A stretch of 63,985 bases of DNA, the filler included, from Elsinoe ampelina (Eukaryota), in the NCBI GenBank assembly GCA_010093995.1. It is 4 parts of 3 records of this genome, joined end to end, with 100 filler letters (N's around TTAATTAATTAA, not from the genome) between each part and the next. Parts side by side here need not be neighbours in the genome. Positions count along the whole stretch, not along the records: positions 1 to 31,917 come from ML992511.1; positions 32,018 to 38,289 come from ML992514.1; positions 38,390 to 62,225 come from ML992514.1; 1 more part is not named here. One strand, given 5' to 3'. A model generated the notes under the pieces. That model was given only the letters and a program-made list of their open reading frames with translations. It was not told where the DNA came from and ran no database searches. A program made the position numbers and the translations under genes. Numbering within the stretch: the first letter of the stretch is position 1; each line of letters begins with the position of its first letter. Shown piece after piece: positions 1 to 63,985 of the stretch.

Positions 1-750
1 CCTCTAAAGGCTAAGTATTACTATAGGAGATCTACCTATACTAGTAGAAGGTAGGATCTATTAACTTTGTAGTAGTTATTACTAGGCCTAATGTTGCCTT
101 TACTACTTCTAGATTGTTAGAGCATCTAACAAATCCTTTACTAACTTATTAAAGGATAGCAAATAGAGTTATCTAATATCTCTTTAAAACTAAGGATCTA
201 GCTCTTGCCTTTAATAGTTCTATACCACTACTAATCTTCTAGGCCTTATCTAATGCTAGCTTTAGCAGTTACCCTTTAAGGAAGAGTCTTTAAGGCTACC
301 TGTTTAAGATGTTTAGTGGATCTATTAACTAGAAGGCTATAAAGCAGCTAATAGTTATAACCTTAAGCACTAAAGCTAAGCTACTTACTCTTGTAGAAAC
401 CACTAAGCAAGCTATATAGTAGAGGAGGCTAATAGTCTCTATCTATCCCCTAAAGCATGTTAGCATTTAGTGTAATAACTAGCAAACTATTAGACTTATT
501 ACTAGTCTAATTAAGAAGCTTAATATATATCTTCGCTATGTTAATATCTATTATCACTAGCTAAGACAAGAGATTAATCTATCTAGCCCTATCTTAGTGA
601 CATAGACTCCCTTAGTAGACACCTTAGCTAATAGGCTAACAAAGTTACTGTCTCCTAGTAGGTATAAGGCCTTCTTATAGTAGCTATCCCTCGAGCTTAT
701 AGTCTACTAACTAGCAACTGACAGATTTAGAGCTATTTAGTAAAGGGGTG
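1..750 (+). mobile_element. RIP-mutated Ty1/copia retrotransposon (family A), 3' internal region (RT end/RNase H) and polypurine tract
   Basis: TpA-rich, CpA/TpG-poor. De-RIP reading gives copia RNase H motifs: about 313-385 FGGxIDWKAxKQxxVTxSSTEAEL, about 465-650 QCDNQQTI..RHVDIHHHWLRQE..ADGLTK. PPT taaaggggtg at 741-750 abuts an LTR. Confidence 0.9.
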
Positions 751-1010
751 TGTCAACCTCGGCAAGAGCTATAGTGCCAAGAAGGACCCTGATTCAGTTT
801 ACCTAAGGTTAAACTAAGCACTCTTTAACAACTTTACTAGTTTATGATCAATTTGGATAGTTATTGTCTCAATCTGTTACTATTCAGGAGTTCTCTGATT
901 TAGCTATGTCTTAGTTCATCAGGTTAAGTATATATGTAGTTACAATCCACCTAATTTGGGTGGATCAGGCAGTAATAAATCTTCTCTCTCTCTCCCCACA
1001 CAAGTCAACA
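751..1010 (+). repeat. Copia-A 3' LTR (260 bp)
   Basis: Starts tgtcaac, ends gtcaaca, follows the PPT; homologous to 31121-31380 and to the reverse complement of 61631-61890. Confidence 0.92.
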
Positions 1011-1289
1011 GACGGAGAAGGGGGGTCTCTGGTGGTGAGGCTGCGAGTGATGTTATGATTCCAGGCACACGTTTCAGTCGGTACGAGGGAGCCGTGGTCT
1101 GGGACTCGACGCACCCTCGTACTTGATAGGGGAAGTGATGAGATCGAGGTGGAGAAGTGTTGAAGGTGACGCTGGTTGTATTCAAGCAATTTACTATTGA
1201 AAGCCAAGGATTCCACGCGGTGCCGGACAGCCATATCTATGTTCACCCTTACTGCCCAGCCGATGTATCTGTTGTTGACGTGGTGCAGT

Positions 1290-2418
1290 CTACCATGGGC
1301 CCGTCAGAACAACTTTGTTAATCATCCAGGCTGCCTGGCCTACGTCCTTGGCGACTCTGGTGGCCTTGAAAGCGATATCATGCGACTTCTCTGTGGCGTT
1401 GAAGACAATGGGCCCGGTGACTCTGTGCCTCGTAGGGTACTTGGTGTCAGGACGACTCTCGCCGGCGTTACTGAGTCTCGAGAACACACTCTTGCCGTCG
1501 ACCAGGATTTCCCAGCGACACGCCCCCTTCGCCGACGCCGCATCATCGAAGAGACTCATGCAAGACCATCGTTCGTTGAGCCAGATCCGGTACGATGAGC
1601 CAATTGTGAAATTGGCCACTTCTTGCTCCATTGATGCTGTGTTGAGATTCTTGTCATTCCCAATGTTGTAGAGAATGACTTCTGTGATGTTGCCTTTTGT
1701 GTAATCGACCCAAGTTCTGGGCTCGACGACGCCACTGGTCGCATTCCAGGGGGGCATAGTGAGGTTCTGAAGCTTGACGGTGTATGAACCAGTACCCTGG
1801 AAGGTAGGGTTCAAGAAGAAGTTATAAGCGGCAGCGTCCACCGGGGCGATCTGACTCGTGGGAGGATGCAAGGCCTCTTCACAACGTTGCGTGATGGTCG
1901 AGGCAGGAATGCTTGCTGGTGAGACGGTTCGGTTCGCGACCCTGGTCGTGGTAAGCCTCGCGCATGCAAGCAATTTGTTTATCTCCATACTTCTCCCAAG
2001 CCCTGCACCAATCTAGAGGGTCAACGCTTGGGCTGAGAAAGTACCAGCTGATGAAATTCATCGCTTTGACTTGCTTCGAAGGTTTCTTCCCAAGTTTCGC
2101 AGCCTTGCCCTTGAGACTGGACTGAAAGGATTTGTACGACTCGATACAATCGCACGCGGTCAGAACTTGCGCTTCAAAGTAGACCTTACTATTGAGGGAT
2201 AGTGCAAAAGCACGACTAGACAATTGTGAGCGTTGCGCGATGAGGGAACCGGGCAGTGCTTACTCCTTGCGAAGGAACTTGCAGTAGTTGAGCGGCTCTT
2301 TTATTTCTTGCCGGAAACTCTCTACATTCGGGGCATCTTGGCATTGCTTCTTTGTGAATGGTTTGTCGGCAGCTATGACTGTACCCGCCAGGGCGGTGAG
2401 AAGAAGAGAGGCCTTCAT
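1290..2418 (-). CDS. Secreted Cys-containing protein of unknown function, about 343 aa, 3 exons (2418-2264, 2215-1991, 1941-1290)
   Basis: ATG 2418 gives MKASLLLTALAGTVIAA (signal peptide-like). Introns 2263-2216 (gtaagc..ctcac..tag) and 1990-1942 (gtatgg..cttac..cag) join the 1879-2223 and 1290-1988 ORF frames; spliced length 1032 nt. Confidence 0.75.
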
Positions 2419-3685
2419 GGTGGTCCGAAGTCAAGGAACTCTGGTGCTGAGATTGGAGGACTTGTTCTGCAGATCAAGGGGCTCCTCTTTATACTGCACC
2501 AAGGGCCAGGTCATACACATCGACTAGATCGAGCAGTATCAAGACGATGACAACGTCTCGCGTGCCTCCGGCTCCATGCTGCAAGACCTTCCACCTCCGC
2601 GGCTCGTTGGACATCTCCGGACGCCAGTCATACCGTTGTAGTGCTTCATGATCTGAAACGATACTCGCTGTTGAGCTTGAACCAGATGTCACCTTGATGG
2701 TATTGGTCCTGCTAATTGAAAGCTCCGAGATAATGGAAAGTTCGATACCTACTGTTCAGTATTCACCAGATTCCTTCCTGACGACATCGTCTTCCTGATC
2801 GACAACACAGCTATACTCCCATGATGCTTGAGCAAATCCTCTTTCTAGTGCGGCGATATCGCGTGGCCAGAAGATGTTGACATAGAACGTGCAATAGACT
2901 CTACAACGTTTCTCGGCATTGGCTTGGGAGCCCAACGTCGAAGACCGGTATTTCATGCGGCGCAGAGTCTCGCGGCAGGTAGAGATCCAGCTCGACAGGA
3001 CAAGCTAGTGCTCCAGGCTTAGGTTGTTCACGAGAGCAATGTGGTGACAGTGATGTCAAGATTGGAAGACTCAAATGGCGAACTTCCCGACGTTGCCCCG
3101 AGAGACGTCCGACTTTTGAGCACCACCTCAATGCAAGCATTCCACTGTCCTCAACATCGCTTGACAAGCTAGTCCTCGAAGCATTCTCTTCACAAACATG
3201 AATTGTCCCACCTCTGGTTCGCCTCACATCCGGACCACTACCAACTGTCAACCCCACCACCCGTCACGGCTCACCCCACCTCCCAAGCCCCCAGCAACCC
3301 TATATCGACCGTTGCACCGCTCTGTGCCGGAGACACGCGAGCCGCACCCGTTCCACAAGGCTCGATGCGGCGACTGCGCCGTAACGCAACTCTACCCGCA
3401 GCCCAGATAGGACATGAGACTGCTTCATACCACTGAAACCCAACGAGGAGATGTGTCACGACTATTCGTGCCTTCCTGATGCAGTATCTGCTTGTCAGAC
3501 GTTTGTGCTCGGTGGGAGACGAGACACTCGACACGCTTCAGCGCGATGGTGGATGAAGGTAGGTGCAGATGGTGTCGGGTTGGGGCTGGGTCTATTCTAG
3601 CACTGCGTTGGGGGGTATGTCTATGGTACAGTTTTTGTACATGATTCTCGAACACCGCTAAGCTCATTGGGCCACAATAGTCGGA

Positions 3686-6600
3686 TCAAGGCTTGGGCCC
3701 TACGCCGCCTCTCACTCGTGCAGCGGCCTCGTCGTCCTCGAGGGTCCCTCCTGCGAAACCGTAGCTCTCCTTCTTCTTCCTACCCTTGCGGTCGCCGTAT
3801 TGCTCGTCGAACTTTTTGATGGCGTTCAGGCTCCTCATGTCTTCGCTGATGCTGGCGCTGATTTCCTGGATCGCTTTGTCGAAGTGCTCTGTCCGTAGCG
3901 TGCGCTTGTCGGGGAGTCGAAAGTCCTTGTCTTCTTTGTGTTTCGCGAGAAGCTCGTTCTCTTCTTTGACGGCGGCGAGGGCGGCCGCCACGCAGACGTT
4001 CTTGAGGTCACTGCCGGAGTAGAATGGCGTTTGTTCTGCGAGCTTGGAAAGGGAGACTTGTTCGTGTAGAGTCTCACCCGTGAGATGAATACGGAGAATG
4101 CTCTCTCTGTCGGTCTTTGTTGGTAGATCAACCAGTATGCGGCGAGGAAGGCGGCGGAGGACAGCGTCATCTAGTCGTGTTAGCATAGCTCACCCTACAG
4201 ATCCAGGCAGACTTACCAATCTCGAAAGGTCGATTGCTGGCCACCATCAAGAAGACGTTGTGGTCATCCATGCCATCCCACTCTCGCAAGAACTGATTGA
4301 TAATTTCTCTGTGAGTCGTCCTGTTTCCACTTTGACCTCTACTCCCAAATAGTGCATCCGCTTCGTCAATGAAGACGACGCACGGACTCAATCGTTTGGC
4401 CAGACTGAAGACTGCGCGAACCATCTTCTCTCCCTCACCGACATACTTCTCATATACTTGTGCACCACTGACTTCCAGCACAGTCGCTTGAGCATCCTTT
4501 GCTACAGCTTTGGCGAGCAGCGTCTTTCCGGTTCCAGGAGGTCCGTACAGGAGAAGGCCCGTGAGTCGGTCCTTGGCTAATACACCATACTGGAAAGCTT
4601 CGGGTCTCATGAGCGCCAGCGTAGTAACCATCTTCAGCGCATCGATTGTCTCCGGTGACACATGCACATCATCGTAAGTCGTCTTAATATTCGCCGGATC
4701 TACGATTCCGGAGAACAGGCGCTGCTCATGTTTCGAGGCAAACTTGCGGAGCTCTTCCAGGTTGGTACGATTCCCACCTGCTTGAGGCTTGCGAGGCGCA
4801 GATTCCTCGGGTTGAGAATAGACAGTGCCTGCTCGAGGTACCGGTTGACCTCGTTGTTGTGTGTTGACATTGATATTCTTGGAACTCTGGTCGACCACAT
4901 CGTTGATGGAAAGCGCAATTGCCAAATGAGGCATCTCTAGTTCTTTACTATTGGTGTACAATGAGCGGAATCCTTCGGCCGTGAGGACGATTCCTTGGAT
5001 TTGGCTCGGGGAAAGAACAGATTCGCCCAGTCTTTGAGTCCTTGGTGCGTACAGGAAGCTCCGAGTGATCTCACCAAAGAATTGTGGCGAGCAGGGTATG
5101 CCTAGTCTCGTGATAAGATCCTGCACATTGCGAAGATTGAGCTCAAGTATTCGTCGATAACCTGGTTCGACGGGATAAGTCGGGACAAATGCCGGATTCT
5201 GGACCGCACTGAAAGGCGAAGGCGCATAGGTGAGCTTCAGGAAGCCCTCTTCCCGGTCCAAGTCGTTCTCTTCCAATAGCCCTAATGGCGTTGTTACATC
5301 GCCAGAAAACTCCGCATCTGTGCCAACAATCAAGATTTTTTCGCCATTCTTTTGTCGAGTTTGTACAGCATGCTTCAAAAGCTTGATGATATCTTCACCA
5401 TGTGTGGACTCGTAGATGAGAGAAATATCTCTCAGATGCACAATGGTACCCGAAGACTGCCCAACGTTGATCGATTGCTGCAGAGTGTGCTTCTTGACAA
5501 CAGCAGTAGCAGGCTTGTCCCCGCCAAAGGTGGCATGCACATGGTGAGCGAGCTGTAATCGAAGGCTATCACCTGCCAGCTTTTGTCTGCCGTATCGTTT
5601 TGTCAAGTCCGCCCTCCTTTCAGTGGTGGCATCAACCAGCTCTCTCCTGGTGTCCGGGTTTTTGAACTGCGACTTGATGTCCGCGAACTTCTCGCGGAGG
5701 AAGCTCTGTGGCACAGCATCCAGCGCCTTTCCCCTGGCCTGCGTTGGTGCGTTGAGTAAGCTCTCGAAGAACTGCTTAAGCTTCAGTCGCTGCCATCGAT
5801 CGAGTTCTGGTAAATCTTCTTCATCAATGTGTTTCGAATCTTGCTGCGAATGGCCTTGTTGCTGCATAAGACTCTGTCCTGGCATCCCTGCAGGACCTGC
5901 CATTCCTACACTCACTCCAACCACCTGAGTACTGAGCATTTGCTCAAGCCGCTTCCTAAGCTGCTTCATGACATCCGAGTTGCCAGACCTCAAAGCGTCC
6001 ATGTCAATCGTGATCGGCTCTACACCTTCCCTCGATTGCTCCCCAGCGTCTCGAGCGTCGTTCTGGTCAACAGGTGGGGGAGGGGCAGGATATTCCTTCA
6101 TCGAACTCATTTGACCTCCCTCATAAGCATCATAAGCAAGTCCGCCGATGCTATTCCTGCCATGGTCGGCGGGATCGATATAGTCGCCGGCCAACTCTGC
6201 AATGTCGGAGGCATCTATACGAATAATATCGGCGCGAGCCAGGTCCGCAGCATCTTCGACGAATCTGTCTAGCTCATCGTGAGCTGTGGTCTCTGGACTG
6301 AAGACTACGAGGTTTCGCGGCGAAGCTTTGCTTTCCGGTCGGCCCATACTCTGGAAGGTTGCGTAGATAATCATTTGAGCTTGTAGTCGTGCCCACGAAG
6401 CGTCGTCCATGACTTGCTTCAGCGGTGGAAGTTCAAGCTTTGTCTCCGTCTTCTTGTCACTTCCTTGCTCTGCCTGTTGCGAAACTGGCTTCTGCTCTTC
6501 CTCCTTCTTCAAATGCTCTTCAGCCCGCTCAATCATCTTCTCATGTCTCGCCGTAACTCCTTTAATATCGTCGGAACTGTTGAAGAACGAATTCGGTATC

Positions 6601-7082
6601 CGCGTATCCTTCATCTGTTGTATGATCTCCTTTGCATTGAAAGGCTCCACGTACGGAATCGCAAGGAGTTCGGAATCATTATACGGATCCAGAAGGTACA
6701 AGGCCCGGGCCTGATCAGCACGCTGGTCCTCCTGCAACTCAGCCTCTTGAAGTCTGACATTGTACTTGAGGAACCAGTCTGGTAGTGGCGGCGGTGGTGG
6801 AATGCCGTTCGAGACACTCTCTCGTGACCGTCCTCTGTTGCGAGAAGGCCGTTCCTGCGTTGAAGGTTTTGCTGGGGGACTCGGCTCTGTAGCTGCAGTC
6901 GCGTTCCATCTTACTTGACTTGCACGAATCCCGCTCGTTATTGTCGTAGGTGGGGCGCGACTATCTCGAGGCTGGGTCCGATACCGAGGTCTCGATCGTG
7001 ATGAGAAACGCTGCACGATACACTCGTCAAGGTTTCTGTGTGGTAGCTGACGCAATGAAGAGCGCCATGCGTTTGAGCGCAT
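3686..7082 (-). CDS. AAA+ ATPase of the Msp1/ATAD1/spastin-like group with long N-terminal region, probably mitochondrial
   Basis: Walker A GPPGTGKT, Walker B VFIDEAD, ASNRPF; intron 4216-4171 (gtaagt..ctaac..tag) gives PFEIDDAVLRRLPRR; Arg-rich N-terminus from ATG 7082. Confidence 0.92.
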
Positions 7083-7552
7083 CCGTATGTCTTGGAAGTC
7101 CTCGTAAAGTAAGCCGTGCAAGGAAAATCGGATGAGCAAATTCCCTGAGGCGACTCAATACAGTGATACCATCACCGCAGAAATTCATCCATTGGCCTTG
7201 GCATATCACGGACTTAACGGAGAAAACATGGAGAACGGTGAAGGGACACATAACATTGATACGAGCTCTTGAGGTTGACTCCTCATTCATTCCATGGCTA
7301 CAGCGTTTGTGGATCGCTCCTGTCGTATGCCCCGAAACATTGAAGCATTTTGCTGTCCGAGTCATATATGTACATTGCCCTACGTACTTTCATCAGTCCT
7401 CGCAGATGCTGGACGCTGTACCCTGCGCGGGTTTCTCAGAGATGGTCTCAACTGACTGTCGGTCGGCTGATTGTGACATCTCCACATCAACTACACCTTC
7501 TTGGCCAACTTCTCTATTGTTGTTCAACTGGATTTGTCATCTGAAATTGCCT

Positions 7553-8137
7553 TCATGACACTCTCGGTGCGAGCTCTGATTCTTCTGCTGTAGGGACATC
7601 CGCGTCCTCGACCTCTCGCGCTTGCACCTGCGCCTTGCTCGCTTCTAATAGCGCTCTTTGCTCGGCGGCTGCCAGTCTCTTGTAACCCCGGCTCGATAGC
7701 AGCTTACAACGTAATTTCCACCCTTCCATACCAAGATCTCTTATCCGCGACGGTTTGCTCCCCAAAAGGTATGCATCGATTCCACCAACCTTGTCTATTG
7801 TTCTAAGAACTCTGGTTGTCATTTTGATGCGTACCATCTTGCCGAGAAGCGTCGATCTGAGGTTTCGAGTAACCAGATTCGGGTGCCATGATCGTCGGGT
7901 TTTTCTTTCACTCTTCTCTCCAACGTTGTTTCCGAACCTGATCATTTGAGTTCCATAGAGTCCTTTGTTGGCCTGCTTGTACCATTGAACTGGTCCGTAA
8001 GGATATGGTGGTACATCGGCATGCCGTGTGGCCAGCGAATTGGTGTGAGACTTCCAACAGCATTGCGCGGACACGCTGAATGATCGAGCCTGCTGTGATA
8101 TCGGCTGCAACAGTCGGCTGGGTATTCGTAAAGCCAT
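7553..8137 (-). CDS. MRPL24: Mitochondrial large-subunit ribosomal protein bL28m
   Basis: PPYPYG..WYKQANKGLYG..RFGNNV..KTRRSWHPN..VLRTIDKVGGIDAYLL; presequence-like start MALRIPSRLL at 8137. Confidence 0.9.
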   Translation of the reverse strand: MALRIPSRLLQPISQQARSFSVSAQCCWKSHTNSLATRHADVPPYPYGPVQWYKQANKGLYGTQMIRFGNNVGEKSERKTRRSWHPNLVTRNLRSTLLGKMVRIKMTTRVLRTIDKVGGIDAYLLGSKPSRIRDLGMEGWKLRCKLLSSRGYKRLAAAEQRALLEASKAQVQAREVEDADVPTAEESELAPRVS

Positions 8138-8399
8138 GGTGATGTATTTGAAGGTGCTACTTTGCAGCAAAAGAATTGCAGCTATGGATTGAGGTCAAGC
8201 TGCGCTCGAGCAGATCTAGCTCACCGTTTGCCTCGCCCAATCGGAGAGCGCTGATTCATACAGATTCAAGCGTCATACCGCAGCAGACCGCATGGCAGCA
8301 TTTCAAAGCAGACACGTTCTTCCCTACCTACATTTTCTGGACCTGTTCTGCAACCTAGCTCGATGTCACCTCAACAATAACACTCTTCACACATCCGTC

Positions 8400-9219
8400 A
8401 TGGCAACGACAAGAACAGCCGTGCCAGCGCTACAGAATATCTTCAGATTCGCCTCTCCAAATTTACCTGCCGCGGCCAACAAATGCCCTCGATGCTGTCG
8501 CCCATTCTCTTCTGCCAGCCTCTACCGTCAATCATCCAAACGTCAATTACAGACCGCTACCGTACATCGACCGCAAAGCCTTGATTCGCATATCCCGGTG
8601 CCCCCCCGAAATGCTGGTGTGCCCGAGTCTTCAATAGCGGGAGGGGTATCCAAGGTCGATAGATGGCCATCCTTTCCGTCGCAGCCAAAGCTGGAAAGCC
8701 AATTACAGCACAACATAGAAAGTTCGCCGGCGATAGAAAAGGATCTCCGACGGAGTAATGAACAAAAAGCAACTACAGCAACAACCACAACAACCAAGCC
8801 TGAAGCAAGCACACGTCCTCGAAAGAGCAAGCTACGCCCCCGGAAAGCCGCGATGGTACTCACACCCAAGGCTGTCTCTCAATTACGGGAGCTGTTAGAT
8901 CAGCCAGAGCCGAAGCTTATCAGAGTTGGCGTCAAGAATCGTGGATGTTCGGGGCTGGCGTATCATTTGGAGTATGTGGACAAGCCAGCTGCATTCGACG
9001 AGGCTGTCGAGCAGGATGGCGTCAAGGTCCTGATTGATAGCAAGGCGCTATTCAGTATCATTGGGAGCGAGATGGACTGGATTGAGGATAAGCTGAACCA
9101 GCGATTCGTCTTCAAGAATCCTAACATAAGTGAGTGATCTTGAATCTGCACTAGAGCCACACCACTAACAAGTTGTAGCGGAACAATGTGGGTGCGGCGA
9201 GAGCTTCTCGATATCATGA
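8400..9219 (+). CDS. ISA1: Mitochondrial iron-sulfur cluster assembly protein Isa1 (HesB/IscA family)
   Basis: RVGVKNRGCSGLAYHLEYV; intron 9130-9178 (gtgagt..ctaac..tag) adds the C-terminal EQCGCGESF, stop at 9219. Confidence 0.95.
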
Positions 9220-9292
9220 GACACGACAACAATAGACTAGCATATATACTGTGGATACCCTGCATGGCCCTGAATACAAACACATGGACGGC

Positions 9293-9723
9293 TCAAAGCA
9301 CTCCGGGCGTGAAATCGACGACTCGAGCTCCGGAAACCAAATCCTTGATGCTCGCCACGAACTCAAGGTGGGCCGGATCCTCCTTGACGTAGTAGTTCCT
9401 GTCTTCCTCGCTATCGAACTCGAAGACGAATCCGTGGGTGGAGCCGCCCTGCCAAATGTCAGTTCAGGCTAGACGCTTGAGAGGAGCAGTGTGTACTTGG
9501 AGTCCCTCGGGACTATTGTCACGGCCCCCGCCGTAAGATTTGACATAAAGTTGACCAGTCCTGGGATGCTTGCATCTGTCTTTTAATGCCAGCATTCTTT
9601 GGCACGCCTGTATGGAAACATGAACTTGGGAGCATTTCGCTACTGCAGAGTCCTTACAGCAGTGACGTCTTCATTTGACGCTGCAGAATTGAATTCGAAC
9701 AATACAATGTGAATGACCGCCAT
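9293..9723 (-). CDS. Stress-responsive A/B barrel (Dabb) protein, about 110 aa, 3 exons; not in the ORF track
   Basis: Spliced reading MAVIHIVLFEF../ACQRMLALKDRCKHP..GGRDNSPEGLQ/GGSTHGFVFEFDSEEDRNYYVKEDPAHLEFV..VVDFTPGVL*, with introns gtaagg..cag and gtacac..ctgac..cag. Confidence 0.88.
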
Positions 9724-10027
9724 GTTATCGACCTTGTCAGAGTAGACGTTGAATCAAGTTGGTGTAAAGAGAGCAGCCAACAAGTGCTCATCCATGACGA
9801 AGACCTGACATACCTAAAGCGGTCAAGTGCCGCGTACTATTACTTCAGGAAATTATGTCGTGGAGAGCATCACCATCTATACTCCTACATTGTATGACAA
9901 CGCCCAACCTATCGCGATATCTGACGTGATTTATATCAAAAGTCAAAATCGACAATGAAATCGCTATAAGATTGTGATCCCCAGCAACCCTGGCTCCAGA
10001 GGGACTCTGCTCTCGACTTGGCCCAGT

Positions 10028-10933
10028 ATGGCTGGCAAGCAGTCCGAGTCGCCAGCATCGCGACCGGTGGACCTTGTCATACGCTTCACCACGTCAATAC
10101 CAGATCTGGTCATCACTATTAGCTCGCCAGGCAGCACGAGTACGCTGTCGGTCAAGCGACTTATCCGAACCCAGCTGCCAGACGCGGTCAAAGCATGTCG
10201 CTTGCGCCTCATCTCCGCTGGAAAGGTGCTCGCGGACGATAAGGCCGTCTCACAGTCGATCTCAATTCCTCACGCGCCGCCTCGGACGACTACCGGCCAT
10301 GGCACAGATTCAAAGGGCAAAGGGAAAGCACCAATCCGGTCATCCCCACCCCCGCAGCCTAATGCACGAGTCTATATCCACTGCTCAATCGGTGACCCTC
10401 TCACTGGAACGGAGCTAGATGATGAAGCAAAGCAAGCAGAAGCTGCAGACTCAAAGCTAAATGCCAGCGTGGAGTCAGCAGTCCCTGCGCCAGTGGAAAC
10501 GAACGAGAACGACCGAAAGAAATTGACACGAGCAGCACCCCGAGGCTTCGATAGACTGCTCGCTTCTGGCTTCAATCCAGACGAAGTAGCTACTCTGAGG
10601 ACACAATTCATGGCGATCCAAGCACACACGCATACCCCGGACACAATGCCATCAGGAGACGAGCTCCGAGCGCTCGAAGATCGTTGGCTAGACAACGACA
10701 TGGGTACAGGCACTGGCGGAGCTGCCGGGGCTGATGGCGAAGGAGGCTTTGGCGCTGAGGACGGCGGTCTTGAGGATATGCTTTGGGGCAACATCATGGG
10801 TTTCTTCTGGCCAATAGCAGCGGTCTGCTGGCTCATGCGCGAGGAGGGAGTGTGGAGCCGCAGACGCCAAATCGCAGTCTTGAGTGGAATGCTGGTCAAC
10901 ATTACTTTTGGCTTCCTCAGGCTTACGAATTGA
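10028..10933 (+). CDS. DSC3: Dsc E3 ubiquitin ligase complex subunit 3 (ubiquitin-like N-domain, C-terminal TM pair)
   Basis: VIRFTTSIPDL..RLRLISAGKVL, YIHCSIGD, PRGFDRLLASGF..LRTQF, LEDRW, WGNIMGFFWP. Confidence 0.85.
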   Translation: MAGKQSESPASRPVDLVIRFTTSIPDLVITISSPGSTSTLSVKRLIRTQLPDAVKACRLRLISAGKVLADDKAVSQSISIPHAPPRTTTGHGTDSKGKGKAPIRSSPPPQPNARVYIHCSIGDPLTGTELDDEAKQAEAADSKLNASVESAVPAPVETNENDRKKLTRAAPRGFDRLLASGFNPDEVATLRTQFMAIQAHTHTPDTMPSGDELRALEDRWLDNDMGTGTGGAAGADGEGGFGAEDGGLEDMLWGNIMGFFWPIAAVCWLMREEGVWSRRRQIAVLSGMLVNITFGFLRLTN

Positions 10934-11640
10934 GGAGGCAGAGCTTGCCATTGGTCAAAGCAACTGGGCAGAGATGCAGTGCATGCCTGACGCAGCTTGG
11001 ACCACGTTATCTGGACACCTGGCGAGGATCACAAGGAATATGGAAACTCACGGAGCACGACACGCTTGGTCAAAGGTATCCTCTCGTGGCAGGATGAAGC
11101 AAAATCTCTCAGGATGTGCCGAGAAATAAAGACGAGGTCTTTCATTTTGGTGAGCTGAACGATACAGTCACCGCCAATGCAATTCGAGAATGGATCTCGA
11201 AAAAGCATCCTCTAATCCAAGGTGGGCCTGAAGGTTTGACCCCAGCTATTCACTATAGAGGTAATGGGTCACACGACAGGGTCACCTATCGTAGTAACAA
11301 GCATGTTGCGCGAAGCAGTCGTATTTCCACGAAGGGTCGGGAATCGTGGAGTGACGGGTCGAACAATTCAAGAAGGGGCGATCACTCGACCAACACAATC
11401 AATGATGCCATCAAATGGCCTCCGACTCGTTGTGAGAGAGGAATCTCTCTATCATCCGCATCGTTATCAGGGGTCCTCAGAACTATCTATCACTTGGGAA
11501 CTTTAACAATACGTCTCAAAACCGAGCACCTTTCCACCTGTCGAGGAGTCGTCTTCCTCCTCTCATCTCACGAATTCCAATTGGCCATTTCTCGTCTCAT
11601 TTCATATCTCGATCCTCTCTTTACTACAATTCGATTTGAC

Positions 11641-13542
11641 ATGACTGCTTCTCAGCACTTTATGCCTCATCACAGGCGTGGCATCGATGAGCTCGAAGCT
11701 GACCGGCGGCGGGGTCTACCACAGGTGGTAATGGCCTCGGAGCTGAATGAAGAGAACCAGGATCTGGTCCGACAAGGCATTCAACCAGTACGCATTACAT
11801 TGTGTTGATGAGAATGTTCCGCTGAAGGCCACCAGGTAATGAGACGAGAGTTTACGCAGCTCTCGACGGTCGCGTTCGCCGCCAGTGTCAGTGCCTGTTT
11901 TGCCACGGTGTGCACTACCTTCCCCTTTTCAATCCGAGCTGGAGGGGCTGCGGCTGCCGTCTGGTGCTGGTGGGGTGGCGGAATCATGGTCTACACGCTC
12001 GTTCTATCAGTGGCAGAGATCACATCAGCCTACACAACGTCTGGGGGCATTTACCATGCGGCTTCACAGCTTGCTCCTCCCAAGAGAGCCGCTTTGGCGG
12101 CTTGGGTAGTTGGCTGGCTCAACCTTTTCGGTCAAATCTGCGGTGTTGCCAGCGTCGAATACGGTGCAGCTGAGATCCTGCTAGCGACTTGCTCTATCAT
12201 CACAGACGGCACGTACAAACCCAACAACCGACACACCGTGGGAGTTATGGTACTAGGCACCTTTCTGACAGGGTTCGTCAATTCCATGAGCACAAAATGG
12301 TTATCCAAAACGACGGTTGCATACATCATCTTCCATGGCCTCGTTATCGTCACCTGCTGCGCAACCCTTCTAAGCATAAGCGACGACAAGCACACCAGCG
12401 CCTATGTGATGTCCCACTTTGAGTCCTCCTCGGGCTGGCATCCCAGCACCTACTCCGCCCTCTTTGGTCTCCTCTCCGTCTCCTGGACAATCACAGACTT
12501 TGAGTAAGGCCCTCTCCTCCCCTTTCCCCCTGTCCGCAACTGACCACCACCCCCTCCAGCGCCTCCTCCCATATCGCCGAAGAAGTCCGCCACCCCGAAA
12601 TCGTCGTCCCCCGCGCCATCGCCCTCGGCATGCTCCTCGCCTACATCTTCGGCGGCATCTTCACCACCACCCTCGCCATCGTCATGGGCGACCCTGCCTC
12701 GATCCTCTCCACCCCCCTCGGCCAACCAGTGATCCAAATCTTCCTCAACGTGCTGGGGAAACACTACGGCGCCCTCTTCGCCTTCACGGCCTACCTCATC
12801 CTCAAGATCAGTGGTATAACGGCCATGCAAGCCCTCGCGAGGACGGAGTTTGCTTTCAGCAGGGACAAACTCATCCCTGGGCATAGGATATGGGTGAGGA
12901 CTTGTGCGCGGACGAAGACACCGGTTTACGCCGTGTGGTTGTGCGTGGTGGTCTGCGCGGCTGTCAACCTGATCGCGCTGGCGTCGACGGTGGCGATATT
13001 GGCCGTGTTCAACGTTTTCGTCATCGCGTTGGATCTGAGTTATGTAGTGGTGATTCTCCTCAAGGTTCTCGGGGGCAGGTGGGCGCCTGGGCCGTTGCAT
13101 TTGGGGCGGGCGAGTAGGTGGTGTAATTTGGTGGGCGTGGTTTGGACGGTGTTTATCGCGGTGATGTTTGTGCAGCCTGTTGTGAGGCCTGTGGAGGGGC
13201 AGACGGTAGGTTTTTGATCTCGGGCTTGGCGGTGGTGATGCTGATGTTGGACAGATGAATTATGCTTCGGTCTTCTTTGTTGTGCTGCTCGTGTGGATCT
13301 TCGCTTCGTGGTGGTTCGTCGGGAGGAAGCATTTCCGTGGTCCGGCGGCGCAGGTGGAGATGGTGGAGGAGACGGGGATGGCTGCTTCGATGAGGACAAT
13401 GCCTTGTGCGAGAGTGGAGAGTCCTCGACCGAAGCACGTTGATGTGGTTGAGGTGGATCCTGTTGCGTCTGGGTCGAGTAGCGCGCAGGAGTCGTTGGAG
13501 ATGAAAGAGGTGGGAATGAGGAAGCATTCGGGTCCACCATGA
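11641..13542 (+). CDS. Amino-acid/GABA-type permease (APC superfamily), 4 exons
   Basis: SVAEITSAYTTSGGIY, VGWLNLFGQ, DFDASSHIAEE after splicing, FAFSRD, PGPLHLG, MNYASV; introns 11788-11835, 12504-12559, 13206-13254. Confidence 0.9.
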
Positions 13543-13637
13543 AGACGGTACTGTATCGTGTCTGGGTGTAGGGTATAGATGATGTATGAACGAGTATTTC
13601 TACAATGTCTGTTATATGCTACACTCTCTGTGGCTAT

Positions 13638-15683
13638 CTAGTCCCAGCTGACGCCCTTCTTCCACTCTTCATACTCCCTCTCCAGGCTACGCATCGAGTC
13701 ATCATGCCTGAATCCATCCGTCATCCTCCTCGTCTCATACTCCTCCCCTCCTCTCACCCTCTCCTCCCCCTTCACCGGCTCCCGCTTCGGCCTATCCTCC
13801 CTCAACTCCCTCCCCACCTCCTCCGTCTCCTTCTCCACATCAAGCCAGCATCTCAAGAACCCCCCAACATCAGTGTTCTCCCGATTCCCCGCCAGCCTCT
13901 CCCTAACAGCCTTCATCCACCCATCATGCCCATCCTTACCCCCCTTCCCGTCCTTGCCCCTCTTACTATCTCTACTCTCCGACAACACCGCCGCAGACGA
14001 GTAAATATTCACGTCCGCCGCCGTGTGGCCGTGGGTGCTCCACCCGATCTGGGCGCGGCGGGAGATCATATCCGCCATGATCCAGACGGCGAAGACGGGG
14101 CGGAGGATGAGGGCGTTGAGCTCGCTTTGGAGGGGTGGGAAGCCGAGGTGGGATGTGACGAGGGTGGTGAGGAATTTTTCGAGTTTGCGGGTGTTTTTTT
14201 TGCGGGCGAGGAGGGTGAGGGGGTGGGTGGTTTGGTCTGTGGAGGAGGACGGGGGGACGGGGGAGAGAGGGAGGAAGCTGCCTAGGTGGGAGTGGTATTC
14301 TGCTGCGGTACGTTCGGCGGAGTGGGTTGCGTTGTGCAGGGCTGAGGGGTACCATTGGTAGTGTGGGTAGGTGAGGTCGAGTTGGCGGGCGATGGCGAGA
14401 CCGCCGGTTTCGTGGTCGCTGGTGGCTACCATTAGGGTTGGGGTGGTTTGGTTGTTGATGAAGTCGAGGACGACGCGCATGGTGGCGTCGTAGGCGAGGA
14501 CTTCGTGGACTTGGGCTGCAGGGTCATTGATGTGGCCTGCGTGGTCGATGCGGGAGCCTTCGATCATGATGAAGAAGCCTTGGTCGTTGTCGGCTGTGGC
14601 TTCACTGAGGAGACGAAGGGCGGTGGCAGCGCTCTCGGCGAGGGATGGGTAGGTGTCGTTCTCGAACCGACGGTCGATCTCAAAAGGTACATCACCGCCT
14701 GCCCAGAGGCCGAGCAGAGGAAGGACTTCTTTGCCGCGCGAGGAGAGGGCGTCGAACTCTTCCCGATTGTCGATGTAGGCCCATCCTTTACGGCTGGCTT
14801 CATCGACAATGTCTCGATTGTCTACACGGCAGCTACCATGAGTGCTGCTGCCGAGAAAGTGGCATCTTCCCCCTCCGAGGATGATGTCAATGGGTGAACC
14901 AGTCGAGTTTCCAAGATGGTCCAGCCCTACCATTTGTCCTGCAATGTCATCCTCCATCTCTCTTCTGAGCACATGGCTGCCGAAGCAAGCAGGTGTGGCA
15001 TCCGTCACCCTTGTAGTCACCACCACTCCCGTCATGTATCCTGCTCTTTTTGCTGCTTCCATGACTGACGGACAAGGTGTCCCGTCTGGTAGAACCGAAA
15101 TGGCACCATTGTAGCTCTTCTCACCGCAGGAAAACGCGGTAGCACCAGCAGCACTGTCCGTGACCAGAGAAGACGAAGAACGTGTCCTGCTCTGACCCAG
15201 CAGCAAAGAGTCGAGGAGCAACGTGTGGTTGAAGGAAGCCTTGGAAATGAGCTGAGAGAAGGACCTGGTCAAGGAGAGGGATGAAGGTCCCATGCCGTCC
15301 GACACCATGAAGATAAGGTTCCTCTTGCCATGGGGGCGGACCTTTGCCGAATCACTTGGACGAGGGACGGCAGTGACAGTCGATGTTGGAACCGGAGCAG
15401 GCTTGGAAGGGGAGGTGGAGGGGTCAGAGGGAGCAGGTAGGCGGTCGTGTGTCGCATGCTGAAGAAGCACAGCAAGGATGATTATACCGATAGTCGCGAG
15501 GAAGGCCCAAATGAAGGCTACCGTCTCGCGCAGACGTCGCCATTGTACCTCGGAGAAGTTCAAAGGGAAGTTGTAGGAGCGGGACTGTGGTTGTCCTGTG
15601 AGCAGAGCATCTTCCTCTGCCGCTGCTTGAGAGTTGTGCGAGGAGGGTCGTCTGGCGAGCAGAGGCTCAGTGTCGCGTGCCAT
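13638..15683 (-). CDS. PHO8: Vacuolar alkaline phosphatase (type II membrane anchor)
   Basis: IFMVSDGMG, TDSAAGATAF, TDATPA, EGSRIDHAGH, TSDHETGG, GHTAADV; single N-terminal TM. Confidence 0.95.
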   Translation of the reverse strand: MARDTEPLLARRPSSHNSQAAAEEDALLTGQPQSRSYNFPLNFSEVQWRRLRETVAFIWAFLATIGIIILAVLLQHATHDRLPAPSDPSTSPSKPAPVPTSTVTAVPRPSDSAKVRPHGKRNLIFMVSDGMGPSSLSLTRSFSQLISKASFNHTLLLDSLLLGQSRTRSSSSLVTDSAAGATAFSCGEKSYNGAISVLPDGTPCPSVMEAAKRAGYMTGVVVTTRVTDATPACFGSHVLRREMEDDIAGQMVGLDHLGNSTGSPIDIILGGGRCHFLGSSTHGSCRVDNRDIVDEASRKGWAYIDNREEFDALSSRGKEVLPLLGLWAGGDVPFEIDRRFENDTYPSLAESAATALRLLSEATADNDQGFFIMIEGSRIDHAGHINDPAAQVHEVLAYDATMRVVLDFINNQTTPTLMVATSDHETGGLAIARQLDLTYPHYQWYPSALHNATHSAERTAAEYHSHLGSFLPLSPVPPSSSTDQTTHPLTLLARKKNTRKLEKFLTTLVTSHLGFPPLQSELNALILRPVFAVWIMADMISRRAQIGWSTHGHTAADVNIYSSAAVLSESRDSKRGKDGKGGKDGHDGWMKAVRERLAGNRENTDVGGFLRCWLDVEKETEEVGRELREDRPKREPVKGEERVRGGEEYETRRMTDGFRHDDSMRSLEREYEEWKKGVSWD

Positions 15684-15997
15684 GGTAGGGACAGACTAGA
15701 AGGAAGGAAAGTCGCGTTCCGTGTTAGTTGTTGCTATCGCATGTTGGGGTGTATCAGGGCAGCAGCAGGAGGAGGTGCACGCGATGCGGCACAAGTGGCA
15801 TGTGAGCAGGTCAAAGCTCAGAGACAGGATCATGGTCCATCATTTGAGCTCTCTACACAACGACCTTGCATAATCATAGTCATGTGATGTAGTCATTGTC
15901 TCTAAAAGCAATATCCCCAGCGCCGTCGCAGTCTATTGTACAAAAGCAGTCGTGACAAGGAGAATTAGGACTGTTCAAAGCAAGCTCTCAATCGATG

Positions 15998-16735
15998 CTA
16001 CCGACTGTAGCCCCTCCTTCTGCCTTGGTGTGACTCCCATTTCTCCCACTCGCGGTCTTCCCTCTTCGATTCTCGTCGCCTATGCACTTGGTTCTCCAGC
16101 GCATTGAGTCCGAGACCACCAATGATGGCTCCAGCCAGGGCGTGATTATCCCTCTTGTCTCCCATTCTACGGCCAATAGCTCCTCCTACAAGCGCACCGA
16201 CAATACCAGCTCCGACACCCTTTGCGCGAGTGTCGAAAGTCTTGTCAAGTGCGTCTCTGGTTCCGTCCTTGACTCGATCGAAGTGGCTGCGTGAAGAAGA
16301 TCGCGACCTGGAGGAAGAGTAGGACCTGTCCCTTCCGCGAGACTTGGATCGGTATCGTGATCGCGAGCGGGAGTATCTCTGGTCTCGTCTGTAGCGATCG
16401 ATCTGCTGGTCGCGATAGTAAGGTGCGAGAGCTGCTCCGGCGCCAGCTGCAGCGCCCGTAGCGTATGGATCAGGGTTGCTGTAGCGTGGCGGTGGAGCGA
16501 GATTGCCATTCACTTGAGGCTGCAATTGTCAATGTCTCTGCGTACTTGCAGTCTGTGTCTGTGATTGACTTACTGGTGCCCATGATCGTCGCGCAAATAC
16601 TCGACCCCTGTCGCTGTACTGGTTGTTGGCAGCAGCGGCGGCTCTAGTCTTCTCATCGTCGGCGTCGGAATAGTAGTACCTCCCGCGGGGTGGAGGAGGC
16701 TGAGAAGATGTGCGTTGCTCGTAGACGTAGCTCAT
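15998..16735 (-). CDS. Low-complexity Arg/Ser-rich protein with glycine-zipper segments, 2 exons
   Basis: Exon 16735-16574, intron gtaagt..ttgac..cag 16573-16520, exon 16519-15998; RSRSR tract, GAGIVGALVGGAIG and GAIIGGLGLNALE. Confidence 0.75.
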
Positions 16736-17639
16736 TCTGCCTTGTTCGCTCGATCGGCGAGCCTTGTCAGAGATAAAGTTGCGATCCGATCAGATTACGG
16801 CAATGATCTCCGTCGGTCGATAGGTATCAGTATGCTAGTTCAGTCGCCGTCGAGTATGTTGAGATCAGAGGGGAGTGTGTATTGATGGAAGGGACAGATA
16901 GGAAAAGACCACGGTATGTCAGCAGCGCGGAAACTCGTAGTAATACCTAGCTGAAACCCGCAGGCAAAAAACCTGACCTGATCTCCGTCTGCAGGGCCAA
17001 GCTCAACAGGCAGGATCAGAAAGGCGGATGCTGTCGGCGAGGTGCCATGTGTCACGATTGTGCCTTCCACTGGAAGATTCGACTGACCGAGTGTACCGCT
17101 GGTAGGGTCGAGCAAACTAGGCAAGTTCGTGCCTGACAATCGTCAGCAGTACCGGTCAAGTGATCGCGCGGTCGGATCTTTCGGCGGGGCAGGGTGAGGT
17201 GAGAATATGAGATGGCTGGGGTTTTTGCTATGGAGAGCAGTCATGTCATGCTTTGCTATCCTCGTTTCGACTAGCTCCGTTTTGGTCAGGGCACGGCAAT
17301 TAGTGACGAGTGCCGAGCCCAAACTATCGGTCTCAATTACAGCGAGAAATATAGCAAAGCAACAGAACTGAAGCCCGTCCAGGAGGCGCGTATCGAATCT
17401 TTCAACACACGCCTTGTTGACATTCGGCATCTCTTGCAGCTGCGGTAAGTACCCGTCGTGATAACTATGTCCCCAAATGCGTTCGGGACGTTGGACGCCT
17501 CGCGGGAGCTGAACTGAAACCTTGGTTTTGTGCCTGTCCCTCCATCAGCAGGCAGCGACCTCCATTCAGTGATCAATCAACAGTCCTCTACATTTCAACC
17601 TCAGCTCCACATCACATCACTCCAGTCCCATCTTCCGCC

Positions 17640-18888
17640 ATGGGTGTCAGCAAGGCCCCCCCACCAGCGCCCTACACCGACGACCCCCTCCCCTCGTCCA
17701 CCTCCGCCCACTCCCTCGACCCCCTCAACGACCTCCCGCCTCCCTACACCGACACCCCAGATCCCACCCCCACCCCGCCCTTCCCCGACCCCGACCAACA
17801 CCCTCTCCACCTCAACCCCCCCGGCCTCCCCCCCATCAGCTCCTACCACACCATCTCCCCCACCTACCACCCGCCTCTCCCCAGCAGCCGCCCGGACACA
17901 AAATCCCAGACAACCTGGACGCAACACGGGCCCTTCTCCCTCTCCGCGGACGCCCTCGAGCTCATGATCAAAGAACAATCGCGCTTCCCGCCGCACCTCT
18001 CGGTGACGATCCGGCGGGACCCACGAACGCAGCAGCCACCGCGACGGCAAATCCGACCGGCACGAAACCGTCACCGACTTCGATTTCCACATCGACGTCA
18101 CCCGTCTCCTGTCCCGGCGCATCGGCGCAGGGGACCCTTTCCTCGACGGACGCATCAGGGTCATCGACGAGGGGAGGAGGGGACACCGCGGGGGTCGGTG
18201 GCGGGGTCACGAGCCCCATGTCGTATGGGAGGAGGATCGGGAGGGGCAGAGCACGAGGCTGGCGCTCAGGCGGTGGTGTGAGATGTTCGTCGCGGACCGG
18301 GCGGGGTGGAAGAGTTTTGGGTTCAAGAGGTGGGTCGAGGGGTTTGATAAGGTGAGGGTGAGGCAGTTGGTGGAGACTGCGGTGCGGGGGACGGGGTATA
18401 TGGGGCGGGTGCATGTGGATTTTGCGGAGAGGCAGAATGAGGTTGTTGTCTTCAGTCCGGGGAGGATTAATGCGTTGCGCACGATGGTGTGGGTGAGGTG
18501 GTTGTTCTACCTCACTTTTCTGTGGATCGTGAGTTGGCCGGTTTTGTTCTTTTTGACGAAGCGCTATGAGGTGGTTGATGGGGTGTATCAGTATCGGGCG
18601 GGTGGGACGAGGTATGGGAGTGTGGCGGTTCAGGACGAAGGCGATTGGTTCGCCCAGTGGGAGAGGTCGATTCAGAGGGCGGCGTGGGGGAGGGTCAGGG
18701 GCGAGATTGATTGGCGGTATAGGCAGGAGACAGAGGATGCGTTTGCGAGGGGAAGTCAGGGGCAGACGGCGGCGCCCGTATCGACGGGGAACTCGGTGGT
18801 GGATGGGATGGTTAATATATTGGGCATGGGAGCGGATTTTGTGGGTCAGATGGACAGGAGGATGGGGTGGGGGAGAGATGAGTATTGA
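17640..18888 (+). pseudogene. Fungal membrane-associated protein gene with a single +1 frameshift near 18012-18016 (pseudogene or sequencing error)
   Basis: Frame of ATG 17640 (PPPYTD motifs) reads to PPHLSVTIR. The +1 frame from 18016 reads GTHE..TVTDFDFHIDVT..RWCEMFV without stops into the 18283-18888 ORF (FYLTFLWIVSWP). Confidence 0.7.
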
Positions 18889-19160
18889 GGATTGTCGTCA
18901 GCTGAAGAAATGTGTTAATGTATACATTAATGCCTTTCCACTTTGGCAAGCATGGTTTCATCGGCATTGTGTCTGGGTCAAAAATTCTGTACATTTGGGA
19001 TGCATACCCACTACTGCTTTTCTCTTCCACTGCAACCCACGACTTCAAAACAAACCTGGTATCTGCCCTAACAATATCAAAGCTATCCTTCCATAGTCGC
19101 CATCCATGCAACTGGTAGTATAACGACGAACCCGCGCCTCCTCGTCAACCAATTCTGTCG

Positions 19161-20492
19161 TCACCTCGCATGCGCATGCTGATTATTGTATGTCATATGC
19201 AAAGGCCTGGTATCCTCTTCTTCCTTGCCGGGAGACTCAATCTCCTCCAGACTCTTGATCGTATTGCCCTCGCTCGATGTCTCGTGGGCGTGATTCTGGC
19301 CGTAGGCAATGTCGTATTCATTGGTCATGTAGATTTCCATTCGTTCTCGTCCGAAATGCTCTTGGTCCGGGATGTTGCGGAGTCTGGCGCTCTGCGTATT
19401 GGAGCTTACGTGGGCGTGGCTGCCGTGGTTTTGGTCGGTTTTGAGCTCGTCGAGTTCGAGGGTGCCGACGTCGACGGATCTGGAAGGATGATCAGCTGGG
19501 AGGAGAGTTCCTGGGTAGATAGTGACTTACGCATGCGATTTCTTCATCGGACCAGAGATCTGTGGCCTTGAGCCGGTCAAGTAGCTGCTGCTGTTCTCGG
19601 GGCGGCCGCCTTCTTTGGTCTTTGCGACCTTGGAGATGAGGTCGGCCATGGACATTTCGATCTTGAGCTTGACAATGTATGCAAGTGGGTGGAATTGCAT
19701 GTATCTAGCATTGTCAGTCTGGCAATGCTCCCAAAGATGTCTCAACTTACACAAAGGTATTGTTCAAGCTCATCATAGCAATGATCAAGACGTCCATACT
19801 GAGGGAGAACCCAATGATCCACATGTTAAACCTAACCAGTCGCTCATACTTCTTTAGACCGTTGCTGACGAGGTTTTTCTGTACGATCCGAATGAAGATG
19901 AAATTAAGGCACGCGTCGACAATCAGGTAGATGGCCTTTTCGCAGCGATCCCAGATATTGTTGAGGTAAACGTACTTTTTGGAGATCTGAAGACGAGCAG
20001 GAATCCAGATGCAGTACACACTGATGTTGATCGCCGTGATGAGTACTGCAACACCAATTCGTAGTTGTCGACCTCTGCGGCGATTGGTCATGAGAATCAT
20101 GACTCGGTTGATGATAATCTGCAGGAGGAACTGCACTTGAAGTGCCCAGAATGTCACTTTGCTTGTCAGCAAGGGCTCAGTGATATCTAGCATATGCTCT
20201 TACATATGGTGAAGTAGAAGGCGAAGCCAGGTGGAATGATCCCGGCCAGATACAGCCAGCACTCAATCGAGAAGGCGAGGCATACAATAATCTCCAGCCA
20301 GATCATCCAGATGTAGGGTGTGTTGAGTCGTCTCGTGCCATGCTTCCTCCTTGCCGCAGTCGTTTGTTTGATAGCAGCCCATACCGTCAAGAACCCAAAG
20401 CCCATGGAGAAACCCCAGGCAATAGAAGCAATGTTCATATCAGCCTGAGTCACCTGCTGCTCGACAAAGTCGGGAGAAAGAAAGACGTCCAT
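19161..20492 (-). CDS. Multi-pass integral membrane protein of unknown function (receptor-like topology), 4 exons
   Basis: Hydrophobic ORFs 20187-20579, 19747-20193 and 19527-19754 joined by canonical introns; WALQVQFLLQIIINR, WIPARLQIS, WDRCEKAIYL, YMQFHPLAYIVKLKIEMSMA; hydrophilic tail to stop 19161. Confidence 0.82.
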
Positions 20493-20860
20493 ATTGACCA
20501 GTGAGGCTTGGACGAAAGAGAGAAAGAAGACCGGGATACCCACAAACCTGGCACCTGGTAGACCCAAAGGGAGGTCCAACCAAGGAGGTTATGTACAACT
20601 CCCTACCTCCAACCCTGACCTCCACAACATCTCCAGTTTTCCAACCTGGTTCAAGAAAAATGCCAATTCTCTTCATCTGGCCATCTGGGAGCCCAACGCG
20701 TGTGAGTGCGCGGTGCTACCGTGAAACAGTAGACATGGAGGGCACCTCCGAGAGTGACTTACCATGGGTCGGGAGAGAGAGAGCGTCGGCGCAAGCCACG
20801 GCTGTCAACAATGCGTTGCCCGATCTGGGTTTTGACGATCTGTGCGCATCGATCCATGTA

Positions 20861-21226
20861 CAGTCAAAGCTGGCTATACCGTTAGCTGTCCTTACCGTTA
20901 ATCTCTCTATACCGTTCAACTCGTGTGTCACCGTTCATTTTCCCATACAAAAACTAACATCTCTCTCTTTACCGTTCCGTTCACGATTTCGACCCTGGCT
21001 ACCGTTCAGTCTATACCGGATTAGGAAGTAAGCTAGCCCGCTTGGGCAAAGAGCTTGGCAGTAAGTTTGTAAGAGCCGCATTACTTGGCGTTTTTGTTCG
21101 AAACTAGGCCTATTCTAGCCGATCTCGCGAAGGAAAACGCCAAGCCTGGTCACCTTATACCGATAATCTCTCTATACCGTTCAAAGCCTAGTTCACGAAG
21201 CCTAACGGTATAACCAGCTTTGACTG
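20861..21226 (+). mobile_element. 366-bp MITE (Tc1/mariner type), copy 1
   Basis: 25-bp TIRs cagtcaaagctgg(c/t)tataccgttag, flanked by TA on both sides, no transposase. Confidence 0.92.
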
Positions 21227-22886
21227 TACCTGGGAACAAGCTTTGGTCGCACCCCTGAGATGGTGGCGTTGACCTCAGGTACGGCGTCAAGTTTCGCAAG
21301 GACCTAATTCGGGGTCGAGATGTGTCCCGCCGTGTACCGAAGCTCGCGCGAGTTTGGGAATCCTCTTGACATAGGGTGGCACCGTTCGTGTTCAACGGCG
21401 TCTCAGGACAGAACTTGAGGAGGGTAACCGGCTTGCTTGGAGGATTGAAAGCATGCAGCAGCATCTGAGATCAACACGATTGATTGTGGGTGATCGTCAA
21501 AGCATGATGATCCTGGTTGTGCTTGGGATGCTTGCCCAGAGTCGATTGGTGACACGGTTTAGAGCGAACAAAAGTGTAAGAAGATTACGAGGGCTCGAGA
21601 GGTGGAAAATGGTTGATCTTCGGGCCGGAAAAGCAGTCGATTGGTTGAACTTTTGGTTGAAGTTTTGAGGCACAAAGCCCCCAATCAATCAACCTCATCA
21701 ATGCCAGACATCTTCTGCTACTCTTGCCGTCAATTATCCTCCAAGCACATTGTTCAGGTCTGACACAATAGATGCCGTTAGTGTATCAAGCACATATTGT
21801 ATCGACGCGTTGTCACCAAGAGCTTGATACTCGCATTCTTCATGATCCTTCAACAATCACCCGCCGACCGAGAGTTGACTGGCCCTAACGTCCCTGCTCG
21901 CTGCGAACCATGGATCTGTGTCACCGTGCCGCCGGAGCACCCGACTGGCCATTGACTGCCACTTGCAGACCACACTGCGGAGCGTGGCCACCTGTCATGC
22001 TATCACGCATTGACAGGAAGACTTGAGACATCTTAGAGGGTTTTTGCCTCCGATGGATTATGCAAGGGTCTCACTGAAAGGATACAGCCCTATACTTGCT
22101 AGACCGTAGGTCAAAGTCAATCTACGAGGTCAAGTTGAGTCTCGGTTTCCTTTGCGAGGGAAACCCTGCGCCTTTTCCGATTGGTGCTTGCACATTGATC
22201 CTTTCCGAGTCATCCAGGAGAAGTCGATATAGCACAAGCCCAAAAGGGTAACAGGTACTCTCTGCTCTCAAGTTCATGTGAGGCTGATGTGTATCATACT
22301 GGACACATATCAACGACACACAACACCAGTGAAGTATCGTGCATGGTTCGATGTCTTGACGTTGGTCGACCTATACATGACCTCGCAAGCATGTGCTGAG
22401 AATCTGGAGATTACTCCGTAGTAGGCCAGACAGACGTCTTACGCATCCCGCCGGACCACTACCTTCTATCCGAACGACCTCCGATCTCTCAGAGTACGTT
22501 GCCAACCATCCAGTTGACGATGTACCAGCCTCTTATCCCCCAACTCAATGGACCTACAACGATGGTACGTTGACAACCCCTGCTCTAGAATCTGGGCTGG
22601 GCCCTGGACACAAGCAGATTACGGACGACAAAGCCCAACCACTCTCACAGCAACCATTCCTGCAATCCAATCCATGGTACTACTCCTTGAAGTTTCCTGT
22701 GCTTTTTCTCTGTGATCAGCAAACTTCACCCAGCGATCCTGTCCTACGCCTTTTGCATAAACTTGGGTATCTCGTTCTCACCCAAAATCCTCTACATCCT
22801 GCCCTGCCCTGCCCTGCCCTGCCTGGCACACAGACGCTTCACCCTCCCTCCATCCCCACCAACCACCTCCATACACAACCCCTCTA

Positions 22887-23252
22887 CAGTCAAAGCTGGT
22901 TATACCGTTAGGCTTCGTGAACTAGGCTTTAAACGGTATAGAGAGATTATCGGTATAAGGTGACCAGGCTTGGCGTTTTCCTTCGCGAGATCGGCTAGAA
23001 TAGGCCTAGTTTCAGACAAAAACGCCAGGTAATGCGGCTCTTACGAACTTTCTGTAAAGCTTCTTGCCTAAGCGGGCTAGCTGACTTCCTAATTCGGTAT
23101 AGACTGAACAGTAGCCAGGGTCGAAATCGTAAACGTAACGGTACAGAGAGAGATATTAGTTTTTGTATAGGAAAATAAACAGTGACACACGAGTTGAACG
23201 GTACAGAGAGATTAACGGTAAGGACAGCTAACGGTATAGCCAGCTTTGACTG
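22887..23252 (-). mobile_element. 366-bp MITE, copy 2, inverted relative to copy 1
   Basis: Same TIRs and TA flanks; about 22 substitutions and no indels versus copy 1 by hand alignment. Confidence 0.92.
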
Positions 23253-23318
23253 TAATCCCTTCCCTTCTTCTCGCACATTCCCCTCCCCCTACCCTTCCCA
23301 CCCTAGTCCCCTCCTCAT

Positions 23319-24923
23319 CTAAGCCCCCGGACTCGGCCACCCCCCTTGTCCCCCATGGTCACTTCTACTCGACCACCCGCCTCCCCCCCCTCCCACTATC
23401 CTCGTCTTGGCCATCAATCCCACCCCCGCCATCCCCGCACCGCCCGCGCTCACTGCACTGCCCATGTAACTCGTCGCCGCGGTACCGGCCGAGCGGGCTT
23501 GGGATCCTGAGCTGGGAGTGGGGGAGAAGGAGGCGTGGGTGCTTGCTGTGCTTGCCGTGTTTGCTGGAGGTGGGTCAGTGGTCGAGGAGAAGGAGCTTGC
23601 GGGTGGTGGGTCGGGGTTTGAGCTACTGGAGACAGGAGGGCGGATGGGGACGATTTCGGTGTCGATGGAGAGTTTGGGGGTTGTGGATCGTATGAGAGGT
23701 GGGACGGGGAGGCCGAGTGTTGGTTGGGGCTCGGTTTGTGACTTGTGGTTCGGATGGGGCTGGTGAGATGATGGGTCTGGTCGTCGAAATGTGGTAGAGG
23801 GTTCTGCGATGGGGGACGTTACAAAAGGCCTGGAGAGTGCTGTCTTTGCTTGCAGGTCGTTTGCGAGTGGCAGAGGAGATTCTAGGTCGGCAACGGTTGA
23901 GCTTGCTCGTACTTGGGGTCTTATTGGCGTGGGAGATATAGGCTCTGTTCGTCGCCGGGAGATCTGGAATCTATGCCTCGGACTGTGCGCTGGTGAGAAT
24001 ACGACTGGCTTGTTCGTGACATAAGGGCTGATGAGAGACCCCGCTGGACGCTCAAGTAGATGCCCTAACCGCCGAACCGTGGCAGGACTGCGTTGGCAGA
24101 AGTCTGTCGCTGGGGTTTGTGGAATGTTGGGCGTGACAGGTGCACTGTTCACTACTCTTTCGGCTGGGTGAGACTGTTCTATGCGAGGCGCTATCCTGTT
24201 TGCATCTTGAGCGTTGCTCGTAGGACCTTGATCGGATTTGTCATTTCGTCGAATCTCGCGAGGGAGTCCGAAGGGTCTTTCTGAGATCGACATGGGCGAG
24301 TTGCACAGAAGTTCTGGGCCGAGAATGTGATCGGCTGCTATCGGGGTTGGCGGTAAGTTTGTACTCAGTGTTTCTTCCACGCGAATTCGGGTCATTCCAT
24401 GGGTACATGGTGGATCAATCGTTTGACCATTTCTTGGCTGCGCGGGTCCAGGTGTCCTAAGCGGCGCTGGCATAATGGATGTATCTATATTCTTCGTCAA
24501 CACAGGACGACGTTGAGACCAAGCGTGTGCTTCGTCGATGACGCCCATCGGTGGTTTGCCTTCGAAAAGCGCTCTGAGCTGGGATACCGGTAACGTGGCA
24601 TACCTGCGCTTGTCCTCGCTCCACGGTCGGCTGCATGCGTCTGGGGAACTCATTGTCTCTGATCTAGGCACTGGACGCCGCTTCACAGCATTTTGAATGT
24701 CCTTGCGGGCAGAACTCGTTGGTCCTCCTCCAGTCGCAGGAGGGAGTTCAGCAATTTCGTGCCCGACTGAAGGGATCTCTTCCAAGCGAACTGATGGATT
24801 GTTATCCTTTGTAGGAATCTGTCTGTAAAGCTCGCTATCGTCGCAGTACTGAGTTTCATGCAGAGTGGCGAGGGCCGGGAAATGCTGCACAGATGCGTTC
24901 GTTGACGGCAATGGTCTGCCCAT
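23319..24923 (-). CDS. Pro/Ser-rich 534-aa ORF, in-frame continuation of the NLR-like gene beyond a single TAG
   Basis: Junction reads GAA TAG CCT ATG in one frame (24932-24921); composition matches the NLR tail. Confidence 0.45.
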   Translation of the reverse strand: MGRPLPSTNASVQHFPALATLHETQYCDDSELYRQIPTKDNNPSVRLEEIPSVGHEIAELPPATGGGPTSSARKDIQNAVKRRPVPRSETMSSPDACSRPWSEDKRRYATLPVSQLRALFEGKPPMGVIDEAHAWSQRRPVLTKNIDTSIMPAPLRTPGPAQPRNGQTIDPPCTHGMTRIRVEETLSTNLPPTPIAADHILGPELLCNSPMSISERPFGLPREIRRNDKSDQGPTSNAQDANRIAPRIEQSHPAERVVNSAPVTPNIPQTPATDFCQRSPATVRRLGHLLERPAGSLISPYVTNKPVVFSPAHSPRHRFQISRRRTEPISPTPIRPQVRASSTVADLESPLPLANDLQAKTALSRPFVTSPIAEPSTTFRRPDPSSHQPHPNHKSQTEPQPTLGLPVPPLIRSTTPKLSIDTEIVPIRPPVSSSSNPDPPPASSFSSTTDPPPANTASTASTHASFSPTPSSGSQARSAGTAATSYMGSAVSAGGAGMAGVGLMAKTRIVGGGGGGWSSRSDHGGQGGWPSPGA

Positions 24924-24926
24924 AGG

Positions 24927-27900
24927 CTATTCCTTCGCCGTGATAGCTTGTTGGTGCTCAGACGCAGGCGATGGTGCTGGTGGCGTCTGGCTCCTTTTCT
25001 CGTCAATGCACCGTCGGTCCTCAGCCAGTGACATGATAATGGGGCGAAGAATTAGCTCGTCCTCCGCTAATCCTAGCATACGAGGAGATACAGCACAAGT
25101 CTCTCTTCCATCGTGACCAGCCATGGCGTCCTCTTTCGTCGGGTAATTCGAGGACAGCTTGCTCACAGGTGGTGCTGTATAAGAGGCTACTTCGGACCAG
25201 CCGCCGATGATGTCTTCGAAATTGGCAGATATATGAGAATCGTCCGTCAACGCACCCAAAGACGGGCTATCGGGCGATGTTGGCGTACGTGGGCCATTGC
25301 TTTGCTGATCTCTCGACGAGGGAGGGGCGGAAATTGTTAACTCATCCAGCTTTGCGAGAATCTCCACCTTGTGAGCATCTTGTATAATCTCCGAATTCCG
25401 AGCTGCAACCATGTGAAAGCCTTCTGATGGTGGTGCCGGTCGATCGTGAACATCTGCGGGAAGCTCTACCTCTGCTGATGGCTGCAGAGCTACCACATTC
25501 TCACCATAGACTTTTGGAGCTTGGGCTTTGTCGCCTGGAACCTGCTTCCACTGTGTTTCGATGCGCAATTTTGGCGTCGCTGTCCTTACAAACGAATTGC
25601 CAGGCGCTTCAATCAATGCTTCACTCATGGCTTCGTGCACCTGCTGTAGTGGGGGAATGGCAGGAGCAGGACTAGCGTCGGCATCTGTTCGTGGCAATAT
25701 GTCCGGCGGTCCACTCGCTTGGCCAGTGTGACGGTTTCCGTTTTGTGACGGAGTATCGTTGCCCATAGAGACAGCGGTGAAGGGAGAAACATCATGCGGT
25801 GACCATCGCCCTGTGTAATTGCTGCGCGACGAAATAGACGACGCTCCAGTCTGGCGTATTGTATTGGACGTTGGAGATAACCAATGACCAGCGGGATCTG
25901 CAGATCTAGGCATGATGTCGGTAAATCGGCTGGGGACGGGCGTGATCGTCAGTATCGGCGACGCTCGAGACTCCATGGATCCCATTGACGACGGATCGCC
26001 GGTACAGCTGACACTGTTCCCCACATGCGCACTATCCAGAGGGAACGCATCAGAATGATCTAGGTTACCAGCCCTTTCTTCGCTGATGACGTCGACGAAT
26101 TGTCCATGCAAGGATCTTTGGTACGGTGGTATTGCTCTCACCATCCGCTGTGTTGAATAGTACATCGGATCAGGAATTGTGTCGTGTGACATGTCGTTAT
26201 CGTCGAGACTGAGCGACTGGCCGGGACGTCTTCGCACCGCGCTGACTGCCATTAGAGGAATTCGTATCCGATTGGTCAATCTAGAGAATCCAGTGGCTCT
26301 GTCCCTGACTTTGTCTCTGGATGTGGGTGTAGGTGCTGCAATGGCGTGATTCGTTTCTGGTATCGGTAGATGATTACCGGTCTGCTCTCGCTGCCGCTCA
26401 CGGTGGACCTTTAGTTCCATATCAGCTTTCGCGCACTTGTAGCACACATCTTTGGAGACCGGATGTTCCGGTGGACTGATGTTACGCCGCACCTCGTAGG
26501 CATATTTCCATATCGGTAAAGCAGCTTCCAAGCGTCGATAATTTGTCAAGATCTGAGCAAGGTCCTGAACGTATGCAGCGTTGGCTTCTCTACCGGGTAA
26601 TGGCTTGCGCCTCACCAGATATAGCAGCATGGGGACGAGAAGCGAGTCGGTAACATTATCCTCGTTGCGTGTAAGGAATTGCTTCAAGGCCATTGCGAGA
26701 GGTCGCTCGCCGAAGTTGCGTGGACCGAAGATCTCTTTACAGGCGTCGACGGCCTGCTCGAGGAATTGAGAAGCGTATGTTATCGATCCAGCTGCTTGTA
26801 TGGCAAACGAGTGTCGGAAAACGGAGTCAATAGATGGTCCTAAGACTTTCTCGGCCGAGTCTGTCCGTGTTGACATGTATTGCCTCCAGACAGAGACGCT
26901 ATGTGCCACTGCTCCAGACATGGCGGAGCAGAAGATTAGGTTGTCCGACACCTTCTCTGCAAGCTCGGCCGAGCTCGTGCCATTGCTTTGCAGTAACTGC
27001 CAGCATCGTGCAGCCACAGAGACGGCATCCGACCACCGGGACTGCAAAGCGTCCAAGAGTGACAGGTCGTGTCTACTTCGGATTGTTTCCTCGTGGCTCG
27101 GTCCTTGTACGGTCTCTTGCAGAGCGGCGCGATTCTTCAGCAAGAACTTAGCGTGTGAAATGTCGCCGCTCACAGACACAGCTCTCGCATGGAGCTGCAT
27201 TGCTCGTAGCGTAGGTACTGCCATGGGTCCAAGGTCCGCCCTTCGAGAAGTATAGAGAAATTTTGCATGTTGAATGAATTCCTCCTTCCGATTTGCTCGC
27301 AGATACATTCGGCACAAGCTGAGTCCTGAGTCCGTGGCATCGTGCAAACCGTCCACCAGCTTGGCGTCGAAACTAAACTGAGAGTTTTGCTGTAGATGTA
27401 TCGCATAGTCTTTGTCCCCAATCTTGAAATGACTCCAAGCAAGTATTTCCAAGGCGCTTGCGTGTTGAGCTATCGGCAGCTCCGAAAGACGCCTCGATTC
27501 AGCCTCGGGTTTCAGCAGCTCGATAGCTTCGTGATGGCGGCCTTGCAATGAGTGTTGCTGTGCCGCAAGGGTGATTCGCCATATGGTTTCCACACTAGAT
27601 GCGCCGTACCATTTCTTAGCTTCCTGCATCCCTGTGATGGCAGCGTCTAAAGCCTCTTTACGTTGACCCAAGACATCATGACAATTGAAAAGTATGTCGG
27701 CCACAACAACACTTGCATCGGTCTCTCCGCAATTCCATTGTCTAACAGTATCAATGCAATTCAAGGCCAGCCGCCGAGAGGACGCAGTAGGACCGATGCC
27801 GAATGTATGACGGAGAAGCCTCAGAATCACGACAAAATCGTCTTTGTGCATCGTCACTAGGTCCAGTTGCAGATTTGGATAATCTAGACACGCCAGCAAG

Positions 27901-30432
27901 TGGTGTATGAGACTGCGTGACCGTTGATCCTTGTCCTTGGACACGGTAGGAATGACACTCAGGCCGATTGTCCAACAAGCTTTCAAAAAGTTCCGCTGAC
28001 GGTCGTGTGTCGGCGTCCGAGCAAACATCCAGATGTGTATGATTGGGCTGATGGATATGTTATTGAAGGAGTTGTTGACATTGAGCAGCGAATGTGTGCT
28101 TAAGAGCCGCAAAGCGTGTCGTAAGGGTCTACTGTCCCATTCCTCGATCTTACCAGAACCAGGATCGAGGGCCACGGGTGCTTGTGAGTTGTTATGCTTG
28201 TTCTTGATTATTGAAGCTGCCCTCTCGAGGGCAAGTGGAGTTGACTCGCTCTGGGGAAGATTTTTGAGGGCGTCAGCGGCGCGGTGGAACATCGCCTCCG
28301 AAATCTCATCAGAATGTAGGAAGCTGAGGATGCCTAAAAGCTCCAATGCATCCCTGGCGGCCGGATCTCTAGACGAGCGTATGTGCTCGACCGAGGCTTC
28401 CAATAATGACCAGACCGCGCGATTATGCTGCTTCGCGCCTCTTATGTCGCAACGACGGAGCATCTGAGATGGGTGCCGCCTCATCTCGCTGGGATACTCT
28501 GCAACAGTGCATAACTGTTTGCCTACGTAGGCTGCTGCTTGGTTGATTGCGAGAGGATTGTTGCCCAGACTCTGACAGATTGTTGTCGCATCCTGAGCAC
28601 TTGGCGGCACACTGAGGTCATGACTTCTGACACTGGCACAGAACAAGCGACAGGCCTCGTCCGACGACAACGGAAGCACTTGTACCGCGCCAATGGTGCT
28701 GTAGCGTCTCACTTCAACATGTCGTGACGACACCACGGTCGTACCCCTGCTGTTAATTGGCAGATACTCTGTGAGGTCAAGATTCGAGTCCTCAGCTCCG
28801 TCGAGGATGAGCAGCCAAGGCTTTCGCATCTGAGCGAGCCAGTGGACAAAGGTGTTTGCTTTGACTACACTGTTGGGGTGGCCGATACGGTGTCGGACTG
28901 CTATCCGCTGCATTTGCGCTTCGATGTTCTGTTTGGAGGTCGCATTGATCCAGTAAACTGCGGCGAATCTACGTGCCATTAGTCCAGGTCGGGCACAATC
29001 TTCATGGGCACTGACTTTTCACGTTGGTCATTGGCGAATTTTAAGACGATAGCAGACTTTCCACAGCCTGGACCGCCACACACGCTTAGTACGCAAGGAC
29101 GAGTCCGCGTAGAGGTGCTCCTGGGAGCGAAGCTTGCCCGCTTGAGTTGGGAGAGTACTTGAGACTGACCAACAAAGTATGGGGGAGGGATCTCCTTGAC
29201 TTCCCAAATAGTGTCATCTACTCGATGTGTTAGTACGTTGTCTGTAATGCAAAGGGACCACCTAGTGAGAACCAACCTCGTCGAAATCTCTGCATCCCAC
29301 GAAGCCCTGGTAAAGGCAGAAGCCTAGCCTGAAATTGCCTGTGACCTTCCACCAAGCTGCGAAGGACAGCTACGGTCGGGGTAGGATTGTGACGATGGCG
29401 CACTTGCAGGGGTGTCGTGTTATGTTCGGAGAGGTCATTCTGCTCCAGCGTGGGCAACTCTGCTGGCTGTGCGATTACGGCGCTGGAGACCTTCTCCGGA
29501 TCAATGTGAAGTAGCAGCTCTTTCATATACCCAGACGCAACCGCAGCAGCGTACCGTTGCCAGACCTTCTGCTTATGGCTGTCAGCATAGTCGCATATGC
29601 CGCGGATGACCAAGCACGGAAAACTGTCCATGATACCAGCGGCTTCCATTTCGACACAGAAAAAGCCTTGCTGACTGTATGCGGCAGCGCGGGCGGCGTC
29701 TTTGATGACAGCATTGCTGGAGCCGATTGGACCATAAAAAATCTTTGTCCTTTCTTTCTCCCTTGACGGCCTAGGAACCAGCTGCGTGTCGTCGCAATGA
29801 TCACACGACGTGTTGACCTCTGGATGACTGTATGAAGGCGTGAACAGCTTGTCAGTAGCCGACTCGGGTCGACAGTAGCCATTATCAACCATTTCCGGCG
29901 AACTTCCGAGCATCTTGTCAATGTGCTCAGCGATGGTGGATGTATTTGACTGATGATGTGCCTCGAGCCAGTGAGTAGCGTTCATAAGAACTGGAGGGGG
30001 AGGATCCAGTTGTCCAATCTTGGTGAACTTGTCGTTAGGACCATGTTTTCCCATATCAAGTTGTACGACTGCGGCCACGTCGTTTCTGGGTCGACTAACA
30101 ACGACATCTCCCAGTCTGATGTCATGCTTGTCACTCGGTAGGCCGCCGCCAATACCAACCAGAAGCCCAAATCGAATCGATGGGAATTCGTGTACAAGCT
30201 GGGTAGCCACGGTTGCTGCAGTGTTGTTTCCGATCTTAGAGAGGGTGGCGATGACGATGTTGTGGTTTCCAATACGGCCAAGGGTGTAAAACCAGGTGTA
30301 TGACTGAGAAGGTTTCCCGTATTGATAGATCTCGTCCAGCATTTGTATTACAGGAGCGAGCTCGATCTCCAAAGGACAGATGCACCCGACCTTGAAGTCG
30401 TGTAAATCCGGTACTGGCGAGGTCTCTGGCAT
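24927..30432 (-). CDS. Fungal NLR-like protein: PNP_UDP_1 nucleoside phosphorylase domain, NB-ARC, degenerate TPRs, long disordered tail (about 1799 aa, 3 exons)
   Basis: PNP motifs YTLGRIGNHNIV, LLVGIGGG, DIRLGDVVVS, CVEMEAAG, IRGICDYADSHK; Walker A GGPGCGKS; Walker B WLLILDGAED; LGNNPLAINQAAAY; introns 29276-29218 and 29015-28969 keep frame (5400 nt spliced). Confidence 0.9.
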
Positions 30433-30459
30433 GGTTTGCAATCACTTGCGTCAATCTGG

Positions 30460-30624
30460 ATGTGTGCGGTGCCGACCTATGTGTACGCGGACTTGACCAG
30501 TGTGTGCGGTGCCGACCTGTATGTATTCGGTTTCTACTTTCGATCGTGCAGATTCGACCTGTGGGTGTGCGGTCTTGACTCGTGTGTGTACGGTTTCGTC
30601 CTTTGAAGGTAGGGTCTTGACCTG
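30460..30624 (-). repeat. Degenerate tandem array of about eight 21-nt units just upstream of the NLR start
   Basis: Units translate QVKTLPS, KDETVHT, RVKTAHP, QVESARS, KVETEYI, QVGTAHT, then in a shifted frame xVKSAYT and *VGTAHI. Confidence 0.75.
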
Positions 30625-31120
30625 CGAAGGTCCAGGAACTGCGTTTGTAGGATTTGTTCGCGGTTGTGTGGTCTCCCCTATCATCGATTGGTAAAGGGGA
30701 AGCGGCACAGATGATGAGGCATTTCGGTATGCAAAGAGCTATCCCTTCACCGCTGAGTGGCACGGCAGGGGATCTGATACTTATCTACATGCCGAGAGCT
30801 CCTCTGGCAGTCAATCCATCATCACGAAGAGGAGAAATTCGGCCAGCCACATCAAACTAGGAGGAGCAGCCAGGGCTGCATGTACTCACGGCACATTTTG
30901 GATGTACCACTTCGACTAGCGCCAGGCTGCTGGGATTTCGAGCCTCTGCCTTTTTTTCTGGCCAGCGAATCGGAACGCCGACACTGGATTGTCGTTGATC
31001 ATTGTCAAAATACATGAAGAAGGGCGGTAGAACAGGCGTTGATGGCTGTACTTGGTCCAAAAACGAAGAAGAAAGAAAAGTCCATGATGAAACCTTGGAA
31101 CGATGTCAAACACTTTGTGG

Positions 31121-31380
31121 TGTCAGCCGAGGCAGAAGCTACAACGCCAAGAAGGACCCTGATTCCGTGCACCCAAGGTTGAACTGAGCACTTATTAACG
31201 GTTACACCAATTCATGATCAATTTAGACAGTTATTGTCTTATTCTGTTGAAACTTAGGAGTTCTGTTAATTCAGTTATCTTTTAGTTTATTAGGTTAAGT
31301 ATATATGTAATTACAATTTACCTAATTTTAGTAGATTAGGCAGTAATAAATCTCTTTCCCTCCCTACACACAAGTCAACA
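31121..31380 (+). repeat. Copia-A 5' LTR (260 bp)
   Basis: tgtcagc...gtcaaca; followed by gttataagcc, a RIP form of the GGTTATGAGCC primer-binding site typical of fungal copia elements. Confidence 0.9.
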
Positions 31381-31917
31381 GTTATAAGCCTGGTATAACT
31401 ACCCCTGCATAAGCAGTATATTTAGTTATCTTCCTATTCTATCTATTAGTCAATTCTCTATTATCTCGCTTTTTAAGCATTAGAATCTGTTAAGAACTGC
31501 CTTAACTACAACTATAGGATTTAGGTGTTAATAAAGAGATAAACAACTATAGATACTAACACATTAACAGCTAGAACACCTATTATTCTTGCTACATCAG
31601 CTGAATAGGCTAGCTAGCTATATATTATTAAGACTAGAGCTTTAAACACTAAGATCTAGTACATTGTTAATCCCTAGGAGATAGTTAAGCTAGAAGAGCT
31701 CCCTAAGCCTTAGAGGCTAGATATATTAGATTCTAACTTCTTAGCACTCTTTTAGATATATAAGGAGGAGCAAGCTTAGCATAATAAACAGCACAAGGCC
31801 TTAGTAGATCTAGCTAGCCTTATTTAGTTATTAATTGCACTATAAGTTCTTATAGTTATCTAACTAGAGGGAGATCCCTATCTATAGGCTATCCTTAGAG
31901 CATTAAAGAACAGATTT
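31381..31917 (+). mobile_element. Copia-A PBS, leader and RIP-mutated gag 5' end, truncated by an assembly gap
   Basis: Follows the 5' LTR; de-RIP reading TPIILATSAEWASWLxIIKTRA..IWxxVDP resembles a copia Gag N-terminus. Confidence 0.75.
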
Positions 31918-32017
31918 NNNNNNNNNNNNNNNNNNNNNNNNNNNNNNNNNNNNNNNNNNNNTTAATTAATTAANNNNNNNNNNNNNNNNNNNNNNNNNNN
32001 NNNNNNNNNNNNNNNNN
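31918..32017. other. 100-bp assembly spacer containing the TTAATTAATTAA linker (also 38290-38389 and 62226-62325); plain N gaps at 39509-39938 and 40868-41262
   Basis: Identical N44-TTAATTAATTAA-N44 structure three times; a six-frame-stop contig joiner. Confidence 0.95.
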
Positions 32018-35000
32018 CCTCGTTCTTAGCTTAGCTTAGACTACTAGTATAGACTATATTTAGACAGTTCGTAATATTTTAACTACCCTTACTATAGTAT
32101 AGTACGCTACGAGGTTAATAAGTAACTCTTACTCTAAGTTACTATTAGTATCTTCAATTACTAGTAAGCTAGGAAAGCTTACTATTAACGACATATCTAC
32201 TACTAGTTTAACCTCGAGCGAACATAGAAGGTCTCTTAGTATAGGGGAAGAACAGAGTAAGCCTAAGTTAGAGATAAAACCCTTCTATAGAGACTACGCC
32301 TACTTAAGGCGCTTCCTTGTTTAACTTAAAGCCTTCTTCGCTCTAGAGAGAGATAAGTACGCTAACGACGTAGCAAAGGTTCTCTATGCTAGGATATACC
32401 TAAAAGGCGCCGCCTTCGGGTAGTTTAAGCCTTATATAAGTAGCTACCTAGACGGATAACTAAGCCTAGATACAAAGGCTATCTTTAAGAGCTTTAACAT
32501 TTTTTAGGCAAAGATTAAGTAAGTCTTTAACGTATCTAACGAGGAGCGCGTCGCTACGATAAAGATCTAACAACTATAACAACGTAGGTCTATAGCCTAG
32601 TACTATTCCTAGTTCTAATAACTCGTAATACACCTAGACTAGAATAATAGTACTAAATATTTAGTATTCTACTAAGGACTAAGCGACTTAGTTAAAGACT
32701 AAATAATACTCGAGCTGCCTAATAGCCTCTAAGAACTAGTAGATACTACAATTGCTATTAATAACTAACTCTATAAACGACATATAGAACGTTATAGAGA
32801 ATATAAGATAAATACTAGATATACGTGTTTCTCCTAAAACTATAGAGACTCTATAGAACTTAATACTATACGCGAGAGCTACTCCTTATAGGTATAAGGC
32901 TATAGCTATAGAGGAAAGTCCCTTAGTAGAAAAGAGAGAGAGAAGTATAGATAAGGCAACCTATGTTTTAAGTATAAAAGACCTAAGTATCGAGCTAGGG
33001 ACTACCGATAAGGGGCGCTAGCTAATAGATTATATATAATAGTTGCTAGACTAGTAGAAAAAAAGGCTAATACTACTATAGAAGACCTAATAACCTTTAG
33101 CGTAGGTAAGGAAATATAGAAGAAGTCTACGACGACTTAAGAGGTAATAGAATTCTCTCTAGATGTTATACTTAATATCTCTATAACTAATAGTAAATAA
33201 CAAAGCTAACACGTAACACTATTATAGATAGTATATTATAATAACTCTTATTATATTCACTTATTAGACAAGTAGGGATCTAGTTAGTTTCTATATAAGC
33301 TATCTAGGCGTAGGACTAACGAAATAGCTAGACTAGGAACCTAACCTAGAGAAGCTTTCTATAATTAGTAGTAACATTAACTAACCTTAGAAGGTAGTTA
33401 GCGACAATTATTAATATACAATTATTGAAATAAAGTATTAGAACGCAAGTACTATACGATAATATAGTAGCTTTACCTTTAGCCCTTATAGCGAACTATA
33501 AGGAAAGGTATATTATATATTACTCTAGAAATGTATAAATCTAAATTATAAATAGTACTATACTATCTACTTATACGATATACTTAGAGAAGAAGCTATT
33601 AGTCTTAAATACACTATAGACTTCTTAGTAATTAAAATAGGTAGTACTATTCCCTATAGCTAAGTATAAGAATATACTTAGTGTAGCCTTACTAACTATA
33701 ACTATACTAGGGGCAGTAGCGACGAAGAGAAATATAACAAAGAATATACTAAAAGACTATAATATAATAACACGGATAAAGACTTATTCGATAATAACGA
33801 TAACGATATACTACTACTAGGCGAACGACTTAAGGCATACCTTATAGAGATATAGAGAAACTATATAATAATATATACCTACTACTAGAATAGAATATAA
33901 CAACATAAATCTACTTAACTCGCGTTTATCTTTAATATAAATACCTAGCTATACCTAGAGAGAATAGTTATACTAATACGGGTGTATACTACTACTTAGT
34001 ATAACTAGTAGAGAATTATTGGACTTTATAGCTACTAAGGGACTTAGGCGCTAGAAGTTTACCTCGCTATATTAAATAGCGACAAAACACGACTTACCTA
34101 GTAGATATAGTACTAATAATAGATACGTACGGGAAGGGATTAACTACTTATCTAAGGCGCTACAATAACAAAAAACTAGCTAGTTATCGCCTAAGGAGGT
34201 AAGATAATAACACTAGCTAAAGCCTTAATATAATAAAGATCTATATATTAAATTACTTTATACTAGAAATCTAGATATAAGGAAATAAAGTAAGAGTAAT
34301 AATAGATTTAGGAGCTAACTATAGCTACGTCTCTATAACAATTGCTAATTAGCTTAAACCTTATTAACATTAGAAGGAGTTACCTTATCTACTTACTATA
34401 GCGAATAGAACCTCTATAGAGAAGAATAGGAAAGTTACTTAGGAACTATAGAACATTACAATTAAAATCGAAACACATATAGAAAAACGATTAATCGATA
34501 TAGTAGATATATAGTACAATATAGTACTTAGTATAGACTAGCTCTAATAATACAATCTAGACGTAGACTAGATTAAAGAAACACTTAAATTCCCTAAGTA
34601 TAATTATAAGAAGCAAGGAGCATAATTAGCTCTATAGATACTAACTACAAGGACAGTATAGGTATAACTAATAGTTAGAGCTATTACTAGCGTAAGTAAC
34701 TAAGCACTTCCGCCGGAATATAAAGACTTTAAGGATTTATTTAAAGAAAGGAAAGGTATTATAGCCTTACTCTAACATAAACTATAGAATTACGAAATAC
34801 CTTTTAAAGAAGGTAAATCCCTAATATACTATTAAGGTCTTATACTACTATTAAAATAAGAGGAGAATGTTCTTAAGAACTATATTAATAAGCACTTACT
34901 TAAAGGATTTATACAACTATTAAAATTACCTATTACGTACGAAGTGCTTTTTATACTAAAAAAGAATAAGATATTACAAATATATATTAATTATTAGAAA

Positions 35001-38000
35001 CTTAATATACTTACTAGGAAGAATCGCTATCCTCTACTAAGGATTAACAAACTTTAAAACTAACTTCTTAGAGCTAAATAGTTTACCGTAATTAACATTA
35101 GGGACGCCTATTATTAAGTATAAATAAAGGAGAGTAAGGAGTAGAAAACAGCTTTTAGGACATAATAGAGTCTATATAAGTACCTCGTTATACTCTTTAG
35201 GTTAACTAACGCTCCTATAACCTTCTAAGAGTTAATTAATAATACTCTATAAGAATACCTTAATAACTTTATCTTAGTATATTTAGATAATATTATTATC
35301 TTCTTAAAGATGTATAATAAATATATAGGACATGTTTATAAAGTGCTATAGAAACTAAAAGAGAAAGACCTACTAGTAAAACTCTCTAAGTGTAAGTTCT
35401 ATAAGTATAAGATATAATTTCTAAGCTATATTATATCTACTAATAGTATTAGATCTAATCTAAAGAAGATTAAGTTAGTAAATAACTAGCTAGAACCTAT
35501 AATAGTTAAGGAGGTTTAAGCGCTACTAGAGTTCTTTAACTACTACTATAAGTTTATTAAGAGATTCTCTAAAGTAGCTATACTAATATTTAACCTTACG
35601 AAAAAGAAAACTAGCTTTATCTTTAACGAAAAATATAAGTAGGCCTTTAAGGAGCTAAAGCTTAGACTTATAATAGTACCTATCCTAGTACTCTTCGACC
35701 TAGACTAATAGGCACTACTAGAAACGAATGCCTCGGACTTTGCAATAGAAGCGTATCTAGCGTAGAAGGACGCGGAAGAATAATGCTACTTAATTATATA
35801 CTACTTACGGAAAATAACTAGACCTAAACTTAACTATAATATATATAATAAGGAGTTACTTGTAATTATAGAAGTATTCCGTAAGTAGAGAGTATATCTA
35901 GAAGAAATAACCTTACCTATATAAGTCTATACTAACTATAAGAACCTATTATATTAGATAATAACTAAGGTTCTTAATAGGCGATAGGTTTAATAGTTAG
36001 AAACACTTATAAGCTACAACTTTTAGATCTACTATATTAAGGAATTAGAGAATAGTAGAGTAGACGCTCTTAGCCGACGACTAGACTACTTAAAGAATAT
36101 AACAATAATAGAGGCCTCTATACTAAAGTAGTAAGACAGCGCTCTAGTCTATAAGCACCCGAAGGTAGAGTAGTTATATAGCCTTACCTAGGAGCTTACG
36201 TAAGAATAGAAGAAAGAAGTTATTTAAATACACTATAATAACCTAATAGTAGAATATAGTAGGATCGATAAGACTATTAAACTTATTACATAAAACTACC
36301 TATAGAAAGGACTCTAAAATAATATTAAGACATATATTACTATATGTAATATATGCTATAAGTCTAAGCACTTATAACATAAGCTATATAGCCTATTATA
36401 ACTCTTGCCACTACTAGACAAACTATAGTAATCGGTTATAATAGACTTTATAGGACCTCTACTACTATTAGAAGAATCTCTTATAGGTGTAAAGTATAGT
36501 AGCATTCTAGTTCTAGTAGATAGATTTACAAAGTATTACTACTTTATACTATATAAGATAATAGTAACTACTAAGGATATAGCCTTTACCTTCCTCCGAA
36601 TAATTGTTTTATAACATAGAGTACTAAGAGACCTAATAACTAATAGAGATAAGCTATTTACATTACAATTCTAGTAATTATTTATAGATCTACTAGGAGT
36701 TAAATATAAGCTATTAATCTCCTTTTATCTATAAATAGATAGACAAACTAAGTAGGCAAATTAAGTACTAGAGTAGTACCTATAATGCTACCTAAACTAT
36801 AAGTAAGACTTATAGGTAATACTATTACCGCTTATAGAGCTTGCTATTAATAATAGAAAGTTAGTAAATAGAATTTTACTATTTTACGTAAACTATAGAA
36901 TATACCTAGATCTATACTATAACATACTTAGAATTAAGCTAATATCTAAGGATGCTAATATACTAGTAGCTAATATTAAGAAACTATATAACTAGCTATA
37001 CTACGATATAGTATTTATATTATAAAGGATAGTAGAGTTTACTAACTAGAAGAGAATTATAGGACTAATTCTAAAGGAGGAGAAGAAGGTTTATCTCCTT
37101 AGTAAGAACATTAAGACTAAAAGACTAAGTAAGAAACTTAACTACACTAAACTAGGACCTTTTAAAATCCTAGAAAAGAAAAATAAGAACGTATATAAAC
37201 TAGAACTACTAAGATATATAAGGATCTATCTAGTCTTCTATATATTACTACTAGAGAGAGTACTATAGAACGCTATACTTAGACCTATCGAACTAGATAA
37301 AGAAACATAGAAGCTATAGTATAAGATCGAAAGGATTTTACATTATAAACTTATAAAAGAAAAACGCTACTATCTTATTTACTAGAAGGGACATTAGTAT
37401 AGTAAAGCAATATAGGAACTAGAGAAGTACCTTACCTTATAAGCAATTCTAGATTACTAGATCGAGAACCTATTCTAAGTAAACCGACTAGACGGACCTA
37501 GTACTTCTAATACTAAATAAAAATAAGAATACCTAAGGAAGATTACTTAGCTAATAGGAGCACCTTAATTATTGCTAAATAGAGAACCCTAGTCGGAGTT
37601 AGGCATAAATAATTACTAGTCCTATAGTAGGATAGGATCTACCGACGATAGTATTTCCTTCTACTCTAGGACTTAAATACGAGTCTCCTCTAAAGAGATT
37701 ACTTTCTCTACCTTATTCTTTAACTTTTGTATTTCTTTACGTAGGTAAAGCTTATTACCTATAGCTCTTTAATAAGCCTCTTTTGCCTTTTTATAAGCTT
37801 CTTTAGCTCTCCTTCTAGTAGCCTTAGCTATAACTAATTCCTTTTATAAACGAATATACTTAGACTAGAGACACTACTATTCTAATTTTGTTACTTAAAT
37901 ATTATAGCTCGAGTAGTTACTTATAATATACTAGCTATAGATACTCGACTAAATATAGACCTTATAGTCTAGCCTCTTCGATTTATAATAAGAACAAGCC

Positions 38001-38289
38001 TATAGTATATTAGTTCCGAATAGCTTAATAAACTCTAAGAGATTCTTTCGCGTAGATATACTAGATTTACTATGCCTTTAACAACTAGGAGGCATATTTA
38101 GTATATAGCGTATAAAGATAAGGAAGAATACTTACTCGTTAGAATAACTTAATTAAAGGAGAAGAGTAATGTTACAAACTAGTAGGATAGCTAAAGCGTA
38201 GAGACGTTAGGACTAATTAAACTACTAAGGTTATTACGTGACCTAGCTCGACATTTACCTAGTTCTCTATCTTCTCTAGTAGCTCTACC
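32018..38289 (+). mobile_element. RIP-mutated Ty3/gypsy chromovirus internal region: gag, protease, RT, RNase H, integrase, chromodomain
   Basis: De-RIP motifs: CFKCxxPGHRARDC knuckle about 32964; IDSGA protease about 34300; MPFGLTNAP about 35190; YLDDI about 35279; ETDASDFAIGA 35721; FHPQTDGQTE about 36723; chromodomain YEIERIL..YLIHWKG..ATWEPE 37320-37425. LTRs not seen (gaps). Confidence 0.93.
37500..38095 (-). pseudogene. Extra antisense ORF of the gypsy element: Cys6 cluster plus coiled coil, inactivated by RIP
   Basis: ATG 38095 MPPS..; one frame held for more than 160 codons, interrupted only by TAA/TAG stops that RIP can produce; 3' end approximate. Confidence 0.65.
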
Positions 38290-38389
38290 NNNNNNNNNNN
38301 NNNNNNNNNNNNNNNNNNNNNNNNNNNNNNNNNTTAATTAATTAANNNNNNNNNNNNNNNNNNNNNNNNNNNNNNNNNNNNNNNNNNNN

Positions 38390-41300
38390 AGATCTTTTTC
38401 TTTTACTAGTTAGAGGTTATATGTTAAATAGTGTAATAAGGAAGTTAATATCCTTATTCTATATATATATTAGTAGTTAATTAACATTAACTATAGAATT
38501 AAAGGTTAAATGTAGTTTACTAATAACTTTAGGTAGTAGTATTATAAGGTCTTTACCTTTATAATTAGTAACATTAAGTTACTTCCCCTGTTTATTAACA
38601 GGTTAAGGATCTAGTTTAGGATATTAGTGTTACTTCTTCTATTCTTTAATAGGGGTAGATAATTGTTATTTATATCTAGGGATAGAAGAGTAGTTAGATG
38701 TTAGTTGTTTAACTTAAGGTTATTTAGCCTAAGTAGTTTATAGATTCTTATAACTAAAGAGTAGTTAGTTATAGCTATAGCCTTAATTATAATTACTACT
38801 AAATATCTACTCTCTCTAAAGCTATAAAGCCTTAGGTTGTTATACCTATAGGATATATAGCTGTTTAATAACTTATATTACTTAGTCTTTATAGACTATA
38901 TTCTTATTAAATATTATATAGAGTGATATAATAATCTTTCCCTTCTAGGCTTACTAAGTATAATACTAATAGAGTATCTAGATAAGGTAATTAGTTATTA
39001 AGTTGTTCTATATACTAATATACTAACTAAGTAGTGCTCTAGCTTAGAATTTATATAATTTAGAAATATATTAGTTATAGACATAGGCTCTATAGCTAAA
39101 GTGTCTAATATAAGTTAATAAGACTAGCCTATTATTATTAAGAAGATTCTTTCTTAGCTCTTATATAGGGATCTTCTTAGTTTTAGTGTAGGTAATTCTA
39201 TTACTAATATAGATTATAAACTCTATAACTATATACTAGAGTTTAAGAGGTGCTCTATAATTAATAAAGATATACCTTGTTCTAAGAATAACTACTTTAT
39301 TAGTAGCCTTAGATTTACTATTTTAGTATTAAGTATTAGGTGTAGAGATATCCTATCTCTATCCTTTAAGATAAATAGCTATTACTAGTTTATAGTTCTT
39401 AAATTTACTCCCTTTATTAGAGATAAAGATAAATAAAAGCTTATTATAGGCTATTTTATTCCTTATATAGATAAGTTTAATTACTACTAGTATATTACTC
39501 TTAAGGAANNNNNNNNNNNNNNNNNNNNNNNNNNNNNNNNNNNNNNNNNNNNNNNNNNNNNNNNNNNNNNNNNNNNNNNNNNNNNNNNNNNNNNNNNNNN
39601 NNNNNNNNNNNNNNNNNNNNNNNNNNNNNNNNNNNNNNNNNNNNNNNNNNNNNNNNNNNNNNNNNNNNNNNNNNNNNNNNNNNNNNNNNNNNNNNNNNNN
39701 NNNNNNNNNNNNNNNNNNNNNNNNNNNNNNNNNNNNNNNNNNNNNNNNNNNNNNNNNNNNNNNNNNNNNNNNNNNNNNNNNNNNNNNNNNNNNNNNNNNN
39801 NNNNNNNNNNNNNNNNNNNNNNNNNNNNNNNNNNNNNNNNNNNNNNNNNNNNNNNNNNNNNNNNNNNNNNNNNNNNNNNNNNNNNNNNNNNNNNNNNNNN
39901 NNNNNNNNNNNNNNNNNNNNNNNNNNNNNNNNNNNNNNTTAGCTTTTAAGTAGTTATAATAGCTAGATTTACTCTTATAGCCTATAGCTTCTATAGTTTT
40001 AGCCTTATAGGTAATTCCTTGTAGTTCTAAGGCTTATAGACTTTAAAGTTCTTAAGCTATTTAACTCTTTTAAAGTGTTTAATAAGGCTAACTTCCTTTC
40101 TATCCTTTATTAAGAATTTACTAACTATAAAGATACTAAGTTCCTCTTTATTCTAAAGATTAAATATAAGAGTATTTAGTAATAATAGTAAGTATATATA
40201 ATTATAAAGCTTAATAATTAACTTCTTGCCTTTGCTATTAGTTAAGGTAAGCCTAACTATACTAACTTCTATATTAAGTAGCTTCTTTATACTAATAGCT
40301 TATTTAAATTTAAGAATACCTTTATATACCTTAATTATTAAGAACTATAACCTGTCTTTAATAAAGTGCCTTAATACACTAGAGTTATAGATTACTCTAT
40401 TCTTGCTATAGGTTAAGAATAATAATGTAGATACTACTACTACTCTATAGACTAGTATAATAATATTAATATTAGTATTAGAGCGTTTATCTAATTTACC
40501 TACCTTAGTAGGTTCTCTAGATTCTTTAATAGCTGCTTAACCTCTAACTTTCTTAGTCTTTAACTTGTTACCTTTGCCTTTAGCCTTTATATCTTTATTA
40601 TTTAACCTGTCTTTATTATCCCTTTTACTTTAACTCTTTAGTGCTTTCTTAGGGTACTACTTAAAGTAATCTATATTAGAGTAGATATAATAAGTATACT
40701 AAGTATATTAATCCTTAATATAACTAGCTACTCTATAAATAGAGTTTAGATTAGTTCTTCTATTATATAGAGGCTTCTATATTCTAAGAGAGCCTATTAT
40801 CTCTTTAAGACTCTTCTTATAGTTAAGGCTAGATCTCTAGCTCCTTAACTATTTAGTAGTCTCTATTNNNNNNNNNNNNNNNNNNNNNNNNNNNNNNNNN
40901 NNNNNNNNNNNNNNNNNNNNNNNNNNNNNNNNNNNNNNNNNNNNNNNNNNNNNNNNNNNNNNNNNNNNNNNNNNNNNNNNNNNNNNNNNNNNNNNNNNNN
41001 NNNNNNNNNNNNNNNNNNNNNNNNNNNNNNNNNNNNNNNNNNNNNNNNNNNNNNNNNNNNNNNNNNNNNNNNNNNNNNNNNNNNNNNNNNNNNNNNNNNN
41101 NNNNNNNNNNNNNNNNNNNNNNNNNNNNNNNNNNNNNNNNNNNNNNNNNNNNNNNNNNNNNNNNNNNNNNNNNNNNNNNNNNNNNNNNNNNNNNNNNNNN
41201 NNNNNNNNNNNNNNNNNNNNNNNNNNNNNNNNNNNNNNNNNNNNNNNNNNNNNNNNNNNNNNACCTTATAGATTGCCTTAGTGCCTTTACTAGTATCTAG

Positions 41301-41692
41301 GGCTAGTTCTTTAGGCTTTATAACTGCTAGTATCTAGTTAATGTTATAAATTGCATATCTAAGTATATCCTTTTTAAGGAGGGCTACCTTAAGGGTTAAT
41401 CTCTAAGTATTATAGTTGCTCTCTCTCTTAAGAATTTAAGTCTTAAGCATTTTTACTAATCTAGACATAATAATAGTAATTAGCTAAAGGCCTATTAATT
41501 TGATTAATGTAATTAGCTTGTTTAAGCCGTTTAAACTATTTAATTAAAGGGTTAATACGGGCTACTATAAGTGTTTATCTTAATGTAGCTAGTCTAGAAT
41601 TTAGTATAGGCGGCTTAGTAATCCTTTTAATAATAACACGCTTAATTTGCTATAGCTTTAAGTGCTTTTGTAGAAGCGCCGGGCTTATAACC
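38390..41692 (-). mobile_element. RIP-mutated Ty1/copia retrotransposon (family B): PBS, gag and integrase region, gapped
   Basis: PBS ggttataagccc on the minus strand at 41692-41681; minus-strand integrase-like reading near 39280-39000 (xAPLKLW..IYxxNR, then YGAYVY..ARALLG). Confidence 0.75.
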
Positions 41693-41834
41693 TGTTATAA
41701 CTAGCAAATCGGATCGAGAGACGTGTGTTTCATTCAGAGAGTTACAATAACCGATTTATCTACTATGCGTGCGCTGACTCATCAGTACCAGTTCTTCAGT
41801 ACCAGAGAAGCTGTACCAGCCTTCCATTACAACA
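41693..41834 (-). repeat. Copia-B 5' LTR (142 bp)
   Basis: Terminal inverted ends tgtt(a/g)taa...ttacaaca, directly adjacent to the PBS, at the sharp AT/GC boundary. Confidence 0.78.
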
Positions 41835-42538
41835 GCAGGAACGATAGCCAGCTGTCCGAAACGGGAACCGCTCCACAGGACCACAATAGGTTTTCATCGT
41901 TTCTGGCTTGACTTCACCTGTCTCGGGTCTAGTCTTCCAACACTATTCCAGGAGCTACAGGTCTGTGAGTTCTGGATACGCCGCAATCAATCGTGACAGA
42001 TGTGCCATGTGGCTGCCTCATCCATACAATTCTGACTCTTGACGTCGCGGAAGAGGCGCCGACCTATCGTAACCATGGATCCCATTTAGCGTCGAACTAC
42101 CACCCGCGATATCGACTATTCTGCCTGGTCAGCTTGACCTCCTGGCAGACGCGTCTATCCTGTCCATTCCCCGACGACGCTATCGACTTTCCCACCACAG
42201 CTCTCCTCCAACTGGCCCGCGACTCTCCTGATCGTGCACGCCCCCGACCGAGATCTTGGAGCATGGACTCATGTTTACGACACGCAGAGATACACACAAG
42301 AATAGCGTTTTCGATGGTGAACAAGCCACCCTGCAGGTCTCTTCCTGGAGAGCTTTGTCCAAGGACTCACGGCTATGCCGACAAGGGTGATGACTCCAGC
42401 TCATTCGAGATGTGTTTGCGAGCGTGTTCACTGAACCACTGCAATCTATAAGTATCCCATGTCGATCCCTTCCTTACCATGCATATCATCTCATCAATCA
42501 TTCTCATTCCAGCCCTATCTAAATAGCCTTGCATCACC

Positions 42539-43666
42539 ATGCGTTCTACTCTTATCGCTTCCGCCCTTGTGGCCTTGGCCATGGCCGCCCCTCACCCTCA
42601 AAATATCGAGATTGACGCTGTTGAGGCTCAAGGTCTCGGTACTGTTGATGGACCACCTCTTGCCGCCGCAGTCGTGCAGGAAGTCCCGACCTACAATGCT
42701 GACGCTGTCGCTGCTGCGGCCACGGCTGTCTCCGCTGTTGAGAAGCGCAAGCGTCAGCTTTCCACTACCCCGAGTGCACCTACCACTACGCCTGCCACCA
42801 CTCCTACTACCACTGCTGCCACAACTCCGAGCACCACTGCTTCTACCACCACGTCTAAGGATCCTTCTGCCTGCACTCCTCTTCCAAAGGGCTCTGGCCC
42901 AGTCTCCAACCCAGACACTGCTTCCGGCTTCTTGAGCGACCCTCAGTTCGCCACACTTGCCGACTCTGCCGTGGTCCCGGATGGATATACCAAGTCCTTC
43001 TCTGGTCTTCAAGGTGCTACTGAAGGTAGTGGCTACCTCGGTTACTACACATTGAAGTCTTACAACCCTGTACTCTGTCAACAGTGGTGTGACAAGACCT
43101 CTGGCTGCTTTGGTTTCAACATCTACCTTGAACGAGACCCTACAGTCAACCCTGCTCCCGCCTGCAAGAACCCCGCATCCACCACCCTCATCAAATGCTC
43201 CCTTTGGGGTCTTGAAGTTAGCTCTACTACAGCTACCAACAAAGGTCAATGGCGTTATGACTTCCAGGTCGCCATCACCGCTTCCAATGGTTACAACACA
43301 GTCGCTCCACCCGCACCAGTCGATGGCTACACTGGTCCTGTCAAGCTTGCAGGTGCTATCCAAGCTCCCGACAACTCCTACATGACGTACAAGTACTTCG
43401 CTGGGCCATACAACCCTGCAGCTTGTTCCACTGCTTGCACAGCCCAGAGCAGCTACAACCAGAAGCACCCCAAGTCCGACGGATCTTTCGACACCTGCAG
43501 CTTCTACAACTCATATGTCCTGAGCAAGAACGGCGCTCCTCAGGGGACTTACTGCTCGCTCTACACAAAGGCCTGGACCAACAGTGTTGCTACGAACTAC
43601 GGACAGTACCGTGGAAGCGGTTACTACTCCGTCTCTCAAAGCTATGGCTGGACCCTCGGTGCCTAG
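42539..43666 (+). CDS. Secreted protein with propeptide (KRKR), Thr-rich linker and two Cys-rich PAN/Apple-like modules
   Basis: Signal peptide MRSTLIASALVALAMA; YNPVLCQQWCD..CFGFNIY..CSLW and YNPAACSTAC..CSFYNSY..CSLY; strong codon bias. Confidence 0.85.
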   Translation: MRSTLIASALVALAMAAPHPQNIEIDAVEAQGLGTVDGPPLAAAVVQEVPTYNADAVAAAATAVSAVEKRKRQLSTTPSAPTTTPATTPTTTAATTPSTTASTTTSKDPSACTPLPKGSGPVSNPDTASGFLSDPQFATLADSAVVPDGYTKSFSGLQGATEGSGYLGYYTLKSYNPVLCQQWCDKTSGCFGFNIYLERDPTVNPAPACKNPASTTLIKCSLWGLEVSSTTATNKGQWRYDFQVAITASNGYNTVAPPAPVDGYTGPVKLAGAIQAPDNSYMTYKYFAGPYNPAACSTACTAQSSYNQKHPKSDGSFDTCSFYNSYVLSKNGAPQGTYCSLYTKAWTNSVATNYGQYRGSGYYSVSQSYGWTLGA

Positions 43667-44114
43667 GCGGGGAAAGAGGGAAGTTGGAAGATTGGTGCAG
43701 ACAGAAATGCTTTTATGATTATGGGATAGATGGTTGAGCAATCGACCTTTTTTGATTTTGAGTATGTCTATAGAGTGGATGAGTAGTGTTCTGAATGGTT
43801 ATGGTTTTGTTGAACTTGCTGTCGCTCTTCATTCGTTCGGTGTCGAACCTGCGCCGCGCGATACGCTGCTCATACCGGCTTAATCTCGTTGCTTGATAAA
43901 CTTTTTCTTCATGAATCCATGTCTCCTTGGTGACGATCGGCCAGATTACTCGATACGAGATGTTTTCCATCTGATCTAAGGTATCCTTCCAGCATGCGGC
44001 CTGCAAATGGTAGATAGACTTTGCGCTAACCCCGAACAGGAAATTTTACATGATCCTCGCAAAAAAAGTTGTGGAAGCCAACCCTCATTTCTATTTCGCC
44101 GGAATACTTGCACA

Positions 44115-47100
44115 ATGACGCCAGACACCAAGCGAAGAAAGCTGGAGCATGTCAGCGACGATGATGAAGATGCATCATCATTTGCATCTTTTGCCAGTGT
44201 CGAGGCACCAGACCTGGCCGTGACTGGGAATGGGGAAAATGCTGCCTCCGACATCTCAGATGAAGACATTGCAGATGTGGACGAAATAGACGCGGGAACG
44301 ATCAGCGATGAGGAAAAGACTTCAGAGGATGATTCACCTGAGCTGAACGGAGCTGGACATGGCGATGGCGAAGACCTCGCCCCGGCCAGAGAGAAAGCCC
44401 CGGTGCCGCCACCTCAAAAGCCACCCGCTTCGGCCAAGTCTACCAAGCCTGTCAACGGGCGAGTCCCTGCATCAGCTCTCACTGGAGGTAGTATCAAGGT
44501 CAATGTGCTCAAGATGCAGACGGAGCAGTTACTGGAGAAGACCCGACCTGTCCGCAACAGCCGAGCCGAAGCCGCCGAGAAGGCCCTTCACGACCTGAAG
44601 GCTATCATGGAAAAATTGTCATCCAGAGGACCCTCTCTGATCCTGGAAGCTGAAAAGGAGCTTATCAAAAGATGGAGAGTTGCCATTCCCTTCCCGGAAC
44701 CACGACCGACCCAGGATGCAAAGTTGAAGCCCAAATTCGAGAAGGCCAGTGCTATCAATGTCGTTGGTAGCTATGTCTCGAATGTCAATCTGAGAAGCAA
44801 CAAGACAACCGAGATTGACATGATGGTTCAAATGTCAGATGAGCTCTTCCAACCTAAAGACTACCAAGATCATCGATATTTCTATCGTAGGAGCTACTAT
44901 CTTGCTTGGCTGGCAGTTGGTATCCGCGATAGTTCGGAGTCCAGGTACTCGATCGAGTTCAAGAATCACCATGGAAATCCATTGCGGCCAATCTTGGTGG
45001 TCCGCCCTTCTGGAGATGTCTCTGATTCATTATCGAGGTGGCAGATCAATATACTGCCATGTATCTCTTCCAAGGTCTTCACGGATGCCAAGCTACTGCC
45101 GTCAAAGTCGTTGGTCAGATTAGATGACAAGGCTCCTCAAGTTGAGGTAGGCCCAACAAGCCTGTACAACTCTTCAATACAGGTGGATCGCCAGATGACA
45201 GCATACCTTAAGCTCATTCATTCCGCTTCTAGTACGTGCGAAGACTTCAAGGACGCAGCTCTTTTGCTACGAATATGGCTCAAACAGCGAGGCTTCAGCA
45301 GCTCGATCCAATCTGGTGGCTTTGGCAACTTTGAGGTGACTGCTCTGCTTGCTGCATTGATATCGAGCGGTTCTCTCTCCCCGAGATACAGCACATATCA
45401 GCTCTTCAAAGCTACACTGCAGTACCTTGCCACAAAGGACGCTCTGAAATCCGTTGTGATCCTAGGTCAGACGGCACTGCGACCAGAGTCTGTTCCTGAA
45501 GTCCCGCTCCTCTTTGATGGCCCGCGAGCACACAATCTGCTTTTCAAGATGTCCACTTGGTCTTACAAATCCCTAAGGGCGGAAGCCCGCAATACCATCA
45601 GCATGCTCGGTGACAATTCTTCAGATCAATTCGACGCCACCTTTCTCTTGAAGCAGGACACGCAGCATCTCAAGTATGATATTAGTTTAACGCTGGCCAA
45701 CTCTCATCTGCTAGACCAAAGAAAGGACGATTACCTGACACTGATGGTGTATCAACGAATGTACAAGATACTAGCGCAAGGTTTGGGTGACAGAGCAGTG
45801 GAGATCAATCTGCGATCAGATCCGGACGGATCCTGGGATCTTGGATCTGCGAGACCAGCTTGGATGACCAAAGGTGAAACTACCATCTCGATTCGCCTCA
45901 ACCCGACGAATGCAGGCCGGACCGTTGACCATGGACCATCGGCAGAGCAAAAGAAGGAAGCGGCAGAGTTCCGCAAGTTTTGGGGCGAGAAGGCAGAGCT
46001 TCGACGATTCAAGGACGGCTCGATCATGGAGTCTCTAGTATGGACACCTCGGAACAGCGACCAAGATCTGGTTCTGGATATCATCAATGTTATTGTCTCT
46101 CGACACTTTGGTGACTCAATAGCCGCTGCTCTGCAACAAAAGGGTGGTAACATATCAAAGCTGATTCCTCATACTGGCGGATTGCTGGCATTTCAGCCGG
46201 CGATGGATGCGCTCAAGCAGCTTGAAGACGATGTGCGATCGCTCGAGGGACTACCTCTCACGATCCGGCAAATATCCGCCGCAGACGAGCAGGCTCGATT
46301 TGCCTCGGTCCATCCTCCTTCGGCGACAGATCCGATCGATGTTGTCCTGCAATTTGAGTCTTCCACCCGCTGGCCGAACTCATTGACAGCTGTTCAGCGA
46401 ACCAAAGCTGCTTTCCTGTTGTTGATCTCCCGTCTTCTGACGGAGTCCAACTCGAACCTCCACTGTCGAGTCGGCTTGGAGAACTCGGAAGTACAAGTAC
46501 TCAACCAAGCATTCCTCGAGATTCAATACCCAACCATCATCTTCCGTCTCCGCCTCCACCACGATCTCGAGCTGTCATTCCTACAATCCCAACTCAAATC
46601 GCTATCCCTGACCCCACCTCAACGAGAATCCACCGCCCTCGCCCTCGCCGCCTACAAACGCACCTTCATCAACTCCCCCTCCCACACCAGCTACATCACC
46701 AAACTCAGCACTATCCACCCCACCCTCTCCCCCACCATCCGTCTCCTCAAACAGTGGTTCTCCTCCCACCACCTCACCAACCACTTCCCCGCCCCACTCA
46801 TCGAACTCCTCGCCCTCCAACCCTTCCTGCACCCTCACCCCCACCCCATCCCCTCCTCCCCCAAAACCGGCTTCCTCCGCGTCCTCTCCTTCCTCTCGCG
46901 TTGGGACTGGCGCACCACCCCTCTCCTCCTCCCCCTCTCCTCCCCCTCCTCATCCTCCCCATCTCCGTCCCTCACAACCTCCCCAACCCGCTTCCAAGCC
47001 TGGCGCAAACTCGACCCCTCACTCAACCGCGTCGTCCTCTTCGTCGCCTACGAATGCGACGCCGAGGGAACGGCTTGGACGGACGTGACGCAGGGCGGGC

Positions 47101-47612
47101 CGGGGCGGGTAGTGGCCGGTCGGATGACCGCGCTGGCGAGGGCGGCGATGGAGGAGGTGGAGAAGAGAGACATGGATCCCGGGAGGCTGTTCAGTAGCGG
47201 GGAGGGGGATTTTGGGTTCGTGCTGTGTTTGGATGTGGGTGTGCTGGGTGGTGGTGAGGGCAGGGAGGGGAAGAAGCGGAAGGGAAAGGGAGGGTTTAAG
47301 AATTTGGAGCTGCCGACGCGGGAGGAGGGGTTGGAGGGGTTTGATCCGGTGGAGGGGTATTTGGGGGAGTTGCAGGCGGTGTATGGGAGTGCGGTCGTGT
47401 TTTTTTATGGTGGTAAGGGGAGTGATAAGATCTGTGGGTTGTGGAATCCCGTGACGGAGAAGAGGGGGTGGAAGGTGGGGTTGGGGTGGAGTAGTATGCC
47501 GGTGAAGGAAGAGGGGGATGTGGTGGTTGGGTTGAACAAGGAGGCGGTGTTGGGAGAGATGGCGAGGTTGGGAGGGGAGTTGGTGAAGAGGGTGGAGGTC
47601 GGGGGGACGTAG
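44115..47612 (+). CDS. UTP22: U3 snoRNP-associated protein Utp22 (Nrap family)
   Basis: INVVGSY, KDYQDHRYFYRRSYYL, WLKQRGF, VDHGPSAE..FRKFWGEKAELRRFKDGSI, QFESSTRWP. Confidence 0.95.
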   Translation: MTPDTKRRKLEHVSDDDEDASSFASFASVEAPDLAVTGNGENAASDISDEDIADVDEIDAGTISDEEKTSEDDSPELNGAGHGDGEDLAPAREKAPVPPPQKPPASAKSTKPVNGRVPASALTGGSIKVNVLKMQTEQLLEKTRPVRNSRAEAAEKALHDLKAIMEKLSSRGPSLILEAEKELIKRWRVAIPFPEPRPTQDAKLKPKFEKASAINVVGSYVSNVNLRSNKTTEIDMMVQMSDELFQPKDYQDHRYFYRRSYYLAWLAVGIRDSSESRYSIEFKNHHGNPLRPILVVRPSGDVSDSLSRWQINILPCISSKVFTDAKLLPSKSLVRLDDKAPQVEVGPTSLYNSSIQVDRQMTAYLKLIHSASSTCEDFKDAALLLRIWLKQRGFSSSIQSGGFGNFEVTALLAALISSGSLSPRYSTYQLFKATLQYLATKDALKSVVILGQTALRPESVPEVPLLFDGPRAHNLLFKMSTWSYKSLRAEARNTISMLGDNSSDQFDATFLLKQDTQHLKYDISLTLANSHLLDQRKDDYLTLMVYQRMYKILAQGLGDRAVEINLRSDPDGSWDLGSARPAWMTKGETTISIRLNPTNAGRTVDHGPSAEQKKEAAEFRKFWGEKAELRRFKDGSIMESLVWTPRNSDQDLVLDIINVIVSRHFGDSIAAALQQKGGNISKLIPHTGGLLAFQPAMDALKQLEDDVRSLEGLPLTIRQISAADEQARFASVHPPSATDPIDVVLQFESSTRWPNSLTAVQRTKAAFLLLISRLLTESNSNLHCRVGLENSEVQVLNQAFLEIQYPTIIFRLRLHHDLELSFLQSQLKSLSLTPPQRESTALALAAYKRTFINSPSHTSYITKLSTIHPTLSPTIRLLKQWFSSHHLTNHFPAPLIELLALQPFLHPHPHPIPSSPKTGFLRVLSFLSRWDWRTTPLLLPLSSPSSSSPSPSLTTSPTRFQAWRKLDPSLNRVVLFVAYECDAEGTAWTDVTQGGPGRVVAGRMTALARAAMEEVEKRDMDPGRLFSSGEGDFGFVLCLDVGVLGGGEGREGKKRKGKGGFKNLELPTREEGLEGFDPVEGYLGELQAVYGSAVVFFYGGKGSDKICGLWNPVTEKRGWKVGLGWSSMPVKEEGDVVVGLNKEAVLGEMARLGGELVKRVEVGGT

Positions 47613-47766
47613 GAGGCAGGGTATACCTCTCAAGATTGTTGTTGTCGCTGCAGTCGCGTGACATGGAAGCACACATTGGCCGATCCTCGCAGGCATAGCA
47701 ATTATTTCATAATCCATCTACCGAGTCTACGGTCCAGAATCGCGCCCGCAAAATCTCCAACTTGTC

Positions 47767-49666
47767 TCAATCATCAGGGTACTCATCCCTCACGTTACTC
47801 ACAAACCTCCTCCCGTCCGCATCCCACCGCTTGAAGTACCTCCCCGCCATACCCAACAGCTTCTCCCCGGGCTCTGTGTAAATCGGCTCGATGTTCTCTT
47901 CAGCCACGTACCTACTAGACCGATCCTCGCCGCTATAAATCATTAGCACCATCCCCACAGATGACCAGGTACCCAACTCACAGAATATTATAAAACGCCT
48001 GCGCCCTCCCATTCTCCAGATCATCAACCCTCATACTCGCGATCCAATTCTCATGGGCCCTGCACTGCCCATCCCACGCCCTGATCACCCCCACATACCC
48101 ATACCGCTTATGCTGAAACATCTGCCCAATCTTAAACTTGACCCCGGCCACCATGCCCTCCCGCAACTCTCCCTGCGACCCCTGACCATCGACCTGCACC
48201 CTCCTCATCACCGGCCTCCGATTCAGATCCTCGGCCTTCATCTCCGCCAACGCCAGCATCAACTCCCTCCCTCTCTGCGACCGCCCGAACAGCGGACCGA
48301 GGTACTTCCTCACCAACTCCAGATCCTCGGGGAAATGCTCCCGGAGCATCGTGGCCAGTTGCCCTGCATTCGGATGGTCCAGCACGGGCAAGAACCCCGG
48401 CCCACCACCTCCCGGTATCGGGGAGGGTACTTCTTCCACCAACGCCATGGCCCATAGATACGCGTAGAAAGCGTGGTGGTTCCCGATGAGGTCGTCGCGG
48501 TTGGGCGGGATGTTGTGCCATTCTTCGTAGGAGCGCATGATGTTGCGGCAGGTGCGGAGGACCATGTCGGCGGGTGAGGCGGGGGAGAGGTAGGTGGTGT
48601 GGAGGCGGGGGGGCACGCCGGAGTGGGAGAGTTGGGAGGCGAGGACGGGGTAGGGGATTATACCGCCGGATTGGTGGTTGGAGTGGGACCAGGGGGAGAT
48701 GTAGAAGCGGTGGGACAAGGGGAGGTCCGGTGGGGTGGTGGAGTTGGTGGTCGGGGTGGGGGGCAGGATGATGGCGAAGATGTGCCCAGGGAAGTTGATG
48801 CAGTGCGCGGTGAGGCCGAGGCGGGTGGCGACGGCGCAGAAGATGACGGTGGATTGGAGGGGGAGGGAGCATTTGGAGCGTTCGCGGAGGGTGAAGGAGA
48901 GGAAGTTGTGTTTCATGGCGTGGTAGGCGGTTTCTGTAGGGTCGAGGCCTGCGATGCCGTGTTCTCGCAGCCAGTCGGCGATGACGAGTGCTCGTAGCTC
49001 GGGGTCTTGTTCGAGGATGTTGGGATGATCTGCTTTGATCTCTTCTGCGGCTTTGTCCAAGGCTGAGCTGATTTCTGAGATGTTGCCCCATCTGCCACCG
49101 ATGATGAATAGGTCAAAGGCCGCGATGCTTCGCTCTAGACTTGGATTTGGATCTTGATTCATACGAGACCATGTTTCGAGTGCTGCTGCTCGGTTGATGA
49201 GACCTATCGCTGCTTCGGCGTAGTATCGTCTAGCCAGGACATCCTCGGCGGAATCTGGACAGCGCAGGTTATCTACAAGCATCTCTCGAGCCTCATAGCC
49301 AGACTCTGCAATCTTCTGGATCTTGAGATAACGTTCATGTTGTGTCGTCAATGCTGATTCGAATAATCGACTATTGTGCTGGTCTCTGGTGATTCTGTCG
49401 CAAAAGAGCCTCTTCCAAGGGGCGTTGGGCTGTCTTTGAACCACAGCAGGGTCAGTGTCATCGGTGAAATGCCAGTAATTAAAGACTGTGTCGCAAAAAT
49501 ATCTCCATAATAAAGGTTGATCCAATAGCTTGGTCATTCTTCTGCTTGTTGATCCTAGGTGGATAGCATCGCGTGGCGACAGGTAGTAAAAGATGGCTTG
49601 GAGTAGCTCATCAGGTAATCGGAGGATCGAGTCGCCAGCCATCATATCTATCGTCCGACCTCCCAT
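47767..49666 (-). CDS. F-box protein with transglutaminase-like core and YccV/HspQ domain (FBXO21-like)
   Basis: ILRLPDELLQAIFYYL F-box; SLPLQSTVIFCAVATRLGL..FPGH; FKIGQMFQHKRYGYVGVIRAWD; last exon RYVAEENI..GRYFKRWD after an intron near 47981-47933. Confidence 0.88.
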
Positions 49667-50032
49667 GATTGATTAGAGCGAGGGGAATTAATGTTTTGAT
49701 GTTGTGTCGCGTTTGCAGAGAATGTCTATACAAATTGAAGAATTGTGGTTGGAATGCGGTCAAACTGTCGCGTGAGGGTGAGGTCATCGTAGATTTGTCA
49801 GGGTCTGCCTGCCGACCGCCAGCGACATTGGTGTATTCCGTAGGATGGCCAGACATCTTGCATTGTATTCATTTGACATCAGACTCGCAGACATGTCAAT
49901 GCTCATTAAAACAAGCATCAAGACAAAGCGGCCAGGCAAAGTGTGAGTAGCACAATCGCTGCAAATATAAGATGAGGCGAGGGCAATCAATGGCGGGGCA
50001 TCAAGGGTCTTGCACTCCCGCTATGAATTCAT

Positions 50033-52333
50033 CTATTTACTCCACCACATACCATCACTCCGGTCTCTCCGCCCCTTGAAACCGCTCATCATTCGCTTTC
50101 CATTTGACGCTCTCCCGTTGAGTCCTCGATGCCCGTTCAGAGCATGACCATTGACAGTACCGTTGGTCCTCTTCGAACCATGCCCACCGATGTCGCCGGT
50201 AAGCGACCTCCATAGCTCGCTGACGGGTACCCTCTTTGCTGGTAGCATACTGTACTGGAGACTGTAAAGACTCTTTCGTGATATAGGAGGGATGAATTGC
50301 CCAGAGAGCAGGCAGAGCAGCACACGAGGCGAAGCGTAGTGCTTTCGAATGCGGTCTGCGAGTTGAGAGTATTGCGAGAAGGTTAGTGTGAGCGGAAGAG
50401 AAATTGACTGAATTTGTCAGATATGCTTCCAGAGATGCTGGAGCGTCATCATACCTTCAATCTTATTACTGCTGTATGTGCGGACTTTTCTTTGTCCGCG
50501 TCGTTCCGTACTTCGTTGCCTTTGGGTATATCTTGTAATTCAAAACGAATGCCACCTGTGGACGTCAGAACTGATCAACTCGCTGGCAGAAATCAACAAA
50601 CCTGGTAAACGCCTGGAGTCTTTGACTCTCAACATCAAAGCAAAAAGAGGAAAATGATTCAAACAAGCCAGCCAGACATCTAGCCCTGCTTTTAATACAA
50701 TTATACCCATTCGGGCTCCGGCAAAGGTCGTGTAAAATACACCCACGGTGGGTAGAAGAAATGTAAGTAACGTGAAAAGGATCGTCCCTATCAAAAGCTG
50801 GTCGAGATCGTAATCGCATGAATCGATTCTGTTGCGAAGTATGTTTCTCTTCTTTCCGCGGAAGAGGTGGAATAGGGAGACGATGATCGTCAATTGCCAG
50901 TTGTATATCCTGGCAGAGGCAATATAGAAAGCGTAGATATGGACAGTGAGGATTGAGACCAGGTCGGAAAAGAGAGAAATGGGCATGCTGGCTCCACCAA
51001 AGCTTGAGAAGCCAATAAGTCGGATAATGTGAGGGAGGATCGGTTGGAGTGTCTGCATACATCCAGCCCAGTAGTCGATGACCCATAGGAAGAGGTCACC
51101 CAGGAAAGCAGCAAGCTCGTTGTTGAGTTTCAGACCAGCTGGCCAATCCATCAGCCATGCAATCATCTGCTGTAAACCGTCGATGAACCAGGCATCTACA
51201 ATATGGTTTACTTGGGCGGCGACCAGATCAGCATTGTCGATAATGTACGAGCCGAGAGCAATTCCAATGATCACATCGTTGGCTACCAACCACAGACTGT
51301 TGTAGAATCGAATGTATTCTGGGTGATTGTTGGTGATGCTGCCCCAATTGCTTCTCCTCCGTCTAAGGGTCAAGTATTGTGTTGGCCAGTAGCAGAATTG
51401 CTGGAGACGGATATCGACCTGCTGAGCAGTAGCCGAAAGGTCTTTCAGTGCAGCAAATCGACCTGACAAAAGCTTCCATTCGAGTATCTGCAAGAGGACC
51501 TCGCCACCAGCTCTGTATAAGACGATGCAGAGGATGAAGAGTTGCGACATGATCGGCCAAACGTAGCTCCAGAAGATCCGCTTACTCTCGAGAATGACAT
51601 GATCCCAGGCATTTGTGGCAGTCTCCACGACCCTCTCACTGACACTGAGGGTCCTCTTCGACCTGACGCCGACCAATCCGATGTTCTTCTGCATCAATCG
51701 ATCAAGCTCTGAAGAGCAATTGATTTGATTGATGATGCGTTTCAGGGCCAGCTCTTTCTGTGTTCGTGGATGTTTGGTAACCGTATGCAATTTGAGCTTG
51801 TCCAGCAGTACCTTCTTCTTTTGTCTGTCGGCCTCTATTGCGACATCCATGCCATCGTATATGAGACCTTGCTCTTCAATCTTGTCGCGCACCTCCCCAA
51901 GTGTCAGAGCGATCGGACTGAGGGAAAGGTACTGCATTCGTTGTGGGTCTGGCCGATCAAAGACCACAATCTGTAGAGTGATGTTGGCGCTGCTTGGACA
52001 CCAGATATGTGGTGCTTTCCCTCTCCGTCCAGACCATGTGGTAAGGTTGTAGTGATCAAAGACGTCCCGCTGCTTGCCGTTGAATGTGCCCAGGACTTCA
52101 AAATCCAGATTCCCACAGCGGTCCAGGATCTGATTCATGGGATGTGGTGTTCCCCGGAAGAGCGTCCCTACCTGCAGGGCATTTTGTACACTCCGTACCT
52201 CAACATCTTGCAGCAGCGAAACCACAATAATGTCCAGCTCCGAGTTCCTCCATCCGACCAAGACTCCCGGTCGGTTTATATTTGACAAGTCTGAAGGCCA
52301 GAAGACGCGCATCAAGTCATGTTGTGTTGTCAT
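50033..52333 (-). CDS. GPI1: GPI-GlcNAc transferase component Gpi1 (PIG-Q), 3 exons
   Basis: MRVFWP, QQVDIRLQQFCYWP, YIRFYNSLWLVAND, WPAGLKLNNEL, LFRGKKRNILRNRIDSCDYDLDQLLIGTILFT; introns about 50601-50556 and 50454-50408. Confidence 0.95.
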
Positions 52334-52346
52334 AATAGCCACATGG

Positions 52347-52619
52347 CTAGAATGATCCCCGTCTCTTCAATTGCTCACGCGCTGATATGCCACCAGGTTC
52401 TGGGTGAAGTTCGATCTCAATCTCTGCGATCTTCGTCGCGGGAATGACCAGGATGAAGAAGAATAGCGACAGGACGACGAAGCCTTTCGCAGCGCGTGTC
52501 CAGACGCTGTGGTCCCAGGCGAAGATTGCGAGCTCGTAGAGACGAGTGACGAGATCCCAGCGAGCAGTGATGTATCCAGCTACGAAGATGCTGAGAGTCA
52601 GGACCGAGAAGGGGTGCAT
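52347..52619 (-). CDS. 90-aa small membrane protein immediately upstream of GPI1
   Basis: Intronless ATG-to-TAG ORF with C-ending codon bias like neighbouring genes; two hydrophobic segments (FSVLTLSIFVAGYITA, GFVVLSLFFFILVIP). Confidence 0.7.
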   Translation of the reverse strand: MHPFSVLTLSIFVAGYITARWDLVTRLYELAIFAWDHSVWTRAAKGFVVLSLFFFILVIPATKIAEIEIELHPEPGGISAREQLKRRGSF

Positions 52620-52648
52620 GAATGTCGGTCAGGTCAAACACGCTGCCG

Positions 52649-52684
52649 TCTCGTCGCGTATCTCGTCGCGTATCTAGTCGCGTA
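52649..52684. promoter_or_regulatory. Three tandem 12-mers tct(c/a)gtcgcgta in the divergent promoter region
   Basis: Repeat seen directly; each unit holds a CGCG core. Regulatory role is inferred only. Confidence 0.4.
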
Positions 52685-53017
52685 GAGTCAGTAGTTCAGG
52701 TTCGACGTGCAGTATCGCACGCTGTCAAGCGATTGAGTCCGAATACGTCGCAGCTGAATTGTGAATCTTGAATCGCCATGCAGCTTCTCAGGAGCCGCAA
52801 ATTTGCCAAGACTTGTAATGCCCGGGAAAGCCGTGATGCCGAAGAGCTAAAAAGTGGGGGCAGATCTCCTCGATGCTGCTCGTTCTGGGGAAATTTTGGG
52901 AGATCTTGGTATTCTTTGACTCTAGCACGCCATCTCAAAACGGGCAAAAATAGATGAGACGACACCATCTGCTTTTCAATATGCCATGGGCATTCTTTTC
53001 CATGCATCCGACATGCC

Positions 53018-54684
53018 ATGCGGCTACTACGCGAGCTTTTGAAGCTCAGACAGCAGTATATCGACCAGGGCGATGCGTATTCGGCAAACACCAGATCTCT
53101 CCCCGCACGACTCCTTGACGTATTGATCCGGACATGGCATCTAGGATTCTCAGCCTTTGGAGGGCCTGCTGTTCAGTTTTTGACCTTTCGCCGCAAATTC
53201 GTGGATGGCCTTGACAATGGCCCGCCTTGGCTCGATGCACAAACGGTGACACAAGGAGAACAAGCCAAATAATCTGCATGCTGATTCGTCTCACAGTTCC
53301 AAGAACTGCTGTCGCTCTGCCAATCAACTCCTGGCCCTGCTAGCACCAAGCTTCTTGTATGCTTAGCATGGCTTCACGCCGGGCCTTTACCAGCGCTGCT
53401 GGTCTTCTGCCTATGGAGGTCAGTAGACACTGAATTCACTGCATCTTATTGCCTATTGATGAGTAAAGTCTCCCAGCTGCACTGGGAATGCTTGCTTTGG
53501 GTCTCGGTATCCAACAAGTCGGCGACGTCCTGCCAGCTATTGCCTATGCGTTTCTGACAGGTCTGAATGCGGCTATTGTCGGAATCATTGCTCTAGCTGC
53601 GACACAACTCTCAAACAAATCCATCAAAGGTCAGCTCGACCGAATTTTGATTGTCTTTGGCGGATGTGCTGGCTTGCTCTACAGCTCTCTGTGGTACTTC
53701 CCGGTCATCATTGTCTCTGGGGGTATTATTACTATTACTTGGACCCATGGCCTCCTTCCGATCATAAACCGCCTGCGTGCGAAATGGGAGGTACGCAAAG
53801 CGGTACGAGAGGAGATGCGGAAGCAGTTGCATGATGATGATGAAGAAGAGGCCGAAACTAATCAACGAGGCTCCCGGACACGAGAAATCGAGATGCAGAA
53901 TGCACTGCCTACGCAATCGCCCGCAGAAGCGGCAGCGCCACAGCCACCGATACCGGCAGCAGAACAGCAGCCATCACTAGACCCGAGGGCAGACACGAAG
54001 ACATACCGAGTACCCATCCCAGCTGGTCTTTTTCTCATTGCCGTCTTTCTAGCTCTGGTCATCGTGCTACTAGTCACATCAAGAATAATGGAGAATCCAC
54101 AACGGCCTCATGAATTCGTGGCGAACATGGTACTCGCGGGCAGCATTATCTTCGGAGGGGGTCCTGTGCTCATTCCGCTGATGCGAGACTATGTTGTCGA
54201 ACCAGGATGGGTCTCACCTCGAGACTTTCTCATCGGGCTTGCTATTGTTCAGACCTTTCCAGGACCCAATTTCGCTTTTGCAGTATATTTGGGCGTTCTT
54301 TCTATGCTCGGTACTGGCTATTCTTCCGTTCTCGGTGCATTTCTAGGCTTCATGGGCATATTCGCACCAGGCATCATCGTCGCTGTTGGATTTATGAGCA
54401 TTTGGAATGTTCTCAGGAGACGGCCGGTTGTCATGAGTCTATTACGCGGTGTCAACTGTACGGCAATTGGGCTCATCTTCACGGCTGTCTATAGAATCTG
54501 GCAGATCGGATATCTCTCGACAGATTTCCCGGAAGGACGACCGCTTTCACTGGAACCCTGGTGGGTTGTAGTCACGGTTGTTGCATATGCTACTAGTAGA
54601 TGGCTGAAGATGCCTACGGCGGGTGCAATTGCCTTGGGCGGAGTACTCGGACTATGCTGGTACGGCGTGATCGGCTCACGATGA
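53018..54684 (+). CDS. Chromate ion transporter (CHR family, bidomain), 3 exons
   Basis: LGFSAFGGP, CQSTPGPASTK, IIFGGGPVLIPL, QTFPGPNF; introns near 53246-53296 and 53419-53468. Confidence 0.9.
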
Positions 54685-54794
54685 TTCATGAACATTGATT
54701 GCGAGTGCTTCAACTTTGGCCACAGCGACGCTAACATACACGAGCGTATTATCCGCGAACATGCATCCCCGAGTGGCAGGCATTTGACGGCAAT

Positions 54795-55183
54795 TCAAAG
54801 ATCTTCGATCTTGTAGACCTCATAAGCGACCTCTTCGTACGGATGGGTGCTGCGTCGTCAGCAAGGGGATCAAGCGGAGGGCATGGAATCGTATACCTCT
54901 TCAGAGCAGCCACAGCACGCTTAGTCTGTTCCCTTCCCTGGCATCGGATCTCACACCTGACCTCGCCTACTTCCTCAACCTTCTCAGGCTGGCCGATGGT
55001 TGGATTGGTTCCGGGGCCTGGCTTGAATTGACCTATCCCGGGTATTGTGAAGCATACTTCCGAGTAGTTACCGTACGTCCCCGCGCCGGTGGAGAAGATG
55101 GCGGACTTGATTTTTTGCAGATCTAGTGGAGGAGTGAAGAAGACTAGCTTGTAGCTGTCCAGGTCGTCAGGTGCGGAGCTCAT
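54795..55183 (-). CDS. Small Nif3/YqfO-like (PII-like fold) protein, 2 exons
   Basis: YKLVFFTP..TGAGTYGNYSEVCF..GQFKPG..PTIG; after the intron near 54896-54850 reads THPYEEVAYEVYKIEDL*. An upstream in-frame ATG could add a targeting peptide. Confidence 0.82.
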
Positions 55184-55524
55184 ACTGCTGGCTCTGATGA
55201 TAGAATGTGACAGACGATGGTTCAGCAAGTGTGAACGCTTCGCATGCAGGAATATTGTAGATCTTCCAAGTGCCAGACAAAATGCCATATATACACATGT
55301 CAGCCGCGATGAATGGTACTGCCGTGGATACCTTGGTGGACCATGACGCCATGTGCTTTTTGGGCCCCGCCATGTGCCCACCAACGCCCGACTTCAATCA
55401 ACCTTGAGCTCAAGCTTTCTTTCTCTCTTCCGTTTCCTGATACGGTTTGATCGTCCTGCTACCTTGCCCACAGCCGAGTCACCACCTTCCCGCCATTGAC
55501 AACCTCCCCGACCTCGTGTCTCAA

Positions 55525-56388
55525 ATGGCCACCCTAGCTCACTGCGCTTACTGCTTCGAAAGCCTGTCAGCAACCTTTGAGCAACGTCAGCCCCTCACCC
55601 TCCCGCGAGTAGAAGAGCTATGGGACGAATACACACAAGCGGTAGCGGAAGCAGACGGACCCGAGGATGAACAGGACACGAAAAGTGCAGGAGCTCCTCC
55701 AGCGAAACCCGTCGCCATCTCCCGACTACTGAACCCTTCTTCGTCCTCCAGCACATCCTCCCTTTCAACGACAAGAAGCTCAAACTCCTCCACCCCAGTG
55801 GATTCTGGTTCATCAAAGGCATCTTCCGTCTCATCCCTCCCTCGCACGCCCAAGGAAGCCTCGCATCCCCTCTTCGTGACCTGGAACACCGTCTCAAAAT
55901 CAGGCCACAAGTCCCTCCGCGGCTGCATCGGGACCTTTGAGCCTCTACCTCTGGCTCAAGGTTTACGAAGCTACGCTCTCACCTCAGCGTTCGAAGATCA
56001 CCGCTTCAACCCGATCCCCGCCTCCCTTCTCCCGTCACTACAAGTCTGCGTCACGCTCCTCACCAACTTCTCCGAGCCCGATAGCGATCCGATGAACTGG
56101 ACGATAGGCGAGCATGGCATACGTTTGAGCTTCGTGGACAAGGGAAGGAGGTATGGCGCGACTTACCTACCGGATGTTGCTGCCGAGCAGGGATGGACCA
56201 AGGAGGAGACGATTGTGAGCTTGATGCGGAAGGCGGGATGGACAGGGAATAAAGGGACGTGGCGGAATGTTAGAGGTTTGGAGATCGTGAGATATGAAGG
56301 GAAGAAGGTTGAGCTTGATTACCATGAGTGGGAGGAGTGGAGGGCTTGGGTAGAGGAGAAGGGCGCCGGGAAGAACGGCTTCAAATGA
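55525..56388 (+). CDS. AMMECR1 family protein
   Basis: HCAYCFESL, PLFVTW, LRGCIGTF, SAFEDHRF, ATYLPDVAAEQGWTKEET. Confidence 0.95.
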   Translation: MATLAHCAYCFESLSATFEQRQPLTLPRVEELWDEYTQAVAEADGPEDEQDTKSAGAPPAKPVAISRLLNPSSSSSTSSLSTTRSSNSSTPVDSGSSKASSVSSLPRTPKEASHPLFVTWNTVSKSGHKSLRGCIGTFEPLPLAQGLRSYALTSAFEDHRFNPIPASLLPSLQVCVTLLTNFSEPDSDPMNWTIGEHGIRLSFVDKGRRYGATYLPDVAAEQGWTKEETIVSLMRKAGWTGNKGTWRNVRGLEIVRYEGKKVELDYHEWEEWRAWVEEKGAGKNGFK

Positions 56389-56940
56389 GGTGGGTAGAAG
56401 GGAAAGAATCGGATAGATCGGAGTCTGGAGTGTATTTGGACTGTGTGTACTGGTAGTACACTGGTGGGATGACCATGCTGAGCAAGGCGTTAGGAAAGGT
56501 CACGGTATCCGGCTATCTCGATGATAGATGTTGCTTACGTTTAATGTGATCATGATGACCCTTGAGTTTCCTACCCTTCGAAGTGCAACCTGGACCAACT
56601 TGAAGCGTTCGCTCGGTACCTGCCCGACTCACGTGGTTGTCACGGTGGAACGCCCCACTTGAGATCAGCTACCTTTCTTATTCACCATCAATCTTTCTTG
56701 GCTTACCACTTTCCACCTCGTTCAGCTCTACATCAAGCTATCTAACAACCTTCGTATATCCGGCATAAGGATACCGTGAAACACCATCACCAGGCGCTCT
56801 CATCTCTCACTTAAACCCGTGGTCCCTTCACATTCGCCACCGAACCAGAACCTCACCGCATTCACCATCATGAGAACTCATCCCCACTAACGACCTCACT
56901 CTTCCCATCCGGCATCTGGCAACACCAAATCACCACAACC

Positions 56941-58479
56941 ATGCCCTTCACCACCCTCCGCCTCAACGAAAAACACCTCCACCCCAACCCACGCATCACC
57001 TTCATCAAACCCCTCCCCTCCCTCACCACCACCCCCCTCGCCAAGCTCTTCCTCCAAAAGATCGCCGCGCAATGCTACCCCATCATGAAAGCCCACTCGC
57101 TCTCCATCACGACCCTGGAAGAATTCCCCCCCAACCGCGAATTCTGGGGGCGAAACTTCAACGGCGGCGAGGTCATCCAGCTGGTCCTCCGACGCATGCC
57201 GACGCGACGCTGGGACGACGCGAGAGCCCAGTTCGTGTCGACGTCGGATTTGGGGGAGAATGGCGTTGTTGTGAGGGGTAATCGGGGGAGGTTGGATCCG
57301 CATTCGACCGAGTTTGTGGCGGAGAGGGACGGGCAGGATGAGGGGTGGTTGGGTTTCAAGGCGGTGCAGGCGGTGATGATGCATGAGCTGGCGCATTGTG
57401 CTGAGATGAACCATGCAAAGGCGTTTTGGAAGGTGAGGAATGTTTACATGGAGCATTTGAAGGTGCTGTGGAGGGAGGGGTATACGGGAGAAGGGGTGTG
57501 GGGACGGGGACAGATGTTGGAGGATGGGAGGTTTGAGACGGGTGGTGGAGGCGGGTTGGGGGAGGTGAGGGATTTGTGCGGTGGGGCGTATAGAGGACGA
57601 GGGAGGAGGGTGAGAGGGAAGAAGGGGAAGGAGAAGGTCACGTATCAGGAGCGGAAGAGGAGGAAGGTGGAGAAGACGGAGAGCAAATTCGGTAAGGGGC
57701 AGGAGGTGGGGGAGAGTGAGAGTTTGAAGTTCATGCTCGAGGGAAAGTTCAGTGGGAGTAAGCCGACGGTGGCGAAGAGTAAGCGTGGAAGGGAGTTGAG
57801 AGCCGCCGCAGCGCTGGCGAGGTTTGAGAAGGCCAAGGTGGAGGAGAACAAGGGGGAGGAGGTCCAGATCATGGACGAGGAGGAGACGGAGTCAGAAGGC
57901 AGCGAGACAGAATCAGAGGGCGATCATCATTCAGCGTGTCTGGTCGACGCAGAAGGCAAGCAGGTCAAGGATGCAAAGGGCCACGGGCTATACAAGGTCT
58001 GCGAGGACACGGATGTCAATAAGGACGAGGACGCGAAGAACGAACTCGATGAGCTGGAAGAGCTTGTCTACCTTCCCAAGGCCACAACCACATCAGTCCC
58101 CTCTGGTTCGAGCGAGACGCCCGTCACGTATAGCAAGAAGCTCGAAAGCACCAAATCCGCGATCGACATCGACGATGACGAGACTGAAGACGAAGAACAG
58201 CCCGTGGCCGTTGAGTCATCGGCTCCCTCAGGTAAGAGTGCGGGCCAGGCCTCAACCAGTCATATCAACGAGCAAGTGGCCGGTAGCTGCCCAGTCTGCT
58301 CGCTCGAGAATGATCCAGGAAGCGCAACCTGCATGGCATGCGCGCATGTGCTAGACACGAGGAAGATCAAGGGTTCCTGGCAGTGTACCTCGGATGAGTG
58401 CAAAGCGTCGGGGTACACCAACGCTGGAGACGCCGGGAGATGCGGTATCTGCGGACAGGCGAAGGGGACATGGCTGTAA
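56941..58479 (+). CDS. WLM-domain (Wss1-like) zinc metalloprotease with C-terminal zinc fingers
   Basis: LEEFPPNREFWGRNFNGGEVIQL, MHELAH..MNH, RELRAAAALARF, CPVCSLEND..CMAC and WQC..C..CGIC. Confidence 0.9.
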   Translation: MPFTTLRLNEKHLHPNPRITFIKPLPSLTTTPLAKLFLQKIAAQCYPIMKAHSLSITTLEEFPPNREFWGRNFNGGEVIQLVLRRMPTRRWDDARAQFVSTSDLGENGVVVRGNRGRLDPHSTEFVAERDGQDEGWLGFKAVQAVMMHELAHCAEMNHAKAFWKVRNVYMEHLKVLWREGYTGEGVWGRGQMLEDGRFETGGGGGLGEVRDLCGGAYRGRGRRVRGKKGKEKVTYQERKRRKVEKTESKFGKGQEVGESESLKFMLEGKFSGSKPTVAKSKRGRELRAAAALARFEKAKVEENKGEEVQIMDEEETESEGSETESEGDHHSACLVDAEGKQVKDAKGHGLYKVCEDTDVNKDEDAKNELDELEELVYLPKATTTSVPSGSSETPVTYSKKLESTKSAIDIDDDETEDEEQPVAVESSAPSGKSAGQASTSHINEQVAGSCPVCSLENDPGSATCMACAHVLDTRKIKGSWQCTSDECKASGYTNAGDAGRCGICGQAKGTWL

Positions 58480-58578
58480 TCAAGGAGACTCAAAGGAAGA
58501 GGGGCTTTGTCTGAACTTTGCATAGATACCCATTTGCTTTCCCCTAACCTCATGAATAACAAGATCACAACCCAGCCT

Positions 58579-61315
58579 CTACTCCTCCCACCTCCTCCAG
58601 TCGCCCGTCCCCACCGCCCCCCTGCTCTCGGTCCAAAATTCCACCCCAAACCCCTCCTCCTCTAGACTCTTGGCCGTAAAACTCCTCTCAATCACCAACC
58701 ACAGATCCCCCTCCCTACTCATCGCAGGATTAAGATCAATCTCCTCGGTTCTCACGCCGCCCAGACTATCCGCGTACTCGCCATCCGAACTCCTCGCCAG
58801 GATGACATGCTGGTACGCCGTGCCCTGCACGACCGACACGCGGATCAGGCTGCGCTCTTGCTGCTCCTCTTCGACATCGGCAGGGAGTTGTCTCGCTACC
58901 GCCACGAAGCGGGTGAGACGCTGCGGAAGGAGCAGGATGGCGTGGGCTTGGTCTTCGTTTGCGAATGATGCGGGCTCGATGGTGGTGCGTAGGCGGCCGG
59001 CGCCTTCGCTGGGCAGAAGCCGTAAGGTGACAGGCGCGTTGGAGTCGACGCGGAGCGTGAAGCGGCCTGTTTGACCTGTTTCGAAGGTGGAGCAGACGAT
59101 GGTGTAAGTACCGGCGTCGAGGAGAGGGTGTTTGGCTAGGGCGCAGGACGGGCGGTATTGTGCGCTGTCGGCGAGGATGTCGCGGGTCCGGACAGAGTGG
59201 ATGCGAGGCGTGGTGGCGGGGAAGCAGAGTTTGACGTTGACAGGCAGGGTGGGGTCCACGGTGTCGAGGAGGATGGACAAAGGGGTCGGACGGGTGAGGG
59301 TGATCGTATATTGGGGGTTCTGAGAGAAGATGGGGGAGCTGGTGTTGCCCCCCGCGGTGTCTTCAGTCCATGACCCGGGAAGGGAGGTGGAGTGGGAGAA
59401 GGCATCAGTCGCGAGGGAGAGATTAATGGGAGAGCAGGCGAAGGTGGAGAGCGTAAAGGTATTCTTCGCAAGTGGGAGTCCATCTTGGTCTGGGACGACG
59501 GTGTATGTCCGACCGGCTTTGAGGTCGTCGAGGCGGAGCAGATTCTGGAATGAGTCGACCAGAGGTGTGCGGTGGATTGAGTTACCCTTGAGCAGTATTC
59601 GCGACCCATTTGCGTCGTACAATGAGAGTTTGAGATATGCGGAGGAATGATGAGTCTGTCGTTCGCTGCAGAAATGACGGCAGAGAAGCAACCATGCGGT
59701 ACCGCCGCTGTGGACACTGAAAGAAAATTGAGGATTGTTGACGTACGTTCCGGATGAGTTACGGTTTTCGAGATCCCAGGTGAAGTGAATGTCTTCACGA
59801 TGCTTGAACAGACCAGGATTCCAATTGAGGTAGATCGACTCAAAATGCTGCGTCACGGTATTGAGATCCATCCAGAATGTGCCTGGTGACATTTGACTGT
59901 CTGCATTGAGCAAATCCCTTGATGATGGGACGGCATCTTCGTCCAGCTGTGTCGTTGTGCTCGGTCTTCGTGGTCTACTACCTGTCCATGTAGAACCCTC
60001 ACACCAGGGGTTCTTGACAAGCATAAGCTTTTGACCTTGCTCCTCACGCAGATCAAGAACTGCGTAGTCATGCTCGCTCGCCAATCCGATCTCTCGCTCC
60101 GTCTTTGCCGAGAACTTGCCGGTACCGAGCGTGATCATTACATCTCCATACTGGTGGGCCGCCCATACCCGTCTCCAAATATCAAGCGGCGTGGTTTCTT
60201 CACTGTACAACGTTAGTCATGAGTGAACGATTGGTAAATCTTATGCTTACCTCTCTAGAAAGACTTGGTCTGGAATCCACCCTGTGAGAATCCAGAGATC
60301 TGTGGCGGAATTACTGCCGGGAAAGTCGTAGCCTCCACGCACCTTGAGATACATCTTCTCTACAAGTGGAGGCCAGATGAGACTTGGATTGTTCCTGTCG
60401 AGAACATGTATGACTCGTTGCGTTTTGGATACCGGTATCCGATCATCGATCTCCACCCGTCGAAATGCTCCGTTGAAGTTCAATCTTGCGATATACTTTC
60501 CATTGGCTGATGCTCGGGGTAGCTGCAATTGATTGTCGTATGGAAACAGTATTTTGCCCATCAACTGCAAGATTCAATTTCAGTAAGTCGCGAGTCAACG
60601 TGTACTTACCCTCGAATGACCCTTTTGAGCCCGAGCGACACCTGCACACATACTGGCAACAACTGAGCAATCGGTCGCTGCATCCTGAACAAAGTCGATT
60701 GCTTCTGTCGGCAGCATGGTAGCCTTTGGACGTGGTCGACCATGTGATTTCCACGTCGGAGGCGGCAGTGCTTCATGAGGTCTTTTCCATCCTTCCAGTG
60801 ACGCGTTTTGAGTATGAGAGAGGTTGAATTGAGTATCATCGAGGAAGAGATTCTCGCCAGGCTTGAGCTCGAACTCGGCTTCGAGTGGTGTCGCTTTCCA
60901 TGGCGGAAACTTGCTTCCATTGACATAGGACGCCTTGAGAATGATGATTTGTTCGGCTTTGGACAATTGGCGTGTCGATGCAGGCTCACGAAGCTCTCTC
61001 GGCTTGGGAGCGTCACTAGGAAGATTGACACCGAAGACGGAATTCCGATTGGAAGAGGTCCATATTCCAGATGTCTTGATTGACTCTGCCCTATCCAGTA
61101 GGCGTTTGACTTCATTGTTGGCGGCCTTCTTGGATGTTGCATCTTTGCACAGTTTAACCCGACTCATGGCCTTTTCGGCCTCTGCCAGCACCAAGTCAAG
61201 GGCGGCATCTTTGGTCTTCGCTCGTTCTAGCGCGATATCTAGCTGCTAATCCAGTCAGGGTCAGTAGAGGGGTAGACGCGAGACCACATACATGTTCTGA
61301 GGAATGTGATGCCAT
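58579..61315 (-). CDS. palB: Calpain-like cysteine protease PalB/Rim13 (ambient pH signalling), 4 exons
   Basis: QDAATDCSVVAS (Cys), HDYAV (His), KNPW (Asn), GGYDFPGSNS; short first exon MASHSSEH 61315-61292. Confidence 0.93.
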
Positions 61316-61630
61316 AATACATGGGAAGGACTAATAATCACGCCTACCTGCTCGGTCTCTTGCTGCTCTGGTGTTATGAGCTTTATGTCACTTTGTGAGA
61401 CTTTGAAATCCCGTTGACAGCACAGCCGAGTGGGTCGTCGCTGCCGGCTTGATGCATGTCGTAAAGTCAACCAGCAATTTGGACAGACTCCCCAACGCTG
61501 CTTCTGGTCCCTTGGTCGAGGATGTTGTCTTCGCCAAGATCCCCACATGTCCCGCTTCATCAAAGGTCCAAGCTCTCATCGTTTCCGGCTTCTGCTCCGC
61601 AATCGCCGAAAGTTTCATGGGCCTCGGTTG

Positions 61631-61890
61631 TGTTGACTTGTGTGGGGGAGGAAAAAGGATTGATTACTGCCTAAACCACCAAAATGAGGTGGATTGTAAC
61701 TACATAAATACTTAACCTGGTGTACTAAAAGATAGCTAAATCAAAAGAACTCCTTAATAGCAACAGATTAAGACAATAACCATCTAATTTAATTATAAAT
61801 TAGTAGAGTAGTAGATAAGTATTTAGTTCCACTAGGGGATAAACTAAATCAGGGTCCTTCTTAGCGCTCTAGCTTATACCTCGGTTAACA
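61631..61890 (-). repeat. Copia-A 3' LTR (260 bp), minus strand
   Basis: Reverse complement of the 751-1010 family; PPT complement caccccttta at 61891-61900. Confidence 0.92.
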
Positions 61891-62225
61891 CACCCCTTTA
61901 CTAAATAGCTGTAAGGCTATTATAGCTAGTTAGTAGACTACTAACTTAAGGGATAGCTATTATAAGAAGGCCTTATACCTTCTAGGTAGTAATAACTTAG
62001 TTAATCTATTAGCTAAGGTGTCTACTAATAGTGTCTATGTTACTAAGATAGGGCTAGATAGATCTCTAGCTAGATTAATCTCTTGTCTTAGCTAGTAATA
62101 ATAGATATTAACATAATAAAGATATATATTAAGCTTCTTAATTAGACTAGTAATAAGGCCAATTGTTTACTAATTATTACACTAAATGCTAATATACTTA
62201 AGGGGATAGATAGGGGCTATTAGCC
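61891..62225 (-). mobile_element. Copia-A 3' internal region (RNase H end), RIP-mutated
   Basis: Reverse complement aligns to about 427-750 with one 12-nt indel. Confidence 0.9.
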
Positions 62226-62325
62226 NNNNNNNNNNNNNNNNNNNNNNNNNNNNNNNNNNNNNNNNNNNNTTAATTAATTAANNNNNNNNNNNNNNNNNNN
62301 NNNNNNNNNNNNNNNNNNNNNNNNN

Positions 62326-63985
62326 CTTTAATTACTAGTAAGCTAGAAAGACTTACTATTAATAATATATCTACTACTAGTTTAACCTCGAGTAAATATA
62401 GAAGGTCTCTTAGTATAGAGAAGAGATAAAGTAGACCTAAGCTAGAGGTAGAACTCTTCTATAGAGACTACGCCTACTTAAGGCACTTCCTTATTTAACT
62501 TAAAGCCTTCTTTACTCTAGAGAGAGATAAATACGCTAACGATATAGTAAAGGTTCTCTATACTAGAATATACCTTAAAGGCGCTACCTTTAGGTAGTTT
62601 AAGCCTTATATAAGTAGCTACCTAGACGGATAACTAAGTCTAGATATAAAGGCTATCTTTAAGAGTTTTAGTATCTTCTAAGCGAAGATTAAGTAAGTCT
62701 TTAATATATCTAATAAAGAATATATTACTATAATAAAGATTTAATAACTATAATAACGTAGGTCTATAGCTTAGTACTATTTCTAGTTCTAATAACTTAT
62801 AATATACCTAGACTAGGATAATAGTACTAAATATTTAGTATTCTACTAAGGACTAAGCGACTTAGTTAAAGACTAAATAATACCTAAGTTGCCTAATAGC
62901 CTCTAAGAACTAGTAGATACTATAATTACTATTAATAACTAACTTTACGAACGATATATAGAACATTATAGAGAATATAAGGCAAATACTAGATATACGT
63001 GTCTCTCTTAGAACTATAGAGACTCTATAGAACTTAACGCTATACGCGAAGGTTACCTCTTATAGGTAAAAGACTAAGGTTATAGAGGAAAGTTCCTTAG
63101 TAGAAAAGAGAGAGAGAAGTATAGATAAGACAATTTATATTTTAAGTGTAAAAGACCTAGGTATTAAGCTAGGGACTACTAGTAAGAAGCGCTAGCTAAT
63201 AAATTACATATAATAGTTACTAAGCTAGTAAAGAAAAAGGCTAACACTACTATAGAAGACCTAACGACCTTTAGCGTAGATAAGGAAATATAGAAGAAGT
63301 CTACGACGACTTAAGAGATAAGAAAATCCTCTCTAGATATTATACTTAATATCTCTATAACTAATAGTAAATAATAAAGCTAATACGCGACGCTATTATA
63401 GATAGTATACTATAATAACTCTTATTATATTTACTTATTAGATAAGTAAGGATCTAGTTAGTTTCTATATAAGCTATCTAAGCGTAGGTAACTAACGAAA
63501 TAGCTAGACTAGAGACCTAACCTAGAAGAGTTCTCTATAATTAGTAGTAAAACTAACTAACTATAGAAGGTAGTTAGCGATAATTACTAATATATAATTA
63601 TTAAGACGAAGTATTAGGACGCAAGTACTATACAATAATATAGTAGTCTTACCTTTAGCTCTTATAGTAAACTATAAGGAAAGGTATATTATATATCGCT
63701 CTAGAAATATATAAATCTAAATTATAAATAGTACTATTCTATCTACTTATATAATGTACTTAGAGAAGACGCTATTAGTCTCGAATATACTATAGACTTC
63801 TTAGTAATCGAGATAGATAGTACTATTCCCTATAGCTAAGTATAAGAGTATACTCGGTATAGCCTTACTAACTATAACTATACTAGGGGTAGTAGTAACA
63901 AAGAGAAATATAATAAGAAATACACTAAACAACTATAGTATAATAATATAGATAAGGACTTATCTAATAATAATAATATACCGCT
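62326..63985 (+). mobile_element. Second copy of the RIP-mutated gypsy element (gag region)
   Basis: Collinear with about 32152-33812, differing mostly by C/T and G/A transitions. Confidence 0.93.

Follow-up and report, generated by a model that had tools for sequence, protein, structure and literature searches.

Discrete mirror-image zones of C-to-G strand skew near gene ends in Elsinoe ampelina

A stretch of the Elsinoe ampelina genome (63,985 nt with filler, assembly GCA_010093995.1; hereafter the window) carries nine discrete zones in which one strand changes abruptly from C-rich to G-rich. Each zone consists of two mirror-image arms about a flip inside a gene or open reading frame, usually some hundreds of nucleotides ahead of the stop codon. 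GC content is highest at the flip, and the bias weakens with distance from it. We tentatively read the zones as scars left where breaks recur at stable positions inside genes and are repaired, or converted, in a strand-asymmetric way. The skew at fungal gene ends, described in 2011, still lacks an explanation and was previously known just as a weak average; it can now be resolved into discrete, near-saturated, mirror-symmetric units. The zone centres are placed to about 100 bp, so that the competing causes can be tested directly against maps of crossovers, breaks, replication origins and R-loops.

Nine zones anchored near gene ends

All nine C-to-G zones listed by the initial annotation were recovered by a 400-bp step statistic, with centres at 12877, 14059, 18138, 23480, 47080, 48384, 56093, 57196 and 58904. 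At a threshold of 0.3 the whole window contains nine C-to-G steps and three G-to-C steps, and the latter (13518, 47744 and 56585) fall between neighbouring zones. Shuffle nulls were computed on the 50,250-bp gene-rich part of the window with 200 shuffles each, and the flips proved more frequent than in any of these controls: against the nine observed, C-to-G steps numbered zero after single-base shuffling, 0.01 on average (maximum 1) after shuffling of 30-bp blocks and 0.5 on average (maximum 3) after shuffling of 99-bp blocks. Synonymous-codon shuffling in 16 modelled genes (100 shuffles) left a mean of 4.4 steps (maximum 5), so that amino-acid choice and non-coding DNA bear part of the signal and silent sites the rest.

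The arms are 400–850 nt long (about 600 bp), the switch from C to G takes 0–194 nt (logistic 10–90% widths) and zones occur once per 5.6 kb of gene-rich DNA, or nine in 50 kb; counts within the species rest on these nine. The initial annotation described the change as one from C(+A) to G(+T). Its C/G part is strong, with a GC skew of −0.43 in left and +0.49 in right arms (pooled 500-bp arms), whereas its A/T part is weak over all sites (AT skew +0.02 left and −0.11 right in the same arms) and clear at two-fold sites, where A reaches 0.66–0.89 in upstream arms and T up to 0.85 in downstream arms. No motif shared by the nine centres was evident by eye, and the CpG observed/expected ratio is at most 1.16. 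The zones and associated features are as follows.

Zone 1, 12250–13590 (outer limits approximate), plus strand: flip at ~12860 in an amino-acid permease gene (PF13520)
Amino-acid permease gene, CDS 11839–13542, plus strand: introns 12504–12559 and 13206–13254; flip 682 nt before the stop
Zone 2, 13620–14750, minus strand: flip at ~14040 in an alkaline phosphatase (PHO8-like) gene, 13638–15683 (PF00245), 402 nt before its stop; convergent with zone 1, with a reverse step at the spacer (~13600)
Zone 3, 17500–18940, plus strand: flip at ~18140; spans a whole gene, 17640–18888, without Pfam match and with a frame break near 18006; flip 500 nt after the start and 748 nt before the stop
Zone 4, 22400–23950, minus strand: flip at ~23480, 161 nt before the stop of ORF 23319–24926, which extends a PNP_UDP/TPR gene beyond an in-frame TAG and is of uncertain gene status
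MITE-like element, 22885–23254, no strand assigned: 27-nt terminal inverted repeats and TA ends; inserted in the zone 4 arm
Zone 5, 46400–47640, plus strand: flip at ~47065 in UTP22, 44115–47612, 547 nt before the stop
Zone 6, 47700–48980, minus strand: flip at ~48420 in an F-box/transglutaminase-like/YccV gene, 47767–49660, 653 nt before the stop; convergent with zone 5
Zone 7, 55380–56520, plus strand: flip at ~56090 in AMMECR1, 55525–56388 (PF01871), 298 nt before the stop; the weakest of the nine
Zone 8, 56600–57900, plus strand: flip at ~57190 in the 5′ end of a WLM protease gene, 56941–58479 (PF08325), 250 nt after the start and 1289 nt before the stop; tandem neighbour of zone 7
Zone 9, 58500–59750, minus strand: flip at ~58890 in the PalB calpain gene (PF25435 and PF00648; stop at 58579), 311 nt before the stop

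According to the initial annotation the pattern ignores genes. It is instead anchored to gene ends: the flips lie about 160–770 nt inside them, eight of the nine being 161–748 nt before a stop codon and the remaining one 250 nt after a start, and arms end at the spacers at 13600, 18950 and 58500. The common polarity in plus- and minus-strand genes, which had been offered as evidence, carries no information, because the reverse complement of C-then-G is again C-then-G and strand independence is automatic. Among long genes the flip lies nearer the 3′ end in 16 of 18 (p = 0.0013; ten of ten in other fungi and six of eight in the window). The PalB arm ends at the spacer and spares the WLM coding sequence (silent C 8–12 versus G 9–11 per 100 nt); likewise, the end of the permease gene (G 16–17 : C 1) is free of the PHO8 arm. 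WLM itself carries the signature at its 5′ end, with a C arm that extends 340 nt upstream of the ATG and a G arm 600 nt before its own 3′ end, which is unskewed. Zones are on or off per gene; a G-rich final 250 nt is absent from five modelled genes (AAA, ISA1, DSC3, a secreted-protein gene and a chromate transporter). Flip size did not differ between convergent and tandem neighbours (75 versus 36 genes, p = 0.46; 9/20 loci), and 3′ GC3 at convergent ends is 0.615 versus 0.534 (p = 0.0003).

The skew persists at both synonymous and intronic sites. All three introns inside arms share the skew of their arm across exon/intron boundaries, as had been noted for the permease gene: permease intron 12504–12559 has C 30 : G 7, permease intron 13206–13254 has G 20 : C 6 and intron 47933–47981 of the F-box gene, which is spliced in two contig sets, has G 18 : C 5 in the sense direction, compared with 14:9 at most in three control introns. 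These two sets (X3 and X4), which we guess to be RNA, skip the intron, partly cover both zones 5 and 6 and have no letters that differ from the window. Non-coding flanks are skewed too, both in upstream DNA and in zone 4, where the arm continues into non-coding DNA to either side of the MITE-like element, which has no skew of its own. A second copy of this element (20859–21228) is 94% alike; the two differ mainly at RIP-type contexts, and the direction of change is not readable from them.

Selection for a long C/G RNA fold-back or for G4/i-motif structure had also been suggested. Zone segments do fold more stably than controls (−0.35 to −0.46 versus −0.27 to −0.35 kcal per nt), but relative to codon-shuffled sequences their folding gives z from −1.43 to +1.12 (eight zones, 14 synonymous shuffles each), i.e. 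no pairing beyond local composition. Inverted repeats are short, low-complexity and 71–93% matched, two zones have none, and introns, upstream DNA and DNA beyond the MITE are skewed as well. Fold-back and inverted repeats were rejected as composition effects, and structural selection is highly improbable.

Mirror symmetry, GC peak and effect on proteins

On the C-rich strand of each arm in the five strongest zones, upstream arms have C 111 : T 1, A 37 : G 6 and four-fold counts of A 22, C 260, G 25 and T 15; downstream arms have C 167 : T 9, A 86 : G 28 and four-fold A 28, C 166, G 23 and T 12. Symmetry of the arms is not rejected in these zones (p = 0.095, 0.095 and 0.19) or in all nine (p = 0.22, 0.86 and 0.65), non-rejection being distinct from proof. 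Four-fold GC is 770/951 (0.81) within 300 nt of the flips versus 1603/3175 (0.51) elsewhere, and genes with larger flips tend to have a larger rise in GC (rho = 0.34, n = 135). From the flip outwards, four-fold C in the upstream arm runs 0.79, 0.79, 0.69 and 0.33.

Weaker zones of like shape are present in other fungi. Their 29 genic zones mirror too, with C/(C+T) of 0.80–0.82 versus 0.81–0.83 within 400 nt, a symmetry partly built in by the way in which the zones were selected. Within Elsinoe the UTP22 and WLM zones are common to the genus, as is the amino-acid footprint in UTP22; the zones are old and stable across the genus. Sister-species contigs X12 and X13 matched the window solely in low-complexity patches of 25–42 nt.

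The skew shapes proteins, as had been claimed from two Utp22 peptides, both of which are present in the ORF. Between the two arms Pro changes from 11.7% to 2.6% and Gly from 3.5% to 12.9%. A force strong enough to alter conserved proteins is relevant to analyses of codon usage, selection and phylogeny in filamentous fungi. It also misleads gene prediction: an unadjusted model assigned parts of two zone genes to the wrong strand.

The symmetry bears on the main rival, in which the transcription unit sets a mutation or repair bias through termination-phase factors, R-loops or cryptic sense/antisense transcription from the GC-rich centre; the bias would possibly reinforce itself, G-rich exposed strands favouring more R-loops. 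A transcription-bound cause was proposed by McLean & Tirosh (2011; PMC3315797). It is favoured by the gene-end anchoring, by the arms that terminate at spacers and by a weak version of the pattern in the mean of 40 long genes of other fungi (four-fold C 0.39 at −450 and G 0.33 at −150); moreover, the G strand is poor in A and C, which is what damage to an exposed strand would be expected to leave. However, it supplies no reason for two equal mirror arms, for the GC peak at the switch or for a C arm that is strongest beside the flip in long genes, and it accords poorly with on/off zones, with the five genes that lack a G-rich end and with a WLM zone so far from its stop. A bidirectional promoter at the flip would have the wrong sign, fungal starts being C-rich on the coding strand (PMC555766), and the correlation with expression reported in PMC3315797 is very weak. 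We consider a transcription-bound cause possible but rather unlikely.

Candidate origins of the zones

A strand-asymmetric DNA process centred on the flips leads among the explanations because the arms mirror each other, GC is highest at the flip and the bias declines away from it. This much of the original proposal stands; its argument from polarity falls away, and its sites are tied to genes. Each zone would be the long-term footprint of a process with two-fold symmetry about the flip, most likely the repair of recurrent double-strand breaks or of heteroduplex DNA at stable sites that lie some hundreds of nucleotides within gene ends, 3′ ends for the most part. Once a central break has been resected 5′-to-3′, the refilled or donor-informed strand would be the top one to the right of the break and the bottom one to its left, which are the strands that are G/T-rich in the zones. 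A bias giving this strand G and T, through meiotic mismatch-type-dependent conversion or error-prone refilling, would push silent sites towards G to the right and towards C to the left, raise central GC and fade over one tract length. That breaks occur at the flips and that conversion rather than mutation is the force are each inferred, as is any reason for the choice of 3′ ends.

The signature at the WLM 5′ end, with its unskewed 3′ end, counts for break repair, and so do the skewed introns and non-coding flanks. Arms that end at spacers count against it, because a free-running tract should cross them, as does the age of the zones, since Zymoseptoria hotspots turn over fast. In a pairwise-bias fit the preference for C over G is the weakest (−0.5 to 1.0, versus 3.0 for C over T), which excludes poor C:C mismatch repair as the main driver; that idea was rejected. 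A simple rule that G-containing mismatches are converted under-predicts G (0.03 versus 0.087). The narrower version of break repair, in which the zones are stable intragenic recombination hotspots with strand-asymmetric biased gene conversion, favouring C on one side and G on the other, is unlikely as it stands. If true, it would be a second conversion bias beside gBGC and the cause of the unexplained gene-end skew, and hotspots could be mapped to ~100 bp from a single genome sequence.

If DNA resected from the flip simply suffered single-strand damage, the opposite polarity would result, judging by the human footprint and resection geometry (PMC7615360). Breaks might instead lie in the intergenic spacers, with inner arms (G-rich left of the spacer and C-rich right) arising from resected single-strand damage as in humans and outer arms from a second step, e.g. 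an extended D-loop. The polarity about spacers agrees with the human footprint (PMC7615360), zone pairs flank three spacers (one of them tandem) and convergent partners have correlated flip sizes (rho = 0.48, n = 21, p = 0.027; the pairs are not independent). Yet at three spacers (PalB/WLM, zone 3 and zone 4) the skew is one-sided or uneven, the equal outer arm requires an extra mechanism and 5′ skew is no stronger with a tandem than with a divergent upstream neighbour (24 versus 49 genes, p = 0.72; low power). We hold spacer breaks to be improbable.

Replication origins at the flips, another early suggestion, are very unlikely, given one flip per 5.6 kb and an arm length of ~600 bp. Skew between spaced origins on the scale of replicon arms was not found in the window, and the centres lie inside GC-rich coding exons. 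Yeast leading strands are C/A-rich, which also counts against origins. In their favour, origins possess two-fold symmetry, and exposure of the lagging-strand template on each side would match the polarity of bacterial origins, whose leading strands are rich in G and T (PMC3315797).

Comparison with known systems

The initial annotation knew of no named feature that explains the pattern. A named average pattern does exist, itself unexplained: McLean & Tirosh (2011; PMC3315797) describe opposite GC skews at the 5′ and 3′ ends of fungal genes, most species being C-biased with a small G-biased 3′ region, and leave the cause open. Averaged over genes, the zones are this skew. In both, the coding strand is C-biased upstream and G-biased near the stop (eight of nine flips here), the bias appears at four-fold sites and outside coding sequence (UTRs there; introns and flanks here) and amino-acid use is shifted. 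The published skew, as described in that paper, consists of weak genome averages with linear ramps at both gene ends and flat AT skew. The zones lack such gradual ramps and uniform AT skew; they are on or off, near saturation and switch within 200 nt, with C and GC peaks beside the switch, mirror-image A>G and T>C shifts at two-fold sites and occurrence at a 5′ end too. Our literature search found no description of this focal mirror form. Plants and fungi also have C in excess of G at transcription starts (Fujimori et al., 2005; PMC555766), similar to the upstream arms of WLM and zone 3; start skew as reported there leaves uncovered the C arms kilobases from a start, and the G arm.

At human meiotic break hotspots C and A are lost in the resected flanks (Hinch et al., 2023; PMC7615360). 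Like the zones, these hotspots show two-fold symmetric, strand-asymmetric substitution over ~1–2 kb round a fixed centre (PMC7615360; Palsson et al., 2025; PMC11922761), and the zones have the symmetry, narrow centre and tract-length fading of a hotspot footprint. They lack its independence from gene boundaries, as the three spacers show. By geometry the human flanks would be G/T-rich on the left and C/A-rich on the right, the reverse of the flips (PMC7615360), so the sign of resected-strand damage is opposite; the human footprint is an excess of mutations, whereas the zones are saturated composition.

Fungal gBGC and intragenic hotspots resemble the zones in the GC peak, in the overriding of protein constraint and in a tract-sized footprint (PMC3649680, PMC5844332 and PMC10294615), and the zones do combine a local GC peak with amino-acid drift against constraint. 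Classical gBGC is strand-symmetric and cannot separate C from G, and the G>A and C>T shifts of the zones oppose it in the respective arms; mismatch-type-dependent repair has been discussed as a cause of conversion bias (Lesecque et al., 2013; PMC3649680; PMC5844332; PMC10294615). In the related Dothideomycete Zymoseptoria tritici, conversion tracts with medians of 539 and 432 bp and a weak GC bias (Komluski et al., 2023; PMC10294615) resemble the zone arms in length. Of its 2578 hotspots, 1435 are exonic, like the zones, and starts are not enriched; hotspots turn over fast and GC-biased conversion is weak or absent in 10-kb windows (Stukenbrock & Dutheil, 2018; PMC5844332).

Nine abrupt skew zones

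The window is gene-rich fungal DNA (GC 0.53) interspersed with AT-rich blocks of RIP-type dinucleotide indices; the 406 C-terminal residues of its UTP22 are 90% identical to those of Elsinoe batatas, 73% to E. fawcettii and 64% to Sphaceloma murrayae. Pfam matches were used to check gene names, and translation to check reading frames. The nine flips from C-rich to G-rich composition claimed in the initial annotation were all recovered with a 400-bp step statistic (centres near 12860, 14040, 18140, 23480, 47065, 48420, 56090, 57190 and 58890; zones 1–9), together with three G-to-C steps that fall between adjacent zones. Block shuffles yield 0.01 to 0.5 steps versus the nine observed, and synonymous-codon shuffling within 16 genes leaves a mean of 4.4 (maximum 5 in 100 shuffles). 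The skew is present at silent sites: in transcript sense, four-fold C is 0.59–0.77 in the 500 nt before the flip and four-fold G 0.53–0.70 in the 700 nt after it, against a background in eight genes of C 0.28 and G 0.22. Two-fold sites reach C 0.87–0.96 and A 0.66–0.89 before the flip, and G 0.81–0.96 and T 0.42–0.85 after it. All three introns lying in arms carry the skew of their arm, as do the UTR-side flanks, and the switch from C to G is 0–194 nt wide.

The arms are mirror images of each other. In the five strongest zones, read on the C-rich strand, the counts are C111:T1, A37:G6 and four-fold A22 C260 G25 T15 in the upstream arm, and C167:T9, A86:G28 and four-fold A28 C166 G23 T12 in the downstream arm; mirror symmetry was tested and not rejected. 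At four-fold sites no more than 300 nt from the flip GC is 0.81, as against 0.51 elsewhere, and the upstream arm is maximal next to the flip and has faded by 600–800 nt.

Several further features were observed. The AT-rich blocks at 1–940, 31300–41680 and 61700–63985 (TpA/ApT 1.86–2.03, RIP-type, with assembly gaps) contain no skew zones. Weaker, sub-threshold C-then-G steps occur at 3150–3650 and 19000–19600, one in apparently noncoding DNA about 250 nt beyond the stop of an AAA gene, the other at the 3′ terminus of the gene that converges on zone 3. A secreted-type protein gene (42539–43800; no Pfam match) is C-rich over its entire coding sequence and G-rich only past its stop, unlike the zones. 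The gene at 17640–18888 changes frame at 17990–18020, some 130 nt away from the flip of zone 3, with no intron candidate there; this is an assembly error or a genuine frameshift. The PNP_UDP/TPR gene (23319–30441, minus strand) has an in-frame TAG at 24927–24929 followed by 535 more open codons with no Pfam match, which represent a pseudo-extension, a separate gene or stop read-through. A MITE-like element is also present, its copies differing chiefly at RIP-type contexts:
20859–21228 and 22885–23254, MITE-like element, 370 bp, two inverted copies, 27–32-nt terminal inverted repeats, TA ends

Anchoring to genes and occurrence in other fungi

The zones had been described as ignoring gene strand, with equal polarity in plus- and minus-strand genes as evidence. 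That polarity is automatic, because a C-then-G profile also reads C-then-G on the opposite strand, and the flips prove to be anchored to gene ends: eight of nine lie 161–748 nt before a stop, and the remaining one (WLM protease) 250 nt after the start, the same signature thereby also occurring at a 5′ end.

Metagenome contigs were scanned for fungal UTP22 loci, and the best 80 of 408 were reduced to 53 (816 kb) by dropping near-duplicates. Genes were predicted with a home-made finder which, on the held-out window, gave the correct strand for eight of nine zone genes and missed the zone 4 ORF. By these predictions 29 of 34 zones lie inside genes, 165–771 nt ahead of the end. Among genes longer than 1.2 kb the zone is nearer the 3′ end in 10/10 from these loci and 6/8 in the window (16/18 combined, p = 0.0013, a count that is not fully independent, several loci being orthologues of related species). 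The zones of the metagenome loci are also mirror-symmetric, a property partly imposed by the way they were selected. Runs of short tandem genes (L034, L048 and L032) carry a zone in each gene. Zone density is 9 in 50 kb of the window versus 33 in 1.21 Mb of loci before de-duplication.

Among UTP22 orthologues, zone strength varies, as does flip position within the C-terminal quarter. The amino-acid footprint is common, at the same place, to E. batatas, E. fawcettii, S. murrayae and one further relative; it is weaker in Myriangium and absent at that place in Dothideomycetidae sp. 11243. The WLM 5′ zone is common to E. batatas, E. australis and S. murrayae. Across 40 long genes other than UTP22, four-fold C climbs to a share of 0.39 at −450 and four-fold G to 0.33 at −150; both the C dip relative to the gene body (27/40, p = 0.02) and the GC rise (29/40, p = 0.002) are present, if modest. 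The zones are a real, lineage-amplified and widespread compositional footprint.

Possible origins

The mirror arms, the GC peak, the fading from the flip and the 5′-end case fit a single two-fold-symmetric process centred on the flip. We tentatively favour break repair, at somewhat below even chances. A double-strand break at the flip would be followed by resection, whose 5′-to-3′ geometry is established, and the refilled or donor-derived strand would be the top strand on the right and the bottom strand on the left, which are the G/T-rich strands observed. Fitted crudely as an equilibrium, the biases are 3.0 for C over T, 1.6 for A over G, 3.4–7.9 for C over A and −0.5 to 1.0 for C over G, equivalent on the G strand to A>G, C>T and T>G; these might reflect misinsertion during refill or conversion dependent on mismatch type. 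Poor C:C repair as sole driver is at odds with the fitted biases, which were set against the order of mismatch repair efficiencies.

The arms end at intergenic spacers without entering neighbouring coding sequence, which counts against a free-standing site. A bias bound to transcription would account for these boundaries and for gene-end anchoring but leaves the equal mirror arms unexplained; we consider it the main rival, somewhat less likely than break repair. The human break footprint, in the accessible part of its description (PMC7615360), has the opposite sign at the flips and the right sign at spacers, which gives a reading of breaks centred in spacers; against it stand three spacers that are lopsided and the null outcome of the 5′ test, and it is improbable. 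Selected RNA structure is highly improbable: inverted-repeat and folding tests found no pairing beyond base composition, and the long C/G fold-back proposed initially is not supported. There is equally little to expect of the flips as replication origins. All five are candidate explanations.

Relation to known systems

For break repair, the accessible parts of reports on Zymoseptoria tritici offer a mixed comparison: conversion tracts are similar in length to the arms (PMC10294615) and hotspots are mostly exonic, like the zones, whereas rapid hotspot turnover and weak GC-biased conversion (PMC5844332) stand against it. A location tied to gene ends is compatible with break sites, because hotspots in this class of fungi are mostly exonic and the average skew published for fungal genes also reads the same on either strand.

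The initial annotation knew of no named feature that explains the flips. An average skew is in fact described, with fungal genes C-biased at 5′ ends and G-biased at 3′ ends, four-fold sites and UTRs included (McLean & Tirosh, 2011; PMC3315797), although its cause is not established in the portion available. No paper describing the discrete, abrupt mirror form was found in a search that covered few subscription journals. Averaged across genes, the zones would yield the McLean & Tirosh pattern, whose description, in that portion, differs in having no discrete on/off units, abrupt switch, adjacent C/GC peak or mirror A/T shifts. The zones are therefore a variant, not previously found in the literature searched, of a known but unexplained skew, and their sharply located centres make the question of its cause testable.

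What the first reader, a model, noticed from the sequence alone, without database searches (positions are those of the whole stretch)
37500..38095. Chromovirus carries an antisense ORF encoding a Zn(II)2Cys6-spaced cluster plus coiled coil
Seen: downstream of the chromodomain, the minus strand from ATG 38095 holds one frame for more than 160 codons with only TAA/TAG interruptions. At 37996-37904 the codons TGT, TAT, TAT, TAT, TAT, TAT are spaced x2, x6, x8, x2, x7. Reverting RIP (TGT to TAT) gives C-x2-C-x6-C-x8-C-x2-C-x7-C, matching the GAL4-type binuclear cluster consensus. A long charged helix follows (IRL*KELVIAKATRRRAKEAYKKAKE..LRKEIQKLKNKVEKVISLEE). Inference: a retrotransposon-encoded, transcription-factor-like accessory protein expressed antisense from the 3' end, possibly controlling element transcription, targeting or counter-silencing. 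Five of the six Cys are reconstructed, not observed.
Basis: partly seen in the sequence, partly recalled or inferred. Interest (0 to 1): 0.8.

Follow-up and report, generated by a model that had tools for sequence, protein, structure and literature searches.

The report
Retrotransposon's dead antisense zinc-cluster gene
A mutation-riddled fungal retrotransposon carries, on its opposite strand, the remains of a small gene that intact relatives in many ascomycetes keep under selection and that looks like a miniature Gal4-type transcription factor.

Summary
The minus-strand frame from ATG 38095 is a RIP-killed copy (18 TAA/TAG stops in 198 codons) of a real protein family. It matched 10 proteins at E<=1e-3, best 1.9e-14, among 1.8 billion. 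Against a profile of 34 intact members it scores 77 bits.

The family has about 175-210 residues: a basic N-terminal helix, a C-x2-C-x6-C-x8-C-x2-C-x6-8-C cluster, an ~80-residue helix and an acidic/aromatic tail. It lies tail-to-tail with a chromodomain-bearing Ty3/gypsy pol in 49 of 61 metagenome loci. Its ATG lies 28-100 nt inside the 3' LTR in four intact relatives and 75 nt inside it in the window. Median dN/dS is 0.105.

Membership in the Gal4 Zn2Cys6 family is likely but not proven. The spacing fits and all Foldseek rows shown through rank 25 are Zn2Cys6 domains, but the E-values are weak and the Pfam scores seen are below threshold.

Function is inferred: an element-encoded dimeric DNA-binding regulator. 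The closest precedent is the antisense gene brtn of Botrytis Boty. Homology to it could not be tested.

The parts
32018..38289 (+). One 6272-base contig holding a RIP-degraded Ty3/gypsy chromovirus. It is joined to its neighbours by artificial N44-TTAATTAATTAA-N44 linkers.
   Evidence: N runs and linkers. GC is 0.22-0.41 in 250-base windows inside the contig. Pfam hits are all in one + frame.
35025..36017 (+). Reverse transcriptase (35025-35435) and RNase H (35625-36017) of pol, read through stops.
   Evidence: RVT_1 E 1.5e-13, RT_RNaseH_2 E 1.2e-17, RT_RNaseH E 2.8e-14. Coordinates are converted from residues of the frame that starts at 32019.
36204..37259 (+). Integrase: H2C2 zinc domain (36204-36371) through the Tf2-1-like SH3 domain (37086-37259).
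   Evidence: Integrase_H2C2 E 4.4e-4 (20.7 bits, below its cut-off of 25.5). SH3_Tf2-1 E 3.2e-8.
37320..37460 (+). Chromodomain at the C-terminus of pol (approximate limits).
   Evidence: tblastn of the last 230 residues of intact pols from L004, L015, L019 and L030 aligns to 36792-37457, best 184 bits. In those pols, Pfam Chromo sits in the last ~55 residues.
37610..38095 (-). RIP-killed antisense accessory ORF. The start is ATG 38095-38093. Homology to the family runs over residues 5-162. The original ORF probably ran on to about 37550.
   Evidence: phmmer best E 1.9e-14. 77.3 bits against the profile of A4 over residues 5-162, with no frameshift. Stops listed.
38015..38065 (-). Conserved basic N-terminal helix region (residues 11-27).
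   Evidence: Aligned with the conserved S-S-T-x-R-R...F-I-x-x-F-G block. Helix 17-31 in the model of P0001.
37904..37996 (-). Six-Cys cluster. One TGT is kept and five have become TAT. The conserved His is also TAT (37957-37955).
   Evidence: Codons. Cys columns are invariant in A3 and A4. Profile alignment.
37643..37888 (-). Long helix (coiled-coil region), residues about 70-151.
   Evidence: Corresponds to helix 75-156 of P0001, pLDDT 91-97, with a residue offset of 5 taken. It forms the predicted homodimer interface in a relative.
38155..38166 (+). Polypurine tract of the element.
   Evidence: A 12-base purine run followed, after 3 bases, by TGTTAC. The same arrangement is seen in 4 of 5 intact relatives examined.
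38170..38289 (+). Start of the 3' LTR (begins TGTTAC), cut off by the end of the contig.
   Evidence: Motif match to the LTR starts of L005, L015, L019 and L033. The other LTR end and the 5' LTR are not on the contig, so the full extent is unknown.

Best explanation
What it is (about 0.9). Window 37610-38095, minus strand, is a dead copy of an accessory gene that a widespread lineage of ascomycete chromoviruses carries antisense. The copy was destroyed by repeat-induced point mutation (RIP).

Position of the gene. It lies between the chromodomain end of pol and the 3' LTR. Its ATG sits a few tens of bases inside the LTR, just past the polypurine tract. Its mRNA must therefore start in, or right at, the 3' LTR and read inward.

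The intact protein, about 175-210 aa, has four parts:
- a basic N-terminal helix;
- a six-Cys cluster with Gal4-type spacing;
- an ~80-residue helix that is predicted to pair with a second copy;
- a conserved acidic/aromatic C-terminal tail.

How it most likely works (about 0.45; inferred, nothing shown). It would be a zinc-dependent, dimeric, sequence-specific DNA-binding protein made by the element itself. It would act on the element's own LTR, or on nearby DNA, to tune element transcription. The C-terminal tail would serve as the contact to host transcription machinery. This makes it a functional analogue of antisense-encoded retroviral regulators such as HTLV-1 HBZ.

Shown here: homology, gene position and orientation, conservation of the Cys and His, and purifying selection.
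Inferred: zinc binding, DNA binding, the target, the direction of regulation, and the antisense promoter.
For: Homology:
- 10 hits at E<=1e-3, best 1.9e-14, among 1.84 billion representatives.
- The window frame scores 77.3 bits against the family profile, with no frameshift.
- A profile of 34 members finds 218 cluster representatives at E<=1e-5.

Cys cluster:
- The six Cys are invariant and the His is >=90% conserved in A3 (33 sequences) and A4 (34 sequences).
- The motif is present in 46 of 61 loci.

Link to the element:
- 49 of 61 loci have the pol C-terminus on the opposite strand within 700 nt. Eight have too little flank and four have none.
- 28 of 30 adjacent minus-strand ORFs carry SH3_Tf2-1 plus Chromo.
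- A polypurine tract plus a TGTTA LTR start lies 28-100 nt upstream of the ATG in 4 of 5 intact relatives and 75 nt upstream in the window.

Selection:
- dN/dS is 0.03-0.16, median 0.105, in the 15 of 561 pairs with pS between 0.05 and 0.6.
- Mean divergence of the ORF (0.52) is like that of the pol C-terminus (0.50).

Transcription-factor likeness:
- The domain model has pLDDT 84.4, with two short helices each starting at a C-x2-C.
- All 21 Foldseek rows shown through rank 25 are Zn2Cys6 DNA-binding proteins: Pho7, Hap1, Gal4, Leu3, Put3, Ppr1 and CBF3.
- Pfam Zn_clus matches 19 of 33 members at E<=1, best 7.2e-4.
- One member is named 'Zn(2)-C6 fungal-type domain-containing' by UniRef.

Dimer:
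- ESMFold2 ipSAE 0.54 against a best control of 0.00. The runs agree in >=90% of contacts and the partner's pLDDT is >=72.
- In the tool's calibration, 21 of 30 proteins solved as pairs of one chain reached that mark, and 0 of 23 solved as single chains did.
- The alignment was not used, and zinc riding along makes these counts rough.
Against: - No Pfam family reaches its curated cut-off. In the nine tables printed, Zn_clus scored 10.8-12.5 bits against a cut-off of 21. None of the 120 listed homologues has a precomputed Pfam domain.
- A profile search of PDB sequences found no Zn2Cys6 protein at E<=10.
- All Foldseek E-values are weak (best 0.38; none <=0.001). VIA-align gives only Z 2.8 (rmsd 3.8 A, 38 aligned) to the Hap1 domain. 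The search independent of Foldseek gave nothing above Z 2.2.
- The family has a conserved His and lacks the Pro usually found before the fourth Cys of Gal4-type clusters (the Pro is recalled). More members match DUF5651 (27 of 33) than Zn_clus.
- The predicted dimer contacts (79 with 114, 93 with 100) are antiparallel. That would put the two clusters far apart, unlike Gal4 dimers.
- I saw no obvious CGG repeats in the four LTRs I read (read by eye only).
- Expression, zinc binding and DNA binding were not tested.
Confidence: 0.45

Rival explanations
1. Same conserved element-encoded protein, but not a regulator of the LTR. The zinc module and the long helix would mediate protein, RNA or chromatin contacts. 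Possible roles are guiding integration together with the chromodomain integrase, countering host silencing, or self-limiting copy number.
For: - Pfam membership in Zn_clus is not met, and DUF5651 and DUF3716 match at least as well.
- DUF3716 proteins are also carried by an unrelated DNA transposon, REP9 of Zymoseptoria, with unknown function (PMC8232023, passages read).
- The predicted dimer is antiparallel.
- The gene sits next to the chromodomain.
- An LTR-flanked 2.1-kb derivative keeps the ORF intact while pol is gone (L006/L007). That fits a factor acting in trans.
Against: - The top fold matches are all DNA-binding Zn2Cys6 domains.
- The layout of basic helix, Cys6 cluster, long helix and acidic/aromatic tail is that of a small activator.
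- None of the alternative roles has any direct support here.
Confidence: 0.35
2. The antisense unit acts mainly as RNA. An antisense transcript from the 3' LTR would overlap the end of pol and dampen or process the sense RNA. The ORF would be secondary.
For: - The ORF and pol are convergent. In 14 of the 49 loci the ORF match overlaps the aligned end of pol, by 16-82 nt.
- Antisense transcripts of retroelements are known regulators (general knowledge).
Against: - dN/dS of about 0.1 and the invariant Cys show constraint on the protein sequence itself.
- Most of the ORF lies outside pol.
Confidence: 0.1
3. A host transcription-factor fragment captured once, riding along neutrally in the element.
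For: - Zn2Cys6 proteins are abundant host genes in fungi (general knowledge).
- Retroelements do capture additional ORFs (PMC5408684; abstract seen only in the listing).
Against: - The ORF is kept intact in 37 of 61 loci, across copies about 50% diverged in protein sequence.
- Selection on it is strongly purifying.
- Its position relative to the polypurine tract and the LTR is fixed.
- No full-length host-type Zn2Cys6 factor appeared among the hits, although lengths outside 95-373 residues were not searched.
Confidence: 0.05
4. Chance: in AT-rich RIPped DNA, TAT codons are so common that a Cys6-like spacing can be picked out anywhere.
For: - There are 8 Tyr in 31 residues.
- The same pattern with C or Y allowed occurs antisense to gag-pol at 33802 and 63978.
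- The stop density is the same as in the other frames.
Against: - Homology at E 1.9e-14 to intact proteins, with all five Tyr in Cys columns.
- The pattern turns up in only 0.75% of shuffles of the region.
Confidence: 0.01

Closest known systems
[quoted passage not shown] 2011, Virology 417:248)
   Same: It is a fungal chromodomain-bearing gypsy element with an extra gene in antisense orientation between pol and the 3' LTR. This is known from passages in PMC7264820, PMC4227169 and PMC8365987. A Monilinia transcript matches both a truncated Pol and BRTN, which implies that they are adjacent (PMC5987419).
   Different: Whether BRTN is homologous to this family is unknown. The paper is not held and I saw no sequence or domain description. 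No hit among the 120 listed carried that name. The passages I read ascribe no zinc cluster or transcription-factor likeness to brtn.
Antisense additional ORFs between pol and the 3' LTR of plant gypsy elements (Grande, RIRE2, Retand, PvRetro13)
   Same: The position and orientation are the same. They are conserved among copies to a degree like gag-pol, and their function is unknown (PMC7264820, passages).
   Different: They occur in plant, mostly non-chromovirus lineages with long 3' internal regions. No sequence relation was tested. Here the gene is compact and abuts both pol and the LTR.
Fungal Zn(II)2Cys6 binuclear-cluster transcription factors (Gal4, Hap1, Ppr1, Put3, Leu3, Pho7; Pfam PF00172)
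   Same: The Cys spacing is the same. Each C-x2-C starts a short helix, and a helical dimerisation region follows the cluster. These proteins are the best fold matches.
   Different: - This protein is much smaller and has no middle homology region.
- Pfam scores are below threshold.
- It has a conserved His and an extra N-terminal helix.
- The predicted dimer is antiparallel.
- It is encoded by a retrotransposon rather than by the host.
HTLV-1 HBZ, the antisense-encoded bZIP factor transcribed from the 3' LTR (recalled, not from a call)
   Same: It works alike in layout. It is a small dimerising DNA-binding-type regulator encoded on the minus strand of a retroelement, with its start at the 3' LTR.
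   Different: The fold is unrelated (bZIP) and the host is a vertebrate retrovirus. The likeness is an analogy only. Nothing about the expression or function of the fungal protein was tested.
Pfam DUF5651 (PF18892) and DUF3716 (PF12511), including the DUF3716 proteins REP9-1/REP9-2 of the Zymoseptoria IS3EU transposon
   Same: These are weak sequence matches over the first half of the Cys cluster. DUF5651 matches 27 of 33 members, best E 3.1e-5. DUF3716 matches 5 of 33, best E 4.4e-5. DUF3716 proteins are also transposon-borne (PMC8232023).
   Different: Where bit scores were printed they are below the curated cut-offs: 17.2 bits against 27 and 22. The function of both DUFs is unknown, and the carrier is a different class of transposon.

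Membership tests
Fungal Zn(2)-Cys(6) binuclear cluster domain (Gal4 type, Pfam PF00172) | Six Cys spaced C-x2-C-x6-C-x5-12-C-x2-C-x6-8-C | tested here: met
   Intact relatives have C-x2-C-x6-C-x8-C-x2-C-x6-8-C, and 46 of 61 loci match the pattern. The six Cys are invariant in A3 and A4. The window copy keeps 1 TGT and has 5 TAT at exactly those columns.
Fungal Zn(2)-Cys(6) binuclear cluster domain (Gal4 type, Pfam PF00172) | Score above the Pfam gathering threshold (21 bits) | tested here: not met
   Every table printed showed 10.8-12.5 bits. 19 of 33 members match at E<=1, best 7.2e-4, whose bit score was not printed. None of the 120 listed homologues has a precomputed Pfam domain.
Fungal Zn(2)-Cys(6) binuclear cluster domain (Gal4 type, Pfam PF00172) | Fold: two short helices, each begun by a C-x2-C, around the metal site | tested here: inconclusive
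   The AF2 domain model (pLDDT 84.4) has helices at 28-33 and 47-51, right after Cys27/30 and Cys46/49. Foldseek rows through rank 25 are all Zn2Cys6 proteins, but best E is 0.38. VIA-align gives Z 2.8, rmsd 3.8 A, 38 aligned to 1pyc. The wide search gave nothing above Z 2.2.
Fungal Zn(2)-Cys(6) binuclear cluster domain (Gal4 type, Pfam PF00172) | Binds two zinc ions and CGG-type DNA sites | not testable with these tools
   This needs metal analysis and DNA-binding assays. The zinc placed is not scored.
Fungal Zn(2)-Cys(6) binuclear cluster domain (Gal4 type, Pfam PF00172) | Coiled-coil dimerisation element C-terminal to the cluster | tested here: inconclusive
   There is a long helix at 75-156, pLDDT 91-97. 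The homodimer score is 0.54 against a control of 0.00. However, the contacts are antiparallel, unlike the parallel coils of Gal4 and Ppr1 (the latter recalled).
Antisense additional ORF between pol and 3' LTR of LTR retrotransposons (aORF-3R, including Boty brtn) | Lies between the end of pol and the 3' LTR, on the opposite strand | tested here: met
   In the window, pol ends at about 37460-37500, the ORF spans 38095-37610 on the minus strand, and the LTR starts at 38170. Among relatives, 49 of 61 loci show the same arrangement. The polypurine tract and LTR start lie just upstream of the ATG in 4 of 5.
Antisense additional ORF between pol and 3' LTR of LTR retrotransposons (aORF-3R, including Boty brtn) | Conserved among copies to a degree like gag-pol | tested here: met
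   Median dN/dS is 0.105. Mean protein distance is 0.52, against 0.50 for the pol C-terminus, over 24 loci.
Antisense additional ORF between pol and 3' LTR of LTR retrotransposons (aORF-3R, including Boty brtn) | Sequence homology to BRTN of Botrytis | not testable with these tools
   The paper is not held, and no BRTN sequence or name appeared in any tool output.
Antisense additional ORF between pol and 3' LTR of LTR retrotransposons (aORF-3R, including Boty brtn) | Own antisense transcript | not tested
Ty3/gypsy chromovirus (the carrier element) | pol order RT - RNase H - integrase - chromodomain on one strand | tested here: met
   For the window. For relatives: RVT_1, RT_RNaseH, Integrase_H2C2, rve, SH3_Tf2-1 and Chromo, with gag upstream.
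Ty3/gypsy chromovirus (the carrier element) | Two LTRs flanking the internal region | tested here: inconclusive
   Only the first 120 bases of the 3' LTR are on the contig. No internal repeat was found. The contig is bounded by artificial linkers.
Pfam DUF5651 / DUF3716 | Score above the curated cut-off (27 and 22 bits) | tested here: not met
   The printed scores are 17.2 bits for each. The best E-values among 33 members are 3.1e-5 and 4.4e-5, with bit scores not printed.

The most novel reading that the evidence does not exclude
A large, old lineage of ascomycete chromoviruses encodes its own Gal4-like zinc-cluster transcription factor. The factor would be made from an antisense promoter in the 3' LTR. 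It would bind the element's LTR as a dimer and switch element transcription, making it a fungal counterpart of HBZ or Tax. Such transposon-borne zinc-cluster genes could also have seeded host Zn2Cys6, DUF3716 or DUF5651 genes by domestication.
Probability: 0.3. Interest if true: 0.8.

Novelty: new variant of a known kind. Interest (0 to 1): 0.62.

Why it matters
- LTR retrotransposons are usually thought to rely on host factors for transcription. An element-encoded factor of Gal4 type, kept under strong purifying selection across many ascomycete chromoviruses, would be a self-supplied regulator and a clear experimental handle on how these elements are switched.
- It gives a domain reading to a family now annotated only as 'hypothetical protein', or wrongly (galactokinase, AcrA). 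The family has 218 cluster representatives and ESM Atlas clusters of 62-210 members.
- It links transposon-borne Cys-cluster proteins (DUF3716 in a DNA transposon) with the largest family of fungal transcription factors.
- It shows that a RIP-destroyed gene can be read back correctly from the direction of RIP changes.
- If brtn of Boty turns out to be a member, it supplies the missing domain interpretation for that gene.

Tried and rejected
- Whole-genome search of the window's own assembly: none is held. No census of genomic copies or de-RIP comparison was therefore possible.
- Word-indexed protein search with the degraded frame: 27 candidates, none at E<=1. The index-free search then succeeded.
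- Laying public runs. Runs X1 and X2, which come from one sample, gave 3133 and 4837 contig pieces at >=80% likeness. Only 40 of 275 differences were printed, and none was at the five TAT middle bases, so this could not decide Cys versus Tyr. It did show that 37995 (the G of the one TGT) is T on the + strand in about 95-97% of the summed depth. Depth cannot be used to delimit the LTR, by the tool's own warning.
- RNA: no RNA holder was listed. The two runs guessed to be RNA, X3 and X6, laid nothing. This says nothing about expression.
- Profile search of PDB sequences: only coiled-coil noise, best E 0.24.
- VIA-align wide search: nothing above Z 2.2.
- Pfam on the six frames of the contig: no family on the minus strand, as expected for a RIPped copy.
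- A host Zn2Cys6 gene in the window, wanted for a profile comparison: none matches the Cys pattern in any frame.
- Earlier findings of this scan: nothing held.
- Literature. The brtn paper is not held. No paper holds 'binuclear cluster' together with 'LTR retrotransposon' and 'antisense'. The searches listed none whose title or abstract start describes a zinc-cluster gene in a fungal retrotransposon. The PDF supplements of PMC8365987, which draw brtn, could not be seen.
- Co-divergence of the ORF and pol. Mantel r is 0.43, with 0 of 2000 permutations reaching it, but Spearman is only 0.10. I draw no conclusion from this beyond similar overall divergence.
Full report
**The place.** The window's AT-rich block is not one continuous piece of genome. 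Runs of 44 N around TTAATTAATTAA at 31918-32017 and 38290-38389 are artificial linkers. So 32018-38289 is a separate 6272-base contig.

Read through its many stops, one + strand frame from 32019 carries RVT_1, two RNase H models, Integrase_H2C2 and the Tf2-1-type SH3 domain. The last 230 residues of intact relatives' pols, which end in a chromodomain, align to 36792-37457. The contig is therefore a RIP-degraded Ty3/gypsy chromovirus. GC is 0.22-0.41 in 250-base windows inside it, against about 0.5 in the genic flanks. A second, partial copy lies at 62326-63973, 88% identical to 32152-33797.

**The observation.** Codon 34 is TGT. Codons 37, 44, 53, 56 and 64 are TAT, at the coordinates given. 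All 18 stops in 198 codons are TAA or TAG.

On its own this was only suggestive:
- The five Tyr were chosen from 8 Tyr in 31 residues.
- The frame has as many stops as the other two minus frames.
- The same spacing with C or Y allowed also occurs antisense to gag-pol at 33802 and at its paralogue 63978.
- Dinucleotide shuffles produce the pattern in 0.75% of 2000 shuffles of 37500-38289. They average 0.16 per contig, against 2 observed.

**What decides it.** A word-indexed search with the degraded peptide found nothing. An index-free phmmer scan of 1.84 billion representatives found 10 proteins at E<=1e-3, best 1.9e-14.

Eight of the ten are intact proteins of 175-211 residues. Two (P0008, P0009) have Tyr in place of five and four of the six Cys, that is, they show RIP-like decay of their own. 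Against a profile of 34 intact members the window frame scores 77.3 bits over residues 5-162 without a frameshift. TGT to TAT is a G-to-A change in a TpG/CpA context, the direction RIP takes. In the public runs that hold this element, the one surviving TGT is itself TAT in about 95-97% of the summed depth.

**The family.**
- A profile of eight members found 37 relatives.
- A profile of 34 members found 218 cluster representatives at E<=1e-5. None of the 120 listed has a precomputed Pfam domain. Most are 'hypothetical protein'. Two are named from Hortaea werneckii and Elsinoe australis, the latter called 'Zn(2)-C6 fungal-type domain-containing' by UniRef.
- The ESM Atlas places the family next to unnamed Ascomycota clusters of 62-210 members.

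The conserved architecture is as follows:
- Met-Pro at the start;
- a basic S-S-T-x-R-R...F-I-x-x-F-G helix;
- the cluster C-x2-C-x6-C-(K/R)-V-H-V-R-S-G-x-C-x2-C-x6-8-C;
- a V-T-x-S-E-(F/W)-x-R-L turn;
- an ~80-residue helix, pLDDT 91-97;
- an acidic stretch;
- a conserved L-S-P-x-T-W...D-x-F-W tail.

**Link to the element.** A scan of metagenome contigs returned 61 loci from 32 record-name prefixes.
- In 49 of them the chromodomain end of a pol lies on the opposite strand within 700 nt of the ORF's end, often overlapping it. Eight have too little flank. Four have none.
- Pfam on 30 adjacent minus-strand ORFs found SH3_Tf2-1 plus Chromo in 28, with full protease-RT-RNase H-integrase arrays in the long ones and gag beyond.
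- Thirty-seven loci keep an ORF of at least 150 residues with the six Cys, giving 34 distinct proteins.
- Many contigs have 123-174-base terminal overlaps, meaning the two LTRs were collapsed in assembly. That shows only 200-570 nt between the ORF's ATG and the gag ORF.
- In 4 of the 5 such loci read, a polypurine tract followed by an LTR starting TGTTA lies 28-100 nt upstream of the ATG.
- The window shows the same. The purine run is at 38155-38166 and TGTTAC at 38170, 75 nt from the ATG.

The gene therefore fills the whole space between pol and the 3' LTR. It must be transcribed from within or at the edge of that LTR.

**Selection.** Of 561 pairs of distinct ORFs, 15 had synonymous difference between 0.05 and 0.6. 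The rest, nearly all saturated, were dropped. In those 15 pairs dN/dS is 0.03-0.16, median 0.105. Mean protein divergence (0.52) equals that of the pol C-terminus (0.50) over 24 loci. Distances correlate only loosely: Mantel r is 0.43 with 0 of 2000 permutations reaching it, but Spearman is 0.10. The protein is functional in live elements.

**Is it a Gal4-type cluster?**

For:
- The spacing fits the consensus exactly.
- The AF2 domain model (pLDDT 84.4) has a short helix starting at each C-x2-C.
- The 21 Foldseek rows shown through rank 25, of 31 matches, are all Zn2Cys6 DNA-binding proteins, with unrelated chains only below them.
- Zn_clus is the second most frequent Pfam match, at 19 of 33 members and best E 7.2e-4.

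Against:
- All printed Zn_clus scores are 10.8-12.5 bits, below the 21-bit cut-off.
- Foldseek's best E is 0.38.
- VIA-align gives Z 2.8, rmsd 3.8 A, 38 aligned, and nothing in the wide search.
- A PDB sequence profile search finds no Zn2Cys6 protein.
- DUF5651 matches more members (27 of 33).

I therefore call it a divergent Zn2Cys6-like cluster: membership is probable but not shown.

**Self-association.** The homodimer model passes its controls. The ipSAE is 0.54 against 0.00, the runs agree in >=90% of contacts, and the partner's pLDDT is >=72. In the tool's calibration, 21 of 30 proteins solved as pairs of one chain reached the mark, and 0 of 23 solved as single chains did. The alignment was not used and zinc rode along. 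The pairing is antiparallel, unlike Gal4.

**Mechanism.** The layout is that of a minimal activator: a basic helix, a Cys6 cluster, a long pairing helix and an acidic/aromatic tail. Its gene sits where an antisense promoter in the 3' LTR would drive it.

My best reading (0.45) is an element-encoded dimeric DNA-binding regulator of the element's own transcription. It would work like, though be unrelated to, HTLV-1 HBZ (recalled).

The main rival (0.35) keeps the protein but gives it another job: integration targeting, counter-silencing or copy-number control. An LTR-flanked 2.1-kb derivative keeps the ORF intact while pol is deleted and gag is decayed (L006/L007). That fits any trans-acting role.

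A mainly RNA-level role (0.1) is hard to square with dN/dS of 0.1. Neutral capture (0.05) and chance (0.01) are disfavoured.

**What is known.** Antisense extra ORFs between pol and the 3' LTR are described in plant gypsy elements, and in the fungal chromovirus Boty as 'brtn' (passages in PMC7264820, PMC8365987, PMC4227169 and PMC5987419). I could not read the brtn paper or see its sequence, so homology is open; my guess is that it is more likely than not.

No paper in the held library combines 'binuclear cluster', 'LTR retrotransposon' and 'antisense'. The searches listed none whose title or abstract start describes a zinc-cluster gene in a fungal retrotransposon. DUF3716, a weak match, is carried by the REP9 DNA transposon of Zymoseptoria (PMC8232023).

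**Verdict.** I rate it a new variant of a known kind and set the interest at 0.62.

The copy in this window is a fossil. The finding's value lies in the conserved family it exposes.

Noticed in passing
window 31918-32017, 38290-38389, 62226-62325: N44-TTAATTAATTAA-N44 linkers. The window is a pseudomolecule of concatenated contigs. Neighbours across these joins, including the element contig and the genes around it, need not be adjacent in the real genome.
   Followed up: partly
window 62326-63973: A second, partial copy of the same element (5' part only), 88% identical to 32152-33797, on another linker-bounded contig at the window's end.
   Followed up: partly
window about 33802-33680 and 63978-63860, minus strand: The Cys6 spacing with C or Y allowed also appears antisense to gag-pol in both copies (3 and 2 real Cys). 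I treated it as a chance example. Homology was not checked.
   Followed up: no
window 39509-39938 and 40868-41262: Long N runs (430 and 395 bases) lie inside further AT-rich, RIP-like sequence. That sequence shows no similarity to the element contig in blastn.
   Followed up: no
L007 7551-9964 (and the same unit in L006 4673-7086): A 2.1-kb unit flanked by 330-base direct repeats (95% identical). It holds an intact 175-residue accessory ORF facing a decayed gag (Retrotrans_gag, zf-CCHC) and has no pol. It is a non-autonomous derivative that kept the accessory gene.
   Followed up: partly
L005, L013, L015, L019, L020, L026, L030, L033, L039 (contig ends): The contig ends carry direct repeats of 123-174 bases, identical in seven and 99.3-99.4% alike in L020 and L033. 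The contigs are circularly permuted, either because the two LTRs collapsed in assembly or because the DNA came from real one-LTR circles.
   Followed up: no
LTRs of L005, L015, L019, L033 (between the accessory ATG and gag): The LTRs start with a conserved TGTTA, share a TATATAG box, and hold short tandem motifs upstream of it (GAGCAA-type repeats, TGATCA repeats, CACGTG). These are candidate regulatory sites. No CGG inverted repeats were evident by eye.
   Followed up: no
L030 147-1007 and L037 302-1171: The accessory ORF is extended to 287-290 residues in these two loci. The extensions have no Pfam match.
   Followed up: partly
P0008, P0009: These are members of the family from other sources in which Tyr replaces five (P0008) and four (P0009) of the six Cys, and also the conserved His. 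This is the same RIP-type decay as in the window, arisen independently.
   Followed up: partly
hits P0023, P0056, P0037, P0139, P0142: Their sources name these family members galactokinase, AcrA, a DUF465 protein or chromosome segregation ATPase. These are evidently mis-annotations of the coiled-coil region.
   Followed up: no

Follow-up and report, generated by a model that had tools for sequence, protein, structure and literature searches.

We consider it probable, though by no means assured, that a conserved membrane microprotein and GPI1 form a dicistronic unit throughout Pezizomycotina, in which one mRNA carries both ORFs and GPI1 is reached by leaky scanning. At the Elsinoe ampelina locus, one promoter upstream of position 52619 would produce a spliced mRNA in which the small ORF is separated from GPI1 by a very short spacer. 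Part of the ribosomes would initiate at the weak-context start codon of the small ORF (hereafter AUG1; T at −3, C at +4), while others would bypass AUG1, traverse a nearly AUG-free ORF and initiate at the GPI1 start codon (AUG2), where a purine is usual at −3. The ratio of the two products would probably be adjusted by very short uORFs. In the window, that is, the whole 63,985-nt stretch of DNA that was analysed, the sole such tuning element would be an MWLL mini-ORF overlapping the GPI1 start. The linkage to GPI1, which is the basis of this functional assignment, suggests that the microprotein may serve the GPI-GlcNAc transferase (GPI-GnT) as an accessory subunit or a regulator, its amount being kept in a fixed ratio to that of Gpi1.

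Locus layout and pairing with GPI1

An earlier, sequence-only reading of this DNA had described a 90-aa ORF, a 13-nt gap, an MWLL* mini-ORF and an ATGA at the GPI1 start. All of these elements are confirmed on the minus strand, at the following window positions:

52620..52779, minus strand: ATG-free stretch of 160 nt upstream of AUG1, presumed leader or core promoter (nearest upstream ATG at 52779)
52616..52622, minus strand: start context of the small ORF, TTC ATG C (T at −3, C at +4; from the sequence)
52347..52619, minus strand: small ORF, 90 aa plus TAG stop (from the ORF listing; ATG at 52619, stop at 52349..52347)
52334..52346, minus strand: spacer of 13 nt, CCATGTGGCTATT, between the small-ORF stop and the GPI1 ATG (from the sequence)
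52330..52344, minus strand: mini-ORF ATG TGG CTA TTA TGA (MWLL*; from the sequence)
50033..52333, minus strand: coding region of GPI1, the PIG-Q homologue (from Pfam, tblastn and splice sites)
52333..50602, minus strand: GPI1 exon 1 (from tblastn and splice sites)
50601..50556, minus strand: GPI1 intron 1, 46 nt (from tblastn and splice sites)
50454, minus strand: start of the second GPI1 intron (from tblastn and splice sites)
50036 and 50033, minus strand: end of the last GPI1 codon and position of the stop, respectively

On the minus strand of the window, the small ORF ends with TCA TTC TAG. The mini-ORF ATG lies 11 nt upstream of the GPI1 ATG and has a G at −3, and its TGA overlaps the GPI1 ATG (52333) as ATGA. 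The GPI1 start itself has the context ATT ATG A, with an A at −3. From there, an uninterrupted ORF runs over 52333..50540, after which the gene continues through introns. Its product is unambiguous: Pfam Gpi1 (PF05024) matches the downstream ORF with an E-value of 2.6e-112 and 375 bits against a cut-off of 22.2, covering model positions 1-265 of 265, and the protein is 98% identical to a 735-aa Gpi1 family protein of Elsinoe batatas.

The interval from AUG1 to the mini-ORF ATG is ATG-free over 275 nt in the window. A run of this length is only mildly unusual, as 31 of the 919 same-strand inter-ATG intervals are at least as long; many intervals of at least 275 nt fall within an AT-rich block of the window. 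The ATG-free stretch upstream of AUG1 also holds a 12-nt tandem repeat (52674..52651).

The pairing of the two ORFs extends far beyond this species. Among 80 fungal metagenome loci, GPI1 lies directly downstream of the small ORF on the same strand in 74, that is, in 74/74 of the informative ones, the remaining six contigs ending at most 83 nt from the small ORF. In ten named genomes, entries for the small protein and Gpi1 are found on contigs of the same size, and they bear consecutive locus tags in one of them. Across 52 non-identical sequences, the distance from the small-ORF stop to the GPI1 ATG ranges from 6 to 63 nt with a median of 20, and is at most 32 nt in 51 of them. This tight pairing spans from a Peziza-like member to Dothideomycetes and Eurotiomycetes. 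The length of the spacer is not tied to a fixed frame (length modulo 3 equal to 0, 1 and 2 in 20, 19 and 13 of 52 sequences, respectively) and its sequence differs among relatives. Gene models of the relatives were obtained by a two-intron search and are imperfect for L030, L035, L036 (88 aa), L058 (90 aa) and L062/L063 (97 aa); L044, L055, L076, L077 and L078 gave no gene model, and such loci were left out of the counts.

All Pezizomycotina sequences examined retain the pairing. The earlier claim that a separate terminator and promoter have no space between the two ORFs is borne out by a short spacer in all informative relatives. Compared across these loci, the arrangement of small ORF and GPI1 is far beyond chance, because the ORF is conserved and every informative related locus repeats its close spacing to GPI1.

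A small membrane protein with an invariant tail

The small protein has 1066 homologues, and the 120 listed are 90-119 aa long, mostly 92, with 68-91% identity. Its C-terminal tail, ISAREQLRRRGSF followed by the stop, is invariant in the family. In a 27-sequence alignment, residues S79-L84 and R86-F90 are invariant and position 85 is K or R. The codons under this tail vary freely in a table of 49 sequences, from which gene models outside 90-93 aa were left out: normalised entropy is 0.8-1.0 for most positions and 0.6-0.8 at S and at the final F. Synonymous sites are thus free under an invariant peptide, which indicates that selection acts on the peptide. Kyte-Doolittle analysis places two hydrophobic segments at about residues 3-19 and 43-65, with hydrophobic windows extending over 3-19 and 42-67, and the AlphaFold (AF2) model predicts helices at 3-36, 39-71 and 80-86 (pLDDT 83, pTM 0.39). 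On the evidence of homologues, invariant tail and free synonymous sites, the small ORF is a genuine conserved protein gene, encoding a predicted membrane microprotein of about 92 aa across Pezizomycotina, as the first reading had supposed.

Pfam contains a PIG-Y model. No family was matched by the window small protein at E-values up to 0.1, nor did 27 members of the family match any GPI-related Pfam family at E-values up to 10, a search in which the HMMER filters drop weak matches. A PDB sequence search with the family profile gave 0 matches, and protein-atlas searches returned solely the protein's own family or nothing. A profile search against 1.84 billion representatives gave 270 matches at E-values up to 1e-3; the best 150 of these all belong to the same small-protein family or are intron read-through calls. 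Likewise, a PDB sequence search with Gpi1 gave 0 matches, and no solved GPI-GnT structure was found by sequence.

The claim that the small protein is unrecognised holds in part. Many genomes annotate a 92-aa protein, but public names are inconsistent and it is often misnamed 'PIG-Q'. On the other hand, no description of a dicistronic unit of the small ORF and GPI1 was found in the literature searched, although supplements of preprints might list the locus among polycistronic transcripts.

The conservation of the tail could also be read in another way. The small ORF might act mainly in cis as a conserved-peptide uORF, the C-terminal nascent peptide of which would arrest ribosomes on the stop codon, 13 nt upstream of the GPI1 AUG; translation of GPI1 would be gated in this way, and the product would not act as a free protein. 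The most invariant block is formed by the last 13 residues, up to the stop; in many lineages, the distance from this stop to the GPI1 AUG is less than a ribosome footprint, and the stop is TAG in 38 of 52 sequences. However, the tail is matched in conservation by the N-terminal 45 residues and by the hydrophobic helices, a pattern typical of a folded membrane protein, and 92 codons is long for known regulatory uORFs. We regard a mainly cis-acting role as very improbable. A stalling role and a role of the protein in trans are not mutually exclusive.

A probable shared transcript and its two start codons

Two RNA-derived contigs support the existence of a mature dicistronic mRNA in two relatives. 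Contig L039 (2669 nt) matches the genomic loci L049 and L050 at 99.4-100% but is missing their three introns, all canonical GT..AG, of which one interrupts the small ORF and two interrupt GPI1. It reads through a 177-nt leader, the small ORF, a 20-nt gap, a 711-aa GPI1 ORF and 60 nt beyond. Contig L044 covers both ORFs and lacks four introns of the genomic loci L027, L028 and L029. Both contigs retain the small-ORF stop and the spacer. Their leaders include upstream AUGs, so that AUG1 is not always the first AUG. The proposal of a single shared transcript finds support in these two relatives at the level of assembled RNA-derived contigs, while for Elsinoe ampelina we infer one mRNA molecule for both ORFs from sequence.

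Alternatively, the locus could produce two overlapping monocistronic mRNAs, with a GPI1 TSS inside the small ORF or its introns and a small-ORF mRNA ending inside GPI1, the close spacing then reflecting genome compaction. L039 and L044 are short-read assemblies, which can join overlapping transcripts, as pointed out in a Zymoseptoria (Z.) tritici Iso-Seq preprint (10.1101/2023.04.26.537486); according to the same source, polycistronic Iso-Seq reads are rare in this species as compared to single-gene transcripts. In addition, no poly(A) tail was found at the ends of the RNA-derived contigs. Nonetheless, both contigs are spliced and continuous over the junction, and without coupling it is hard to see why 51 of 52 diverse sequences would keep a spacer of at most 32 nt. 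The weak AUG1, the stronger AUG2 and the avoidance of Met and ATG in the small ORF, described below, are likewise hard to explain by two separate mRNAs, which we find quite unlikely.

The same contigs bear on whether the two frames are joined into one Gpi1 protein by splicing, readthrough or frameshifting, as many public models imply. Indeed, 28 of 120 public Gpi1 models begin with small-ORF sequence, and in the window the frames would be joined if a GTGAGC at 52378 and a CAG ending at 52291 were used as splice sites. We rejected the corresponding 88-nt intron (52378..52291), because its donor consists of Arg-Glu codons of the invariant tail and the RNA-derived contigs keep stop and spacer. 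Furthermore, no two of the 28 fused models share a junction, and the residues that they leave out differ, as is the case for P0139 and P0152; the tail is conserved as protein to its final F and stop, and the frame of the spacer is not conserved. The Gpi1 N-terminus, M....LMR[IV]FWP, is for its part conserved in all 52 sequences, and 62 of the 120 public models start there, with 9 more starting at the second Met. With tail and stop conserved and the spacer free in frame, splicing does not fuse the frames, and the fusion reading is refuted for practical purposes. The 28 models are artefactual N-terminal fusions with the small ORF.

Returning to a shared mRNA, the start contexts suggest how it would be translated. 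AUG1 has a pyrimidine at −3 in 51/52 sequences (46 with T and 5 with C, against a single G) and a C at +4 in 52/52, while position −3 of AUG2 is a purine in 46/52. Inside the small protein, only 2 Met are found among 10,725 residues of 118 homologues. Counting all frames, the small ORF contains on average 0.85 internal ATGs, against 1.34 expected by synonymous resampling and 3.34 by shuffling. Codon choice at single positions follows the same trend: His37, which precedes a Gly and where CAT would make a strong-context ATG, is CAC in 40/40, in contrast to His72, which is CAT in 29/47; and Arg20, which precedes a Trp, has A-ending codons in 4/49, as compared to 23/49 at Arg90. ATG depletion is incomplete. 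A common internal ATG at nt 82 of the small ORF (33/52) always has a T at −3, and the ORF that it opens ends upstream of the GPI1 ATG in 31 of these 33; a strong-context ATG is also found at −8 from AUG2 in 28/52. Overall, because the start contexts are conserved and the small ORF avoids Met and ATG, the pattern seems to fit leaky scanning better than termination-reinitiation, and we infer leaky scanning as the route to GPI1.

Short ORFs close to both starts complicate this picture. An ATG is located exactly 8 nt upstream of the GPI1 ATG in 28 of 52 related loci and at another position of the gap in 3 (window included), whereas 21 have none. The gap mini-ORFs mostly comprise 3-9 codons, with a purine at −3 in all those shown. 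In 22 of the 31, the mini-ORF stop overlaps an in-frame Gpi1 AUG, as ATGA at Met1 in 12 and as TGATG at the conserved Met8/9 in 10. Many relatives have a mini-uORF 12-26 nt upstream of AUG1, at about −25, −16 or −12; it is 3-4 codons long, has a G at −3 and ends 0-13 nt upstream of AUG1. It is absent from 12/52 sequences, and none is found within 60 nt upstream of AUG1 in the window. These comparisons indicate that simple leaky scanning is not the whole story, because the strong-context AUG at −8 (28/52) would intercept scanning ribosomes.

The overlapping stops had led the sequence-only reading to favour termination-reinitiation, in which ribosomes would restart at the GPI1 AUG after completing the 90-codon ORF or the mini-ORF, with ATGA as the coupling site. 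The spacer is very short in every lineage, overlapping mini-ORFs are frequent as just described, and reinitiation after ORFs of 3-9 codons is generally efficient (PMC5972666). The invariant W-D dipeptides of the small protein also cannot be encoded without UGGGA, which is the core of TURBS motif 1 (PMC5972666). However, these UGGGA sites are located some 170-230 nt upstream. Reinitiation following a long ORF is described as very rare, and the viral cases reviewed in that source rely on a TURBS tether at the first ORF's 3' end and a restart codon close to the stop. Here, synonymous sites of the last 13 codons are nearly unconstrained, with no conserved RNA element upstream of the stop, and the length, frame and sequence of the spacer vary, so that no stop-restart spacing is fixed. 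The mini-ORF to which the overlap belongs is missing in 21/52. Moreover, an ATG at −8 combined with an A at +4 automatically produces the ATGA overlap, and the NTG Leu codon that makes TGATG at Met8 is common in sequences without mini-ORF; selection on it was not shown (9/12, versus a background of 12/21 without mini-ORF). Finally, reinitiation does not need the conserved weak context of AUG1. The mechanism is not specifically supported, and we judge it rather unlikely.

Significance and comparison with known systems

GPI anchoring is essential for fungal cell walls. For the first committed step of GPI synthesis, a conserved, fungus-specific microprotein tied to GPI1 would provide a new candidate component or regulator. 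Antifungals already target later steps of the pathway, as illustrated by Gwt1 inhibitors (PMC11294708). If the proposed unit is correct, it would also be one of few natural dicistronic fungal mRNAs kept over a whole subphylum. With its clear sequence signatures, it could serve as a model for the division of ribosomes between two cistrons and possibly as a two-gene expression tool. In databases, the fused models and wrong names corrupt Gpi1 alignments and orthology tables.

Several small membrane subunits of GPI-GnT have been described: Eri1/PIG-Y, Gpi19/PIG-P and DPM2/Yil102c-A (PMC3184424, PMC11294708). The small protein resembles the Eri1/PIG-Y type by its size below 100 aa (90 in the window), two predicted membrane helices and a genetic tie to Gpi1. 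It differs by a 30-residue conserved C-terminal tail and by the lack of Pfam-level similarity, as assessed with the 27 members at E-values up to 10 and with HMMER filters that drop weak matches. Tentatively, and with more doubt than confidence, we propose that the 92-aa protein may be a hitherto unrecognised GPI-GnT subunit of Pezizomycotina, either the Eri1/PIG-Y counterpart or an added component, the dosage of which would be tied to that of Gpi1 via one mRNA with a weak AUG1, an AUG-free cistron and mini-uORFs at fixed distances.

In the human PYURF-PIGY transcript, the small downstream ORF is the one that encodes PIG-Y, and the product of the upstream ORF has no relation to GPI. In the fungal unit, by contrast, the known subunit, Gpi1, is encoded by the large downstream ORF, and the small upstream protein is the one without known function. 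PYURF(PreY)-PIGY is a previously characterised bicistronic transcript (PMC13303939) and, like the proposed fungal unit, places a GPI-GnT subunit on a two-ORF mRNA together with a small protein. The two have no sequence relationship, and the fungal unit is kept over a whole subphylum.

To our knowledge, the unit of small ORF and GPI1 has no link to eIF2 control. The mini-uORFs nevertheless recall delayed reinitiation after short uORFs of the GCN4 type (PMC5972666). By analogy, ribosomes resuming scanning after the mini-uORF would be expected to move beyond AUG1 and to become competent again some 300 nt further on, at GPI1. Unlike in GCN4, the mini-uORF is absent from the window and from 12/52 sequences.

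A parallel in translation is offered by bicistronic loci of the green algae Chlamydomonas and Auxenochlorella, where a weak ORF1 start is combined with a scarcity of AUGs before ORF2 and where leaky scanning was demonstrated by in vivo mutagenesis (PMC11291117). As described there, the algal loci have short spacers (one of 14 bp), their ORFs are in no common frame, and they encode for instance TOM22 and OST4. The fungal unit shares with them the weak first start, the few AUGs before the second ORF, the short spacer, the lack of a common frame and the small membrane proteins; leaky scanning is deduced here from comparative sequence rather than from mutagenesis. Beyond the algal loci, the fungal locus has conserved mini-uORFs, at −8 from AUG2 and at about −25, −16 or −12 from AUG1.

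Within fungi, precedents for mRNAs with several ORFs come from a long-read study of Agaricomycetes and from glpks3-glnrps7 of Glarea lozoyensis (PMC4503453, PMC4471562). Such cases are lineage-specific or correspond to low-abundance read-through. In contrast, the GPI1 unit is found in every Pezizomycotina sequence examined and carries what appear to be translational adaptations.

The small ORF and GPI1 in the window and its relatives

The elements picked out by the sequence-only reading, namely a 90-aa ORF, a 13-nt gap, a mini-ORF and GPI1, are all present in the minus-strand reading and the ORF listing of the window.

Features of the small ORF-GPI1 locus
52619 to 52347, minus strand: small ORF of 90 codons (sequence and ORF listing), from ATG 52619 to its end GGA TCA TTC TAG, stop at 52349..52347
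Between the small-ORF stop and the GPI1 ATG, minus strand: spacer CCATGTGGCTATT, containing the mini-ORF
Within the spacer, minus strand: mini-ORF ATG TGG CTA TTA TGA (MWLL*), whose TGA overlaps the GPI1 ATG
52333, minus strand: GPI1 ATG, 13 bases past the small-ORF stop, opening a 597-codon ORF
To 50036, minus strand: GPI1 coding region, interrupted by a 46-nt intron (50601..50556) and by one or more further introns
47978-49666, minus strand: ORF with F-box, transglutaminase-like and YccV-like domains, downstream flank of GPI1
53488-54684, plus strand: chromate-transporter-family ORF, upstream flank in divergent orientation

The 597-codon ORF covers the Pfam Gpi1 model end to end (375 bits, E 2.6e-112) and shows 98% identity to a 735-aa Gpi1 protein whose entry names Elsinoe batatas as its source. 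The promoter region common to the small ORF and the chromate-transporter-family ORF measures about 760 nt or less. In addition, a 12-nt unit, GATACGCGACGA, occurs in two tandem copies at 52651-52674 on the minus strand, 32-55 nt 5' of the small-ORF ATG; this repeat presumably falls in the leader or core promoter of the small ORF.

Of 228 relatives confirmed in a metagenome scan, 80 loci were kept. For 74 of these 80 loci, the GPI1 N-terminus lies downstream in the same orientation, and in the remaining six the contig stops no more than 83 nt from the small ORF. A gene model and GPI1 ATG were set for 70 loci, which together with the window yielded 52 non-identical sequences; L044, L055, L076, L077 and L078, for which there is no gene model, were left out of the counts. 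The close spacing that the sequence-only reading had proposed to follow across relatives recurs in this set: the spacer measures 6-63 nt (median 20) and is at most 32 nt long in 51/52. Spacer length modulo 3 is 0, 1 or 2 in 20, 19 and 13 of the 52 sequences, so that no conserved frame joins the ORFs and fusion by readthrough or frameshift is excluded. Among public entries, those for the small protein and for Gpi1 share a contig size in 10 named species, and in Neodothiora populina the two proteins carry consecutive locus tags.

Comparison among the contigs identified two, L039 and L044, as spliced counterparts of genomic ones. L039, a complete contig of 2669 nt, is 99.4-100% identical to L049/L050, without three GT..AG segments bearing branch-point-like CTGAC/CTAAC, of which the small ORF would hold one and GPI1 two. 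It reads, in order, a 177-nt leader, the small ORF, a 20-nt spacer, an intact 711-aa GPI1 ORF and 60 nt further. L044 matches L027/L028/L029 without four introns. Both contigs are RNA-derived assemblies, so in these relatives mature spliced RNA is unbroken over the junction. Nucleotides 1-114 of L044 do not match its genomic counterpart L027; they resemble the beginning (5' end) of a chloroplast psbA message from a plant and point to a chimeric assembly. Both contigs are short-read assemblies, in which overlapping transcripts may be merged, as described for Z. tritici in an Iso-Seq preprint (10.1101/2023.04.26.537486). Overall, the pairing in 74/80 loci and the two RNA contigs spanning both ORFs make the proposed bicistronic unit well supported.

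Among public gene models, 28 of the 120 listed Gpi1 homologues (P0271-P0390) open with the small-ORF sequence fused to Gpi1. The junctions differ between species (e.g. P0139, P0152); this heterogeneity, the conserved tail and stop of the small ORF and the RNA contigs identify these fusions as prediction artefacts. They also account for the name "PIG-Q" on many 92-aa entries. Of the listed Gpi1 models, 62/120 start at the conserved M....LMR[IV]FWP and 9/120 at the second conserved Met.

Conservation of the microprotein

Lack of conservation or translation of the small ORF had been named as evidence against the unit; the ORF proves to be conserved as a real protein. A word-indexed search returned 1066 homologues, and the 120 of these listed are 90-119 aa long (mostly 92), with 68-91% identity and 99-100% query coverage. 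Named sources among the matches listed belong to Dothideomycetes, Eurotiomycetes, Leotiomycetes and Sordariomycetes, and Peziza echinospora has a divergent member of 94 aa. Alignment of 27 sequences shows the block GYITARWDLVTRLYELAIFAWDHGV to be nearly invariant and the C-terminal ISAREQL[RK]RRGSF to be invariant right to the stop. Beneath this tail, the codons of 49 aligned gene models cover almost the full range of synonymous choices; their normalised entropy is mostly 0.8-1.0, dropping to 0.6-0.8 at S and at the terminal F. Such synonymous freedom shows that selection acts on the peptide rather than on an RNA element, and that the small ORF is translated. Related loci have 0, 1 or 2 phase-0 introns at fixed sites after codons 40 and 71, and their removal restores the 92-aa protein. 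Stop codons are TAG in 38/52, TGA in 9/52 and TAA in 5/52, as raw counts without the baseline stop usage of these fungi.

Hydrophobic segments span about residues 3-19 and 43-65. The AlphaFold prediction has a pair of long helices (3-36, 39-71) and a short one, 80-86 (pLDDT 83, pTM 0.39). Neither the small protein nor the 26 relatives scanned matched any Pfam family, a PDB sequence search with the family returned zero relatives, and protein-atlas neighbours comprised its own family alone, auto-named "pig-Q".

Start codons and translation of GPI1

At AUG1, the small-ORF start, position -3 is T in 46/52, C in 5/52 and G in 1/52, and +4 is C in 52/52; at the GPI1 AUG, -3 is a purine in 46/52. Only two internal Met were found among 10,725 residues of 118 homologues, and ATGs in any frame number 0.85 per small ORF, versus 1.34 after synonymous resampling and 3.34 after shuffling. 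His37, before Gly38, is CAC in 40/40, while His72 is CAT in 29/47; A-ending Arg codons occur in 4/49 at Arg20, before Trp21, versus 23/49 at Arg90. Codon choice avoids good-context ATGs. The only frequent internal ATG, at nt 82 in 33/52, always has T at -3, and its ORF stops ahead of the GPI1 ATG in 31/33. In the window, no ATG occurs from AUG1 to the mini-ORF, a 275-nt run that is mildly unusual alone, 31/919 minus-strand intervals being equally long or longer. This background is inflated by an AT-rich block at 32000-41500 (GC 4-36% per 500 nt), which resembles degenerate repeat or RIP-type sequence and holds a 2271-nt minus-strand ATG-free run (41356..39084).

The sequence-only reading had favoured termination-reinitiation. 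A review calls reinitiation following long ORFs very rare and, in the viral cases it covers, dependent on a TURBS tether at the ORF1 3' end with the restart codon near the stop (PMC5972666). The codon alignment of 49 gene models contains no TURBS-like conserved element at the small-ORF 3' end. The invariant W21-D22 (52557-52552) and W35-D36 (52515-52510) necessarily encode UGGGA, which in caliciviruses is given as the TURBS motif 1 core (PMC5972666); this is probably a coincidence, because about 170-230 nt separate these upstream sites from the GPI1 AUG. With a weak AUG1, AUG depletion and no conserved element at the ORF1 3' end, GPI1 is probably translated by leaky scanning rather than by termination-reinitiation. 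The same weak ORF1 context and AUG depletion are reported for green-algal bicistronic loci, where in vivo mutagenesis tied them to leaky scanning (PMC11291117).

The mini-ORF, present in the window and proposed as part of the unit, varies among relatives. In 28/52, an ATG sits at exactly -8 relative to the GPI1 ATG, within at least 11 different octamers; three other sequences have a gap ATG at -5, -11 (the window) or -28. Every gap ATG shown has a purine at -3. The 31 resulting ORFs are of 3 codons (n=11), 4-5 (n=5), 8-11 (n=11) or longer (n=4). In 22/31 their TGA overlaps an in-frame Gpi1 AUG, as ATGA at Met1 (n=12) or TGATG at the conserved Met8/9 (n=10). Much of this overlap is an automatic consequence of the -8 position; for the Leu codon producing TGATG, no selection could be demonstrated. 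As 21/52 have no gap ATG, the mini-ORF is best read as a recurrent, lineage-dependent feature and not as the core of the unit.

Ahead of AUG1, 40/52 have an ATG within 40 nt. The commonest position is -25 (n=15, plus n=4 at -24 or -26), with G at -3, mostly opening a 3-4-codon uORF that stops 9-13 nt before AUG1. Others lie at -16 (n=8) or at -12 (n=3), where a 3-codon uORF abuts AUG1. The window has zero within 60 nt. These short uORFs may divert part of the ribosome flow beyond AUG1 by delayed reinitiation, and the -8 AUG may damp or tune Gpi1 synthesis. Closely spaced AUGs that are both used have reported precedents (PMC6294492).

Possible function and known systems

Dicistronic eukaryotic mRNAs and leaky scanning are already known. 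The novelty lies in a dicistronic GPI1 locus that spans a subphylum and is adapted for translation, in a conserved but uncharacterised microprotein, and in mini-uORFs at fixed distances. Searches of open-licence PMC papers and bioRxiv found no description of the unit or the protein; closed supplements may list them. The microprotein's invariant C-terminal tail may be a motif for binding or phosphorylation, or a signal that stalls the nascent chain.

We consider it a serious possibility, a little short of probable, that the microprotein acts with Gpi1 in the GPI-GlcNAc transferase (GPI-GnT), because it is obligatorily linked to GPI1 across a subphylum. A Pfam scan did not place it in the Eri1/PIG-Y, Gpi19/PIG-P or DPM2 families. 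It resembles these small GPI-GnT subunits (PMC3184424, PMC11294708) in size and hydrophobic helices, which also speaks for a partner. A further reason is the human precedent, PYURF-PIGY, a bicistronic mRNA that encodes a GPI-GnT subunit (PMC13303939).
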